A program made the position numbers and the translations under genes. DNA of 63,639 nucleotides, the filler included, from Stramenopiles sp. TOSAG23-3 (Eukaryota): the NCBI GenBank assembly GCA_900128585.1. It is 3 parts of 3 records of this genome, joined end to end, with 100 filler letters (N's around TTAATTAATTAA, not from the genome) between each part and the next. Parts side by side here need not be neighbours in the genome. Positions count along the whole stretch, not along the records: positions 1 to 30,685 come from LT642227.1; positions 30,786 to 61,406 come from LT642228.1; 1 more part is not named here. The stretch is one strand, 5' to 3'. Below the pieces are notes generated by a model, which was not told the origin of the DNA, made no database searches, and saw only the letters and a list, made by a program, of their open reading frames with translations. Shown here in pieces: positions 1-63,639 of the stretch; positions within the stretch are counted from its first letter, which is position 1, and the number at the start of each line of letters is the position of its first letter.

Positions 1-1656
1 GGGGGTAGATACCGTGCCTTTCAATGATAATTGGATCTGTCTGTGGCCTCAATTCCTCACTGGAGCATATTTTTTGTTTCGGAAGCCTGTGTTGTATATA
101 GTCAACACTCTCATGAGGCCGTTTTTTTTGGGCGGCACGAAAATTGGATTGTTTTGGGCCGCCGGCAAGGTCTCCGCCGCCCACGAAATTCATATGAATA
201 GAATTATAAGTGTGTGCACAAAGTTCAGTCCAAAAACTGTACTCTTTGTTTGTATTATTTTTTGGGTAGACCGTAGAAATGTGATAACGCGTCATTTTCG
301 AATGGGGAAGACTAGCACTGTATTTAGAACATTGCTCGCTCGAGTTCATGGAACACATGCAAATAAATGACATTTCGATCAACGTTAGCCAATATTGTCA
401 TTATATTTAAGGTAGTGTATGTTTTGTTAGTTATATATTAGTATACCACGGACATTTGAATGATTATTATACACCCTTAATTAAATACAAGGTAGGATTG
501 GATTCATAAGGTCCGAGCCAGTGTGTTTTGTGTGGATGTCCTTCGGTTTGCTTCGAAAATCCTATTACACATTCTAATGGAACCGACTCGAGTCCAATAA
601 AATAATAGGCAGCAGTATCTTATATTTGAATACATATTTCATGTTGCATCTTCCTACTGTAGCTACGAGTAGTGAGCAAAGAATGAAATGGAAATTTATT
701 TTTTAGTACAACCGTCCATTATTTTTTCCAAACTCTCCGAAGAACGCAGAAAATTTATAGTCTTCGATCCGCATCATTATGGTGGGTGAGATCATGACAA
801 TTGGCTCAGCATAGCGAGGTGTGCTGTGTCCATACGAAGCCTTAGCTTTACCACGATCGGCTGCTATACCGTTCCGACATCACACGGACGTTGGTTAAAG
901 AGAAACAAACAGCCAATCCCTGCAAGCCTGCAAGGGTCCCCGAAGTGGCCAATTTTTGATAGGAAGGGATAGTTATAACTTAAAATAAGGTAATTTGACA
1001 CACTATATGTATTTCTAAAATGAGAAAAAGCAGGCAAATGTCACACAGCATTCATACCGCCCATTCTGCTCGTATCCAATTTAATTAAGGTATTTTCATC
1101 AAAACTATGCTAGTGCCAAAAAGAGGCGAGTATTATATGAATCTATTGGCATTTGGCATATGAATTCCTAGAAAAAATGAGATAAGGGCACGAAATAAGT
1201 AATAATGAATAATAATAAAAATAGATAAATAGAATCCATATATTAAGGTATTTCGAATATATATATAGGATATTGATACTTATTTTAATTATTAAGACAC
1301 TTACAGGCTAAGATCCCAAAAACAAACATTTTTTTTCTTCTTTTTTTTTTCGTAATAAAAGGAAAAATACACGGAATGCGAAACTACATGAAACAGGAGC
1401 AGATTTTTACCTGTTGGACATCAGGATTAATTTACCACATCATATTACACCTTAGGAAATCTTTGACGACATACGATAAGCCGAAAATCTTAACTGAAAC
1501 AACAACAGACTGCCTATTGCTGTCCTGCAGACACCAAGTTTTGCTTTTGTCATGCTTTCAGAAGTGAACAAAGCCTTTATTGGTTGATGGTTTAAGCTAT
1601 AAAGCATATGGTTGCACCAAACTTGCTTGCATAACAACATCCCTGTCTGTATTGTG

Positions 1657-2292
1657 ATGAAGCGATTATCTCACATTATCATATCAGATTCGCCTAGCTT
1701 TTGTTCCAAAATTAAAAGTGTCACTACACGTTTTGCATTTATATATGGACCAATGTCCTCTGGCAAGACTAGTAAGCTCGTGAAATACGCCAAAAGGCTG
1801 TCTCAAGATTACCCAGAAAAAGTTATTCTACCGTACTTGCCCAAGGTCGATACCCGGACTCCACCTGGAACTGTAAACTCAAGAGATGGTTCCATTTTAG
1901 GTTTGGTGCAACCTATTGGTCACTGTGTGGAAATAAACTGCTCTCCGAACGGTTCGTATTATATTGACGAAGTACAGTTTTGTGACAAAACCATCTTTGA
2001 TTTAATAATATATATTGCCCAGAATCAAAATTGTGGATTTGTTGCTGCTGGTTTAGACTTAGATTTCAAAACTTGCCGGTTTGGGTTGACTTTTGACCTA
2101 CTGAACTTTATGAATTCTTGGACCTTAGATCATGAAGTGTATTTTCTGAAAGCAGTTTGTAAAATGTGTGGGAGTCCGGCATGTTTCACTGGGCGAATCG
2201 CTTCTTCCTCCGAGTTAATTTTGATTGGTGGTGATGAGCTATATAATCCAGTATGCCAGAATCATTTTTCTTCAAGAACGCACATCGAGTAA
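1657..2292 (+). CDS. tdk: Thymidine kinase (type II, TK1/tdk family)
   Basis: P-loop GPMSSGKT, DTR..SRDG, Walker B IDEVQF, AGLDLDF, Zn site AVCKMCG...IGGDELYNPVCQNHF. First ATG at 1657 (the ORF track starts at TTG 1612). Confidence 0.92.
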   Translation: MKRLSHIIISDSPSFCSKIKSVTTRFAFIYGPMSSGKTSKLVKYAKRLSQDYPEKVILPYLPKVDTRTPPGTVNSRDGSILGLVQPIGHCVEINCSPNGSYYIDEVQFCDKTIFDLIIYIAQNQNCGFVAAGLDLDFKTCRFGLTFDLLNFMNSWTLDHEVYFLKAVCKMCGSPACFTGRIASSSELILIGGDELYNPVCQNHFSSRTHIE

Positions 2293-2970
2293 TTAAAATT
2301 CGACTGTTAATTATAAAAATCTCCCAGGATTGAAATATGGAGGTGGTTGACAAGTTACGCCCTCGGCTAAGGAACAGGAAATAGCCCCGAAAACGCCGCA
2401 GCAAGCACTTCACAATTTTGGCGGGATTTTTTATTCAATTCGCTCTCAAGCCTACAGGCTACGATACTCAATCCTTCTCCCAAGAGTGATCCGCTGACAT
2501 CTTTACATCGGCTTTGTCTGTTTTTTAACATGTATGCCATGCCTTTTCAGGCGTTGTTGGTCATCTTCGTCGCAAGGGGGTTCATAATTGTTGGTGAAGA
2601 TTTCTTGGAACAAAAAGCTTTTCGAGGTACAAATGCATCGGCTTCATCTGAACCCACTATCAGGTGGCGGGCAGCTTCAATGCGAGCCAGCACTGCTAGA
2701 TAGACTCGGGCACATTTGTCTCAGGCTTTCCTCTCTATCTATCCAATCCTCAAAATCTCCAATTGGGTTGGAATACATTTTGCGTATAATGGGTTGCACA
2801 CTCTTTTGACAAATTGCATTACGATTAGAGTCCAAACTCCCGATTGATTTCGCCGGATGTTAGGTTGACGGTATGTCATTTTGATGCCCTCCCAAAAATT
2901 GAAATGCCATTTCCTTTTCGAGGTGTTTAATACGAGCGGCCAGAAAGGAATTATATGATACGAAGCATTA

Positions 2971-5003
2971 AAAGCAATAAAATTGCTGTTATTTAAGTAC
3001 TTCAAGTTCATGTGCTGCGAACTTATCTGTACTGTTGTGATTTTAGTAATCAATAAACCCTTGTCACTTAGTCTTGACTATCATTCTCATGTATTCCATG
3101 CATGATCCGAATCAGTGTGTGGAATTGCGCCGATGTTCAAAGACCCATAGTCAACATAAGATACGTTAAAAACAAAATTATGGCTGTTATGTAGAGAGTA
3201 TTTAAAACATATAAAAAGAAAAAAGAAAGGTATGTCAGTTCAAGAACAATATCTCCTCCTATTGCCGATCCTACCCAAGTTCTGGTCAAGATTCCAATTG
3301 ATTGGTCTTAAAAGTACACAGCCGCATAAATGTTTAAAGGGGCTCGTTGTCTGTGATACTGCTCAATGAAATAATGATCCGTATTGAGTTTGATCGTTTC
3401 CTGTTCTAATTATATTTACGTTTCAAAAAGCAAGAAAATTGGCTGTTAATTTAAGTAATTAAATTTAGCTTCCTCATACCCTAATCCTAACTTGGTTTTG
3501 TTTTAAAAAAGGACCTATGCATAATTCATTTTATCTAAATTTTAAGTAGATGTTTCAATTTGGTGTTAAACCACTCAAGGTTTACAAGCTCAGTACCGAC
3601 CTGAACAACCCCCCCCCCCGCAACCTTAACTCACAAATGGCAATTCCTTGCCTGATTTACAAGGCATAAAGCGAGCACCTCGAAAACAATTACGCCTCTG
3701 CTTGGAAAATCACACAAATTTTGGGTTATCTATAGGTGAGACATCGGGTGGGGAAGTTGACTACGGGTCATTTGACAGCGTTGCCAATCCAAACACCAAT
3801 TTGGATCATGCATGGAGTAAATCAGAAAATGTTAGTCTAGACTAAGTGACAAGAGCATATTGATTAGTAAAATCACAGGATCAGAGATAAGTTCTCAGTA
3901 TATGAAGGAACGTAAACCTTTAATGGTCGAAAGGAGCAGATTCACATTCGTGGTACATGAAGAAGATAGTTTTTAAATACTTAAATACCGTTTAGGATTC
4001 CCAGAAAGTACACTTACATACGTATGCGTATACGAACATGAAACAATCAACTTCCTTACCGACCATTATTTCATAGAGCAGTACAACAGACAACGAGCCC
4101 CTTTAAAACATTTATGCCGCTGTTTACTAGCCATATGGAATCTTGACCAGAACTTGGGAAAGATCTTTAAGATCAAACTCATAACCGACAATTCCTTCAT
4201 AGAGCAGTACAGCAGAAAACGAGCGCCTTTAAAATATTTATGCCGCTGTTTACTTGCCAATTGGAATCTTGACCAGAACTTGGGGAGGATCCTGCAATAG
4301 GAGGAGATATTGGTTCTTGAACTGACACCTTCTTTTTTCTTTTTTTATTTACATTATTTTAAATACACATAAATAACTGCTTATAATAATGATTCAGATC
4401 ATAAATGGAGTACATCTGAGAATGACAGTAAAGTTCGCAGATCATGAAGGAGTACAAAAACCTAGAATGTCCTAAATCATAAACAAGAAAAATTGGCTGT
4501 TATTTTATAGTAATTAAAATTATAGAAAAAAAGAAGGTGTCAGTTCAAGAACAATGTCTCCTCCTATTGCAGATCCTCCCCAAGTTCTGGTCAAGATTCC
4601 AANNNNNNNNNNNNTGTCTGTGGTACTGCTCAATGAAATAATGATCGGTATTGAGTTTGATCGTTTCGTGGTCGTATACACATACAGATGTAAATGTACC
4701 TTCTGGGAGTCCTAAACGGCTAGGCCGGTCAGCGATTTCTAAAAATCTAGATTTCAGTTCGCAGTACATTAATTTTAATTACTCAAATAACAGCCAGTTT
4801 TCAGTTTTCAGTTCGCAGTACATTAATTTTAATTACTTAAATAACAGCCAATTTTCTTGTTTTAATAACAGCCAATTTTCTTGTTTTTAATAATTTTAGT
4901 ACCTTTGTATTTTGTTTGTAATTACTTACTTAAATAACCCGGCCAATTTTGTATGTGTTTTTAATTACTTTTTTAAATAACAAGCGCCATTATTTTGTTT
5001 TTA
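2971..5003. mobile_element. Cluster of nested, 5'-truncated copies of the AATAACAGCCAATTTTCTTG-tailed retroelement family (both orientations)
   Basis: Approximate copies: 2971-3155(-), 3168-3400(-), 3425-3494(-), 3600-3989(+), 3990-4380(+), 4390-4480 with 4740-4888(+), 4481-4738(-), plus degenerate tails 4918-5003. Pieces match 19896-20180, 21130-21362, 30581-30648 and 41746-41840. The scaffold gap at 4603-4614 falls inside one copy. Confidence 0.85.
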
Positions 5004-5039
5004 AAATTTGTTTTAACCAAATACGTTGTTATTTTTGTT

Positions 5040-7322
5040 TTACAATAGTGCTGATTGTTTCCTACATTTTTGATATTTGTCTATCTCCAATGCCCTTGAA
5101 TAATCTAATGCCGCTTTTTCAAATTTTCCCATATTATCGAAAGTATTTCCACGGTTAAAGTAAGCATTTGAATTATTTGGTTCTAGTTTCAACACCACTG
5201 TAAAATCCTCAATCGCGGCGGTCTGGTCTCCGATCTTTTGGAATGATATACCTCGATTATGAAGAGCATGAATATTATAAGGATCAACAGAAATGACAAA
5301 AGAATAGTCCTCTATAGCAGCTTCATAATTTCCCAATTTGGCGAAAGAATACCCACGGTTATTGTAAGATTTCAAATTTGAAGGGTCCCATTTTATTGAT
5401 ACTGTATAGTCTGTAATGGCAAGATGAAATTTTCCTAGTTTTCTATACGCATATCCTCTATTATTATAAACACTAGCGCCAGCTGGATCTAATCTAATTG
5501 CTTCCGAATAATCACTGATAGCCTTACCGTATTCCCCCATGCTTCGATAGGAAAAAGCACGGTTGCAGAAAAAGTAAGGATTATGAGGGTCCAAGCGGAT
5601 CGCCTCGTTAAAATCAAGAATACCTTCCTTTTTTCGTTTCAGTTTATCCAGTGCAAGACCGCGGCAATTATAGCTCGAAGCGTTGCAATCATTCAGCTGT
5701 ATAGCATTAGTGAAATCTAACATGGCACCTTCGTTATCACCGAGTTGTTGCTTTGATGCACCTCTATTATGATACGCGTTTGCATTATCTGGCTTGATTG
5801 AAATGGCTAAGCTATAATCATTTATAGCATTTTCGTACTCACCTACTTTCTCATAAGAAAATGCTCGATTATACGCGGCTTTAAAATGCCTCGGCTGGAT
5901 GTCCAAAGCGCTACTATAGTCATTTATTGCCCTCCTAAATTCTAAACGTTTCCGATAACAAAACCCACGATTGTGAAAAAAATCCGCATTTTTCGGCATT
6001 AATGACAAAGCTTTTGTGAAGTCCTGAATGGCTTCTTCGAACTGGCCGTTTCTATCATAAGAAATCCCACGGTTGTAAAATGCATACGCGTTGTTTGGAT
6101 CCAGGTTTAGAGCGCACGAATAATCTTCAATTGCCATTTTGAAGCATTTGAGCTTGTCGTAAGCAAATCCACGATTGAAGTAAGATCTAAAATGGCTATT
6201 GTCTAAGTTAATTGCAAGAGTGTACTCTTTCACAGCACCTTCAAAGTCACCCTGCTTCCGTAATGCATATCCTGCTGCAGAGTGATTTGCTGATTTGCTT
6301 CCATCGTCATGTTTTGATTTTGCAATATCGCCACATTGAGGATGACAATGCGCCGACGACGAGATTTCATCGCCTTGAACAAAACCGGTACCATAAGAAT
6401 TTATGGAAGTGTTCGATAGATAGTTATTACAACGTTTCATTGGGGTCTGCATTTTTTGTTGTTGTTGCCCACTGCGCGAGGGCTGATTTTGTGAAATATT
6501 CATCCCATTCTCCATTTTACCGCCGCGCACGATATCTGGGGGAGCTCTCTTCGATCGAGAATCTTTGTCGGCACTTTTAGATGCTGAACTGTGTGATACA
6601 GGCAGTGAAACCTCCGGGAGGCGCAATGGCGAAGAGGCTATTTGCTCTCTCAATACTTTTTCACGTTGCTTCGTGTAGGATTCGACACCGATAGCAAAGC
6701 TTCCTGTTCTTTTTCTACTTGGTGAGCTGATTCCAGTCATATATTTACTATTTATGCATGGGCTTATATTTACATTCCCATCAATATTGCACTGCGAAAT
6801 AGACATTGTTGTTGCTCGCATTGCTTTGTCTTTCTTTAGTGCAAACGTATAGTCGTCAATAGCCTGAGCGAAAAGTCCTTTTCTATTCAAACATGCGGCC
6901 CGAGCATAAGCGGCGCTCACATGATTGTGGTCAATATCCATCACCATAGTATAGTCATTAATGGCTTCGTTTAATGCTCCTAATTTTTCATAACTTGCCC
7001 CTCGGTTATATAAAGTGCTCACGCTGTTTGGGTTTATTAAGATCAGCCTAGTGTAGTCTCTAATAGCCTCCTGGTGTTGGTTCTTTTTAGCATAGGAAGC
7101 TGCACGAATCAGAAGAGCTTTACTATTGCTTGGATTGTCACATAACTTTTTTGAACAAGATGTGATCAGCTGATCTGTGTCAACATTCTTCCTAAAATAA
7201 TATGTTCGGTTCGGGTGCGTTTTTGCTTCTTCTTCTTTCCCCAGAAAGTCCTTACGTTTGTAAAGTGCACCCTGCGCGAATGAAACCTCAAAGTCCTCTT
7301 CCCGTCTTCCTACTGTTGTCAT
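5040..7322 (-). CDS. Tetratricopeptide repeat (TPR) protein, N-terminal and C-terminal TPR arrays separated by a low-complexity linker
   Basis: Many 34-aa repeats of type AYxNRGxxYxKLGxYExAIxDYSxAIxLDP in a 760-aa ORF. Confidence 0.93.
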   Translation of the reverse strand: MTTVGRREEDFEVSFAQGALYKRKDFLGKEEEAKTHPNRTYYFRKNVDTDQLITSCSKKLCDNPSNSKALLIRAASYAKKNQHQEAIRDYTRLILINPNSVSTLYNRGASYEKLGALNEAINDYTMVMDIDHNHVSAAYARAACLNRKGLFAQAIDDYTFALKKDKAMRATTMSISQCNIDGNVNISPCINSKYMTGISSPSRKRTGSFAIGVESYTKQREKVLREQIASSPLRLPEVSLPVSHSSASKSADKDSRSKRAPPDIVRGGKMENGMNISQNQPSRSGQQQQKMQTPMKRCNNYLSNTSINSYGTGFVQGDEISSSAHCHPQCGDIAKSKHDDGSKSANHSAAGYALRKQGDFEGAVKEYTLAINLDNSHFRSYFNRGFAYDKLKCFKMAIEDYSCALNLDPNNAYAFYNRGISYDRNGQFEEAIQDFTKALSLMPKNADFFHNRGFCYRKRLEFRRAINDYSSALDIQPRHFKAAYNRAFSYEKVGEYENAINDYSLAISIKPDNANAYHNRGASKQQLGDNEGAMLDFTNAIQLNDCNASSYNCRGLALDKLKRKKEGILDFNEAIRLDPHNPYFFCNRAFSYRSMGEYGKAISDYSEAIRLDPAGASVYNNRGYAYRKLGKFHLAITDYTVSIKWDPSNLKSYNNRGYSFAKLGNYEAAIEDYSFVISVDPYNIHALHNRGISFQKIGDQTAAIEDFTVVLKLEPNNSNAYFNRGNTFDNMGKFEKAALDYSRALEIDKYQKCRKQSALL

Positions 7323-7825
7323 GTTACAAATTCAATATTGCCTCGAAGCGCATTTCCAGTACTGTTTCAAGCGCGGGGAGTTTAGTCTGGACTTTTACTC
7401 TTACTATTGTATAATCTCTGTTGGCGGTACCGGACAAGCAATAAAACCAAGACAATAATTTCTTCTCCACGTAATTGCAAATTGAATGAGCTACTACTAT
7501 AATTATTTAATCCCACAGGCTTGCTCAATTTAAGATGTAGGAGTCCAGCAGAATATGGAGGATTCTCCTAATAAAATTCTGATAGTACTGAGCCGGAGGA
7601 TTTATTAAAAAAAAAAAAAGTAGACGACGACTACTCACTACTACCCGATCCCCGCACCCCTACTTGCCGAAGTACGTTCGTTATAATATAATGACTCACT
7701 ACTACGGTTTATTTGTTTTGGTTGCCCTTTTTGGCAGGTAGGTGTTTCACTAAAATAATTACAATAATAAGTCAAATAATAGAGGTGATACAATGTCAAT
7801 AATATGCCTTACATAACAATTATAT

Positions 7826-8306
7826 TGCCAGGCGTCCCAAAGGATCATTTCATTGTTTTGATTGGATATTTGTTTGTTTGGTAGTGGTATACATACTACG
7901 TATACACACTAACGTACTGTCATTACAATATCACAGGAGAATGTGGGACCGTATGCTCAATTCTCAATTTAGAAGATTACTCATTATTGTTTTACTTTTT
8001 GGGTAATTTTTTGTAATTATTTTAGAAAAACGCCCACCTTCCAAAAGGGCAAAAAAAAAAACTTTACTACCGCTACTGGTACTTTAGAATCGTTAGTGTC
8101 CCGGCCTATCAAGGAGTAACCGAGGGCCCGCTCGAGTAGACATAAAAAAATCTCAATCAGGTGTTTTACCTAGTCAAAAATATTTAAAAGAACAAAACAC
8201 AAAAAACTCGGTTTTTGATTTCCGCCACCTGATATGATAAAAATCTTACGTATAAGTAACACTACAACCTATAATGTCAACATATGACCCTTCGGGACGC
8301 CTGGCA
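7826..8306. mobile_element. MITE-like non-autonomous DNA element with 23-bp terminal inverted repeats
   Basis: 7826-7848 TGCCAGGCGTCCCAAAGGATCAT versus the reverse complement of 8284-8306, TGCCAGGCGTCCCGAAGGGTCAT (21/23 identical). A solo copy of the same end (ATATGACCCTTCGGGACGCCT) lies at about 28235-28255. Confidence 0.7.
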
Positions 8307-8758
8307 GGCTATCTACAGGGCACTCATTAAAAATGTTTCTGATGATTCTTTTAAAGGTATGTTGCACAGCAATATTTATTTTCAGAACGCGTATGAAGTC
8401 TCCTTAACAACTACAGGAGAGTGGCTATGACATTACATAAAGCCCTGACGACCAGCAAAAACGACGGAAATAAATTTAAGGATGTTGATCATATGAAATT
8501 CTTTTAGACATTAAAGTTTAGTCACATCATCTGTCAAGGAGAAGCTAGTTCTTCTGACATTGTAATCAATATGTTACTGGAGACGAATGATACTTTGTGA
8601 TGTCTGAGGTACATCATCTTCGAACACTTTCGCACACACTGGGCCAAGATGACTAGTTTTTCAGAAGCACTAAATCGGCTGCCTTTTCATGGTTTTACAG
8701 CTGGTGTGCATGTGAGCAGTTAGAAGGCGTCCTTCGGTAACGGTATAACGTCTGCAGC

Positions 8759-10231
8759 ATGGGAAAGAATGTGAAAGTTGTCGTCAGAGTGCGGACTCCC
8801 TCTAAGTCACGTATACAGGAACCAACGGAACTGGTTTGTGATATTAAAAAAAATACAGTCCATGTACGGATGGACTCTGTTAGTGAAAATACGCCGATTT
8901 CCAAAGTTCCAGGATTTCAGAGAAGAAGAGTATTTCAATTTGATAAGGTCTTTGAAAGTTCGACTCAAGAAGAGTTTTTTGAAAATGCAGATTGTAGAAG
9001 TATGTTGAATTTTGTTAAAAGAGGTTTCAACGCAACAATAATTGCCTATGGGCAAACCGGGGCTGGAAAAACCTACACAATCGAGGGCATCGGTGAAGCG
9101 CAAGACATGGGGATAGTGCCTAGACTTATTAAGTTATTATTCGAAGACAAAGTCGATTCAAATCAACACCGGAAAGAGGAAAGTACGATATTGAAATGTA
9201 GTTACGTTCAGATTTACAACGAAAGATGTTATGATCTGCTTAATCCGAACCTAAACTATCATGCCGTTAATCGCGTTTTGTCTCGAAATAACAAAAAAAA
9301 TATACAGATGCCGTCTGGTTATTTGAAGCTGCGATGGAGCTCTTCTAAGGGGTTTTATTTGGAAAACATGTCAAAGATTATTCTCCAAGATGCTATCGAG
9401 CTACAGCACTGGTATAATTACGGTAATTTGCACAAAATCACAGCCGAACACAAGTTGAATGTTAGTAGTAGCAGATCACACACCTTATTTACTTTATATG
9501 TTCGGAACACAAATAGGTCTCACGAGGGAAGATTGCGTGTTGTTGACCTAGCAGGATCGGAGCGCATTTCTAGTACAGAAGCGGAAGGTGTGACTTTAGT
9601 TGAATCGATAGGAATAAACAAGTCATTGCATGTGTTAAATAAAGTGATTATGGCTTTGTCCTCCCAACGGAGCAGCTCTGAAGTATATCATGTTCCATAC
9701 CGTGATTCTTTACTGACTTCTTTACTTCAAAGCGCATTTGGGGGGAATAGCATAACGCTGTTGGTTGCGTGCTTGTCGCCTAATGGCAAACATTCTGAAG
9801 AGAACCTTAGCACTCTGCGCTATGCCTCTCAAGCAACATTTATAGAAAATCAGCCAAAAATCAATATAGACCCTGCGCAACTGAAAATTAATTCGATGAA
9901 GTCAGAAATTTTGGAACTGACGCAACGCTTAGCGCAACACAACGACATAGGACTTGCATGCGATCAGTATAATTCTAAGGGCGCAAAGCAACCACAAAGA
10001 TTAGCATGGAGTGGGAAAGAATCAAAACTGAGGACGTGTTTGAATACCTACTCTAGAGTCCTGCAGACTATTTGTAATGACAATAAAATGTTCTTATCAT
10101 ATAGTGGCCGTCGCAATTGTGCCCCTGTGCGGCAAAGAAAAGGTAATGCGTTTTGCCAACTAAGAGATTGCCTATATATCTTAGAGCATAATATTGAGAC
10201 TCTTGAACAAAACATCGTGCAGTCCAAATAA
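8759..10231 (+). CDS. Kinesin motor protein (KIF12/kinesin-16-like)
   Basis: VKVVVRVR, P-loop YGQTGAGKT, SYVQIYNE, switch I SSRSH, switch II VDLAGSER, HVPYRDS, LSTLRYA. LRWxxxKGFYLE resembles KIF12. Confidence 0.93.
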   Translation: MGKNVKVVVRVRTPSKSRIQEPTELVCDIKKNTVHVRMDSVSENTPISKVPGFQRRRVFQFDKVFESSTQEEFFENADCRSMLNFVKRGFNATIIAYGQTGAGKTYTIEGIGEAQDMGIVPRLIKLLFEDKVDSNQHRKEESTILKCSYVQIYNERCYDLLNPNLNYHAVNRVLSRNNKKNIQMPSGYLKLRWSSSKGFYLENMSKIILQDAIELQHWYNYGNLHKITAEHKLNVSSSRSHTLFTLYVRNTNRSHEGRLRVVDLAGSERISSTEAEGVTLVESIGINKSLHVLNKVIMALSSQRSSSEVYHVPYRDSLLTSLLQSAFGGNSITLLVACLSPNGKHSEENLSTLRYASQATFIENQPKINIDPAQLKINSMKSEILELTQRLAQHNDIGLACDQYNSKGAKQPQRLAWSGKESKLRTCLNTYSRVLQTICNDNKMFLSYSGRRNCAPVRQRKGNAFCQLRDCLYILEHNIETLEQNIVQSK

Positions 10232-11013
10232 CACACAATTCTCAGTTTACACAACTGCATTCCTGCTACTCCAAAATAATTCTGTATTATTGCAGAACCC
10301 GCAAAGCCTTTTTTGAGGGCAGGCTCTCATCTTGTGCTAATGCATTAAGCGATCATAAAATAAGGCTAATCCATTCTTGTTCGTCAAAAAGCGCTACATT
10401 CAGCCAGTTTTGAACTCAACGCCAGAGGAAGTCTTTCAAACAGTGTGAACAGACTCATACATAGATCGGTGGCAATCAAAGGGCTCAGTCGAATGGTACC
10501 GTAACAGCTACTGTATATTTCGGTAAAGGTGGTTCAGCACCTCGGTATATTGGATCCAATACAACCTGTTCGAGTCCCTTGGCCCAGTATTCGATAGGGC
10601 GTTTCAGATCTGCAGGCAGACCGGCCCTCCGCTTCTTCTCACAGGAGAATACGAGCTGGCGGCGGCCGCGTGCGGGATCCAGGATAGACCAGCCACAAAA
10701 TCGCATTAAAATGTACAAAGGAAGGAGTCCCTACGAAAAGCAAAATCCACCAGGGTCGCCCATCCCCGCATTGAGAGGGGAGAACCCCGAGGGGGAGGAG
10801 GGTCTAATGATTGGGATGATACCATGGAGGATCTAGTCACGTATGATTGCGGGGACTCTGTTTAGCATCGAGTGATCTCGACTATAATTTCCATTTGTAC
10901 TTTAAAAATGAAGTGCACGCCAATGAAGAGAGAGAATTAATTGAAAAACAAAATATAGGGGCTGTTATTTAAGATTTAAAAAAACCTTAATTCAATATTT
11001 ACCTAAACTATTA

Positions 11014-11060
11014 TTATTATTTGGTAAATAACAGCCAATTTTCTTGTTTTTATTATTTGG
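11014..11060 (+). mobile_element. 25-bp retroelement tail insertion with 11-bp TSD
   Basis: TTATTATTTGG (11014-11024), then TAAATAACAGCCAATTTTCTTGTTT (11025-11049), then TTATTATTTGG (11050-11060). Confidence 0.8.
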
Positions 11061-11425
11061 GTCATTTGAAATCGTCGAAAATCCAAAAATATCACTTCTG
11101 ATCATGAATGGAGTACACAAGAGGATGATAGTGTAGACTATTAGACTAAACGATAAGAGTAATTCGACCAAGAACAACACAGGAGCAAAACCAAATTGCA
11201 GTCCAAGAGGGACGTAAAACTTTACTGGACAAAATCAAATTAGGATTTTCGAATTGAATCATATGTAGACAATTTTACGGATAGTTTCACAGGATGTGCC
11301 AGGGTTTTCGTTCTCCCCCTAATACGGTGGTTTAGTATTTGTTTTTATGCATATGAAAAATGTTTAGACGTACACCGTTCTCAATTTCACTCAATACAAA
11401 AACAAAAAATTGGCTGTTATTTAGA
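11061..11425. mobile_element. Diverged retroelement 3' region (+) followed by an antisense tail copy (11398-11425)
   Basis: GATCATGAATGGAGTACACA matches the family's ORF-end block. 11245-11392 is similar to 22480-22593. AACAAAAAATTGGCTGTTATTTAGAGTAATTAAA starts at about 11400. Confidence 0.65.
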
Positions 11426-11784
11426 GTAATTAAAACGAACATTCAAAGGTTCCCTTTAACAAGAAGAAATTTCATTCCTGTCCATGTGCTGCAACTGTTT
11501 CTTCTCGCATTTTAGCACTTAGCCCATTGATAAGAAGAAAAATTATGAGTCGTCCTCCTGTGTACTCCGTGCATGGTCATCGTCCGTAGCTATACACCCA
11601 TCGTTGGTGGCTTCTGGCCAAATTGGACAGCCGACTGTATCGTGTGTTTCACTCCTAAATGTGTCAGAACTTGTGTGGTTTGTTGGACGGTCGCTTGTAG
11701 TTCTTAAAGATGCTTGTTTTCTGTTTCGATGAATCGCTCAAAGGATGACCAGCACCGATAGTGGGTCGGGGTCGTTGAGAAGTA

Positions 11785-13923
11785 TTAGTCGGGTTCATGA
11801 AATTGCAAACGTTGCAAATTATCTTGTTTCATTAGAAAATATGCCAAAAAAGATTCGGTTGTTTCAATCAAACGATTCAACTGCAATTTGTCGAAAGCCA
11901 ATAATAATGTTGTAAAATTTTCTACTGTATACGAATAACATGACATACCTAGCTCCAAGTTACATACACTTACTGCAGCAGAAAATAAAGAAAGCAATGT
12001 TGTTGGGTTGATTAATGATATAGCCTTTTGAACAGCAGCGAATGTTACAGACGGAATAATTTGATATCGCTCTAATAAAATTATAACATTACACAACAAA
12101 TGGGCAGTTGCATCGTCATTTTTTATCATACTAGAAGTTCCCGAACTACCACTGTGTCCTCCCCATAAAACATCAGGATTGCAGTTGTAAAAATATTTCA
12201 ACAGAACCCGAAATGCATCAAAGTCATTAACTTTAACATCAAATTCAGATGAGTTTTCTCCACCAGAACGAAATATATCCCGAAAGGTTGCGCTATGCTG
12301 CGATAGAACCATTTTATGCGCATAACATATCCACAATGTTTGTCGTTGATCATTTTGTAAGGATGCGCACGTACTGTTTTGGACATCTTTCGTTACTTTA
12401 AGAGTAACGTCAGATCCTTTCGGATCATTAAATATCAATTCGTTACAGTGAGGAGGTACAAAGTTATTTTCATGGGTCAAATTGACTTTGAAGTCAAACG
12501 AGAAATGTTTCCTAATAGCGCGCAGAAAATCAAAAGCTGGAACTTGACTAGACGAATGGCGCAGCATTCCTAAAGTTGCTCTTAAAGCGCCGGTGCTCAC
12601 AAACTGCGAACATACTTCCGATCGACCGAATGATAAATGGACCAATGCAACGGCTACATGGCCTCTTAAGCGTTCATTGCCTTGTATAATAAGGGTCCTC
12701 AAGAAAATCTGAAGAGTACTTTCTTTTATTTCACTTTTCATCCAGGCAAGTATATCCGCCGAAAATACTTTCGTTTGGTTTATTCCAGAAGCAGACAATT
12801 TATGTAACATCGGAACAATACCTTGTTCAATCAGAGGAAGAAGTGCCTGTGATGCATCTGATCCCTGGAGAAGATAGTATATGCATTTCTGCGCACATCG
12901 ATAGATCGAACGTTTTTTGTGGTCTGCTAGTGACACAATTGCTATCAAAGAATCTTCCGATAGCAAACGCGATCGGATGCCACGAGTTTGTTCCACAGGA
13001 GGATGAGACAATGTCATGACGTTTGAGACAGAAGACTTATTTTTAAGAACTTTCGGTACACTGGCTTCAGCACATTTCATAAGGGCCCGAACTGCTAGTT
13101 CTTTGCACTTATTATTTTTTGCGCGCAAATCATTAACAAAAGTATCTATGGCACCGGAGACATATATATCGTTGCACACGGATCTAGAATGGCGCATTAA
13201 ACTAGACAATAGTTGTGTCGCGTTGACTCGAAGGTAATTTTCTCCTTTTGCAGAGGCGTGAACAATTATCTCTACTAACACTTTGGTAAGATTCAAATTG
13301 ACAACCTCTTCACAATTTGCTATATTTCTGCAGCAGCAATTCATAAGTACATTCAAAGCATTACTCTGCACAGACTTGTGTTCCGATTGCAATAAAATAG
13401 CTAAAGATTCTAACCCCCCCAATTCTCGTATTTCAACGGCAAGTACGTCATCGTCATAGCACATATTACCAATAGCTAAGAGAGTTGGTTTCAATAAGTT
13501 AACATTATCCGTTGAGAGTGCGCCTATTAACAACCTGACGCCACCAAGTCTTCTTAGTGTAGTATTGAAACAATTATTTCCCCCGGCAAGGTCTGGAATA
13601 GTCGTACAATTTGCTAGGGCACGGGTAACGTTCAGAGCAACCATATCAATGTCATCAGATAAGTGCTCCACAAGTGGTCTGAGAGTCTCAACCTCACCTG
13701 AAACAAGTTCTTTACATACCGAGGTATGGCTAAACGTAGCATTAGAGAGGACCAATGCTGCGGTCTCCCTCAAGCCTTTTTTCTTTGAGTCTAGAAGTTT
13801 TAAAACCGATCTAATACCCCCTAGACGTTGTAATTCGATCAGGGTAGGCTTGTTATTCACAGGAATTTTGACGGAAGGCTCGGAAGACCCATACGTTATA
13901 TTGTTTGTGGTGTCGGCTAGCAT
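11785..13923 (-). CDS. Armadillo-repeat plus C-terminal BTB/POZ domain protein (ARIA-like architecture)
   Basis: ARM repeats (LRRLGGVRLLIGALS, IRELGGLESLAILLQS) and BTB motifs SDVTLKV...YAHKMVLSQHSATFRDIF...FRVLLKYFY. First ATG at 13923. Confidence 0.88.
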   Translation of the reverse strand: MLADTTNNITYGSSEPSVKIPVNNKPTLIELQRLGGIRSVLKLLDSKKKGLRETAALVLSNATFSHTSVCKELVSGEVETLRPLVEHLSDDIDMVALNVTRALANCTTIPDLAGGNNCFNTTLRRLGGVRLLIGALSTDNVNLLKPTLLAIGNMCYDDDVLAVEIRELGGLESLAILLQSEHKSVQSNALNVLMNCCCRNIANCEEVVNLNLTKVLVEIIVHASAKGENYLRVNATQLLSSLMRHSRSVCNDIYVSGAIDTFVNDLRAKNNKCKELAVRALMKCAEASVPKVLKNKSSVSNVMTLSHPPVEQTRGIRSRLLSEDSLIAIVSLADHKKRSIYRCAQKCIYYLLQGSDASQALLPLIEQGIVPMLHKLSASGINQTKVFSADILAWMKSEIKESTLQIFLRTLIIQGNERLRGHVAVALVHLSFGRSEVCSQFVSTGALRATLGMLRHSSSQVPAFDFLRAIRKHFSFDFKVNLTHENNFVPPHCNELIFNDPKGSDVTLKVTKDVQNSTCASLQNDQRQTLWICYAHKMVLSQHSATFRDIFRSGGENSSEFDVKVNDFDAFRVLLKYFYNCNPDVLWGGHSGSSGTSSMIKNDDATAHLLCNVIILLERYQIIPSVTFAAVQKAISLINPTTLLSLFSAAVSVCNLELGMSCYSYTVENFTTLLLAFDKLQLNRLIETTESFLAYFLMKQDNLQRLQFHEPD

Positions 13924-15223
13924 TTCTGGACACACCAAGCGCAGAACAAAAAAATGGTTTGAAACTAGTAATGGTTCCGATGCTATTCCCTTATTTTTGA
14001 TTCATTGGAGTGTTGTTTATCCTGTTTCTCGATCGTTTAGTTGCAAAATATGATAAATTATTCTGGTTAAAAAGGGAAAACATCAACAAAAGTTGATGAT
14101 CTTTGTTGTTGGTTGTTCCACGAAAGAACGCAACAATAATAATAATAATTATAATAATAATAATAAAAAAATTTAAAAAATAACTGCCGTTGCGTTGTGT
14201 TGTTGTTTTACGCAGAGAAGAATTGACTCACTTGTCACAGCAGCAACTCAAATAAAAATAAACCTGCTGTGTACTCGTTCGTCTTTCTTTTATCACCTTG
14301 CCGAGACTTTGTTGTAATTTCACCTTTTTGATTGTTTTATGTTCCATGGTTACAAACCTTAAATAGGAAACAAGACCTCCACCAAAATCCTGCGTCATTT
14401 TTTTCACGTGGAAAGTGGAAAGCTGGCTTCTGTAATATTAATCACTCGTAAAAAACAGGAAAATATCGATCACCACACCACACCGGGTGAAGAGAGGACA
14501 GAGTTTTTTATTTTTTGCTATAAAATTCCTTATAATAATTACCTATATAAATTGGTGTAGTGACTAGTGAAAATTCAAAGAGTTCATTTTTGGTAAAAAA
14601 TTATTCGTTTTTCGTCATTTTAAGATTTTATTTCATGTAAACGTTGTAATGGTAAAAAGCCCTGCTAGGATTAAAATGCATCTCTGAGATCTACAATAAT
14701 TTTATTTTCACAATACGCCGCAGCATTTATTGTATATTTTACAAGAGCTTACAACTCACAAACAAGTACAAAAACACAGAAAATTTTATACATTTTAACC
14801 AATATAAATAAATGCAAACGAAAGCAATACGGAGTACACAACAACTAGACACAACGTGAAAATTAAAAAAAACATTTTTTGAGAAATAAAAAAACAATTC
14901 CATCTTTCTATTCCCTGTATTAGTTAAACATCCCCGTGTGTTGCTGTACTGAGTTTTCAAAACAGATAAAATGGCAGGTTCCCAAAAAAAGTTAAAACTG
15001 CGACAGAAGCACTTGGATACTGTACCCCTTTACATTTTTTTTAAATAAAAAAACAACGTGGAAAGTGCAGGAACGATCCGGTCCGTATTTAAACACTCTG
15101 TGAGCGAATTACAAAATTTAGTATGATACTGTGTACTTTGTATACTTGAAGAAACGACCAATCTATTATTTTCTCGAAAGAGACCCACTTCTTGTCATAG
15201 AAAAGTGCCATTGGTCTCTGAGC

Positions 15224-15358
15224 GGATCTCTAATTCCTCTAATGGTGTGTAATATAAATCGTACAATGCAGTAATCCAAAAAGACACTCTAATTTTATCC
15301 AAGTACTGTGTCATATACTAAAAATAATTTATTGGGGTCCGATTCATTTTCCCTTCAT
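15224..15358. repeat. Dispersed repeat, partial copy of the 27.8-28.1 kb element
   Basis: CTCTAATGGTGTGTAATA...TATACTAAAAA...TCCGATTCATTT..CCTTCAT is collinear with about 27850-27985. Confidence 0.7.
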
Positions 15359-15510
15359 CATTATAGGTGATATTTATTCGGATTACTACCACTAACAGAA
15401 GTTCAAGATGTAACTATAACCTTAAACATAATCACATGCTGTGTACCTACTGGGCGACTTAATTCATCCATCTTCTAAAATTTCCCTGGGTGAATGGGGA
15501 CTAATATTAA

Positions 15511-18270
15511 TTAAGATGGAAGAATCTTTTGAAGTGTCCCCTGACAGCTGGTTTGTATTTTTTCGCTGCTTGCAAAACGCGCAAGTGCCATGGTAATTGG
15601 CGATAATGCATCATGTTGAATTGCTGCCAATTTTGCATTGCCATTTCTATGCACAATGGCATTTAAAGCGCGACAACACTGAATTAAAACTTGGGTAGAC
15701 TGGTTGTGGTATTTCATAGCAGATATCACTAATTGCAACAAACCCGACCTCAGAATTTGTTCTTGGGCTCTGCTGTTGTCCCATGCCAGGTACGTCAACG
15801 CATAAGCTGAGCGATACTGAATACCTTCATTTATCAAATATGAGTGCATTGAAAAGGCTATTGATCTTAACACCCCAGCTGATACAAAAATGTTTTTGTT
15901 TATTCTATTTTCTCTTGAAAGTTTTCCAATAGCATATGCACATCGATGTTGTACTTCTATACTGTTCATGTGCACACTTACCGCACTACTGATTGTCTCC
16001 AAAGCCCCATAACTAGCAATTGTTTCTCTTGCTTCTGAATTATAAGCAAAATTGCCGATGGCAACACAGCTCACAGATACTACTTTTGGATATTGAAAAT
16101 GCTCTTTTATCGCTGAGCTGACGACGTATATAGTCTCGTTCTCAGTAATTTTTATAATGGTTTTTTTATCACACAGATTCGAAATTGCTAATAAAGCCCA
16201 TCTCATGAAAACTGGATTGCCAAATCCATGCGAATTTATCGACGTAATGACATGCTTTACACCCTTCAATCGTATAACTATATCTTCTCTGTCGTGAGCA
16301 TCTCTAGATTTTTCTGCAATCACCAAACAGCATTGACTGGCCAAGGACCTGTCCTGACCGCTATGTTCTAACAGTCGAATAATTCGTTTGTTACTGTGCA
16401 GTACAGCTTGTAAATACGGATGAACCAGACGTAATTCACTCTCTGTTTTGTGCTGCAAGACCGCTAAATGTATCTTGCGTGCAGCAGACATTTCTTGAAA
16501 ACTTGGTATGTACAACTGCACGTCATAGTCATCAAATTTTAAGTTGTAATTCAATACCACTGCTAATCGAGGACGATGTGTCGTCACCCAAACGAAAGAC
16601 TGAATAGGAAATTTTACCAACACATTTTCTGAAGGTTGGAAGAAACGACCTATCGTTCTAAAGAACTTATCAAAATTTTGGTTGATGTGCATTTCTAAAA
16701 CATGGTGTAGGGTCGAACGAGATGGTTGTAAATGTACTTCCAAGAAATGCGGCAAATGCAACACAAAAAATGCAATTAAGATGAAACATGCTGGGAAAAT
16801 AATGTACCTTTCTACAAAAAACTTACATCTGTCTATACATGTCAACGAAGCAAAGAAATGCCTAGTTTTTGTTTCGGAATACAGTCTCGTTCCTGGGAAA
16901 GAACTCTGAAAAAGCACTTTTCCTCTTCTCCGGCGAATCCCAAACTTGCCCCACGTGGCGAAGCGAAGCTGGTTTTGAAGTGATGTGACTCTATTTTCTA
17001 GAGCACAAATTGTGTTTTTGTCGGGCAGCAGCTCCCGAGCCTGCGGTTTTAACACCATCTGATCTAGTGGCAAGCGTTCTTTTACAATTATAAGTGATCT
17101 TTCATCCACACGAATCTCAATTTCTTTATCAATAATGTACTGTTCCAACTGCTTCTTTTTTATGATTACACTAAGGTTACTAAATGTCGGACGATTCTGC
17201 GGGTTTCGTTTCATACATAAGTTAACAACGTCCCAAACTCCATCATTAGCACTCTTCGGACGACGTAAAGAAACATTCTTGGCAAGGAGAAGGAGTTTCA
17301 ACTTTTCTTCGTCAGAATACTCGACATATGGTATTGTTGCTTCCAAATCCTTCGAAGATAACACTTCCCAAATTAGTACACCAAAAGACCAAATATCACT
17401 TTTCTCGCAGCAATTGCAGTGTGATACAAAGCACTCGGGGGCTGTCCATCTGATAGGAAGGTTATCGTCGGTAGTTACAGTTATCCGCCCACGAGTAGAC
17501 AACCCAAAGTCGCTCACTTTCACATGCACTTTCGAGGTATCTTTTTCGTCAAATGTCATTACCAAAATATTTCTAGTCGCTAAATCTCGATGGGTAATTC
17601 CCAGAGATGCAACCATTTCCATCCCCGACGAAATTTGATCAAAAATAGAGAAAGCAACATCATTTGAAATTGGTGTTTTTCCCGCTTTCTGATTATTTTC
17701 TAGAACTAAATCCAAACTGGACAACGGCGCAAATTCCGCAACCATAAAGTGTTTTTTATAATTGACGCACAACCCAAAAAAGCAAACAATATTTCGATGA
17801 GGCTTCAAAAAGCGTAAAACATTTATCTCTCGAAAAATCCCTTTTCTCATTTCGAGTATAGCTACGTCTTTATTCTTCCATCTTCCTTTATACACAGTTT
17901 TGTTTGACCCAATGCCTACTATCGTCAGACTTATAGTCAAGCTTGAAAACTTTATGCCACAGCAAAAATTTATCGCATTCCATCTCGTTATCAGGTAATC
18001 TTGAATAGCAGCTGAAACCGATGGTATAGATATTAAATCTATAGATTCTAATGGGATACCTGTCACTGGCGATATTGCCCTTGGGCCATTCACTCTTAAC
18101 CAATTTTCAATTTCTGTTCTTTCAAAAACATGACCGTCCAATGTAGCCACTGGGTCGATCAAAATGTTTTTTGAAAGAGGACAGAGGAATGCAGATGGAA
18201 CATCCTCATCAATTGACATATCTAATACTTTTTCATTGCAACTGATTCCCAGATTGAAACGAGTCGCCAA
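15511..18270 (-). CDS. U-box / tyrosine-kinase-like kinase / transmembrane / armadillo-repeat fusion protein
   Basis: U-box (PSAFLCPLSKNILIDPV..DGHVFERTEIENWL..SPVTG); kinase motifs HRDLATRN, DFG, LPIRWTAPE, KSDIWSFGVLIWE; hydrophobic helix YIIFPACFILIAFFVLHL; C-terminal ARM-like repeats. Confidence 0.88.
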   Translation of the reverse strand: MATRFNLGISCNEKVLDMSIDEDVPSAFLCPLSKNILIDPVATLDGHVFERTEIENWLRVNGPRAISPVTGIPLESIDLISIPSVSAAIQDYLITRWNAINFCCGIKFSSLTISLTIVGIGSNKTVYKGRWKNKDVAILEMRKGIFREINVLRFLKPHRNIVCFFGLCVNYKKHFMVAEFAPLSSLDLVLENNQKAGKTPISNDVAFSIFDQISSGMEMVASLGITHRDLATRNILVMTFDEKDTSKVHVKVSDFGLSTRGRITVTTDDNLPIRWTAPECFVSHCNCCEKSDIWSFGVLIWEVLSSKDLEATIPYVEYSDEEKLKLLLLAKNVSLRRPKSANDGVWDVVNLCMKRNPQNRPTFSNLSVIIKKKQLEQYIIDKEIEIRVDERSLIIVKERLPLDQMVLKPQARELLPDKNTICALENRVTSLQNQLRFATWGKFGIRRRRGKVLFQSSFPGTRLYSETKTRHFFASLTCIDRCKFFVERYIIFPACFILIAFFVLHLPHFLEVHLQPSRSTLHHVLEMHINQNFDKFFRTIGRFFQPSENVLVKFPIQSFVWVTTHRPRLAVVLNYNLKFDDYDVQLYIPSFQEMSAARKIHLAVLQHKTESELRLVHPYLQAVLHSNKRIIRLLEHSGQDRSLASQCCLVIAEKSRDAHDREDIVIRLKGVKHVITSINSHGFGNPVFMRWALLAISNLCDKKTIIKITENETIYVVSSAIKEHFQYPKVVSVSCVAIGNFAYNSEARETIASYGALETISSAVSVHMNSIEVQHRCAYAIGKLSRENRINKNIFVSAGVLRSIAFSMHSYLINEGIQYRSAYALTYLAWDNSRAQEQILRSGLLQLVISAMKYHNQSTQVLIQCCRALNAIVHRNGNAKLAAIQHDALSPITMALARFASSEKIQTSCQGTLQKILPS

Positions 18271-19078
18271 TGCACTCTTTATGTTCGTCTAGATCTCACA
18301 ACCGTACGTTGTGTGGCTGCCAATTTGTTATTGCAAACTGTCGCCCAGGCCTGGCAAGGCGAGCAAGATTATACAGTACACGGCGCTCATATATATCACT
18401 TTTTCCGTATCGTATTGTTATTACATTCATTCCTTATTATAATAATCCGAAGGTAAAATGATGAAGGGAAGAAAAGGAGATTTTTCATTTTTTTATTACA
18501 GTACAGGCAAGCGATGGTCCTGGGTCCTCGGCTAATCCCTTAACACTTCCGGGTTTGAACGGATAGAATTAGGGTATTTTAACACTGATTATTTTTGGTC
18601 CGTTACCTGTACCGTACCAGGTATGATACCAGGTATTAAACCTTTACCTGTGCCTGTTATAATATAATACCTGGTACCTGGTAGAAGGTTTGTAATTCAT
18701 TGCCTCAGCAAGAAGCCCTTCCTTAAAAATCAATGAGGAGAAACCTTTTTCTGTGAAAAAGGCCTCAATTAAATAATAGAAAAAAGAGTGATAGTGTTGT
18801 ACTAGAGGCCCAGTTGTTTTTATTAATTGAAATAGTAGGGCACAACAGCTAGTATCGGTTGAAATCGGTAGTGTATATTTATTAAAACAAAGTACTACGA
18901 TAATATGATATTTTTTAAAAAACCTGTACATTTGTGCACAATAATACCGAAAATAGGAGCAAAAAAGATCCATTAAGCCAAGTTTTATTAGTGCTAAAAT
19001 GTAATTTTAAAAACCCTTCATGTGTTTTATGCATTATAGCCAAGATCCGGAGCATTAAATGATAGCACCACTTCCTTA

Positions 19079-19813
19079 TTGCTCTTGTTCAAAATTGTTT
19101 TAGCCCCATTTATAAACATCAAGGTGGAGTTGGAAATGGCTTCCCATGGTAAAATTCAAAAACTGGACAAACTTTATTCCCCGGGAAAAGCAACTAGCAT
19201 TACATTGCCAAATATGAACACAAACATAATTTATTACAATAAAAAAGAGGAACTGTCCTGCTCGAAGTTAATGTGGAAACACCAGCTAAAGAGGCGCGAT
19301 CGTTTGGCAACTATATGTGATACGTTTCAAGACCGGGTCTTAAGTGCACACTGTCATGAAAAAAAAGAGTCCCAAAGACGATATATTAGCAGTTGCCACC
19401 AGCTAGTTACAGAAAAAAATATTTTGCATGGCTTCGAGTATCAAATAGATCCAAAAGTTAAATTAATTGTGTATAGTCATGGTTCTGATGCTGAACGCCG
19501 TCCCAAAGGCGTCATCGAAGATGGTCCCAAAGGCGTCATCGAAGATGTCAGTTCGAGAAGTGCAATGCGCCGGTTATTTGCACAGCAATATCGTCATTCA
19601 TGCAAACTGAAGCTGAACATGAATCGCGTTTTTGAAAAACTTGCACGGGGTAGTTGCGATGATACCACTACTACGTGGAGCATAATAAAGAAGAAGACAA
19701 GCCTAGGCAAATCGGGAAGCCTAGCTGTAAGGGAAGGCATCAAATTAAAAAAGCATTCGAAACAAAGTCGAAATTTGGCTGCAAGAATAGCAGCATTAGA
19801 AAAACAAAATTAA
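19079..19813 (+). CDS. Hypothetical basic protein (first ATG at 19136)
   Basis: 244-codon ORF with no recognised motif; contains an in-frame perfect 24-bp tandem duplication (19500-19547, PKGVIEDG/PKGVIEDV). Confidence 0.55.
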   Translation: MLLFKIVLAPFINIKVELEMASHGKIQKLDKLYSPGKATSITLPNMNTNIIYYNKKEELSCSKLMWKHQLKRRDRLATICDTFQDRVLSAHCHEKKESQRRYISSCHQLVTEKNILHGFEYQIDPKVKLIVYSHGSDAERRPKGVIEDGPKGVIEDVSSRSAMRRLFAQQYRHSCKLKLNMNRVFEKLARGSCDDTTTTWSIIKKKTSLGKSGSLAVREGIKLKKHSKQSRNLAARIAALEKQN

Positions 19814-19895
19814 GTTTATACTTTCGATTATAACCAAAATACATTGGACATTGGACTCTTCATATTTGTTTAATAAAAAAAATTTTGCTGTTATT

Positions 19896-21129
19896 AAAAA
19901 CGAGAAACTGGCTGTTATTTAAGTAATTAAAATTAACGTAACTACGAACTGATCTCTACTGTTGTGATTTTAGTAATCAATAATACCCGTGTCACTTAGT
20001 CTTGACTATCATTTCCATGTGTACTCCATGCATGATCCGAATCAGTGTGTGGAATTGCGTCGATGTCAGGAGACCCATAATCAACTTCCTCATCCGACCA
20101 AGCAGCGGCGTGAATGTTTTAAAGGTGCTCGTTGTCTGTCTTGTGAACCAGTCAGGGAGTTGTCATTTGTGAGTTGAGGTGTTGGGAGAGGGTCGTTTGG
20201 ATCGGTGCGCATAATCGGCGTTTGTGAGTTCTGTTGCGATGGTGAGGATTCGGTATGCATTGCGGTGGTTGTGGTTCTGCGGCGGGCTGATTGGGATCTC
20301 GTTCTGCTGGTGATGCTCTGGTCCCCTTCTGCTATGGTTGCGGTGTAGGATGTTCTCCTGTGACGACAGCCGAGGGTGACACTACTAGGGCCGGGGCGAC
20401 GTTGGATTGCTCGATGCTGGATTGGGTTGAGGATTGAACTTCCGTGTCATCACCTGGGGATGACACTATTAGAGTTGGGGCACTACTGGAGTCATCTCTG
20501 CAGGGATGCTCGTCCCCCGAGGGTTGTGGTTCTATTTTTGACTTTGAGTCCGAGCTGTCCAAGACCAGTCTTTGGGAGTGCCTGATAAAGCGCGCGGTGT
20601 CGACGCTTCAGCGGCATAGTCCATTGACAGGGCTGTTGGGACATAGGCATGGAAGATCCGGATACCTGATGCTATGGACTTGGCTACCACATTGAGTATA
20701 TTCCGCTGGAAGATTCGCATCTGCAAGTCCGCCCATTTCTGGCGTGCTGTTAGGTAATTGAGGCTACCAGAGGTGATTGGGGTGGGGAACTATATTTCCG
20801 CAAGGCGGTTAAAGAGGGCTCGGGCCCCCTCTGAGAAAGCCCCGCTGAGACTCACCCCAAAAAGTACTATTTGGGGGCGCCATCGCGGGCAGGGTTCAGG
20901 TGTCTGAAGATGCCAAGAACTTCCGCGTTGTCGTCGTTTTCTCTGAAATCATTTCATGCTTGCGCGTATTTTATACCTTTATATCGTTCGTTGGTCTGTA
21001 GTTGAGTGTATTTTCCCTGACAGAAATGAACATTCCAGTGCTCGGCTTGGACGTCCCGGTCGCGGCATATGTTATAGAGGGCGATGAACTGTTCCTCCCG
21101 TTTCGCTAGGCTGTTCGGGTTTTGGTTGA
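19896..21129 (-). mobile_element. Longest (1.2 kb) 5'-truncated, degenerate non-LTR retrotransposon copy with RLE-like ORF end
   Basis: Minus-strand broken frame ERYKGIKY...IVLFGVSLSGAFSEGARALFNRLAEI*...QKWADLQMRIFQRNILNVVAKSI, then a Ser/Pro-rich repeat stretch, ...EVDYGS...DHAWS...D*, a 3' UTR and the family tail. Flanked by the direct repeat GCTGTTATT (19887-19895 and 21130-21138). Confidence 0.75.
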
Positions 21130-21362
21130 GCTGTTATTTAAGTAATTAAAATTTATCTTTCTCATGTACCGCTAAAATGAATCTGCTCCTTTTATCCATT
21201 AAAGGTTTACATTCCTTCATATACTGCCAACTTATCTCTGCTCCTGAGATTTTACTGATCAATAATACCCTTGTCGCTTAGTCTTGACTATCATTTTCAG
21301 ATGTACTCCATGCATGATCCGAATCGGTAGGTGGATCAACAATGCTTTCAAATGACCCATAG
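21130..21362 (-). mobile_element. Older retroelement copy (variant 3' UTR) whose tail was split by the 1.2-kb insertion
   Basis: Reverse complement aligns to about 3760-3985; the rest of its tail (AAAATTTTGCTGTTATT) lies at 19879-19895. Confidence 0.75.
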
Positions 21363-21822
21363 TAGTATCGTTGTTTTTATCTATATAAAAAAAAACTAAT
21401 TCAGTTTAATCTATAAAAAGCCTAATTCCGTTTATCTAAATTATAAGTAAATATTTCAATTTGATGTTAAATCACTCAGGTTATTTGGTGTTAAACCACA
21501 CATGTTATTTTTTCTCCGATTTCTTTTCTTCTGTCTCAAATTTCTATTATTTTTTTAAATTATTTTACTCTGTGCGTTACTTGCTTTTTTTCTTTCTTTT
21601 TTTTTCTCAGATCAAGAAATCACAGAAGTAAATTAAAGCTTTAGTGAACAAAAACAAATTGCATTGCAAGGAAGGGTGAATTGGACAGGGACATGTGTAC
21701 GAGGAGAGCGATCGTTTAAACAAGAGACTGGTGGGTGACGAGAAGGGTCGTCTAAGCAAATCTACAGAAAAAGAACCGAAGCCGAACGCAATCGCCCAAA
21801 TTACCCCCAACAGCCAAAAGTC

Positions 21823-22173
21823 CATCAAACAAGTATTTAGCACACGGCCAAAAACCGACATGCCCAGATTCGATAGTTTGTCTCCTTTGTCTATGGAAAC
21901 TTATCCGGCAGGATTGAATCGAACTGAAGCACATGGTTTATGTATGGCATTGAAACGGCTTGGACTAGAAGCCGCAGCCCTCATCACCCGCATTAACCGA
22001 AAGATCATCAAACGAGTATTTAGCACACGGCAAAAAAAAAAAACATGCCCCGATTTACTCGCTAGTTCTTTGTACTTGGGAAATGACCAGATAGGAATGA
22101 GCCACACTGAAGCACTTGATTTACACCTGACACCGAAACAGCTTGGATCAGAAGACACATCAACTCATCTCAC
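21823..22173 (+). repeat. Diverged tandem duplication of about 183 bp within probable TE-derived sequence
   Basis: CATCAAACnAGTATTTAGCACACGGCnAAAA...CATGCCCnGATT...ACTGAAGCACnTGnTTTA occurs at about 21823 and about 22006. Confidence 0.7.
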
Positions 22174-22479
22174 CCATCATCTCATTGGAAGGATGAACTA
22201 AATTATGGAGAGCCTACAATTCGACCAAAGATTTACTCGCTACTTTTCCCCCTTCATATGGTCGACCAGACCCACCAGAACCAGGAAAAACCTTAGACCA
22301 ACGTCAAACATTCTGAAGTTGATCTGTTTGACTTCAGTCTGTGGGAAGAAGTTCCTACTCGCGTCGTAACCCCCCCCAGTTTTTCTTGGGAAACTCACAG
22401 TTCTTTCATGCACAGGAAAATTAATTTACAACAAGGAAATTTGATGTGAGACACAGATAGTTTTAATCTACAAGGAGGG

Positions 22480-22955
22480 ATTTCGGAGTTGAATCATAAG
22501 AGGTAGGCAATTTTACGGATAGTTTCACAGGGCGTGCCAGGGTCCCCCCCAATACGGTGGTATAGATTTTGTTTTAGACTTCTCATTTTCACTTTATATT
22601 TTTAAGAATTATAAAATTAAAAGATGGTCGCTAGTCGCTACCTCAAACAATTTTATGATAGTTGAATGATGAATTACGAATACGCCCTGAAGTGGAAAAT
22701 CCATGATACTCTTCGTAGACTTGGATCTTTAGAAGATACATTTACGCAGGTTTATGTATACGACTTGAAAGAAAATCATCATTATGATCATCATAATACG
22801 TTTTGGGATAGATCCAGTCATCTAAACAACAATAGTCGATATGATACCTCAAACAATTTTATGATATGATATGATAGTTTGAATGATGAATATTACCAGA
22901 AGTCTTATTCTGGAAGAAGGAGGAGTTTGGGTTCTTGAACGGTTTTACCTTCGTT
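22480..22955 (+). mobile_element. Diverged retroelement-family fragments
   Basis: 22480-22593 is similar to 11245-11392. The 22710-22770 peptide RRLGSLEDTFTQVYVYD resembles SRLGLPEGTFTSVCVYD (ORF 4545-4769). GGAGGAG..TGGGTTCTTGAAC at about 22920 resembles 4300-4323. Confidence 0.6.
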
Positions 22956-23266
22956 TATCTTTTTTGACTTATTAAACATATGATACTATATAATTTGTTT
23001 TTTAAATTACAAGATGGAGATATTGATCCCCCGTATACTACTAAGAAAATAAATAAAGAAAACGTGTATTAAACTTGCATTTTTGGGTTTTTTTCAATAA
23101 GGATTCTTTATAACTTTTGCGTGGGCATTTATAGGTGTACAACCAAAACAAATCTACGAGTAGTGATTTGATTCTTTAAAACATCACATATCATTTTGTC
23201 TAACGATAAACTGAATAAAGATTTTTTTTTTAAATTCTTCGATGTGATTCTTGTCCAATTGGAAAC

Positions 23267-25117
23267 TTAAACGATGTGCTTTTCGGACTTACTGGTCTTT
23301 CCAGTAAAGTTGGCAAACGGGAGACTGCAGGTCGGACAAATGGCAAACATTCGTTTCAAAAGGAACAAAACGCAAGATCGAAACCAAGCAATTTTTCTCA
23401 TGAGAATAACAAAAATGAAAAAACAGTAGACTTGAGTAAGTATGTTGTTCAAATCGTAGAATTTATTAAACGCTAACATTTCCCAAACTTTAGACAATTT
23501 CATCCACCAAGCTTGCTCGTATACGGATTTTGAACCTAGAAAAACCAATTTTGGGTAAAATTCCAGTGCTGCAAATGCCGCCCAACCAATAACTTCTATC
23601 AGCGGTGAATTGATCACAAACCTTCCAAACAAAATTGTGCCAAAGCCAATGAAGGTCATGCCATTCATCAACCGCGAATTATAGTCTCGTAAAAAATGCT
23701 TCAGTTCTTTTGAATACATCTTATTCAGTAGGCTTTGGTATTTGCCTTTAGCGGGGCCGATACAGTTATCCTTGTATGATGCATTGCACTTCGTTGCGTA
23801 GGCAGAGAAGCGAGAAATTGAAGGAAGTTTCATAGATACTGTTTTTTCCACTTCTTCTTGGCATTGAAAAAATATTTTTTCGCACAATTCACTGCTTTTT
23901 AAAGTATTTTCTTGTGACAAATAGCGGTGAAGTTCACTACATTTCTCTTCCAAAAAGTTAAGAAGTTTCAGGTGAATCTTTTCTGATTTACCAAACGCTT
24001 TTTGGTGGTAGCAGAAGAAAGCCTCCTTTTTCTGAACGCGATAATATCCAGCAGCTATTTTATTGTTCACCGGCATTTTCATTTGTGTCATCCGGGCAGA
24101 AAACGTGCGTAAACACCCATCCAACACTTTTCGGTTGAAAGTGTCTGTGATAGAATCAACTGTAGGTATGTTTCCAGCATTAACAGCAATTATCATGCGC
24201 CCTATGTGCGCAGCCATTGCTTCGCCATTTAGATGCAAACCACCGACAGTTTTTGGCGTTGCCAAAGCTTTCACAAGCGAGCGCAGTTTTTCTCGTTGTT
24301 GAATGTAAATTGGATCAAAATCACGATCTTTCAAATCGCACAACTTCGTTCTGGATAAATGTGGCTGGGGCAATCCGAATGCTGAAAAGTTTGTTTTAAC
24401 ATTTCGCAAAGATGCACGGATATAATTCAATTTATTTACAGACGCATCGTTATTAGAATTTGGTACACTTTGAAGTGCCGTATTTACCATACTAAGGACG
24501 CTTTGACCTTTCAAAAAGTCACGTTGTATTAACCATAGTAGGTGTGGCATCTTAAAGAGTTTCGCTTGTCGGTTCCCTCCGAATTCTTGTGCAAGCTCCA
24601 CAGCAAAAGACAACTTTGCAATATCGGTCTCTCTGATAGTTTCAGGCAAATTATAAATTAGAAGTGAAGCTATTAGTGCCGAAACAGCAAAAATTCTATC
24701 GTCGTATACTGCTGCTTTTCCAGCGCTTTCAAATCCTTCCGTATCTATGTACATGATTGCCCTTGACTGATAAATTTGTGGCACACTCCACATCCATATG
24801 CCCTTTGTCTCCGCATGCCTTTGGTGTCCAACACCGAAACCTTTACTGCATTCAGTACCAAGCAACTGATTCAATAAAAATGATTTTCCCGAACGATAGG
24901 GACCAATCACAACAACGGGAGTTATTGGCAAATTAACGCTTCTCAAGAAGTCAACTCCATTTGGTACAATTTCTAGTTTTTGTGGCGCAACAGGCGACTG
25001 TCGAACGATAAGAATTGGTTTCCCAGACTCGAATTCCCCCAAGACTGCAAAAGAGAGAGGAAAGAGCATAACAAGTATGAACACTGCGGAAGGGGGAATA
25101 CTCAAAGGAACTCTCAT
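23267..25117 (-). CDS. Guanylate-binding protein / atlastin-family GTPase with N-terminal signal peptide and C-terminal TM helices
   Basis: G1 GPYRSGKS, TKGIWMW, G3 DTEGF, G4-type QRDF; hydrophobic N-terminus and hydrophobic C-terminal segments. Confidence 0.92.
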   Translation of the reverse strand: MRVPLSIPPSAVFILVMLFPLSFAVLGEFESGKPILIVRQSPVAPQKLEIVPNGVDFLRSVNLPITPVVVIGPYRSGKSFLLNQLLGTECSKGFGVGHQRHAETKGIWMWSVPQIYQSRAIMYIDTEGFESAGKAAVYDDRIFAVSALIASLLIYNLPETIRETDIAKLSFAVELAQEFGGNRQAKLFKMPHLLWLIQRDFLKGQSVLSMVNTALQSVPNSNNDASVNKLNYIRASLRNVKTNFSAFGLPQPHLSRTKLCDLKDRDFDPIYIQQREKLRSLVKALATPKTVGGLHLNGEAMAAHIGRMIIAVNAGNIPTVDSITDTFNRKVLDGCLRTFSARMTQMKMPVNNKIAAGYYRVQKKEAFFCYHQKAFGKSEKIHLKLLNFLEEKCSELHRYLSQENTLKSSELCEKIFFQCQEEVEKTVSMKLPSISRFSAYATKCNASYKDNCIGPAKGKYQSLLNKMYSKELKHFLRDYNSRLMNGMTFIGFGTILFGRFVINSPLIEVIGWAAFAALEFYPKLVFLGSKSVYEQAWWMKLSKVWEMLAFNKFYDLNNILTQVYCFFIFVILMRKIAWFRSCVLFLLKRMFAICPTCSLPFANFTGKTSKSEKHIV

Positions 25118-25340
25118 CAGTTCTTTAGTTGGCCAGGGGTTTGCTGAAACTTGCCGCTACTGTTCCGGAAACGTCGTTGCTGCTTAGGAAAAGCCTTTTG
25201 TATCCATGCACACATGCACCAGCATTAAACAACAGCATGGTGGGTGGAACTTATCCGTGAGAGTAATTACTAAAAAAGAATAAGGAGCGATTCCGCTTCA
25301 GACTCATTTTCAATTATGGTTCTAACCAGTTTTATAAAAC

Positions 25341-25736
25341 AGACAGGTCAGAACCGTAGTAAAAGTCGACAGGTTAGGCCAGGCCCGTATTAAGAAAAGA
25401 AGGTCATCAGGACTGTAATTAGTTTTTTACATCTAATTTTGTTTTTTTACGATGCCTTAAAAGAAGTTGATTTGTTACACTGTACACTCAGGAGACCGCG
25501 CACAGCAGTGATGTAGTTTACAAGGACGTAACAGCGCGCTTGAGTATATCACAATACTTTCCGAATGTTATTACGTGAGAATTTTCCCTCTAATCTATAA
25601 AGTGTAAATGTATTAGTTCAGGATTTACCATTACATAAATAGAACTACCAAAACACGACAGGTCAGAACTGTATTAAAAACTGTCAGGTACGAACAGGTC
25701 AGAAACTGTCAAACGAGGGGGAGGTGGAGGACTGTA
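25341..25736. repeat. Two diverged direct copies of a short terminus ending ...GGACTG-TA (Tc1/mariner-like end remnants)
   Basis: GACAGGTCAGAAC.GTA.TAAAA at about 25342 and 25657; both blocks end in GGACTGTA (25410-25417, 25729-25736). Confidence 0.5.
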
Positions 25737-26141
25737 TACTTCGGTGATCCAGATTAATTTGTACTTATATATATCATTTTCCTATTATTAGTTATATACT
25801 AAGTATATAATAAAATAATTGAATAGACACAGCACCTTCGCCTTATTTAGTGCTCGGTTGTTCTTTTCTTTACAACTTGATTCTTCTCAGCTGTCGTCTC
25901 ACATTGTCAGTATTTTTACTACCAGCTATAACTCAATAACCCGTTTTATTAAGGTATTGTCATGTAAAAAGATAATGGGGGGGGGGAAGTGCACTGTATC
26001 TGTAAGGAGACCACACAGTCTCGCTCTCCAAAAAATGCATAAGGATGTGTTCTTCTCTCCGTTAATACAACCATTGTTGAAGTAATCGCGCACCCGTTGT
26101 GTGACTGAATCATTTTCTTTTAAAAAAAAATATTGTTGACT

Positions 26142-27044
26142 TTACAGGGATGAAATGTAACACTTTTGCACTGAGTAAAAATCGGCACCTAATTCTGTAA
26201 TAGGGTTCGTCGAAGGCGTAAAACCTTTGTGACTTACGCAAATATTCACAAGGGCATCATTTTCTTTTAAGGGGACAAAAAGCGCATCTAGACCTTTCGC
26301 AGAAACAGATGTGTTGCTTATATCTATGTGGCGCAGGGACTTGTTTTCTAGAACAAAATTTGAAAGCATGCTGATGCTTGAATCACCAATGTAAAGATTA
26401 CCAGAAACATCCAGGGAAGTGATATTACAGTTCAGAGTACACAATTTCAGTAAGGAGTCAAGACCACTATGTGTAATTTTATTACACCCGAAGCCAAGAA
26501 CTTGAAGTTGAAAAATATGGCTATTGCTATAACTTCCTTGCATGCTAAGATCGGGGGCAAGAATAGTTGCAACAAGTGACTCAATACCTGGATCTCCAAT
26601 TCCATTGTCTTCAAAATCTATATATATTATGTTTTTGTTTTTCTTCAACAAATTAGAAACAGCAGCTATGCCTTCATCTCCCAGATAATTCCCTTTAAAA
26701 TTAATCGTCTTCACACCAGAAGAACAAGACAAAGATGAAATATGGGAGGCGCATGTGCCGTCAATACCGCAGTTAGCTAGAGAGACGGTAGTAATGCTCC
26801 TATTAAGTGACAGTGTACAAACTAGTTTTTGCATTAATGTACTATCTACGTAAATTGAATCTAGTACTAGTTCTACAATTTTGCACGATGGACTACTCAA
26901 AGCGGATAAGAAATACTCCACGGACGAAAATGTCAAGGTATCTTTAACTACAACGACACGAAGACCTGAAGGCAGCAAATTTCCGTCTGTTTCTTTCCCA
27001 CCGCCACAGTCTTCGCTGTAAAGACTCCGAAGAGGTCTGTCCAT
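26142..27044 (-). CDS. Leucine-rich repeat protein (ribonuclease-inhibitor/RanGAP-like LRRs)
   Basis: 28-aa repeats LxxNxSITTVSLANCGIDG, INFKGNYLGDEGIAAV, IDFEDNGIGDPGIESL, LDVSGN. Confidence 0.85.
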   Translation of the reverse strand: MDRPLRSLYSEDCGGGKETDGNLLPSGLRVVVVKDTLTFSSVEYFLSALSSPSCKIVELVLDSIYVDSTLMQKLVCTLSLNRSITTVSLANCGIDGTCASHISSLSCSSGVKTINFKGNYLGDEGIAAVSNLLKKNKNIIYIDFEDNGIGDPGIESLVATILAPDLSMQGSYSNSHIFQLQVLGFGCNKITHSGLDSLLKLCTLNCNITSLDVSGNLYIGDSSISMLSNFVLENKSLRHIDISNTSVSAKGLDALFVPLKENDALVNICVSHKGFTPSTNPITELGADFYSVQKCYISSL

Positions 27045-27822
27045 CTTCAGTTATACTTCAAATTAAAGTCGGAGAAAAATGTAAAAACTCATTCGTGGCA
27101 ATCAATTGAGAAATGAAGAGTTTGGGCGTTTCCGGTTGTACTTCAAATACAATTCGGAGGATAATATAAAAACTTGTTGGTGTAATCGTCGGAGGAACGA
27201 TGAATTTGAGCAAGATGAATTGGAAGCATTGTTACTGTACTTTCGAAATGCATATGAAAAAACAATAGATCAATTCTATTATTTATTATGAAAAAAAAAT
27301 TCTAATCATAATAAATAATTATTAATAAAATAATACATAACATAAAAAAATGAACTAACTCCTCATTTTAAGAATATATTTGTCCTTTTTAGTCTAGTAG
27401 ATCTCATTCACAATACGACGCTAAATCAACTGACCCAATGATGGGAATTCCCTGCTGACAATCTGTACTAGTTGAACAAAAGGAATATGAATAAAAATTA
27501 AAACTCGTCCTGCGCACCTGCGCATCTGCTATTTCCCCATTTAATATTCTTGCCTAATTTTAGCGAGAACACAGCATTGAAAAAAGGCCAAAAAATGTGC
27601 TACAAAACTCTGCAAATCGATGGAAGAAAAAAAGAGAAAAGGGAGCCAAATATTAAGGAGCAACCGATGGCCTGCTCTACTACCTACTTCGTACAATTAG
27701 GATGTGCCGCGGGGAGCGAGCGGGTCACAACTAGTGGTTTTAAGGATATTGTTTTGTCCGGATTTATCCGAAAGTACAGTATACAAGTTTGGGCAAATCC
27801 TCTAAGACAATAAATGACAATG

Positions 27823-28140
27823 TGAGGTGGGTTGATTTTAGCAGTGGACATCTTATTTCTCTAATGGTGTGTAATATTAGTGATACTAATGCTGTGTAGT
27901 GTAAAATGTAAAACTCTTATTTGATCCATGTACTAGTTTGTATACTAAAAACATTCATAGGGATCCGATTCATTTCCTCCTTCATAGCCAGATATTGTTA
28001 GTATACAATATAGTACAAATAATGTAATAAGAGCTCTTATTTCTCTAATAGTGTGTTGATGTCAGAGAAATAAGATGCTCTTATTTCAAATAAGAGGTCC
28101 CCTTGCTAAAATCATCGATTCTGGTGGGGCACCTACCTCA
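27823..28140. mobile_element. MITE-like element with imperfect inverted repeats and internal TCTTATTTC motifs
   Basis: 27831-27858 GTTGATTTTAGCAGTGGACATCTTATTT versus the reverse complement of 28088-28116, GATGATTTTAGCAAGGGGACCTCTTATTT; outer TGAGGT/ACCTCA; interior matches 15224-15358. Confidence 0.55.
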
Positions 28141-29219
28141 ATCTAATGCCATATGGCACTTTTTTTCTAACACTAAAAATTTGATTATTTTAAGGTTTTA
28201 TATTAATTTAAGTACAACTTCATATCCTATCAAAATATGACCCTTCGGGACGCCTCACGTGCCTATTTCTATAATATTTACCTAATTGTCGATAGAATGG
28301 GAGGAGCCGCTCAGTAGAGATTCTTTGCCTTAGTGTGCCATTGTATTGACATTCGCTATGTTGTGTCCATTCGCCTGATCACACCCACTCAGGCCATTAT
28401 TTTCGCAGTTAGGAACAGTGGGGATAGGGTGTGAGTGAAAATTCACGAAAAAATAGATATTACTTTAATTCTGTTATTATGTTAAATATGATTAACATTT
28501 AAATAACAGAAAAATGGGGATATAACTTTAATTCCTTAATTTACACTTGATATGCGACAACAAAACCATCGAGTTGCAGACTTTCAAAACATTGTTGGAA
28601 AATTAATTAGCATTGTTGGAGCACAATTTATTGCAAATATTTGTTTTGTAAGAAAGAAGAAGAAAAACATAAATTAAGGAACTATTTACTAACTGGTATT
28701 TCCTTTGCCGTTCTAGTTGACCGTTTCACGCCGATCGTCCGGTTGTTTATCAATTATGCTTCTGTAATATACAAAAATTTGGTGACTATTGATTGAGCTG
28801 TTTCAAACGTTTTGGACGAGATATAATTGGTAACATACATTACAATTATCTAAGCGATTTTGAATACCTTATATTCCCTGTTATTTATTTAGGGATTTCC
28901 GAATTATGCTACCTTATGGGCTAGCTAGCTGGCGCTCTGAATTAATGTTTTGAAAGGGTAATTTGTGTTTAAAGCTCAAAATATGTACTGTACATAACAA
29001 ATAAAATTCGTCAGTCAATTTGTGCTGCTTAAACTGGTAACGGTAATAATCATTGAAAAGTTGCTGCCCACTTTTCTGACAATTCCATACTTTTTTCCTT
29101 TGAATCTTTAGAAAGCTCCAAAAGCTTTACCTTCAGAAAGCCTACTGCAATAAATCGCAATAGTTTACTTTGTATCACAATAATACCCTAACAAACCAGA
29201 AATTTACGATTACGAAACG

Positions 29220-30521
29220 ATGTCTACATTCGAAGCTGCGCATGAACTACTGCAACAAGGCAACGAAAACGGAAACGTGTTTGATCATGTGACTGGAATA
29301 GTGGTAAAGATTTTGCAGGACAGGCCTTCTGATGCCCTAAGTGCATTTGAAAATATATCACTTGTTTTGAAGAGCAGTTCTGCTGAAACTCATATTGCCG
29401 GACCAGCAACAAAAGATGTGTTTACCACTGAACGAGCGTCTTTAGCCCGGAAAACATTGGAGAACTTGAATCAGATTGGCAGTGCTGAGAATATTGAAGG
29501 TGTACAGAACTTGTACTCCGACACACTTTTGCTAGACTGGGCGGGTATATGCTTCAGTCAAGAAGAAATCTTTACGCTACAACAAACCATGTCCATCATC
29601 GTTTTGCAACAGCAAGAGACAGAAGACCCGGTCTTAAACGTTCGTTTTTGGGGGAAACTTTTAGGTTGTAGGGGTGTAGACTATTCTGTATTTGAGTGTG
29701 AGTGTAGCAGTGAGGTTGAAGTACCTGAAAATTTGCAGCCTGGCATGGAGGGACGGGAAGGTGTTAACAAATACACTTACTTCGTTTTATGTAATGGGGT
29801 TGTGTCTAAACTTCCACATCTTACGGAGCAGCACATTGCCTTGGCTCGACAAACGAAAAAATTGTTGACTGGAGATTTGAGTGTAGAAGTATCTGGCTAT
29901 CCACCTTTCCCTGGAAGAGAAGCACATTACGTAAGAGCTTTAATCGCACTGATTTCTGCAGACACAAAAGTGGCTCCTCAAGGCTTCTTTGGCAGAGATG
30001 AAGAATCTGATGAAATTTTATCAAAATTTAAGGCGACAGACGATTTACCTGAAGCCCTAAAAAGTCAAGAAGTGGACGACCTAGCTTGCTGGACGCATTT
30101 TGAATTAAGCATTAATGGTATGGGAAGGATGACAGCTGCCCCCCAGGTGGAGAACGCGGATGGGGATCTGGAGCCCGATAAACGCTATGAAGCAGCCGAA
30201 AATGCCACTGTCAGAGACGCTCTTGGTACTCTTCAAGATGAATCAGAAGAATGGATGGCATTAAAGTATTCGGTATCTTCTGGTACTGAATCTGTTGGCG
30301 TTTTAAAATCCTTACGATGGCCGGGAGCTGTTGCTGTGGCATCTGCGGGCAAACTGTCTTTCGTAAATTGCTACGTAGGGTATGGATGCAAATCGTCTGA
30401 TGTCAATTATACGCCACCAGCCTTACCATCTTTACAGTCCGAGTATGGAAATGATATTACTGAGCAAATCGACAACATCGATGTTCCCGTTGTTGAGGCT
30501 GATGCAGAAGAAGAAGACTAA
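29220..30521 (+). CDS. RSPH4/6: Radial spoke head protein 4/6 family
   Basis: VRFWGKLLG..DY..FE, GVNKYTYFV, LPH...ARQTKKLLTGDL, YPPFPGREAHYVRALIALIS, SLRWPGA, YVGYG. Confidence 0.92.
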   Translation: MSTFEAAHELLQQGNENGNVFDHVTGIVVKILQDRPSDALSAFENISLVLKSSSAETHIAGPATKDVFTTERASLARKTLENLNQIGSAENIEGVQNLYSDTLLLDWAGICFSQEEIFTLQQTMSIIVLQQQETEDPVLNVRFWGKLLGCRGVDYSVFECECSSEVEVPENLQPGMEGREGVNKYTYFVLCNGVVSKLPHLTEQHIALARQTKKLLTGDLSVEVSGYPPFPGREAHYVRALIALISADTKVAPQGFFGRDEESDEILSKFKATDDLPEALKSQEVDDLACWTHFELSINGMGRMTAAPQVENADGDLEPDKRYEAAENATVRDALGTLQDESEEWMALKYSVSSGTESVGVLKSLRWPGAVAVASAGKLSFVNCYVGYGCKSSDVNYTPPALPSLQSEYGNDITEQIDNIDVPVVEADAEEED

Positions 30522-30580
30522 TGTGTGTTTGAACACTTTGCTGGAAGAAACTGTGCGATGGCTGACCAAGGCACTTCATT

Positions 30581-30648
30581 AAAAACAAGAAAATTGGCTG
30601 TTATTTAAGTAATTAAATTTAGCTTCCTCATACCCTAATCCTAACTTG
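30581..30648 (-). mobile_element. Retroelement tail copy (variant with CCCTAATCCTAAC segment), 60 bp after the RSP4/6 stop, near the contig end
   Basis: Near-identical to 3428-3494 (CAAGAAAATTGGCTGTTA.TTAAGTAATTAAATTTAGCTTCCTCATACCCTAATCCTAACTTG). Confidence 0.85.
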
Positions 30649-30685
30649 ATTCTGAAATTTTGTTTTTTCGTTGTTGGTTGTCAAT

Positions 30686-30785
30686 NNNNNNNNNNNNNNN
30701 NNNNNNNNNNNNNNNNNNNNNNNNNNNNNTTAATTAATTAANNNNNNNNNNNNNNNNNNNNNNNNNNNNNNNNNNNNNNNNNNNN
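30686..30785. other. Artificial contig linker (N44-TTAATTAATTAA-N44)
   Basis: 100-bp N run with a central six-frame-stop linker at 30730-30741. Confidence 0.97.
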
Positions 30786-30790
30786 CGCAG

Positions 30791-33700
30791 TTGATCGCGA
30801 CAGGCACGAATCGACATTTTTTTATAGACAGTGAAGCGTCATCGTTGAGTATAAGGTGGTTGAACATGTCCAGTGGGGCTGCACGTCGAGGGGCATCAAT
30901 ATTTGTCGGCGCCGCATCTCAAGTTAACATTTCACGTTGCGTCTTCTTCAAGAACACAGCTTTCCCAGCGAATGGCAAAGAATCGCAGGGTGGGGCTATT
31001 TATGCCGAACATCCAAAAGAGGGTAGTGGCGATACACTTTTCATCGAACACTCGATATTTGAAAGAAACTATGGTTTCTATGGTGGGGCTATACACCTGG
31101 CGAAATGGGCTGCTAGGATAAAGACTTGTAGATTTACATCGAATTCAGCCGCTTACGGTGGTGCGATCTATACCAGGTCTATCACATCACTCGTTGTGGA
31201 ATCCACCACTATCAACCTCAACGAAGTTACCAAATTTGGCGGCGGTGTGATGATAAAGGATTCACCAGGGGTTACTTTTAGTAATGTGCTGGTATACAAA
31301 AATAGAGCAGGGCAACGTGGCGGTGGCATATATGTGGATGGCACTCCTACCTGGTCCATCGTATTAAAGTTGTCAAACTGCGAATTTGTTGAAAATATAC
31401 AATATCAATTTCAATACGATTTCAACTCGGGTGGAGGTGGTCTATATCTAAAAAATGAAGCAGCCGTTAGTATAAGGGAATGTGGGTTTGTACGGAACGA
31501 AGCGGTATCTGGGTGTAGTGGGGCTAGCGGGTCTGGGTGTGCAGGGCACCATATAATGGTGCGCAAATCTGGCAATTTAGGAAGGCCATCTATCACATTG
31601 GTGAATACAAATTTTACAAGCATAGAAACGACATACTCCTTCTGGGGCTATCAAGATGGGGATGACCCGGGTCCTGGAGCGTATGGCAATCCAACAGACT
31701 GTTCTGCAAACCCCTGTTCCGCCCCACCGTTTACAGGGCACTGTTCCTTGAAGACAAACCCTTTGCATGGGACAATGTGTCAGAGGTACAATACAAGTAT
31801 TGTTCCCCCGCCGAGCAAAAATACAAGCGCTACTAAAAATACAACAAAGACTCGGCAAAACTGTTCCAAAGGAACACGTTTAACCCTTGGTGGGTCATGT
31901 TTGTTATGCGCACAGAACACAATTCAGCCAGCAACTAACCAACATACGTGTTTGCAGTGCCCTGCAGGGCATCGAACGATGGCAATTGGGCCTCGGACGG
32001 CAGCGCAGCATGATGCGCACACTGATTGCGTGCCTTCCAAGTTTGCGGTGAATGTTCTTACAGGGTCAGTTTTGACTGGCGGCGCAAATTTCTCGGTTGC
32101 AATTCCGAGTGAACAGAGAAACGTGTTTTCAAGATCCCGAGAAGAGACAATAATTTATATTGCTGGGATGAAAATTCCGTCGCTCGGGGCAGTATCTGGA
32201 AACCGCAAAGTTGTGCAGAACGCAGTGGTCCCAAACAAAGGACCTTGTGGGGTCGGGACTCCTGCTTGTGAAATGTGGGCACAGCTTCTCGTGTTTGATA
32301 GCATTTACAACGCTAGCGGCTCCACAGAGATCTATTTTGTGGAAAAGGCGTGCCCGACCTCAGAAAAATGCACGGAGATTCCTTCCGACTTTCTATTGTA
32401 CCCCCGGAAAGATTGTCAATGGCGGAGTGATCAACAATGCAATGAATGCCCGATTGGAGCACGATGCCCAGGGGGAAGGGAAGTCTGGGCCCTGCCCTAC
32501 TTTGGAATATTTTCAACTCGGAATGGACTGCAAGTTGCCATGTGCAAGGAACCATCAGCAAGGTGCAAGGGTTATGTGGACGCAGAAAGAAAAGAAATGT
32601 GCGCCCTGGGTTATGGCGGTATGCTTTGTGGAGGGTGCAAACCTGGGTTTTACGCCAATGTGGTGGGAAGCAGCGCGTGCCGTTCATGCCCATCTGGCTC
32701 TGGGGATAGTGCTTTCGCATCTGTCGCCGTCCCGGCATTGTACTTCATAGCTATAATGTCCGTTTCCACCGCCTTCGCCCTTTTTCTATCGTATCTTGCG
32801 TACAAGTATGGCGGCGGGACGGTGGAAGGTGGGCGTAATCGCACGTTGGGGTTTCTAGGGTACGTGTGCCTGTCTTTGAGTCTGTTGGCACAAGGCAGCC
32901 GGAAGGCAAACGGGAATCTTCCGGAGTATTTTCAGAGCCTGGCGTCACACTTGGCCGTATTTCAATTAGATCTAGCGGGCCCTGTGCCCCCTGCGTGCAC
33001 CCCCTATCCGTTTTGGAAGCACCTTGCTGTATTTTTGTTGTCGACAGTGTGCAGTTGTTGCATAATGATCTTCCTATCGAAACCAGGAATTCGCAAAATC
33101 ATAGTTTGTAAAAAAGTTCCCTTCGATCAGCTTGCTCACGGTGCAACTATTTGGCTCTTTTTAACGTACTCATTAATGGCTAATTTTGCAATGGAGACTA
33201 TGCATTGCGTCCCCAGCAATGGGAAAAATGAAGTTACAGTAATGGCCAGCAACCCAAATGTTGTGTGTTTCCAGGGGGATCACACATTCATATTTGCGTG
33301 TGCACTGATAGCCCTATCGCTTCACGGCCTTACGGTTCCTATGTACACGGCGAGGAGCGTTAAGGTGCTCAGAGAACATTCCTTGGGAAAAGCCCATCCC
33401 ATTGGTTCAGAAACAGAATCTCCCACAGTTTACGGCGAATTTGTTTGGAAGTATTTTTTATCGAACTCATACAAACCGGCATTTTTCTATTTCTATCACG
33501 TAGAAATTTTGTTGTTGTTCCTGGGCTCACTCTGCAATGAATTTCTGTTTTACAGTGCGCCCGTGGCGTACGTCACAATTTTTTCTGTCGGCCTAGTTTG
33601 CAGTGCAACGGCATATGTATATCACAGCCCGTTTGCGCTTGACCATAGGTGGAAGTTCATTGTAAGAATTCATTTATCGCTGTGCTCGTTTCTCAATGTT

Positions 33701-34588
33701 TTAACCAACTATTTTGCGGCACCCGTAGTCACATCGGCAGACGATGGAAAAACTTTGGAATGGCTCGCCCCTCTGAGTTTCTCAATGAATGTATTGCTGT
33801 TTGCTGTGCTCATTTTTGCATTTGGGAAGTTTTTAGTAGACGGTGCGGCCAAGGAAGACGAGGAGATAAATGCGCTTCCACAACGCAGCATAAGAGTTCA
33901 AAGTGAGATCAGGTGGTCGAATAACCCGATTGTGAATCGCACGACAGTAGAAATGCCTGTTCGTTGCAACAGCAACGGCGCAAAAGAGGGCCAGGAAAAA
34001 GCGACGGAAAACAATGGCACGGAACAAGCAATAAAATCTGCCGGGGTGCTCAGAACCGATCTTCCCAGGGTCTCTGTCGCATGGTACGAGCACTTTGATG
34101 CCCTATCCAACGACTCTTACTACGAGTGCATTAGAACTGCATCATCATGGGAGAAGCCATCCACAGCGGATGAAAGCGCCGAGGTTTCTGTTCATACACA
34201 TTCCGGGCAGAAATATTACCAAACTAAGACGAGCCAGGTTACTTGGGAGAGACCCGAGGGTGTGCCAATCCATGTAGTGAGTCGCCCATCGATCGCAGAC
34301 AGTGAATTTGCACGTTCTTCTAGTGCAGATGCCAAAACGGGTTCCTTACTAGCAGCAACTCGGCGTAGATTAAACCATGTAAAAGATAGAAGTAGAGTGT
34401 TAGCACCCAGTAATATTAAATCAAATGGGATTTGGTGGGAACTAACAGATGAGCATGGAAAAACCTGCTACTTGAATACGGCAACGGATGAAGTAATATA
34501 TTCTCTACCCAAAGGATGGGTTAAGGCTATGGCTATGGAGAGGTTCAGTAAAGGCTACGGGAGCCATAGTCTCACAGAGCCTACGTGA
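30791..34588 (+). CDS. Receptor-like membrane protein: right-handed beta-helix repeats, Cys-rich repeats, multi-pass TM region, C-terminal WW domains (5' end lost at the contig break)
   Basis: GGAIY/FxxNxA repeats; CxxCPxG Cys-rich units; about 7-9 hydrophobic helices; WW-like WYEHFD..SYY...SSWEKP, GQKYYQ..VTWERP, WWELTDEHGKTCYLNTAT. Confidence 0.85.
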   Translation: MIATGTNRHFFIDSEASSLSIRWLNMSSGAARRGASIFVGAASQVNISRCVFFKNTAFPANGKESQGGAIYAEHPKEGSGDTLFIEHSIFERNYGFYGGAIHLAKWAARIKTCRFTSNSAAYGGAIYTRSITSLVVESTTINLNEVTKFGGGVMIKDSPGVTFSNVLVYKNRAGQRGGGIYVDGTPTWSIVLKLSNCEFVENIQYQFQYDFNSGGGGLYLKNEAAVSIRECGFVRNEAVSGCSGASGSGCAGHHIMVRKSGNLGRPSITLVNTNFTSIETTYSFWGYQDGDDPGPGAYGNPTDCSANPCSAPPFTGHCSLKTNPLHGTMCQRYNTSIVPPPSKNTSATKNTTKTRQNCSKGTRLTLGGSCLLCAQNTIQPATNQHTCLQCPAGHRTMAIGPRTAAQHDAHTDCVPSKFAVNVLTGSVLTGGANFSVAIPSEQRNVFSRSREETIIYIAGMKIPSLGAVSGNRKVVQNAVVPNKGPCGVGTPACEMWAQLLVFDSIYNASGSTEIYFVEKACPTSEKCTEIPSDFLLYPRKDCQWRSDQQCNECPIGARCPGGREVWALPYFGIFSTRNGLQVAMCKEPSARCKGYVDAERKEMCALGYGGMLCGGCKPGFYANVVGSSACRSCPSGSGDSAFASVAVPALYFIAIMSVSTAFALFLSYLAYKYGGGTVEGGRNRTLGFLGYVCLSLSLLAQGSRKANGNLPEYFQSLASHLAVFQLDLAGPVPPACTPYPFWKHLAVFLLSTVCSCCIMIFLSKPGIRKIIVCKKVPFDQLAHGATIWLFLTYSLMANFAMETMHCVPSNGKNEVTVMASNPNVVCFQGDHTFIFACALIALSLHGLTVPMYTARSVKVLREHSLGKAHPIGSETESPTVYGEFVWKYFLSNSYKPAFFYFYHVEILLLFLGSLCNEFLFYSAPVAYVTIFSVGLVCSATAYVYHSPFALDHRWKFIVRIHLSLCSFLNVLTNYFAAPVVTSADDGKTLEWLAPLSFSMNVLLFAVLIFAFGKFLVDGAAKEDEEINALPQRSIRVQSEIRWSNNPIVNRTTVEMPVRCNSNGAKEGQEKATENNGTEQAIKSAGVLRTDLPRVSVAWYEHFDALSNDSYYECIRTASSWEKPSTADESAEVSVHTHSGQKYYQTKTSQVTWERPEGVPIHVVSRPSIADSEFARSSSADAKTGSLLAATRRRLNHVKDRSRVLAPSNIKSNGIWWELTDEHGKTCYLNTATDEVIYSLPKGWVKAMAMERFSKGYGSHSLTEPT

Positions 34589-34739
34589 ACCCGCTACACA
34601 AATGGTGCTTAATACGATTCATTTCGCAGGCCCCAAGTAAAACGGCTTTTACCACCCCAGTCTCGTTATGAAAATTGTGCGGAGCATTGTAATCGTGAAC
34701 GCGCATGAAGGTAAAATAAAACGATAACTCTCTCGCTCT

Positions 34740-35060
34740 TGTATTACGGCTTCTTTCGCCTCCACACACAGGTACCTCGCGGGTTAAAGGCAGCCCACTT
34801 GCGCGGCAGCATGGAGAAGCGTTTTCTTACAGTTATCTAGCGCATCTATGGTGCCATTGGCCTCCTCGTATAACTACTTTAGTGCCGTAAGTTTGCCCCC
34901 CACATCCGCCATATGCAGCGCGGTGTTCCCGTATCTATCTCCAGCCTCCGTGTTGACGCCGGCCTCCTCGCATAGATACTTTGTGACGTTGAGTGAGCCC
35001 GTCGGCGGGGATCAACGGAGTCGAATCAAGCCATCCCACCGCTTCCTGGCGGAACCCGTG
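34740..35060 (-). pseudogene. Ankyrin-repeat pseudogene fragment
   Basis: Frame from 34999 reads GSLNVTKYLCEEAGVNTEAGDRYGNTALHMA..GKLTALK*LYEEANGTIDALDNCKKTLLHAAAQVGCL*PARYLCVEA, with stops at 34874-34876 and 34784-34786. A DSTPL motif upstream is frameshifted. Confidence 0.8.
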
Positions 35061-35193
35061 TTGTGTGACCCATCGCAAAAAGCAAAAACTAAAAGCGAAT
35101 AAAGGAGCCAAAAAGATGATCGAATGCATTTTACGTCGCACTACTGAACTACTGATATCGTTACTGTTATTTGAGAATAATCATTTTTTAAAT

Positions 35194-35230
35194 AAAACAA
35201 GAAAATTGGCTGTTATTAATTTATATTAAA
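35194..35230 (-). mobile_element. Short retroelement tail copy
   Basis: AAAACAAGAAAATTGGCTGTTATT is an exact match to the family tail. Confidence 0.75.
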
Positions 35231-35276
35231 AGAAAATTTAATAATTTGCAATGGTGGATGGAAGATTACAAATCAA

Positions 35277-36386
35277 TCAATGGCCTCTGAATTTGCAAAA
35301 ATGGTGTGGGCACTGCTCACCTGCACGCAGGTACTTGCAGTACGGCACCTGCGTGTGCTTAAACCGGCACGTAGTGTCCTTGTTGGTGCAGAGGGTTCCA
35401 TGACGGCACTCATCAATTTCATCCTCATTGTGCCCATAGCAACAACTGTCCCCATGCTTGCACGTTCCATGTTTAAAGTAATAATCGCAGCGTCTCCTTG
35501 GCTTGCGAGCGGGCTTCCTTTCCTTTCTGGTGACTGCAGTCCATTGGTCATCTTTTGTATTGCAGACAGATTGAGGTAGCACTTCATTCTTTGCTAAGCA
35601 CACAAGATTGGGGACTGATGGATCGTTCACTGGTTTCATAACAGCACATTTGTAGGAACTGATTTGCAAGGTTTGGCGTGTCTTCAACGCTGGCGGCGGA
35701 GTCCTCTCGACGTTCCAGGCATTCGGCTTGGGCGCACAATCCCCGGTGCAAACACCTCGTGCACTGGGCAATGACTGGGGGCTGAGAGTGCCAAAACCCG
35801 GGGGCGGGCCCATGGCGCTGACCAGAGAACGCCCTTTAAACCGTTCTCCCTCTCCCACAACAGCCGTTTGGGCAATTCCAAGATCTGGGGTGGTGAGATC
35901 ACAAGTAGGCAGAAACATCGCAGGCGGGGAAAATGTCTTGGGCGCTTCTACATTCCATTCGCTCAGCTTCTTCCATATAATGGTCATGTGCGACGGTTTC
36001 ATATACACCAATTTTCCTTTTTCAAGATATCGCTCAATTACCCTTTCAAACGCCTCTTCGGTGTCGTAGGCATTCAGTATTTCCTTGGGGGTGTCTCCAA
36101 GAAATGTCAAATTGTTCCTGTACTGCAGCAGATTTCGGTCGGTCTTGGCTAGAGAACGCATGAAGGCGTCCATTGCTCCAGCAGACTTGCCATGAAAAAT
36201 GATGTCGTGGCGAGCTCCCAAATGCATTGGGCTTCCGCTAAAACTAGTCCAACTAGTACCACTGGAACTGTTCAGCAATACATCATTATCCTCGAGGACG
36301 GAGGATCCCACCGACAGAGCAACAGTCGATTCGTCGCTGTCACTGTCGCAAAAGGCATCAGGCACGAGTAACTTGTTTCTTGGCAT
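35277..36386 (-). CDS. CCCH zinc-finger protein (three C-terminal fingers)
   Basis: CDYYFKHGTCKHGDSCCYGH, CRHGTLCTNKDTTCRFKH, CKYLRAGEQCPHHFCKFRGH. Confidence 0.85.
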   Translation of the reverse strand: MPRNKLLVPDAFCDSDSDESTVALSVGSSVLEDNDVLLNSSSGTSWTSFSGSPMHLGARHDIIFHGKSAGAMDAFMRSLAKTDRNLLQYRNNLTFLGDTPKEILNAYDTEEAFERVIERYLEKGKLVYMKPSHMTIIWKKLSEWNVEAPKTFSPPAMFLPTCDLTTPDLGIAQTAVVGEGERFKGRSLVSAMGPPPGFGTLSPQSLPSARGVCTGDCAPKPNAWNVERTPPPALKTRQTLQISSYKCAVMKPVNDPSVPNLVCLAKNEVLPQSVCNTKDDQWTAVTRKERKPARKPRRRCDYYFKHGTCKHGDSCCYGHNEDEIDECRHGTLCTNKDTTCRFKHTQVPYCKYLRAGEQCPHHFCKFRGH

Positions 36387-37117
36387 GTCAGTTGTGTAAG
36401 AAAAAAGGAAAGGCTTTTGTATTCTACAAATTGTAGATAGTTTCTGTTGAAACTATTATATTACTATCTTTTACTTTTGATTATTATGTTCTTTCGTTGA
36501 AGAAATCGTTCTCTTTTGATGTATTTATTCTCACAAGTATCGTTCTGGACGAGGAATACAAATATTTTGTGATGAACTTGTTATTATTTTATATTATACC
36601 ATCCAAGATAGAAGAAGTATAATATAGTAGAGGGTATAGTAGAGGAGCATATTATTATAATAAAATATGATAACCGATGATGGTTGTGGTAGTAGTAGTA
36701 CCAAGTAGAAGAAGAGAAAATAAAAATAATAATGTGTTTTTTTTTTGAGGACAAGATAATATAAAATAAAATTGTGGAAACAACATCATCATAGCATTGA
36801 TTTGAAGCAGCGAAGGAAGGAAAGAAGAAGGAGAAAGAAAATGATTTTTTTTGTGAAAAATTACGAATGTAAAATAGCAGCGCAATAGTATAGACAAAAA
36901 ACACCCACGCACGAAATAGCTCAATGGTCTTTTTTAAGAAACAACAGCAGGAAAAAGAATGGTGTGCCCATATTATTGGACATAGGTATGGGCTGGACAA
37001 AATATAATAAATGAATCAAGGAAGTGAAAGAGAAGAGAAGAAGAGTTGATTTTTTGGGTGTTGTTTTGTTGTCCTCAACAACAAATAGATTATGGTAATT
37101 ATTACTGTATTAACTGA

Positions 37118-37293
37118 TCTTCTTTCTTTCTTCTTCTTTTTCTTTCTTCTTCTTTTTCTTTCTTCTTCTTTCTATTCTTCTTTTTTCTTCTTTTTTCTTC
37201 TTTCTTTCTTCTTCTTCTTCTTCTTCTTCTTCTTCTTCTTCTTCTTCTTCTTCTTCTTCTTCTTCTTCTTCTTTTTTCTGCTTCTTCTTCTTC
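37118..37293. repeat. (TTC)n microsatellite / polypyrimidine tract
   Basis: Pure TTC run at about 37206-37271 inside a longer degenerate T/C tract. Confidence 0.95.
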
Positions 37294-37739
37294 TACGCCT
37301 AGGCGTAGTCTAGGAAGTGCGATCAAGAACTGTATTATATTACATACTATATATATATAATTTGTTTTTTATTATTTTTTTTATAGTCTATTATAAATTT
37401 TTTTTTTTTTTTTAATTATTATTATATACTAATTCGACTTGTTGGTATTATACGGTAGATCGATAGTATATTATTATTATTTTTTTATTTTTTTTTATTA
37501 CTACATTATATTATTACAGCAGTATTATATTATATTAAATTAATAATTAATTATTCTTTTTTGTTCTTTTGAATGTGTACACTATTAATTCCAAACTGGT
37601 GCAGTAGTAAAACTGAAGGTTTGAATGCGATTGTATTAAAATTGTGTGATTAAAGTTCAAGAGTGAAATGGTTGTACCAAAAGAACGGAAGGAGGTCGTG
37701 ATTCAATTGTAAAGAACAAACGGACCGAGGTTACCCACA

Positions 37740-38366
37740 ATGCCCGCGCTCTCTTCTCACACGCGTCATGCAGAAAAGGTGTTTTTGAACGTATATGACT
37801 TGACGCCAGCGAATGACTATCTATGGGAACTAGGACTTGGAGTGCACCATTCGGGGATTCAAGTGCATGGTAGCGAGTGGACGTTCTCTTCCGGCGGTGT
37901 GTTTTACCATCAGCCTAAAGGTGCCCCCAATGTCCCATTTCGGAAACAGGTCTTGCTGGGAACTGTGAATTTTTCTTCGGCGAAGGTAAGACAGATAGTG
38001 GACTCTCTTCGTTCAGACTTTCAGGGAGAATCATACCACATTTTGAACAACAATTGCAATTCTTTTGCAAACGCTCTATGTGTAGCGCTGCTCGAAAAGC
38101 CCATACCGGGATACGTGAATAGGCTGGCTGGTGTAGGAAGTTGCTTTTCGTGTTTGATTCCAAAGCATATGCTTGGCAGTAGCCCAGTCACGTCGACCGG
38201 CAACAGCGGTGGACGGAGTATTCAGATGTCAAGTTTTAAAAATAGATCTGCGGGAATTGGAATGCGGCTTGGTTCGAGTGGCTCAAGTCAGCCGAGTAGT
38301 GCTGGTGCGAATAACGATGACTTAAGAAAGAAACGCTTGGCATATTTGGACCGCCTGCAAAGTTAA
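37740..38366 (+). CDS. PPPDE/DeSI-family peptidase (DESI2-like)
   Basis: VFLNVYDL, catalytic His in GVHHSGIQVHGSEW, catalytic Cys in YHILNNNCNSF, IPGYVNRLA. Confidence 0.93.
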   Translation: MPALSSHTRHAEKVFLNVYDLTPANDYLWELGLGVHHSGIQVHGSEWTFSSGGVFYHQPKGAPNVPFRKQVLLGTVNFSSAKVRQIVDSLRSDFQGESYHILNNNCNSFANALCVALLEKPIPGYVNRLAGVGSCFSCLIPKHMLGSSPVTSTGNSGGRSIQMSSFKNRSAGIGMRLGSSGSSQPSSAGANNDDLRKKRLAYLDRLQS

Positions 38367-38456
38367 AGATACGAACCTTAGTACGAGAAGTAACTCGCTT
38401 ATTAAGAAAATATGTAATTGAATTAAAGTTTTATTTTTGTTTTTAATACAAAATTA

Positions 38457-38556
38457 TCGTTCAACACTTCAAAAAAACAAGAAAATTGGCTGTTGTAATG
38501 TAAATTAAAATTTATGTACTGCGAACTGATCTCTACTGTCGTTCAACACTTCAAAA
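38457..38556 (-). mobile_element. 64-bp retroelement 3'-end insertion with perfect 18-bp TSD
   Basis: TCGTTCAACACTTCAAAA at 38457-38474 and 38539-38556 flanks 38475-38538, which matches the end of the 19896 copy. Confidence 0.9.
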
Positions 38557-38626
38557 TATATTTTATCAAAAGTTGTCATACAAAAGTTTGCTGTCACCAC
38601 AACTGATTATTTTATGAACCACAGCT

Positions 38627-39613
38627 TCACATCATTGACTTAAAGTTTTGCTCCTGGACGAAGCGATACAACCGCGACGATTGAAAGTCAGCGTTAGTTT
38701 GGGGCAGGGGTGGAAAGCTCAGAACGTCAAATACATCCTCGCAACCCAAAAATTCTGGAATTTCCACATCATTCTTCATGCGATTCAACTCAGCGGCTTG
38801 GTGCAAGTTCAACGGCGGGGGTGGGATCTGGTTCAAATACGAATGCACTAGCTTCACCGGCGAAGGAAGTTTTGCGCCGGAAGTTGCATTCGCACACGCT
38901 TCTATAATATTGTCTATGTTTCCGTATTCCTGCATAAGCAAAGCTCCCCTCTTCGGGCCCACCCCGGTTACTCCAGGCAAATTGTCTACTTTGTCCCCAA
39001 GTAAGGCAAATAATTCTGGCAATAATCCCGGCGTTACCCCGAAACGATCCACCACACTAGATTCATCGTACACCTTACCGGTATGAGAATGTTCTACCGT
39101 AACGTTGTGACTATCATTGACCATTTGCAACATGTCTTTGTCTGGGGATATAATGTCAACCCCGGCAACAGCGTCCTGCGACGAAGAGAGTTTTGCGACC
39201 GTAGCGATCAAGTCGTCGGCTTCGACGGACGGGATTTGAAACTGTGCAACACCTAGCGTGGCCATTGCTTGCATGGACAGCGGAAACTGCGGCCGTAATT
39301 CATCTGGCATTGCCGATCGGTTGGCTTTGTAACCAGAAAAATCATTGGAACGAATCAATCGCGAGGGATGATCCCAGCAAACAGCTGCCCCACTATATCT
39401 TGGACGTTTCGCACAGTCGGACAGTCCAACCGTCGCATTGTTTTCACAAGGGCGCTCTAACAACGAGATTATACTTCTCAAAAATGTGTAGACCCCGTTG
39501 ACTTTAACACCGTTCGGATTGTACAGGTCCGCCTTGTTTCCATAAAAAGCCTGATACAACAGCGCGTTACCGTCTATTAAACAGATACGCCCATTGGCGA
39601 TTCGAGTCACCAT
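38627..39613 (-). CDS. Stand-alone 5'-3' exonuclease / flap endonuclease (DNA Pol I N-terminal family)
   Basis: LIDGNALLYQAFY, YKANRSAMPDELRPQF, EADDLIAT, SPDKDMLQ, H3TH LLGDKVDNLPGVTGVGPKRGALL. First ATG at 39613. Confidence 0.92.
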   Translation of the reverse strand: MVTRIANGRICLIDGNALLYQAFYGNKADLYNPNGVKVNGVYTFLRSIISLLERPCENNATVGLSDCAKRPRYSGAAVCWDHPSRLIRSNDFSGYKANRSAMPDELRPQFPLSMQAMATLGVAQFQIPSVEADDLIATVAKLSSSQDAVAGVDIISPDKDMLQMVNDSHNVTVEHSHTGKVYDESSVVDRFGVTPGLLPELFALLGDKVDNLPGVTGVGPKRGALLMQEYGNIDNIIEACANATSGAKLPSPVKLVHSYLNQIPPPPLNLHQAAELNRMKNDVEIPEFLGCEDVFDVLSFPPLPQTNADFQSSRLYRFVQEQNFKSMM

Positions 39614-40577
39614 CTTGCACTGCAGAGTTAGTTCTACCTCCACCTTTCCCACCACGCTATCAACCGGTGAACTTCACAACTGCCAATGGTCCGGTCTACC
39701 CCAACGTTTTCAAAGTACAGCTACCTTCAATCCTTTTACTACAATTTTCAATATGTATGAAAAACTTAATCCGTCAAACAGAATTAATATATATAATCGA
39801 TCATCGAAAAACATATTCCTAAAACAGTTTAATTCATTCTATACACTATATGATATATAATAAGTAAATAGATGTGAACGAAGAAAAAATATTAATAATA
39901 TAATTAATAATAATACGTGTATAATACTAAAAATAAATAACAAAAAATTTTTTTTTTTCTTCTCTCTCCTCTCCTCTTTGCCGGCGGGGAGGAGATATGT
40001 ATTATGAGAAAAGTGACCAAGTTTACCGTTTGGAATACGAAACGCTCTCCTTTTATGAATCGTATAATACAATTAGAATGATAATATTGATAGAATATAA
40101 TTATAAGCTAATAGTATGATTACATGTTTTTAATTAATTTAGCTATTATAAGTTTAATACATTTATTATGGTTGTTTTACCGATAAAAACAATTTGTAAA
40201 AAAGGACTTCTTTATTATAATATTAAAACAACAGGAAACAACATCATACACAGAATAACACTACAGGTTTTATTATTTTTTTAAATTTATTTTTATATAT
40301 ATATATTATATTATGTGTTGGTAGTATGAGAAGAAGAAGTAGGCGAAAGGTAACAAACACATCATCAGGAGGAGACGCTTTCTTTTCTCAACAAGAGAAT
40401 CAGCTCATTACGTACTAGAACGGGGTGTTCAACAGCGCGGAAAGAAGAGGAACAAAGAAGGCCAGTTCCGTTTTGTTTAATTAACACCTACATTCCTTTC
40501 ATCCATTAGGAAAACACGACGCTTTCCGTTCGAGGGAAATTGCCAAGACTCCCTAGTAAGAAGCTATCTAATAGCAA

Positions 40578-41612
40578 ATGGACCACTTAAGCGAAGATGA
40601 AGTTGCTGCACAGTTAGACGCGCTGGTACGAAGCAATGACAAGATAAGGCGTGAAAACGAATTGTACGAGTCGTATATGTCGCGGAATATCATGGAAGCA
40701 GACCCAGCTGCTAATGAAACGAGGCGGGATAGGAAAAAGAGAAGAGGTGCAGACAAAAAGGCTCAGAGCCTTCCTGTCTTCTTGAACACGCAACAAAAGT
40801 TGGATATAGCCAACTCAGAGGGGGAAGCGATACAAAAAGAAATAAACGAGACAAAAGCAAAGAGCGAGAAACTGATCGATACCCTTAAGTCCGTCATCGA
40901 GGAGACTGATATACGCGTCTCAGACTTGAAGAAAGACGCCTACGAGTTCAAGCGAGATATCGTAGTAGGGGCAGAGAATTTTCGCACGGGAAAAACGATG
41001 GCGGAGAAAGTTGTCCGCTACATGGAGGAGAAACTTCGCCAGAAAGATGCGTTGGTGGAAAAGTTGAAGCTAAAAAACTCGACCATCAAGAGCCAGATTG
41101 CTAAGGTTGACTCCCAGTTGAGACAGAAGGAAGAAATGGGAGACGTATTGCATTACATCGACTTTCACCAGCTGCAAATTGAGAACAAACAGTACGTTGC
41201 AAAAATTGAAGAGCGTAACCAGGAGCTTCTGAAGTTGAAGATGACCACAGGAAGCACAGTCCAAGTCCTCAACTCGTTGAAGAAGCAGTTGCAAGATATT
41301 ATTACAGAGAGCGATTGGTTGCGGAAGGAGACTAAGGCGCGCACAGACATGTTAAAGAAGATAAAGAGGGACAATATTAATGTTGGGGATGAAATAGTCA
41401 AGGAACGAAAACGGCTGAGAAAGTTTGCATCAGCGAAAGAAGAAACGGAGGGCTTGCCGGTAACCCTGGACTACATTCTTCAGAAAAAAGAAGTTTACGA
41501 GCTTGAATCTACAATTAAAAACTGGGAGCGTAAGCTTGAAATAGCCGACATGGAGGCGCGGGTCGTTCGTAGTAAGAAAAAACGCCAGCGCATGGGCCAA
41601 ATGATGATGTAG
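40578..41612 (+). CDS. CCDC113: Coiled-coil axonemal protein CCDC113/CFAP263 (DUF4201)
   Basis: KKDAYEFKRDIV..AEN.RTGK..AEK, LHYIDFHQLQIENKQY..KIEERNQELLKLK, WERKLEIA. Confidence 0.85.
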   Translation: MDHLSEDEVAAQLDALVRSNDKIRRENELYESYMSRNIMEADPAANETRRDRKKRRGADKKAQSLPVFLNTQQKLDIANSEGEAIQKEINETKAKSEKLIDTLKSVIEETDIRVSDLKKDAYEFKRDIVVGAENFRTGKTMAEKVVRYMEEKLRQKDALVEKLKLKNSTIKSQIAKVDSQLRQKEEMGDVLHYIDFHQLQIENKQYVAKIEERNQELLKLKMTTGSTVQVLNSLKKQLQDIITESDWLRKETKARTDMLKKIKRDNINVGDEIVKERKRLRKFASAKEETEGLPVTLDYILQKKEVYELESTIKNWERKLEIADMEARVVRSKKKRQRMGQMMM

Positions 41613-41745
41613 GGTTAGTCGCAATGTAGTAACCTATAAAGCTAATTTTACGAAGCACTAAAACTCTTATCTTCAGGTATGATATGTTCATGTAGTATCA
41701 TATGATAAGTTAATTTTTCTTTCTGACCTTTCCTTTTTCATTTTT

Positions 41746-41840
41746 AAAAACAAGAAAATTGGCTGTTATTTAAGTAATTAAAATTACTGTAGTGCGAACT
41801 AAAATCTAGATTTAAGACATTCTAGGTTTGCATTCCTCAG
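41746..41840 (-). mobile_element. Retroelement 3'-end copy of about 95 bp (variant UTR)
   Basis: Family tail plus AAATCTAGATTTAAGACATTCTAGG, whose reverse complement matches 4445-4478 and 4741-4800; possible degenerate TSD TCCTTTTT.A.TTTTAA. Confidence 0.8.
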
Positions 41841-42005
41841 TTATATGCTTTTAAACCCTCCTTTTTTATATTTTAATATCAATTACGATTTCAGTTCGAA
41901 CCCTGACTAGTCCTGTCTTGATGTTTTAATTTGATTTTTTAATTTCGTTTCGTTGATTGTCAATCACTTTTTATTATGTTTTAAAATTCAGGATTGCCGT
42001 CTTGC

Positions 42006-45000
42006 TCACACGTCCATACTTACTACAAACCATTCATTTCGTACCTCCACCGCCTTCCTACGGACTGCCCTGCTTCGATCGCCAATTGGCTCCTCAAGGC
42101 CCTTTAAGACGCGTGCTTTGTAGGGGTGAATGAGCAGATACGGGTACTTCAAAAATGTTAGCATCGCAGTAAGCGCAAGCAGCCGGTCCTCTGCGTTTTT
42201 GTTCTGGCTCGACCTGGTCAATCTCAAGATTGCAGGTACTACTGTATCCAAATGCTCCTCCACATCACTCCTACTTCTTTCTAGGACGGCCAAAAACGTC
42301 TTCAATGCAGATATACTAAGGCCGTTGTCTTTGGAAGAAACCGCTTCTATTGTTAATGGCAGTATTGTGGCCATGTGCGAATCTAGCGCCGACGTTGGCA
42401 CGTGCTTTGCCAACAGCAGCACGGCTTTGATATGGTTGGCTCGCAAAGTCCGGTCCACATCCTCTAACTTCGATTTTAGCTTGCTAAGTATACTTTCAAA
42501 AAACCTTTGCTTAAAAAAGAGGGTCTTGTTTGTGTCACAAGAGTCGCTCAAAACGTCTTTCGAGTCCTGCAAGATCAGAGGCAGGGATGCGCAGGCCATA
42601 TCGCTTACGCTTCTGCCACCCTCGTGTTGCAATGCCTCAAATATCTTTTGGACGAATTTCTCCCCCGATTTGTGCCCTCGCATAACTAAAGACTTTCCGA
42701 TCCATGACATTGTCTTCACACCGGGCGCAGTGGGCGCATCGAACGCAATGGCTTGGTTTACCCACTGGTTAAATGCATTATTGCTGATATCAACTTTGTT
42801 AAATACTGCAGCGAGGCAACGAGAAGCCGATTCAATGTGGCGATATGCAATCAACCGCTGCATTAGCATTTCCAACTGGTGTTGGTCCATCGCATTTAGC
42901 GTCGTTCTTTTGCAAGATCCCAGAACGGAAACGAGAACGCCAAGGGCATCTCCTCCTGCCGCCTCACTCACCAGTGGCGAAAACGCGGCGTTTTTATCCA
43001 AGTACGCTTGTACAACATGCTGCACAAAGACTTCGTGGTGCTCAAGAGAAGCGTTTTGGGTGACGACGCGAAAAATTCGTTCATAGCACAGACGACAAGA
43101 TTGCGCACCTGCCAATGTCCCATCTTGCGACTGCTTTATGAAATCGTCAAATAGGGCGTACGCAAATGCTTTCCCCTCCTCTCCCACTCTCGCTGAAAAG
43201 CACCAAGACATAAAGTTTACGTTGCCTTTTAAACATTCAATTGCTTTGGCAAAGGCGCGGTACAAAGCCGCGCCGTAGTATGCATTTCCCGCATGAGCAG
43301 AGGCAAAAGTATAAATACTCGATATTGCCCAAGTGCAATAATCGGGCAAAACTGCAAAGTTCGCCAAAGCTTGGAGCACTGCGCCGAGCGGTCGCGCCGC
43401 AGTATTTTCCTCCGTCTTGCACAAGATTTTCTTTAGTTCAGTCTCCAAATATGGCAATACGGTAGACGCATAAAACATTTTGTAGATGCCACCGTTTTTT
43501 GATTTAGACCCCTTTGACGCAACGTCGAGCAGAAACTTTAGGGCCGCGGATCGCACTGCTTCGTTTTGCTCCTTTAAAATCGTGCTTGCGAGCGAGACGG
43601 AAATCGATTCCAAGTCTCCCTTTTCAATAAAAGAGATAGGGGGCCTGACGATCATATTTCTCAGCGCCATGAGGCATAACGACCGCCGTTGGATATTTTC
43701 CTTTCTGCTATCTACCGGGGTTTCTTGGTACGTTGTCCAAAACAAGGTTTTAATATCCTTAAAAACCAACGTTAAAGATTGTTCTGCGTCGTAGTAAGAG
43801 ACCTCTTCATCAATGATGTCCGTAAGCAGCGCCAGGGCTTCTCTCGTCGCATCTCTCTGGGAAGGTTGCTCACTCTTGTCATGCAACTCCTTCAGCATTG
43901 GCACTGCCTTTGACATTGTTATGACAAAGCTGCTGGACGAGGCCGCTGCGAACGCTTGCAGCAAGCGCGCCGCAGCTCGGCCAATGAGCGAGTCCGGCGA
44001 CCCTGATATTTCTATCGTACTCTTCGATAGCATGGAGTGCGCAAACGACGACCACGACGAGGAAACTGCTGACGTAGGGGCGTTGCTGTTAGACAATGCC
44101 GAAGCCTTGGTTGTTGCAACCATGCAACACGATACCATGCGTTTCACAAATGTTAACGCGGCAGCAACAACTTCTTCTTCTGTACTGCGAAGAATCTCGT
44201 CAAGCAGTGCATCGCTTAGGCGAGAATCGACGAATCCCCCGGCGGCCCCGTTCTTGTTCTCATCGAGTCCATACGCTTCTACACAGATGGCCCACGCCTC
44301 GAACGACTGTATTTTTGCAGCATCTAATTCAGACTCAATCTTCTCGATGAGGAATGGAAAAACGTGTTTTCCGAGCCGGGGTGTGGAAGAAAAAATTTGC
44401 TGAAGCAAATCGATGAGGCTTTCCGGCGTAATTTGGTGCGGATCATCTTTCGGAGGCCTGAATGTTATAGGAAAGTAGCAAGAAGTTGTTTCAAACAGGG
44501 CTTCAAGCAACGTATCATCAATATCCGTTTGGCTATTTCCAAACGTTCGCAGGATGGTGTTCGCAGCACTAAGGCCTCGGATAAGGCAACGTGGATCCTT
44601 TTCAAGCCACACAGAATCTTTAAATGCCCCTATAAATTCATTTGCTTTACCATCCAGCGTCCTCACATGGTTCACGTACGAACTATTTGCAAAAATTGTT
44701 TGATACAATTCAAGATTCGTTTTTCGCCACTCTTGCACCATTGCAGGAACGTTCATTTTCGACATGGCAGTAAGTAGCTCTGCGCATTGTTCTGGGGTCA
44801 CAAGCTCGCTATCTTTATACTTCACCAAATGGAGTACACACTGCATCGCCCCACCAACGCTGACATAGTCCTCAAACCGGCCTACGAAAAACGCAAACAA
44901 CATCTCTGCGTCGTGTCGTTTGACTCCCCCAGCTGCTTCAGTTGTGAGGCGCAGCAAACCAGTCATTTCGCTCGTCTGCAGGACTGCTTCCAAGCTTTCG

Positions 45001-45194
45001 GCCAAGAGCTGCATGGCATTTTCTCTAACCGAACTGGTATCGTGGAGCATGTATTTTCTTAAATCACCTGAAATAAGAGTTTTTAGCGCCACCATCCCTT
45101 CCCTGTGGCAATACGCACGGACGTGCCCCGCAGCTTCTTCCCGCGGTTCCTTGTCATTGGAGGCGTCGGTATAGATACGTAAATGTTCGTCCAT
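42006..45194 (-). CDS. MMS19: MMS19/MET18, cytosolic Fe-S assembly targeting factor (HEAT repeats)
   Basis: EKDPRCL, SCYFPITFRPPKDDPHQIT, PFLIEKI; C-terminal PYKARVLKGL...DRSRAVRRKAVEVRNEW. ATG at 45194. Confidence 0.93.
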   Translation of the reverse strand: MDEHLRIYTDASNDKEPREEAAGHVRAYCHREGMVALKTLISGDLRKYMLHDTSSVRENAMQLLAESLEAVLQTSEMTGLLRLTTEAAGGVKRHDAEMLFAFFVGRFEDYVSVGGAMQCVLHLVKYKDSELVTPEQCAELLTAMSKMNVPAMVQEWRKTNLELYQTIFANSSYVNHVRTLDGKANEFIGAFKDSVWLEKDPRCLIRGLSAANTILRTFGNSQTDIDDTLLEALFETTSCYFPITFRPPKDDPHQITPESLIDLLQQIFSSTPRLGKHVFPFLIEKIESELDAAKIQSFEAWAICVEAYGLDENKNGAAGGFVDSRLSDALLDEILRSTEEEVVAAALTFVKRMVSCCMVATTKASALSNSNAPTSAVSSSWSSFAHSMLSKSTIEISGSPDSLIGRAAARLLQAFAAASSSSFVITMSKAVPMLKELHDKSEQPSQRDATREALALLTDIIDEEVSYYDAEQSLTLVFKDIKTLFWTTYQETPVDSRKENIQRRSLCLMALRNMIVRPPISFIEKGDLESISVSLASTILKEQNEAVRSAALKFLLDVASKGSKSKNGGIYKMFYASTVLPYLETELKKILCKTEENTAARPLGAVLQALANFAVLPDYCTWAISSIYTFASAHAGNAYYGAALYRAFAKAIECLKGNVNFMSWCFSARVGEEGKAFAYALFDDFIKQSQDGTLAGAQSCRLCYERIFRVVTQNASLEHHEVFVQHVVQAYLDKNAAFSPLVSEAAGGDALGVLVSVLGSCKRTTLNAMDQHQLEMLMQRLIAYRHIESASRCLAAVFNKVDISNNAFNQWVNQAIAFDAPTAPGVKTMSWIGKSLVMRGHKSGEKFVQKIFEALQHEGGRSVSDMACASLPLILQDSKDVLSDSCDTNKTLFFKQRFFESILSKLKSKLEDVDRTLRANHIKAVLLLAKHVPTSALDSHMATILPLTIEAVSSKDNGLSISALKTFLAVLERSRSDVEEHLDTVVPAILRLTRSSQNKNAEDRLLALTAMLTFLKYPYLLIHPYKARVLKGLEEPIGDRSRAVRRKAVEVRNEWFVVSMDV

Positions 45195-46490
45195 TGCAAC
45201 GCAAAGGAAATTTTTTTGCCTGGTAAGTGAATGTTCGTCCACAGTAATGCAAACTCACTTTTTTTGCCTGGAACTACAACGCACATTTGACGATATTGTA
45301 AATTGTTTGAAGCCCGCTCAATAATCCTCAATGATATTTTCTTTCTTTCTGTACACTTTTTAGGAGTAGTAGCGGTGAAGAGAGAAGGAGGAGGAAGAAG
45401 GGGGAGGGGGGGAAGGAGGAGAGGACGAAATGTTGTTTTGTTTTTTGTTGTTGTCTCTCTTCTTTCTTCTTATTGTGTGGTCCTGTCTGTCGGTGGGGGA
45501 TGGAGGGTTGTATGTTGTTGCTCTTCTTTCTTCTTTTTATTATTATTATTGGTGGTGTTGCGCTATTATGGCTGCTGCTGATCCTAATGCTATGTGGTTT
45601 ATTAATATTTTTGTGGAGGAAGAGAGAGAAAGAAGAAAAAAAAAAGGCAAAAAGAAGAAAGAAGAGAAAAAAAAAATGATAAAAAAAAATGCTGAAGAAA
45701 AAAAAAAGTAAAAAAAAACATAAAAAAATAATATTAATAAAATATAGAAACAACACTCTCTAGGAAATACAGGTAATAGCGTTAATGATTGAAACACGGT
45801 GGACGGAAGAAATACAATTAATTCAATAGGATTTATATCATCACAACTACAAATTATAACTACATATAAAACTATTTTATAGTTATAGTGTATATAATAA
45901 ATAACTATATAAATATTTTTTGCTTTGTCAGTTAAAAGTTTTTGGAGGAGAACTGCGAGTGAACTTCGAACTGTGATGAACCTATTTCTATTTCTATGCT
46001 ATGATGATGAATTTTGAAAACCGTTATTCTCTTTATGTCTAGAATGATTGATGGTAAAATGTATACTTAGATACTTATAGATACTGTAGCGGGTTATTTT
46101 TGCCTTGCCTGTTGGGGTGGTATAAAGTCGTCCTCCAATATATTCTTTCTTCTTTTTTTCTATCACTAAAACTACTCCAAATTATTATATCATCGTTTTG
46201 AAACCTCTACTCTGTCCCTGTGAAAAAATAAATAAAGAAGAAGTGGTGAGTGAAATCATCTTCTGTTCTTTCATACTTTTTTGTTGCTGTTGAGTTTACT
46301 AAGGCAAGTATTGTTCTTGCAACACAGAAACGGAACATCAGGGTTATACGTTTTTAACAGTATATGAGAGAGCAATACTCCTGGCGCGTTATTTGCAACG
46401 AGGAAGCAACAAACAAAAAGAACAACGAATCTTCTGAACGAACTTTAAACATCCCAGCCAAGAAGCGTAGAAACTTCAGAGCACTACGAA

Positions 46491-49439
46491 ATGAGAGGTT
46501 CGACAGTCCGATTCTCTCGCGCTCCACCCGTTAGGCAGTCGTCTCAACTTTCGACGAAACCGTTGGATGCAGCTGGCACGCGTCGCCTAAACCAATATGG
46601 GGCTGCGTCTGGAGGAATCAATACATCGAGTGGGAGGAAAACAGTAGGCCTTGCTGTAAAGACCTCGACCTTTTCGTTTGGTGGGAACGACGAGCTCAAC
46701 GGCCAAGACTTTACCGAAAAGAATTGGAAACAAATCAACCAGATGAAGAAAAGCAGACTAAAGCAGACTGAGAAACGAATCAATCGCGCCCGCATGGTGA
46801 AACAAAGCGAGCGAACAGCCAAACCCCAGTATTACATGGGGGCAAAAAGTGGAAGATCCCTGACGAGCGCTTCGGAGTACTCTGGCAAAGAGAACGACGA
46901 CCAACTGCCGGCCTTTCAAAGGCGAAGGACAACTCCTGTGAAGCGGCGTACCGTGCGCTCCTCTGACAAATCCCGTGTCCCGATCGCCGAGAGGTCCAGG
47001 GTTAAAAAGAATCCCAATCGTTTTACATCAAACACAAATTCAATTAGCAACCGTGTCGAAATGGGAAGTGGTCCGTCCGAGTCTATCCCGTCGCCTTTGC
47101 GAGAAAAACACGATGCTGCGACGGCTGCGTTGGTTAAATATGAGAAGACCTTGGCCCGCGTCGACAAGCAAGTCGCGGAATACTTTCACGAAGAGGCCGA
47201 TGAGAAAAAGCCTGGTTACGAAACGACCGAGGCGCTGGAAAAACACCGTCGGAACCTAGAACGAGCCCATGGAATGCAGCGCACCCCTGGAATGGCACCC
47301 CTGCCAAAGGAAAAGGGGAAATCACTGAAGCAACGAGACCCATACCTTGCCCTGTTGCTTGGGCGGTTAGAGGGCGAACTCGACACCGTTGAAACACCGG
47401 GCATGCAGCCGCTGGATGACAACACGCCGGTGACTACCTATGAAGCTGTGTCCAGCCAGCGCAACATGAAAAAATCGTCATCGAAACCAAGGGTGTCCCT
47501 GGTTGAGAGACAGTCAAAAGGGCCAAAACAGGCACCCAAACCCCAGCCACCGGCAGGAGACATTATCAAGGACCGCAAGCGTGAAGAGGCTCGCAAGCGA
47601 GTTGAATCAAACTGCATTCGCCTCAGTAGGGCATTGAAGTCCAACGTGGTCGAAATCCAGCTGTGCATATGGGACTGGCAAAAAACTAGGGACAGAAAGT
47701 TCAAGTCCAAGGAAGTCCGCAAACAGAAGCGCCTTGGACTGCGAAAAGACCTTTCTCGCCGCCTCAGCAACCATCGCCGAGCCTGCGTCAACCTTATCGA
47801 GGCAGTGAAGGAATGGCAAAAAATGAATAAGACGAAACAAGCGTTCATGTTTCAAGGAGAAGACGTGTACCGTTTGATCATGCGTATGCCGGTATTGCCG
47901 GCAGCTGAAAAACACGAGGAACGAACGCTGTTGCATGAGTTTAGTCTCTCCCTGTTAAGCTCCGACGAAGAAGTCATATCGTGGCTCGGATTTCGCCCGG
48001 GAAATGTGGCACATCGGAGCAACGGGTTTATTGATACCAACCCGTTCCTGCTTCCGCCATTCGACTTAAAACGTTTGTCTGTATTGACCGGAAACAGAGA
48101 GGACTCGCTTATAGCACAAATGGAAGAAGAGGAAAATGAGGGGGAAGACAGCGACGACGAACAGTATCCTTACGCCTGCGCGGAAGACATGCCATTGTGC
48201 TGTTTTATTTGCAACGTTGGTACCCGCACTGATACGGGGATTTGTGCTAATTGTGGACATAAGGGTACGAGCGATTGGCAAGAAAGGGATGCAAAGGCGA
48301 GGGAGGCGCGTTACGAGGAGGAGCTTATGTTTTTTGAAGAAGACAAAATTGAAAAGAAAGCCATGAAAAAGAAGCGCACGGAACAAGCGAAGAAAAACAA
48401 GGTCATGTACGATTCGCAGATCGGAGACGAGATTCTTTTGAAGTTCAATGAATTCAATCATCTACTGATGAACTATGATTTTCAGGCCCAAGAAGAAGTA
48501 CATGAAATTTTACCCGAAGAAGTTGCGCCCGAAGAAGAGCAGGAAGGGGAGGCTGATGAAAACAGTGACGCTGACGAATCAAAACCAACGGAGTACGATG
48601 CTCACGACAATAGCTACGAAAGCAAGTATGATGAGCAACCAGAGGAAGAAGAGGACCCAGACGCAGATATGAAAAAGATCCTGCAAGAAATGCGAGATAC
48701 AGGGGACGATTCTTCTGTTCAAGCCCCGGAAGAGCTGTGGGAGCAGAAGTCGCAAGTTCTTGATGATGTGCAAAATGTACCCGCCGCGTTCGAAGAGAAA
48801 ACAGAAGGAATTGTTGATCAAGAGGCCGTGTGGGAAGAAAAATCACAAGTGGGAGATTTGCCTTCTCCCGTGGAAGTTGTTGGAGAAACACGAGAGGCCC
48901 CAATGGAAATTGGCGATGACAACAGCAGTGAAACTGAAGCTGTAGTGCCATTTGAAGCGGTGGAGAGTAACGAAGAAGCGAAAGAAAACGAGGAGAGAGC
49001 AGAGAACGAGGAGGCAGCTGAGAACGACGAAGCATCGGTTGTGAACGAACAAGTCAGGGAAGACAGGCCGAAATCTGCTGTTGAATCTCCAAAGTCACAG
49101 CTTTCCCCTGCCTCGTCCAGGGCATCCAGATCGGCCCCCGCCAGCCCTCATAGTGCCAGCGGGGAATTCCCCGATCATTATGATGATAATGAAATGCTGA
49201 AAAATAGTGTTCAGTTTGTGCCAGAGGAAATGGGGGCAGGCGACGAAGAAACGACCGCCGATTCCCAGGTAGATGCACGTGGCGACGTGGATGTTGAGAA
49301 TAAAGTGGGAATGGAGCAAAAAATAGAAAGACCACTATCGAGAGAAGAAATGAGGGCCGCAAGACTCGCCGCGATGGAGAAGCGAATGGCCAGCATGGGG
49401 TCAAAGCTGGAAAATGAGGAGGAACAGCAAGACGAATAA
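46491..49439 (+). CDS. Hypothetical protein: basic disordered N-terminus, helical core, CxxC-CxxC zinc ribbon, long acidic C-terminus
   Basis: 982-codon ORF with coding-like composition; CFICN...CANCG motif. Confidence 0.8.
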   Translation: MRGSTVRFSRAPPVRQSSQLSTKPLDAAGTRRLNQYGAASGGINTSSGRKTVGLAVKTSTFSFGGNDELNGQDFTEKNWKQINQMKKSRLKQTEKRINRARMVKQSERTAKPQYYMGAKSGRSLTSASEYSGKENDDQLPAFQRRRTTPVKRRTVRSSDKSRVPIAERSRVKKNPNRFTSNTNSISNRVEMGSGPSESIPSPLREKHDAATAALVKYEKTLARVDKQVAEYFHEEADEKKPGYETTEALEKHRRNLERAHGMQRTPGMAPLPKEKGKSLKQRDPYLALLLGRLEGELDTVETPGMQPLDDNTPVTTYEAVSSQRNMKKSSSKPRVSLVERQSKGPKQAPKPQPPAGDIIKDRKREEARKRVESNCIRLSRALKSNVVEIQLCIWDWQKTRDRKFKSKEVRKQKRLGLRKDLSRRLSNHRRACVNLIEAVKEWQKMNKTKQAFMFQGEDVYRLIMRMPVLPAAEKHEERTLLHEFSLSLLSSDEEVISWLGFRPGNVAHRSNGFIDTNPFLLPPFDLKRLSVLTGNREDSLIAQMEEEENEGEDSDDEQYPYACAEDMPLCCFICNVGTRTDTGICANCGHKGTSDWQERDAKAREARYEEELMFFEEDKIEKKAMKKKRTEQAKKNKVMYDSQIGDEILLKFNEFNHLLMNYDFQAQEEVHEILPEEVAPEEEQEGEADENSDADESKPTEYDAHDNSYESKYDEQPEEEEDPDADMKKILQEMRDTGDDSSVQAPEELWEQKSQVLDDVQNVPAAFEEKTEGIVDQEAVWEEKSQVGDLPSPVEVVGETREAPMEIGDDNSSETEAVVPFEAVESNEEAKENEERAENEEAAENDEASVVNEQVREDRPKSAVESPKSQLSPASSRASRSAPASPHSASGEFPDHYDDNEMLKNSVQFVPEEMGAGDEETTADSQVDARGDVDVENKVGMEQKIERPLSREEMRAARLAAMEKRMASMGSKLENEEEQQDE

Positions 49440-49445
49440 GCTTTT

Positions 49446-49461
49446 TTAAATAACAGCCAAT
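49446..49461 (+). mobile_element. Minimal remnant of the retroelement tail
   Basis: TTAAATAACAGCCAAT, a 16-bp exact match, 7 bp after the stop codon. Confidence 0.55.
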
Positions 49462-49631
49462 GATTTAAAACTTAACTAACACAAATTAATATCATTAAAC
49501 TTAAAATCTTATTTTTCAAAGGATTCATTTTTCATCATCAGGAAAAATGCTTGTTGACGGAGTTCGCTTTCAGACCAACGACTGGCTGGACGTGCAACCC
49601 TATCCACCGGACTCTCCGCTCTGGAACACAT

Positions 49632-52385
49632 CTACTCCTCTGCCAATGGCGTGTCCTTGGTCGGTTCACCTACCTCCCTTAATTTCCCTAATTTCACGGC
49701 CAATTCGCACAGCTGGTTAATCGTGTCTACGGTCGCTATTTTTAATTTTTTTAAAATGTTCGTTGCAAACTCAATTTTTGCTTGAGTAACACCGCACTTA
49801 GCCATAGTTTCTACTCCAGCAGCGAACAACGTGGGGACCCAGATTTGAAGGACTTGCCCCCACAATTCCTTTCGAGTGGGAGAAAATAATTGAGTACCGA
49901 CATCCATTGCGAGAGTCCCATACAAACACGCCGCCCGGTCCTGTTTGTGTTTCGCACATGCTGCCGCTTCGGCCAACAAAGCCCATGCAAATCTTGACGC
50001 TGGAGTATTGGCCTTGTTCTCAACGGTTTCGAAGTGAGCAGCGTCAAGCGTAGCTTTGCATTCTGCATCCGAATGGTGGTACATAAAGGCATAGGCAAAA
50101 TTTATTGTCTTCGTACTTTCTTCTACTTCCTCGGGATTGTCGTACGCACTCAACGCTTCTTTTGCTACTTGGACCAGTTCCGTAACTGCAACTTTCGTAT
50201 CTGCATCGTCCATTGAAACCCAGGCACACAGTTTTGCCAAGAATTTTGATGTTTCCTTTCGGATGTCTGCGACCTTCAATGGGGTTGCCAATCCAGATTT
50301 AATCTCTTTCAAAGCGATAAGACCACGCATCGACTCTTTGAAGTGTGACGCGGCCGCAACACCGTTCCCGAAACTGGCTTTTATGGTGCCCAACTGTGCG
50401 TTGAGCTCCATGACGCGAGACAATTTGACAGTTTCTGGGTCTTTTATTTGGGCCGCGGGGGTGCCAACACGGGAAACAGCGTCGTTGCCGTTGCTGCCCG
50501 CAACGCTTTCTAAAGTTTCAGCTTCCAGCTCCTGGTTCGCCGCCGTGGCCGCTTCCTCCAACATTTTTTCCACGCCAGTGTCACTGGAGCCGATCAAGCA
50601 TAATGCAACCTTTGCCAAGAGGCGGCGGGCAGTAGACAACAGCGCATCGTTTACGCTCGAATCGGTTGATTCCACGGGGGCCAGCTTAATTAAAATGCGG
50701 CACGCTCGTGCGCTTGACATAAAGTCGCTTCTACTATGAGCTGTGATGGCTTCAATCTGCAGGCGGGCTGCAACACGTGATATTTTAACGGACTTGTACC
50801 CTAGCGCATCGTAGCACTCTGGATACATGGTAAAAATAGCTCTCCTGTCGGTTGGGACCGCTCGGCTCCCTCCCAGGTTTTGGAGTGCCTCACTCCCTGC
50901 CTCTATTTTAGCGTCAAGATCATGGCCATCCACAGACTCTGCCCCATTACAAAATACCAAGCTTTGCTCTAAACTTTCTATGGCGTCGCTATACGCAGTG
51001 AGCAAGGCACGTTTTCCTGTAGGGTTTGGCAGGCCTAGTGCCGCTTCGGCAACCTGCTTCGCCGAACACATTTTTCCCTTGCTGACGAGGGAAATTACAA
51101 AAAAGAAAAAATTACGACGGTCGGTCTCCGACGCCTTTTCCGTTTCCAGAGATTTGAACGTTTCAATGCTCTCGAGCATTATTTGTACCGCTGCGTCCGT
51201 GTTGCCTGCCATAAGGGACGACATCGCATGCAGCACGGTGGTCATTCCTCGCTCTTGCCCTGTTTTCTTTTCGAACAATGGGTGTTTAGAAGCTTCCGCT
51301 AACAACTGTTCCGTATACTCTGCGGTCGCCCCACTGATACCAGTGCACTGCAGCGATAATTTACTTGCAGAGATAATCGCGTCCAGGTATTCTTGTGACT
51401 CTTCCCCGTGCACATCTTTGACCAGGCGCACTTCCATTTTTGCTATCTGGGCTGCCTGCGCGAGCCTGAACGCGCGTTGTCTGGGCATTGCATTCGCGAT
51501 CATCACTTTCGTTGTCTTCGCCTCTCTAGTCATTCGCAGCGCCAGCAAGGAGCCCTTGACAGGGGTTTGGTTTCCGGTGGCGAGACGGGTGCTTCGGGAC
51601 GTCCAGCCAAGCTTTTGGCAAGCCTTCAAGTCTCCCAGCTGAGCTGAACAGAACCCGCACAAATATTTTGTAGCCGGCATCATGTCTGGGTCGACCTTTT
51701 TGCCTGCCCTCAAGTCGGAGAAGTACTTGTGATTTGCATGGGCAAATGCCGTGTTTGCAAGTCGGTACGGGTTGGGAAACGTAAAAAAGTCGATGCACTT
51801 TTGAAACAGACCGTTGGCGGTAAAATCTCTTCGACCAACTTTGGCTGTGTCTTTGAAGTAATTGATTTTCTGAAGGTTCATGCAAGCAACGAAGTGTTGC
51901 AGGGCTTGTTTTGAGTCGCCTGTGAGGAAAGCAAGCTCGACCTTTTGCCAGCCTTTGTGCGCGAAGAACTCATTTGCTTGGGCAGTCGGGATAGGGGTGT
52001 CCCTCCTGATTGGGCTTTGCGCCCCTCCCGTCAAAGAGTTGAGGAACCCTGCCTGGAATCCTGGGTTGGCGGCAGCACGTGGCGGCGCAGGGGCTGCGTT
52101 TTTCTTCCTCGCCGCGGCCGCAGTCAAGGGCTGAGAGGCCTTCTTCGCTTTCGCAGAGGCCCCACCTTTTGCTCTGGCAGCGCCGCTGTTCCCACCCTTC
52201 TTCTTTTTCTTCTTCTTTTTCTTCTTTCGCTTTCCACCCGTCCCAAGAAAAAAGTAACCCGCAGCAGCCATCACCACGCCAGCACCGACAACCGCAACAG
52301 TTGTCAACAACCCCGACCCAGACGTTTGCTCGCTCTCTTTTGGAACCTCTGGGAGGTCCCCAAACGTCGGTTTGATCGTTTGCAT
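49632..52385 (-). CDS. Hypothetical membrane-anchored, Ala-rich helical (TPR-like) protein
   Basis: 917-codon ORF; N-terminal TM helix (LLTTVAVVGAGVVMAAAGYFFL) followed by poly-Lys. Confidence 0.8.
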   Translation of the reverse strand: MQTIKPTFGDLPEVPKESEQTSGSGLLTTVAVVGAGVVMAAAGYFFLGTGGKRKKKKKKKKKKGGNSGAARAKGGASAKAKKASQPLTAAAARKKNAAPAPPRAAANPGFQAGFLNSLTGGAQSPIRRDTPIPTAQANEFFAHKGWQKVELAFLTGDSKQALQHFVACMNLQKINYFKDTAKVGRRDFTANGLFQKCIDFFTFPNPYRLANTAFAHANHKYFSDLRAGKKVDPDMMPATKYLCGFCSAQLGDLKACQKLGWTSRSTRLATGNQTPVKGSLLALRMTREAKTTKVMIANAMPRQRAFRLAQAAQIAKMEVRLVKDVHGEESQEYLDAIISASKLSLQCTGISGATAEYTEQLLAEASKHPLFEKKTGQERGMTTVLHAMSSLMAGNTDAAVQIMLESIETFKSLETEKASETDRRNFFFFVISLVSKGKMCSAKQVAEAALGLPNPTGKRALLTAYSDAIESLEQSLVFCNGAESVDGHDLDAKIEAGSEALQNLGGSRAVPTDRRAIFTMYPECYDALGYKSVKISRVAARLQIEAITAHSRSDFMSSARACRILIKLAPVESTDSSVNDALLSTARRLLAKVALCLIGSSDTGVEKMLEEAATAANQELEAETLESVAGSNGNDAVSRVGTPAAQIKDPETVKLSRVMELNAQLGTIKASFGNGVAAASHFKESMRGLIALKEIKSGLATPLKVADIRKETSKFLAKLCAWVSMDDADTKVAVTELVQVAKEALSAYDNPEEVEESTKTINFAYAFMYHHSDAECKATLDAAHFETVENKANTPASRFAWALLAEAAACAKHKQDRAACLYGTLAMDVGTQLFSPTRKELWGQVLQIWVPTLFAAGVETMAKCGVTQAKIEFATNILKKLKIATVDTINQLCELAVKLGKLREVGEPTKDTPLAEE

Positions 52386-53801
52386 GTTTCAGTGTGTATA
52401 TTTACTTCTCTTTCTCAATTTACCGCGCACACAAATACGAAATGATAGATGGGTTAAATATTCAACCAAAGTTATAAGCAATAAGGTAAAGAAAAAATAA
52501 ACTGAATAAATGTCATTAATGAGTTAGTTATATATGCTAAGAAATCAATAAATATCCCCACCGCCTCCACGTACCGTACGTGTTCTACGTCAGTCATCAT
52601 CATCATCATCGCATCCTGTGTTGTTGTTTGTTATTTTAGTAGTACCATTTTATTATATGTATATATAATAATATTGCTTGAGATGATAGAAATTGCTTTT
52701 GTTGTTGTTGTTGTTGTTGTTTTTACGAAGTATCATCACCACCCGGACGACCATCCACTTATTCTTCTTCAAAACAAAAATACTATAATTAATATTACAC
52801 CAATTTAAAAAAAAATATATATTTATTTATATAGAAGACTAATACATCATCACACAGCACACAAACAACAACAAAAACTCCAATCCATTGAATAGGATTA
52901 AATACAAGTATATAAAATAGTATTCTATTATTCCAATGATAACAAATATATTTGGTTGTTGCTTTTTTGAGCTTGATGATGAAGGAGTTGAACAAAGTTA
53001 TTTATTCGCAAGTGTGATCGATCGCAAATCTATCAATGGTCTTCAATCATCTCTTTGCTGTGCTTATATTATTTATTTACATTTTACTCGTAAAAGATTT
53101 ATTTTTTTTTAGAGAGAGAGATAACATAATTATTACACCATAATAATACTCGGCGCATTATAAAGCAATAGGAAGGAAGGAAGGAAAGAAAGAAAGAAAG
53201 AAAGAAAGAATGAAGTAATAAGAATTTAATAAACGATAAATAAAAAAATAAGAAGAAAGAAGAGGAAAAGGCGCGATCGACAACTACTGTGTGATTTTGT
53301 TGTTGTGTTGTGTTGTTTTGATGATGGGGCCACGTTGTCTTTAGTAGTAGTAATAATACAGTACAACAACAATAATAAAAAAGTATGGATGAGAAAGGTG
53401 CGATGAGATGTTGTCGTCGTCGTCGTCTTCTTCTTCTTCTTCTTTTTTTCTCTTATATTAAATTTCATATCATCATCATCATCTAAATAATTTATTTTTT
53501 TTTATTATTATTATATTATTATTGTTGGTGGGGTGTGGGTGTGGTGTATTTATATTTGTTTTATTGATAAATTGTAAGAAGTGTTTGAACCTGTGGAACC
53601 AGAAAAAGATTGATAAATCTTATCTTTTTATCGTAACCACACACAAAGCGCACGTCTAATTAAACTTATTACCGCTTGCATTTAGGCATCGGGTTTAGTG
53701 TTACGTGGCTGGCCCCTTTGTACGACCGTTCGGGTGCTGCTGTCCGTCTGGCTGTCCCGGTTTCCTGTGCCACGTTCGAGGGAGCGTTGCGTTACAAAAC
53801 G

Positions 53802-56159
53802 ATGCCTTCGAGGAGAACACGGGCTGCGTCGAGCAACTCCGAGAGCGATAAACCAATAGCGGCACCATCATTTTCATGGGCATCAATATCTGTCGCGTTT
53901 GAGAGACGGAAAAAGGCTGCGAATACAATTACCATGGCGGGTTCGCTCATCCGTGAAGCGGAGGAAGTAACATTGAGTGGCGACTGGGTTTTTACAAATA
54001 GAAGAAAAGGGAAGAAAGGAAACCCTTTCAAATACACAAGGGAATTCCCGGACGAACGCGACTCGAAATACCACAGGCATCCCGCGTGTATACACCAGAA
54101 CATGGAGCGCACGTATACGGACTTTGATACAGTGGAAAAAGGTTTGTACTCTCCCGAGATAGTGTCCCCAGTATTCTTCGGGTCGGAGGGCGGGGACGAC
54201 TACCATAGAAAGGACTCTGCTGCTCAGAGCGACAAAGAGAGGGCCGTGGATGCAATAGTTGGTTTGTGGGACGGGCGTTTCGAGCTTCCCATCGCAAGCT
54301 CTTCAGTGCCGCTCCAAATTGATGAGCATTTTCGCCTACGTTCACGGTTTGGGCCAAGTATCTCAGGTGTTAGCACAGAAGTCGACCCCGAGGACACCAA
54401 TTCCGTGCAAGTGATTGGGCGCGGGATCAACGAATTCGGAAAGTTCACGGTCACCGGAAAGTATTCCCTGAAAACAGAAGAGTTGCGTCTAACGAAAGTA
54501 TACGACCCTATTGTAAAGAAACGGTCCCGCTCCTTTAGTGCAGGCGGGAGCGGCGCAAGCGAAACACCAGAAGCATCGAGATCCTCGAAGCGGCAAAGAA
54601 AGGAGAGCAACAAGATCCGTTTCAAGAGGATGCAAGAGGAGGCGATACGAAAAGCAGAAGAGGACGCCGTGATCGCAAAACGCGAGCGTGCCGAAGAGCG
54701 GCGCTTGTTAAGGATTCAACGCGCCGAAGAAGAGAAACGGCTGCAAGAGGAGCGCAAAGAAGAGCGCAGGAGGAGGGAAGAAGAGCGAAAGAAGAAAGAA
54801 GAGGAGCGAAAAGTAAAAGAAGCAGAGCGCATGCGAAGGGAGCTTGAGCAACGGGCGATCGATGAGGCGAAGCGGCAGGAAGAAGAGAAGAAGCGCGCAG
54901 CAATGGAAGAGGAGTGCCGCCTAAAGGCCATCGAGGAAAAAAAGCAGAAAATAAAGGAGCTCGCTGAGTTTGCGGCAAAGCTGGAAGAGCGGCGAAAAGC
55001 CGCGGCCCTGCTGCGTGCACGAAACCCACCACCGAACATTTGGGAGGGGGGCGGTACGAGGGGGGGCGGTCCCGTTCTAAATTCGACCAGGCTGTTGGAC
55101 GTTTCCGTGGGCGACCAGAATTCAGGCGCGAAACAAGTCGCTGGAATTTCTCAGTTTTCACGAGGAAAACCTCAACTTCGGCCGGAGCAGCCGAAGCCGA
55201 AACCAACGAGAGGGCGTGGCCGCCCTCCCATGAACAGGGACGCTCCTGTGGAGTATGAATCGTCTTCGTCGGAGGACGAAATGCCGGACGGGACGCCCCG
55301 ACTGCTGGCCACCGTGTACGACCTCGGCAAAGGGCGCGATTTTCGATGTGCTCATGCTGCCATAAACGGCGAAATTTACGAGGGCGAGTTCAAGGATCAT
55401 CTGCGAGATGGCCTTGGAACTTGCTTGTACACCAACGGGGACATGTACGAAGGTGAATGGAAAGAGGGGATGGTACATGGGCAAGGGCTCATCACAAATT
55501 CGAAAGGGGATATGGTGTGCCGAGGGGTATTTGCCGACGGGCGGATAAATGGCAAAGCAACGTTTCATCATAATGATGGGTCGCTATATAGTGGGGACTG
55601 GCGGGAGAGTCGCCGCCACGGGCTTGGGACATATACCGATGCACACGGCAACGTGTACAACGGGGAATGGAAAGATAATGTAAGACAAGGCCATGGCACT
55701 ACCCGAGACGTGAATAATAATGTGTTCGAAGGGGAATGGTTCCGGGATTTGCGACATGGTGCAGGGACGTTGACGTGCGTCGATGGGACCCACTACGAAG
55801 GGAGCTGGAAAAACAACCAGCTGGAAGGCCGTGGGGTCATTACGTACCCAGACGGAGGGCGCTACGAGGGGACGCTTCGCAATGGTGTGAAGGATGGAAG
55901 AGGCATGTACATATTCCCCTCAAAGTCGGAGTACGAGGGGAGGTTTCGGAATGATAAAATTCACGGGATGGGGACGCTGAGGATGGGGTCTGGCATTACC
56001 ATGACCTCTGGGGGAAAGGGCGCGGCTACCGAAGGAGTTAAAACGGAGCAGGGGGACGACGGCTCGGAAGAGACGGAGGAGATTATGATACCGATAGACA
56101 TGCAAAAGGACTTGCCCACTGTTCACTTCATTGCTGGATTTGACCGGTTTGGGAATTAG
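53802..56159 (+). CDS. MORN-repeat protein with charged coiled coil and AT-hook-like motif
   Basis: About 9 MORN repeats (YEGEWKxGxxHGxG), E/R/K-rich helix, RGRGRPP motif. First ATG at 53802. Confidence 0.9.
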   Translation: MPSRRTRAASSNSESDKPIAAPSFSWASISVAFERRKKAANTITMAGSLIREAEEVTLSGDWVFTNRRKGKKGNPFKYTREFPDERDSKYHRHPACIHQNMERTYTDFDTVEKGLYSPEIVSPVFFGSEGGDDYHRKDSAAQSDKERAVDAIVGLWDGRFELPIASSSVPLQIDEHFRLRSRFGPSISGVSTEVDPEDTNSVQVIGRGINEFGKFTVTGKYSLKTEELRLTKVYDPIVKKRSRSFSAGGSGASETPEASRSSKRQRKESNKIRFKRMQEEAIRKAEEDAVIAKRERAEERRLLRIQRAEEEKRLQEERKEERRRREEERKKKEEERKVKEAERMRRELEQRAIDEAKRQEEEKKRAAMEEECRLKAIEEKKQKIKELAEFAAKLEERRKAAALLRARNPPPNIWEGGGTRGGGPVLNSTRLLDVSVGDQNSGAKQVAGISQFSRGKPQLRPEQPKPKPTRGRGRPPMNRDAPVEYESSSSEDEMPDGTPRLLATVYDLGKGRDFRCAHAAINGEIYEGEFKDHLRDGLGTCLYTNGDMYEGEWKEGMVHGQGLITNSKGDMVCRGVFADGRINGKATFHHNDGSLYSGDWRESRRHGLGTYTDAHGNVYNGEWKDNVRQGHGTTRDVNNNVFEGEWFRDLRHGAGTLTCVDGTHYEGSWKNNQLEGRGVITYPDGGRYEGTLRNGVKDGRGMYIFPSKSEYEGRFRNDKIHGMGTLRMGSGITMTSGGKGAATEGVKTEQGDDGSEETEEIMIPIDMQKDLPTVHFIAGFDRFGN

Positions 56160-56423
56160 TAAAAGAAGTCTAATGTGCGCTTAAACTTAAATTTATGGTT
56201 TCAGTACATGCATTGTATCTTAAGAATTTACGAAGTCGAATATAATGATAATATAACGTAAGAATTAGTGAGAAGTAAGAAACAAATTTTTATAGTATGC
56301 GAGAAGTAAAATAATGCTCACATGCAAGCCCTCATAATATAGTTTTATAGAATTTATTACAAGTACACCAATTCCACCCATCAAATTGGTACCAGCAGAC
56401 AGCCTTTTTTCCCCGCGGGAAAA

Positions 56424-56981
56424 CTAAATCCATATCGGGTGGAGCTGCTTAAGGTTGTTCAGGCCCTTTTTACATAGCGGACACTTTTTGTGGCCAGCCT
56501 TTATACATCGCTCCAAGCAGCGTTTATGGAACAGGTGCCCACACGCCGTCGAGTGAATGTTCTTTGTCGTCGTGTACGAGTCTAAACATATTGAACACTG
56601 GAGCGTCTCCTTCAACTTGTCTAACACGCTGCCATTCTCCAGCGAGAGCGTTCCGTCCGCACCCAGGCCCGCCGTGGTCGCGGACGCAAGCTTTTTGTCC
56701 ACTGCTACACTAAGTTGTTCTTCGGCGATTCGAAGGTCTTCACGAAGCCTCTTGACTCTAGCGCTTAGGTCATGGACTTTTGCGTTATCACTCAAAAATT
56801 CTGACGTCGATGCTCCGCCATTCCCCATATTTTGCAATACTGCTTTACCCGCCCGACGTTTTCGTTTTCTGCGTGAGGAAAAACCAGTGGGACCCATCGA
56901 ATCAACGAGGTCAATAGTACCACCATTTCCCATGCCACTTATACCATCGCTTACGTCTTCGGATAAATCGATGACATCCAT
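56424..56981 (-). CDS. RING E3 ligase with N-terminal SUMO-interacting motifs (RNF4-like STUbL)
   Basis: SIM-like VIDLSED, TIDLVD, VHDLS; terminal RING CSICLD..CGHLFHKRC..CPLC..LHPIWI. ATG at 56981. Confidence 0.85.
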   Translation of the reverse strand: MDVIDLSEDVSDGISGMGNGGTIDLVDSMGPTGFSSRRKRKRRAGKAVLQNMGNGGASTSEFLSDNAKVHDLSARVKRLREDLRIAEEQLSVAVDKKLASATTAGLGADGTLSLENGSVLDKLKETLQCSICLDSYTTTKNIHSTACGHLFHKRCLERCIKAGHKKCPLCKKGLNNLKQLHPIWI

Positions 56982-58305
56982 TCCGGCAGATAACACTCAA
57001 TGGGAGATCGCAAGGTTTCAATTTTTAGTATAAATTTGAAGAGAACGGTAAATTGGAATATATATCGGAATCGAAAGAATTGGCATGCGAGTCAAACGTA
57101 TTATATACAACTAAAGTAGTATTACAGGCAAGAAGACGACGACGAGGAGGAGGGAGAAAGATGTGATGATAAAGAAGAACAAAAAAAAAACTCGAAAAAA
57201 AGAAGAAGAAAAAAAAAAAAGAAAAGAAAAAAAAGAAGAACGAAGAGAGGAGGAAGAAGAAAGAAAGAAGAACCAAAAACAACCTTCTCCTTCTTAGAAT
57301 ACGAGGAGTAGTACTTGTACTAAACGTAATAAAAAAATGCCCCGGGCAATTTTGATGGTGTGTCGTCTCTTTATTATTAGTATGTATTTATTGTGATTTT
57401 TTTTGATTGATTGATTCAATTCTTCGACAAAAATATAATAAATACATTGACACAGTATCTAAAGAGCTTCAGCGATAATCTCAGAGAGTGAAACAGAGCA
57501 GCTTCTGACCACATTAAGAAGGACAGAAAATGCAAGTATAAATATTAGATTACGTATAATATATAAGTAATAAAATAATGTTAAATCAATATAAAATGTT
57601 TAATAATAGAGAATAAGAAAATCAAACTATAGTATAATTGTATAAAATAGTCAGTCGTCTAAAATGTTTAATTAACATTTTTTATTATTTTTTTGATGTT
57701 TTTTGATTTTCCAGATGAAAATATTCATACTGTCTCCTGTACAACTACTGTACAAGGATACGAAAAATAAAGACAACAAACAGTCTACGTAAGTAAATGA
57801 GGAACTCAAAAAACAACGGAATTTAAAAAAGCTTTTTGATTATTTCTCGTAGAGGACTTTTCTTCTTCATTTGATAATACAATTGGACAATTACCAGTTC
57901 AATCGTCGTTTCATTTATTTAAGAAGAAGCAATATGATAAATGTTGAAAATTGTTGTACATAAACACAGTATCAAAATAATCAAGAAATATTATTATTAG
58001 GTGTTTTTTTTTTAAAAATAAAATATAGCTGCTACTTGGTATAATGTAATAGAATACTAATATTGACAAAAAAAAAAAAATAGGTCACAACATCATCTCT
58101 TCTTCTCTCCTCCTCCCTTCTTCTGTTTTGTTTGAATAAAATTTGCAATGTTTACATTCTTTGAATACAAGTATTTATATTTAGCTATGCTTAAGTTTTC
58201 AACAGGTTTGTCTGTGTTATAATTCCTTAGATGTACAGAAAACCCTGATAACGTTTTTTGCCTTTGAACAGAACAAAAAAGCTTGGCAAAGGACCAGAGA
58301 GGAAG

Positions 58306-59457
58306 ATGTCATACTACCCAAGTGCCGAAGGTGAGTCCATTGTTATTGACGTAGGGACAGGTATCGTCAAGGCTGGTTTTGCAGGGCACGATGCCCCAGA
58401 CTGTACGTTCGATACCCAAGGGTCTCATTTGGAAACGTCGGGAAATTTGTCGCCCAAATCGGGGCCAAAAGATAGCAGTGAAGGTTTAGGCTCAACGAAA
58501 CTCCCAGTCCCTTTGCGCCGTGGTGTCGTACAGGACTGGGACAGTATGACCGCAGTGTGGAATCGTTGTTTCGAGGACGAGCTCCGAGTTGACCCTGATG
58601 CCGCTGGGACGCCCGTGCTGATCACCGACGCGCCCCTGAGCTCCAAGCAGAGCAGGGAGAAAAGTGCAGAAATCATGTTTGAACATTTCAAGGTACCGGG
58701 CCTTTACATCGCCAACCAAACTGTGCTGTCGTTGTATGCTTGCGGGAAGACGCGGGGCTTGGTGGTGGAAGTGGGGGAAGGGGCAACGTACTCGGTCCCC
58801 GTGTTCGAAGGTTTTGCGCTGCCCCATGCATCTACAACCCTTCCCTTAGCGGGTGGCGATCTGACGGCATATTTGCGTAGTATGCTCAAGGATAGAGGCC
58901 ATGCGTTTAAGAATTCAATAGCCCACACTGCAATTATCCGAGGTATTAAAGAATCCCTGTGTGCTGTCTCGGATAATTACGAGCATGATGTGCTCACGGA
59001 CAAATCGGAATATGCGTACGAACTGCCGGATGGGACTGCGCTGAATATCGACGCACGTTGTCGATATAGTGTCGGGGAGGCGCTGTTCAAACCGTCTACC
59101 GTCAAAGGCAAGACAAAACTGAATAGCAACAACTCACCGAACGAGGTAGGCATAGCAGACATTGCGTTGGAAAGCATTTCGCAGTGCGATAGTGACTTGC
59201 AACCTGACCTTCGTAGTTCGATTATTTTGTCCGGAGGAACGTCTCTTCTCAACGGGCTGAAATCCCGAATGCAGTCTGAAATGGAAAAACGGTGTGGTGG
59301 CGAGCCCGTCGAAGTCGTAGTCGATTCGCAAAGGAAGTACGCGTCGTGGATCGGTGGATCGATGTTCGCTTCTTTGGGAACATTTGAACAAATTTACGTT
59401 ACCAGACAAGAGTATGAGGATAGCGGTCCTAGTGTAATGCACAGGAAGTGCTTTTGA
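58306..59457 (+). CDS. Divergent actin-like / actin-related protein
   Basis: IVIDVGTGIVKAGFAG, PVLITDAPL, EIMFE, VPVFEGFALPH, YELPDG, IILSGGTS, WIGGS, HRKCF terminus. ATG at 58306. Confidence 0.92.
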   Translation: MSYYPSAEGESIVIDVGTGIVKAGFAGHDAPDCTFDTQGSHLETSGNLSPKSGPKDSSEGLGSTKLPVPLRRGVVQDWDSMTAVWNRCFEDELRVDPDAAGTPVLITDAPLSSKQSREKSAEIMFEHFKVPGLYIANQTVLSLYACGKTRGLVVEVGEGATYSVPVFEGFALPHASTTLPLAGGDLTAYLRSMLKDRGHAFKNSIAHTAIIRGIKESLCAVSDNYEHDVLTDKSEYAYELPDGTALNIDARCRYSVGEALFKPSTVKGKTKLNSNNSPNEVGIADIALESISQCDSDLQPDLRSSIILSGGTSLLNGLKSRMQSEMEKRCGGEPVEVVVDSQRKYASWIGGSMFASLGTFEQIYVTRQEYEDSGPSVMHRKCF

Positions 59458-60295
59458 AGCGTGGAAGGGTCGTGAGGAGGTTAAAACTGCCTTGTAATGG
59501 TTAGGTCAATTGGGATGCTCGGTTTTGGATCTGTACATTTGTGTAGCCGAGCGGGTTTGGTTTGATGCTTGTAGTTTCACACTTTTCCAATGGAATAAAT
59601 AATTTTCATGACCATGGTAAAACATAAATATTTAAAATCTTACTACCTTCTTATTTATATGATTGAGCCCTCCCCGATTCTATCTCCCTATGAAGAACAC
59701 CTATCGTTATAGTTATATTTTTTAGTGTATTATATTATAAAATCCATCATTTATAATAATAATAAAAGAACAGAGCAGGGGAAATTATTATTTTTTTTTA
59801 ATCTTCTTCTCGTCGTCAGTTTTGATTTTATTTATATACTTACTATGAATTAGTCGTTATAAAATACAATACTACTACAGTACAAAAAAATATCAAAACA
59901 TTTTTTTAACGATATTTATATTATATTATAAATAAAATATATTGTTATAATTTTTTTCATTTTCAACAGATAATAATAAGGCTTTTTTTTTAATTGTTGT
60001 AGTACCAAGGCAGAATGGTGCAAATGAAAAAACAAAATAGAATAGGACGGAGGAGGAGGGTTGTGTTGTAGTATTTATAGTAGGTCATATAATAACAGTA
60101 TAGATAATTTGTTTTTCTCACACCACTACTTCTTTTTTTTCACATTTATGTGCGAAGAACAATTTACCAACCTCCACCAGAATCGGTGGCTCCATTTACC
60201 AAATACGTTCGAGGCACCGCAGTACCCGAACATTTGTTCCGACGACGTCATTGGTCACTTTATGAGAGCTTCGTTATGGCTTAAGGTCAAAACAC

Positions 60296-61406
60296 ATGGT
60301 TCAGGCAAGGTCTACCGAACTGCTTCTGGGCATTTTCTTCGCCGTGCAGGTGCTGTGTGAAAATGCAGAAGCAGATTGTGCCAACCAATTTGCCGGTTGT
60401 CCGTTTTCGGGCGAAATGCCCACGTTTAGTTTTAACGATCCACCATCCCCGTCACCGTCACCATCATCGGAAGATGTGGGTGATGCATCAGCCAATGAGG
60501 GCATCGATGTGTCGTCAGGATCCGTATACTTAGCCGCATGTGGACGGCAATTGAAAGAGTACGGTATTAACGGTTTGCTCCCGTGCGAGATTAATAGCAA
60601 AGGGTCCACTTATAAAGGGTGGTGTAAAAATGGGACGTGCGCAGTCTGCGTTGGCGACTACGCCGCGTTCACTGCCCATGCCGACATGGTCATACTGGAC
60701 ACATGCGTGTTCGATGTAATGTTAATTAAGCGTTACTGGCTCTACGCAGCTTACGGTTCGATGCCGGTGTTTATGATGTCTGTCTTTCGGTTGATTCAGC
60801 TGGTCGTGCTTTCCAATGCAAAATGGAAAAACTACTACAACATGTGTCAAATATGCAAATTTCTAATCTGCCTTCACAGCCAAGGAAAGGCGTACAGTTT
60901 GTGCCTTGCTATGTCGATTTCAGTGTTCGTCCTCAGTGCCGGAATAAAGGCGTCCATGGAGGAGACCGTTGCCACTGAGTATATTGGAATAGACCCCGCC
61001 GTATCGTTTGCTCACGGTATAGCGCTTGCCTCGTGGCACTTGTGCATACCTTGCATTTTGTATACACTGGTCGATATCAGCATGAAAAAAGTGGGTAGAA
61101 ATATGTTGACGAAACACAAACGCATGGTTGGAGAAGACAACTCCGACGAAATGAACGGTGATGACATACACAAATTTGGATTCGTCTACAGTATAATAAG
61201 CACTGTGACAAACGATGCCTTGGCGCGAAAAAGGCGAAGGGCCTCTCGTAGAAAACGGGGAGACCACCTATCACTGATCGACTCGCACTCGCGATACAGT
61301 TGCCTGTTGAACATCGACAAGCGTATCTTTTTTGTGCGAATCGTTTGGGAATCTGCGATTGCCGTCGCTTGTTTCATGCCGTACGCGTTGTCTCTTGGAA
61401 CAACCC
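60296..61406 (+). CDS. Membrane protein with signal peptide, Cys-rich ectodomain and several TM helices (3' end lost at the contig break)
   Basis: Hydrophobic N-terminus, Cys-rich segment, hydrophobic helices; ORF runs into the N linker. Confidence 0.7.
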
Positions 61407-61506
61407 NNNNNNNNNNNNNNNNNNNNNNNNNNNNNNNNNNNNNNNNNNNNTTAATTAATTAANNNNNNNNNNNNNNNNNNNNNNNNNNNNNNNNNNNNNN
61501 NNNNNN
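61407..61506. other. Artificial contig linker (N44-TTAATTAATTAA-N44)
   Basis: Same 100-bp structure as 30686-30785. Confidence 0.97.
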
Positions 61507-62206
61507 CATATCTAAATCTTTTGTACGTGGTATACGAAAAGCCATGTTTATGACGGGGTGTTGATAATAATAATAATAATATCGATTTATATATATATAT
61601 ATTAATATCTCAAAATGAAATCACACTATCTATACTACTTTTCGCGATCTTTAATATACAAAACAACTACGTACTACTAATAATAATAATGACAACAACA
61701 ATAAATGCTCAATAATAAAATACAAACAAATACAAATAAAATGTGAAAGGTCTAGTTGATCGATCGATCGATTGGATCGGAGCTTACACGCACCCATATA
61801 TTTATTAATTAATTATTTAGGCTGTTTTTTTCTTCTTTTTTTTAACAGTATTGTGTGTTGTTGGTTTGTAGTGAGATGGGTGAAATTGTTGATGGTCTTC
61901 CAGATTTTAGATACTATTATCCTTAATATATTGATGCTCTTATTATTTCTTCTAGACTATTAAAGAGAGGGAACTAATTTAATATTACTATAATAAGGAT
62001 ATTGTTACCTGAAGGAAATTTATTATGGTATTCTAATTTACATTTAAGTACAAATATATTAAATATGATAGGATAATAAATCGAGTTCATCATAATAAAG
62101 TTCATCAAAAAATACTAAGTTTTTACGTCATATAAAACGACACACACAATATAACAAACCTTCTCTTTCCCTCTCTCGCTCTCTCGCTGCCTCATTTCCT
62201 CCCCGC

Positions 62207-63637
62207 TCAAACGGCACTACTATTTGGACGACTTGGGCGTAATAATAAACTATCCATCATATCATCTAATCGTACCATCAATGTATCTTTATCTTCATAT
62301 TGTTCCACATGTTCATTTAATTCCAAAACACTTTTATTACTCCATTTTAATGGTAAATACCCTTCATTTCCTAAACGTAATACTAAATTAACCACTTCTT
62401 CCCTACGCATACCAATGCCATTTGTTGCTAAATAGGCATCATTAAATGCTTTTTCTAATTTTTTTTCTTGTGTTACACTAAATTTATCATCGCCATATAC
62501 TTCTACGGTTGGATCTGCCATTGGTTTTGGTTTTGGATAATAACGTTGATTTGTATCGACTTTAAATTCATATCCTTTTGCACCACTTTTATACATTTGT
62601 ATTGGACTGGATTGAATACCATATATTTTATTTATATCTTCAGGATTAACAAGACGATTTATAATAGTATTATCTGTATTTTCCATAATAAACATATGTT
62701 CAAACTTTGTTTCCCCTTCAATCGTTTCACGACATAATTTATTAAATGCATGTATGGATCGACATTCATCACGTAAACGCATATCAATCATCGTACCTAT
62801 ATTATTATATACGGTTTCACCATATTGCAATATCGATGCACCTTCCCGTTTACATACATCAATTAAACGTTGTATACGTTTCAAAAATTGTGTTTCTTCA
62901 TATTTTAATACATTTGATAAATCATCATCATAAACCATTTCTTCATCTGGTTTAAATTCAGGTGGCGGTGTACTACCAGCACCACCTTTGCCTTTCTTTC
63001 CTTTTGCATCACCACCATCATTTAAACCTGCAACTTCCTCATCATATTTAGCTAATTGATCTAAAAACGATTGCTCATATGCTTTTTTAACATTTGTTCG
63101 ACGTACAATTTCTTTCTCTTGGCATGAAGTAACATAATTCTGAATCAACTCAATATTTGTATCTAAAATGGTATATGGTGCAAATTCTTCGCCATCCTCC
63201 TCTCCTGATGCATCTTTTCCTTTCCCTTTACCTTTTGCTTTTGGATCTTCCGCTTCTTCTGTTACCTCACCACCAAATGCAGTTGTTAATGTTGGTACAA
63301 TTGGTACAATTGGTTCATCCCCATCATTTTCTACATCATATTTTGTATATGGAACATTTAATACTTTCGTACTTGTATCAATTAAAAAACGACGATTACG
63401 ATAAAATTTCTCCATTTCAATTTGCATCATAATAGTAACTTCATTTACTAAGGATGCTACATGTTCTTCTAACATTTTATTTGTACGAATCGATACAAGC
63501 GTTTCCTTTGCATCGGTTTCCTTTGTTTCTACTATTTCATTTAACTTATCAATACATTCGCGTACACGTTGATGCAATTCACTTTTTACATCATCATCAT
63601 ATCTAAAATCTTCCGTATCAGTATTGTTAACATTAAC
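62207..63637 (-). CDS. SPEF2: C-terminal part of SPEF2/CPC1-like central-pair protein (5' part outside the window)
   Basis: Frame is open to the window edge: DFRYDDDVKSELHQRV (SPEF2-like D.R.D...K.ELHQRV), KAKGKGK motifs, FSVTQ...LPLKW. Confidence 0.75.
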   Translation of the reverse strand, partial: VNVNNTDTEDFRYDDDVKSELHQRVRECIDKLNEIVETKETDAKETLVSIRTNKMLEEHVASLVNEVTIMMQIEMEKFYRNRRFLIDTSTKVLNVPYTKYDVENDGDEPIVPIVPTLTTAFGGEVTEEAEDPKAKGKGKGKDASGEEDGEEFAPYTILDTNIELIQNYVTSCQEKEIVRRTNVKKAYEQSFLDQLAKYDEEVAGLNDGGDAKGKKGKGGAGSTPPPEFKPDEEMVYDDDLSNVLKYEETQFLKRIQRLIDVCKREGASILQYGETVYNNIGTMIDMRLRDECRSIHAFNKLCRETIEGETKFEHMFIMENTDNTIINRLVNPEDINKIYGIQSSPIQMYKSGAKGYEFKVDTNQRYYPKPKPMADPTVEVYGDDKFSVTQEKKLEKAFNDAYLATNGIGMRREEVVNLVLRLGNEGYLPLKWSNKSVLELNEHVEQYEDKDTLMVRLDDMMDSLLLRPSRPNSSAV

Positions 63638-63639
63638 TT

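Follow-up and report, generated by a model that had tools for sequence, protein, structure and literature searches.

The short tail of a retroposon in Stramenopiles sp. TOSAG23-3 lies almost exclusively in spacers between convergent genes in the 63-kb window (the whole stretch of DNA analysed here), as the original prediction had claimed; in an independent sample of metagenome contigs it is likewise nearly confined to gene 3' ends, and most of its spacers are convergent. On balance, we lean slightly towards an integration that is aimed at the zone after stop codons. The fuller reading, that of a LINE-like retroposon whose integration would be tied to the region where Pol II genes undergo termination or 3' processing, a new 'safe haven' and the mirror of the one used by promoter-seeking elements, is in our view evenly poised.

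Location of the tail in the window and in metagenome contigs

With up to 3 mismatches, the 21-mer core of the tail has 11 matches in the window against 0.01 expected from shuffles; an 11-mer core has 15 against 1.5; a looser 9-mer scan gives 27 matches, 18 with a tail context and 9 without, as judged by eye. On a window gene map drawn from ORFs and Pfam domains (8 convergent, 8 divergent and 3 tandem spacers), 17 of the 18 tails fall in convergent spacers, 7/8 of which are occupied with 7, 3, 3, 1, 1, 1 and 1 tails, and no tail was found in the divergent (0/8) or tandem (0/3) spacers, the divergent ones being 0.75-2.1 kb long. The Fisher test on 7/8 convergent versus 0/11 other spacers gives p=1.6e-4, and p=1.0e-3 (6/8 convergent) when the relic at 49447-49465 is left out. 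This relic had been counted as a copy in the 49439/49632 spacer; tail sequence is indeed present there, but as an internal piece of 16 nt that lacks the terminus. The spacer 56159/56424, already described as lacking the tail, is confirmed empty (56160-56423). The copy described after the RSP4/6 stop codon is present about 55 bp downstream, but it runs into a contig end at an artificial linker; since the window is made of three contigs joined together, the gene on its far side is unseen. RNA contig edges at 49447 and 49458 (stops) and 49496 (start) were considered as transcript ends and rejected, because contigs break at the tail repeat. The tail element may be a cause of assembly breaks after genes, e.g. 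that of window contig 1.

Table 1. Tail copies, relics and linkers in the window (positions along the whole stretch).
Position	Strand	Feature	Remark
2967..3155	-	3' part (189 nt) of family-A copy, degenerate tail	86% identity to 19893-20085
3167..3406	-	Family-C copy, tail core at 3182	84% identity to 4480-4602, 83% to 4348-4171
3425..3494	-	Family-B copy, 70 nt	97% identity to 30581-30648
3744..3987	+	Inverted family-A body fragment without own terminus	Inverted repeats; 84% identity to 21363-21135
4480..4602	-	Family-C copy with tail, reaches 12-N gap 4603-4614	
4749..4893	+	Three tails head-to-tail: 54-nt unit x1.9 and 24-nt unit x2.2	
10945..10982	-	Degenerate tail, inverted pair with 11013-11058	
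11025..11049	+	25-nt copy between 11-bp TSDs	
11398..11435	-	Tail copy, ~38 nt	
19870..19895	-	Terminal piece of older tail, interrupted by next insertion	Read from the sequence
19896..21129	-	Family-A copy, 1,234 nt, frameshifted ORF, nested in older tail	
21130..21363	-	Rest of older copy split by the 1,234-nt insertion	
30573..30685	-	Family-B copy ~55 nt past RSP4/6 stop, reaches contig end	
35193..35219	-	Mini-copy, ~27 nt, truncated just past core	
38475..38538	-	64-nt copy, perfect 18-bp TSD (38457-38474, 38539-38556)	Spanned unchanged by one metagenome contig
41742..41837	-	Family-A copy, ~72-96 nt; shared tail 41744-41786	Very high summed depth, many different flanks
49447..49465	+	Relic: 16-nt internal tail piece, terminus absent	
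30686..30785 and 61407..61506		Artificial 100-nt linkers between contigs (44 N, TTAATTAATTAA, 44 N)	

The independent sample comprises 139 distinct metagenome sites, none of them a window site, and was anchored on the exact 21-mer in assembled contigs, which favours short, young copies. Among 58 tail-bearing spacers, 43 are convergent, 14 tandem and 1 divergent (locus L064), a distribution to be read against null spacer-class frequencies drawn from one 63-kb window and with ORF-based gene calls, several 'tandem' ones resting on ORFs of 100-142 aa without Pfam matches. Neighbouring gene ends are 3' ends in 125 of 143 cases (binomial p=7e-21 against 0.5). The flanking ORFs are predicted to be ordinary host genes: Pfam domains were found in 61/109 of those scanned, and several profiles end at the element-facing ORF end. 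Neither an orthologue of a window gene nor a presence/absence pair was found among the metagenome loci. Copies with intact target-site duplications (TSDs) carry the same bias (n=17: 13 convergent, 4 tandem, 0 divergent).

In tandem spacers, 12/14 copies lie closer to the 3' end of the upstream gene (median relative position 0.16), and this clustering, about 20-160 nt from the stop codon, survives the removal of the 200 or 300 nt beside the downstream gene (KS p=0.013 and 0.004, respectively). Distances from copies to the nearer stop codon vary widely, with a median of 87 nt and a 10th-90th percentile range of 24-211, TSD-defined distances running from 3 to 1292 nt. The copy nearest to a gene had been described as often antisense to it; this is the case for 5/7 window genes but does not extend to the independent sample, where copies are oriented at random with respect to the nearer gene (21/43 antisense in convergent spacers, 6 vs 8 in tandem ones). 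AT-rich 18-nt windows number 45 per kb in divergent vs 20 per kb in convergent spacers, and W5TAAA sites 6.5 vs 3.9 per kb; AT-rich target-like sequence being commoner in divergent spacers, the supply of targets is not the source of the convergent bias. TACGAAG was also considered as a fixed-distance 3'-end signal and rejected, since the window does not show it generally and the position table built from 110 flanks lacks it.

Anatomy and class of the element

The tail is the common 3' end, of about 42 nt, of several related retroposon families, labelled A, B and C, which also have in common a homologous ORF C-terminus into which all longer copies read; it is strongly conserved across families with differing bodies. 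All copies have the same 3' terminus and a variable other end (5' truncation). Their length spans 19 to ~1,230 nt, the longest in the window reaching 1,234 nt, and most are tiny, with a median of ~70 nt and many of 19-60 nt. They close with a U-rich run and a final AA, without poly(A), and are flanked by TSDs of variable length (9-18 bp), as seen in the window with the perfect 18-bp pair around the 64-nt copy and the 11-bp pair around the 25-nt copy. Exact TSDs of 11-15 bp occur at 35/139 metagenome sites, around inserts of 19-335 nt (39 raw matches minus 4 dropped as internal-repeat artefacts). Variable-length TSDs, a constant 3' end and variable 5' truncation are those of a target-primed (non-LTR, LINE-like) element, and the copying route is target-primed reverse transcription. 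In the metagenome flanks, the junction preference is T(A/T)AAA plus AT-richness, with no extended target motif beyond it in the flanking sequences examined.

The copy number is high, the summed depth over the tail being ~1e4 to 4.5e4 vs ~5 for the flanks, which are many and different. Depth and spanning were checked in Logan contigs of four runs, DNA and RNA contigs among them, where no empty site was found at 38475-38538 or 41742, the listed joints being short-sided and between tail copies. Insertion at or in older copies is recurrent: about 10/35 TSD-flanked inserts abut or sit within another copy and at least 4 reuse the same nucleotide (by eye), and in the window GCTGTTATT at 19887-19895 recurs at 21130-21138, on either side of the 1,234-nt insert. 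Such landing of new copies at old ones could amplify an initially weaker bias.

The ORF pieces of this 1,234-nt insert resemble the metagenome locus L028:1090-1932 and, by eye, fragment proteins. The element ORF matches no Pfam family, and its 152 relatives are all of at most 419 aa, the only long relative, which carries a FAE1 domain, being rejected as a chimeric gene call; its AlphaFold model is helical and weak (pLDDT 62, pTM 0.31). The sequences scanned yielded neither a reverse transcriptase nor an endonuclease ORF, and no RVT domain was seen in 24 window ORFs, 4 element ORF pieces and 109 flanking ORFs, the copies available being short assembled ones.

Several other classes were considered and rejected. 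An L1-like element is at odds with the U-rich run and AA that stand in place of a poly(A) tail. A SINE is non-coding, with a head that bears a Pol III promoter derived from tRNA, 7SL or 5S RNA; here the window holds no Rfam family or tRNA, and the longer A, B and C copies enter the ORF C-terminus. A MITE or other TIR DNA transposon does not fit single-ended copies with TSDs that vary from 9 to 18 bp, and inside the sole inverted pair (10945-11058) sits a 25-nt insert that has an 11-bp TSD of its own. Helitrons insert between A and T without target-site duplication, so the TSDs rule them out. A SIDER-like co-opted 3'-UTR retroposon would lie consistently in sense within the mRNA and have a regulatory effect; the orientation here is random (21/43).

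Origin of the location bias

We propose that one DNA strand would first be nicked at an A/T-rich site, usually ending in a TTAAAA-like run, and that the nicked end would anneal to the terminal U-rich bases of the element RNA, from where it would prime reverse transcription. The latter would usually abort after 20-350 nt, and a second nick 9-18 bp off would give the target-site duplication. Integration would be confined to a zone of ~50-300 bp past stop codons: convergent spacers would receive copies of both orientations from either side, tandem ones would be entered beside the upstream stop, and divergent ones would be spared. As suggested by fixed copies, the bias would arise at integration and not through later loss. 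It might be guided by the machinery of termination or 3' processing, by chromatin or by the DNA topology between converging polymerases, and two routes could be considered: (i) a tethering to termination or polyadenylation factors; and (ii) the exploitation of a DNA state (nicks, R-loops, supercoiling) made by converging polymerases.

Selection alone could give the same map if integration in AT-rich intergenic DNA were near-random, promoter-side insertions being purged and post-stop ones persisting, an explanation that we consider unlikely. All data concern fixed copies, no de novo or polymorphic insertion being found among those examined, and fixed copies would show the same bias if 5' regions are constrained; if the population is very large, as we assume it to be in this marine picoeukaryote, selection would remove promoter-side insertions of even slight harm, and both the copy at L064 and the 2/14 tandem copies closer to the 5' side point this way. 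However, most copies are tiny, while the 0.75-2.1-kb divergent spacers hold more target-like sequence, and tandem copies remain stop-proximal (~20-160 nt) once 200-300 nt of promoter-proximal DNA are excluded. Copies 3-40 nt from stop codons are evidently tolerated within likely 3' UTRs, the same nucleotide is used repeatedly, and de novo promoter insertions of other elements are viable, as reported for Zorro3 (PMC1965478) and T1 (PMC9942834). Safe-haven targeting to gene ends, as first suggested, is favoured by the location bias, the intact-TSD bias, the distribution of target-like sequence and the stop proximity in tandem spacers; very efficient purifying selection would fit fixed copies too.

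More doubtful is the idea that positive selection has kept the tail because it would work, where genes converge, as a 3'-end element, a terminator or an insulator. The near-saturated occupancy (7/8 convergent window spacers), the conservation of the tail across differing bodies and the reported regulation of mRNAs by Leishmania SIDER remnants in 3' UTRs would agree with such a role. The co-opted 3'-end signal of the original prediction, taken as strand-specific, nevertheless fits poorly, since orientation is random (21/43 convergent; 6 vs 8 tandem) and the stop-codon distance broad; moreover, copies vary from 19 to >1,200 nt and pile up in nests, one convergent spacer has no tail, and the tail folds, as RNA or DNA, no better than shuffled sequence (z 0.1-0.9).

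Self-homing, in which element RNA would anneal to existing tail DNA, new copies would mainly join old ones and the convergent bias would be inherited from a few founder insertions, seems to us more improbable still: it leaves unexplained why founders lay in 7/8 convergent and 0/11 other spacers, most TSD-flanked inserts sit in unique AT-rich DNA with no older tail at the junction, and four single-copy window spacers point to the same class bias without an older tail. In its favour are the 24-nt and 54-nt tandem tail units at 4749-4893, the 1,234-nt copy nested in an older tail, the ~10/35 inserts at or in other copies (by eye) and the three window spacers with 7, 3 and 3 tails. That the pattern stems from chance, from assembly or from the way the window was put together is scarcely credible: the window does consist of joined contigs, and the tail repeat is a place where contigs break, but 11 matches stand against 0.01 expected in shuffles and the bias replicates at 139 sites outside the window.

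Comparison with known systems

In LINE/SINE partnerships, the reverse transcriptase recognises a 3' tail common to both partners, and HAL1 is an example of an ORF1-only element. The families described here likewise have different bodies and one short 3' tail and, as in HAL1, the ORF of the longest copy encodes no RT; it matches no Pfam family. They also recall prokaryotic stem-loop repeats, small high-copy repeats biased to gaps between converging genes, but those are moved by a DNA transposase, whereas the present element is eukaryotic, RNA-copied and without a stable fold. Leishmania SIDER1/2 are extinct retroposon remnants in 3' UTRs, sense in mRNAs and with a shown regulatory role; the resemblance lies in short truncated remnants concentrated past coding regions, the difference in TSDs that are intact here, a random orientation and a regulatory role that is undemonstrated.

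TRE3 of Dictyostelium lands downstream of its target genes, and TRE5/TRE3, like yeast Ty1/Ty3, are known to be tethered to a host factor. These retrotransposons of compact genomes target genes that RNA polymerase III transcribes (PMC6101501, PMC5911963). Here too a retroelement in a gene-dense genome occupies a narrow gene-adjacent zone, but what serves as landmark is where protein-coding genes have their 3' end, and not tRNA genes, none of which was found in the 63-kb window.

In the de novo maps of two studies on compact genomes, insertions prefer the promoter-side (divergent) spacers and are scarce in convergent ones (PMC1965478, PMC9942834). Of 30 de novo insertions of Zorro3, an L1-type element of Candida albicans that has known EN/RT ORFs and a poly-A tail, 16 were divergent, 13 tandem and 1 convergent (PMC1965478). 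Our element resembles Zorro3 in being target-primed at A-rich targets through pairing of the RNA tail, in its gene-orientation bias and in its repeated use of sites; it differs by a mirror-image bias (43 convergent/14 tandem/1 divergent), by a U-rich end and by the lack of RT in the ORFs scanned. In the T1 and Hermes work, insertion classes were likewise scored by flanking gene orientation; no Cryptococcus T1 insertion was reported between convergent genes, and T1 and yeast Hermes are accessibility-driven DNA transposons with a preference for divergent spacers and an avoidance of convergent ones (PMC9942834). A simple preference for open promoter chromatin would therefore predict the opposite of the pattern observed here.

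Word searches of the open-access literature retrieved no eukaryotic retroelement preferring convergent spacers, which leaves its absence unproven. Known region-specific retroelements target tRNA genes, promoters, heterochromatin, rDNA or telomeres. If integration is indeed aimed at the zone after stop codons, the element would mark termination zones in an uncultured protist without RNA data, its tail would be a practical marker of gene ends and orientation in fragmentary marine eukaryote assemblies, and the 3' end of protein-coding genes would join the list of transposon niches.

Position of the tail in the window and beyond

The genes of the window are intron-poor and eukaryotic according to the ORF map and Pfam (thymidine kinase, TPR, kinesin, RSP4/6, DeSI, CCDC113, MMS19, MORN protein, actin-like protein and others). 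Two identical 100-nt blocks are artificial joiners, so the window consists of three contigs (1-30685, 30786-61406 and 61507-end, the first two of 30,685 and 30,621 nt) and gene adjacency across the blocks is not real. The same DNA was found in public marine metagenome runs and in small single-organism assemblies (8-12 million letters), its occurrence in the marine runs indicating that the source is an uncultured protist from the sea that has flagellar genes, perhaps a MAST-type stramenopile.

When the window was scanned for the tail, the ~42-nt 3' end common to the element families, its 21-mer core gave 11 matches at up to 3 mismatches (0.01 expected) and an 11-mer core gave 15 (1.5 expected); of 27 matches to a 9-mer, 18 were judged to have tail context and 9 to lack it. 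On the ORF map, which has 8 convergent spacers, 8 divergent ones (751-2133 bp) and 3 in tandem, all but one of the convergent spacers are occupied, by 17 tails in total, and the 11 others hold none (Fisher p = 1.6e-4, or 1.0e-3 leaving out a 16-nt relic at 49447-49465), in agreement with the original observation of an element almost exclusively between convergent genes. A copy had also been placed 60 bp after the RSP4/6 stop: an eighteenth tail does begin ~55 nt past it (30573-30685), but its tandem setting is an artefact, the copy running into the end of contig 1. Window segments recurring in metagenome loci, these loci themselves being picked around tails, all lie within convergent spacers or at the contig-1 end.

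Searching metagenome contigs for exact matches to the 21-mer gave at least 133 loci with at least 148 matches, which represent at least 139 distinct sites, all different from those of the window. The bias was assessed only on the 80 loci with 2-kb flanks, with ORFs of at least 100 aa called and repeats masked. Genes were present on both sides at 61 instances, representing 58 distinct spacers, of which 43 are convergent, 14 tandem and 1 divergent. Counting single sides, 3' ends made up 125 of the 143 neighbouring gene ends (p = 7e-21 against 0.5), and copies that had intact duplications and a gene on either side followed the same bias (13 convergent, 4 tandem, 0 divergent). Pfam covered 110 of the 116 neighbour ORFs; ordinary host domains were found in 24/42 and 37/67 flanking ORFs (together 109 of those covered), one further neighbour ORF had no Pfam match, and several profiles stop exactly at the tail-facing ORF end. 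An ORF of at least 100 aa was overlapped by 7 of the 139 listed instances, mostly at loci with 300-nt flanks or where the ORF reads out of the element. These data confirm the observation and generalise it beyond the window, and what is preferred is the stretch following a stop codon, not convergence as such.

Nature of the element

Exact duplications of at least 11 nt were found at 39 of the 139 listed metagenome sites, 4 being dropped as internal-repeat artefacts; at the 35 retained sites, 11-15 bp duplications flank inserts of 19-335 nt. The terminus is constant in all copies and the opposite end varies, recognisable copies having a median length of 70 nt (5th-95th percentile, 28-280). Taken together, the duplications, the constant terminus and the variable other end are characteristic of copies made by target-primed reverse transcription and heavily truncated at the 5' end. 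The motif as originally written corresponds to the antisense strand of the element, so that the tail forms the element's 3' end. Insertion junctions at the listed metagenome sites read T(A/T)AAA in AT-rich surroundings, and no longer target motif was found at or around them; priming by a TTAAAA-like DNA end pairing with the U-rich end of the element RNA would fit this junction sequence.

Summed depth over 41744-41786 reached ~1e4 to 4.5e4, against ~5 for the adjoining sequence, and many different flanks occur at either end, which indicates that the tail is very abundant and that the bodies diverge past ~42 nt. Three or more body families carry this tail and have homologous ORF C-termini. The element ORF (in the longest window copy and at 1090-1932 of metagenome locus L028) is conserved in a helical N-terminal part and in a C-terminal motif, between which lies an acidic, Ser-rich middle; its product is predicted to be helical in a weak structural model. 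It matched no Pfam family, and its 152 relatives in a library of 1.84 billion proteins are all short fragments, no longer relative being found there. No reverse transcriptase was seen in the scanned window ORFs, the element ORF pieces or the flanking ORFs. The element represents a group of target-primed retroposons. In P0084, a public gene call, a FAE1-type condensing enzyme is fused in frame to the element ORF, probably because a host gene reads through into a copy lying in sense orientation at its 3' end.

Features of the window and of metagenome locus L068
Feature	Position	Description
Artificial joiners	30686-30785; 61407-61506	each 44 N + TTAATTAATTAA + 44 N
Copy	38475-38538	64 nt; perfect 18-bp flanking duplication TCGTTCAACACTTCAAAA
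Copy	11025-11049	25 nt; 11-bp flanking duplication
Inverted tail pair	10945-11058	two tails ~60 nt apart, MITE-like look; MITE reading rejected, one arm being the 25-nt insert with its own duplication
Longest window copy	19896-21129	1,234 nt, frameshifted ORF; nested in older tail; flanked by GCTGTTATT at 19887-19895 and 21130-21138
Mini-tail arrays	4749-4893; 19870-19919	24-nt units, head to tail, same target nucleotide reused; also at many metagenome loci (e.g. L007, L009, L020, L098)
Polypyrimidine/polypurine tracts	37118-37294; 45620-45740; 57171-57282	long, e.g. (TCT)59; all in divergent spacers; the three sites form inverted repeats with one another; perhaps characteristic of promoter regions in this genome
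Exonuclease-domain gene	38627-39673 (-)	bacterial-type 5'-3' exonuclease domains PF02739, PF01367 on a eukaryotic contig; may encode an organelle-targeted enzyme
Large beta-helix proteins	30788-34588 (+); L068 3191-4021	Chlamydia-PMP-type repeats and ephrin-receptor-like domain; recurrent, in the window and in L068, a related locus
173-aa ORF	21680-22201 (+)	no Pfam family; within large convergent spacer 19814-23266; small gene or mobile-element part, either possible
Exo_endo_phos ORF	L068 373-1854 (+)	493 aa; ends 146 nt ahead of a tail antisense to it; may be a LINE-type endonuclease or belong to the host

Possible causes of the bias: integration, selection or signalling

Target-like sequence is commoner in spacers that lack the element: AT-rich windows number 45 per kb in divergent versus 20 per kb in convergent spacers, W5TAAA sites 6.5 versus 3.9 per kb, and divergent spacers retain TTAAAA sites at 2.65 per kb. 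Of the 14 copies in tandem spacers, 12 are closer to the stop codon of the upstream gene (median relative position 0.16), and this clustering persists when 200 nt (p = 0.013, n = 12) or 300 nt (p = 0.004, n = 9) beside the downstream gene are excluded, rows with an insert in the excluded zone or too short a remaining spacer being dropped. The closest intact-duplication copies lie 3-40 nt from stop codons and, by eye, ~10 of 35 inserts abut or sit within other copies, at least 4 reusing the same nucleotide. Target supply, tandem position, stop proximity and site reuse thus favour an integration bias, and on balance we consider integration targeting to be the best explanation.

That selection alone shaped the distribution seems to us rather unlikely. 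Several points weigh against an integration bias: all observed copies are fixed, neither the metagenome contigs over the window copies nor the loci showed an empty allele, the null spacer-class frequencies are drawn from one window, and an organism of this kind could be under highly efficient selection. The safe-haven targeting to gene ends proposed originally is partly supported by the stop-proximal bias. The co-opted 3'-end signal, also proposed, is not supported in a strand-specific form, given a random orientation, a broad distance to the nearer stop codon (median 87 nt; 10th-90th percentile, 24-211) and a tail fold no better than that of shuffled sequence: the antisense tendency of the stop-nearest copy, seen for 5 of the 7 window genes, is lost in independent convergent (21/43 antisense) and tandem spacers (6 antisense versus 8 sense). 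The tail may have a bidirectional role.

Comparison with known systems

No eukaryotic retroelement with a convergent or 3'-end preference is described in the literature found by word searches, which is limited evidence for the novelty of this preference among eukaryotic retroelements. Of 30 de novo insertions of Zorro3 in Candida, 16 are reported in divergent, 13 in tandem and 1 in convergent spacers (PMC1965478), T1 of Cryptococcus has zero insertions between convergent genes (PMC9942834) and Hermes in yeast shows a pattern similar to that of T1 (cited in PMC9942834), a spacer preference that is the mirror image of that of the present element. Its closest analogies are the tRNA-gene-targeted TRE and Ty elements, the Leishmania SIDERs, which sit in 3' UTRs, and the bacterial REP and SPRITE repeats, located near convergent 3' ends (PMC3184786).
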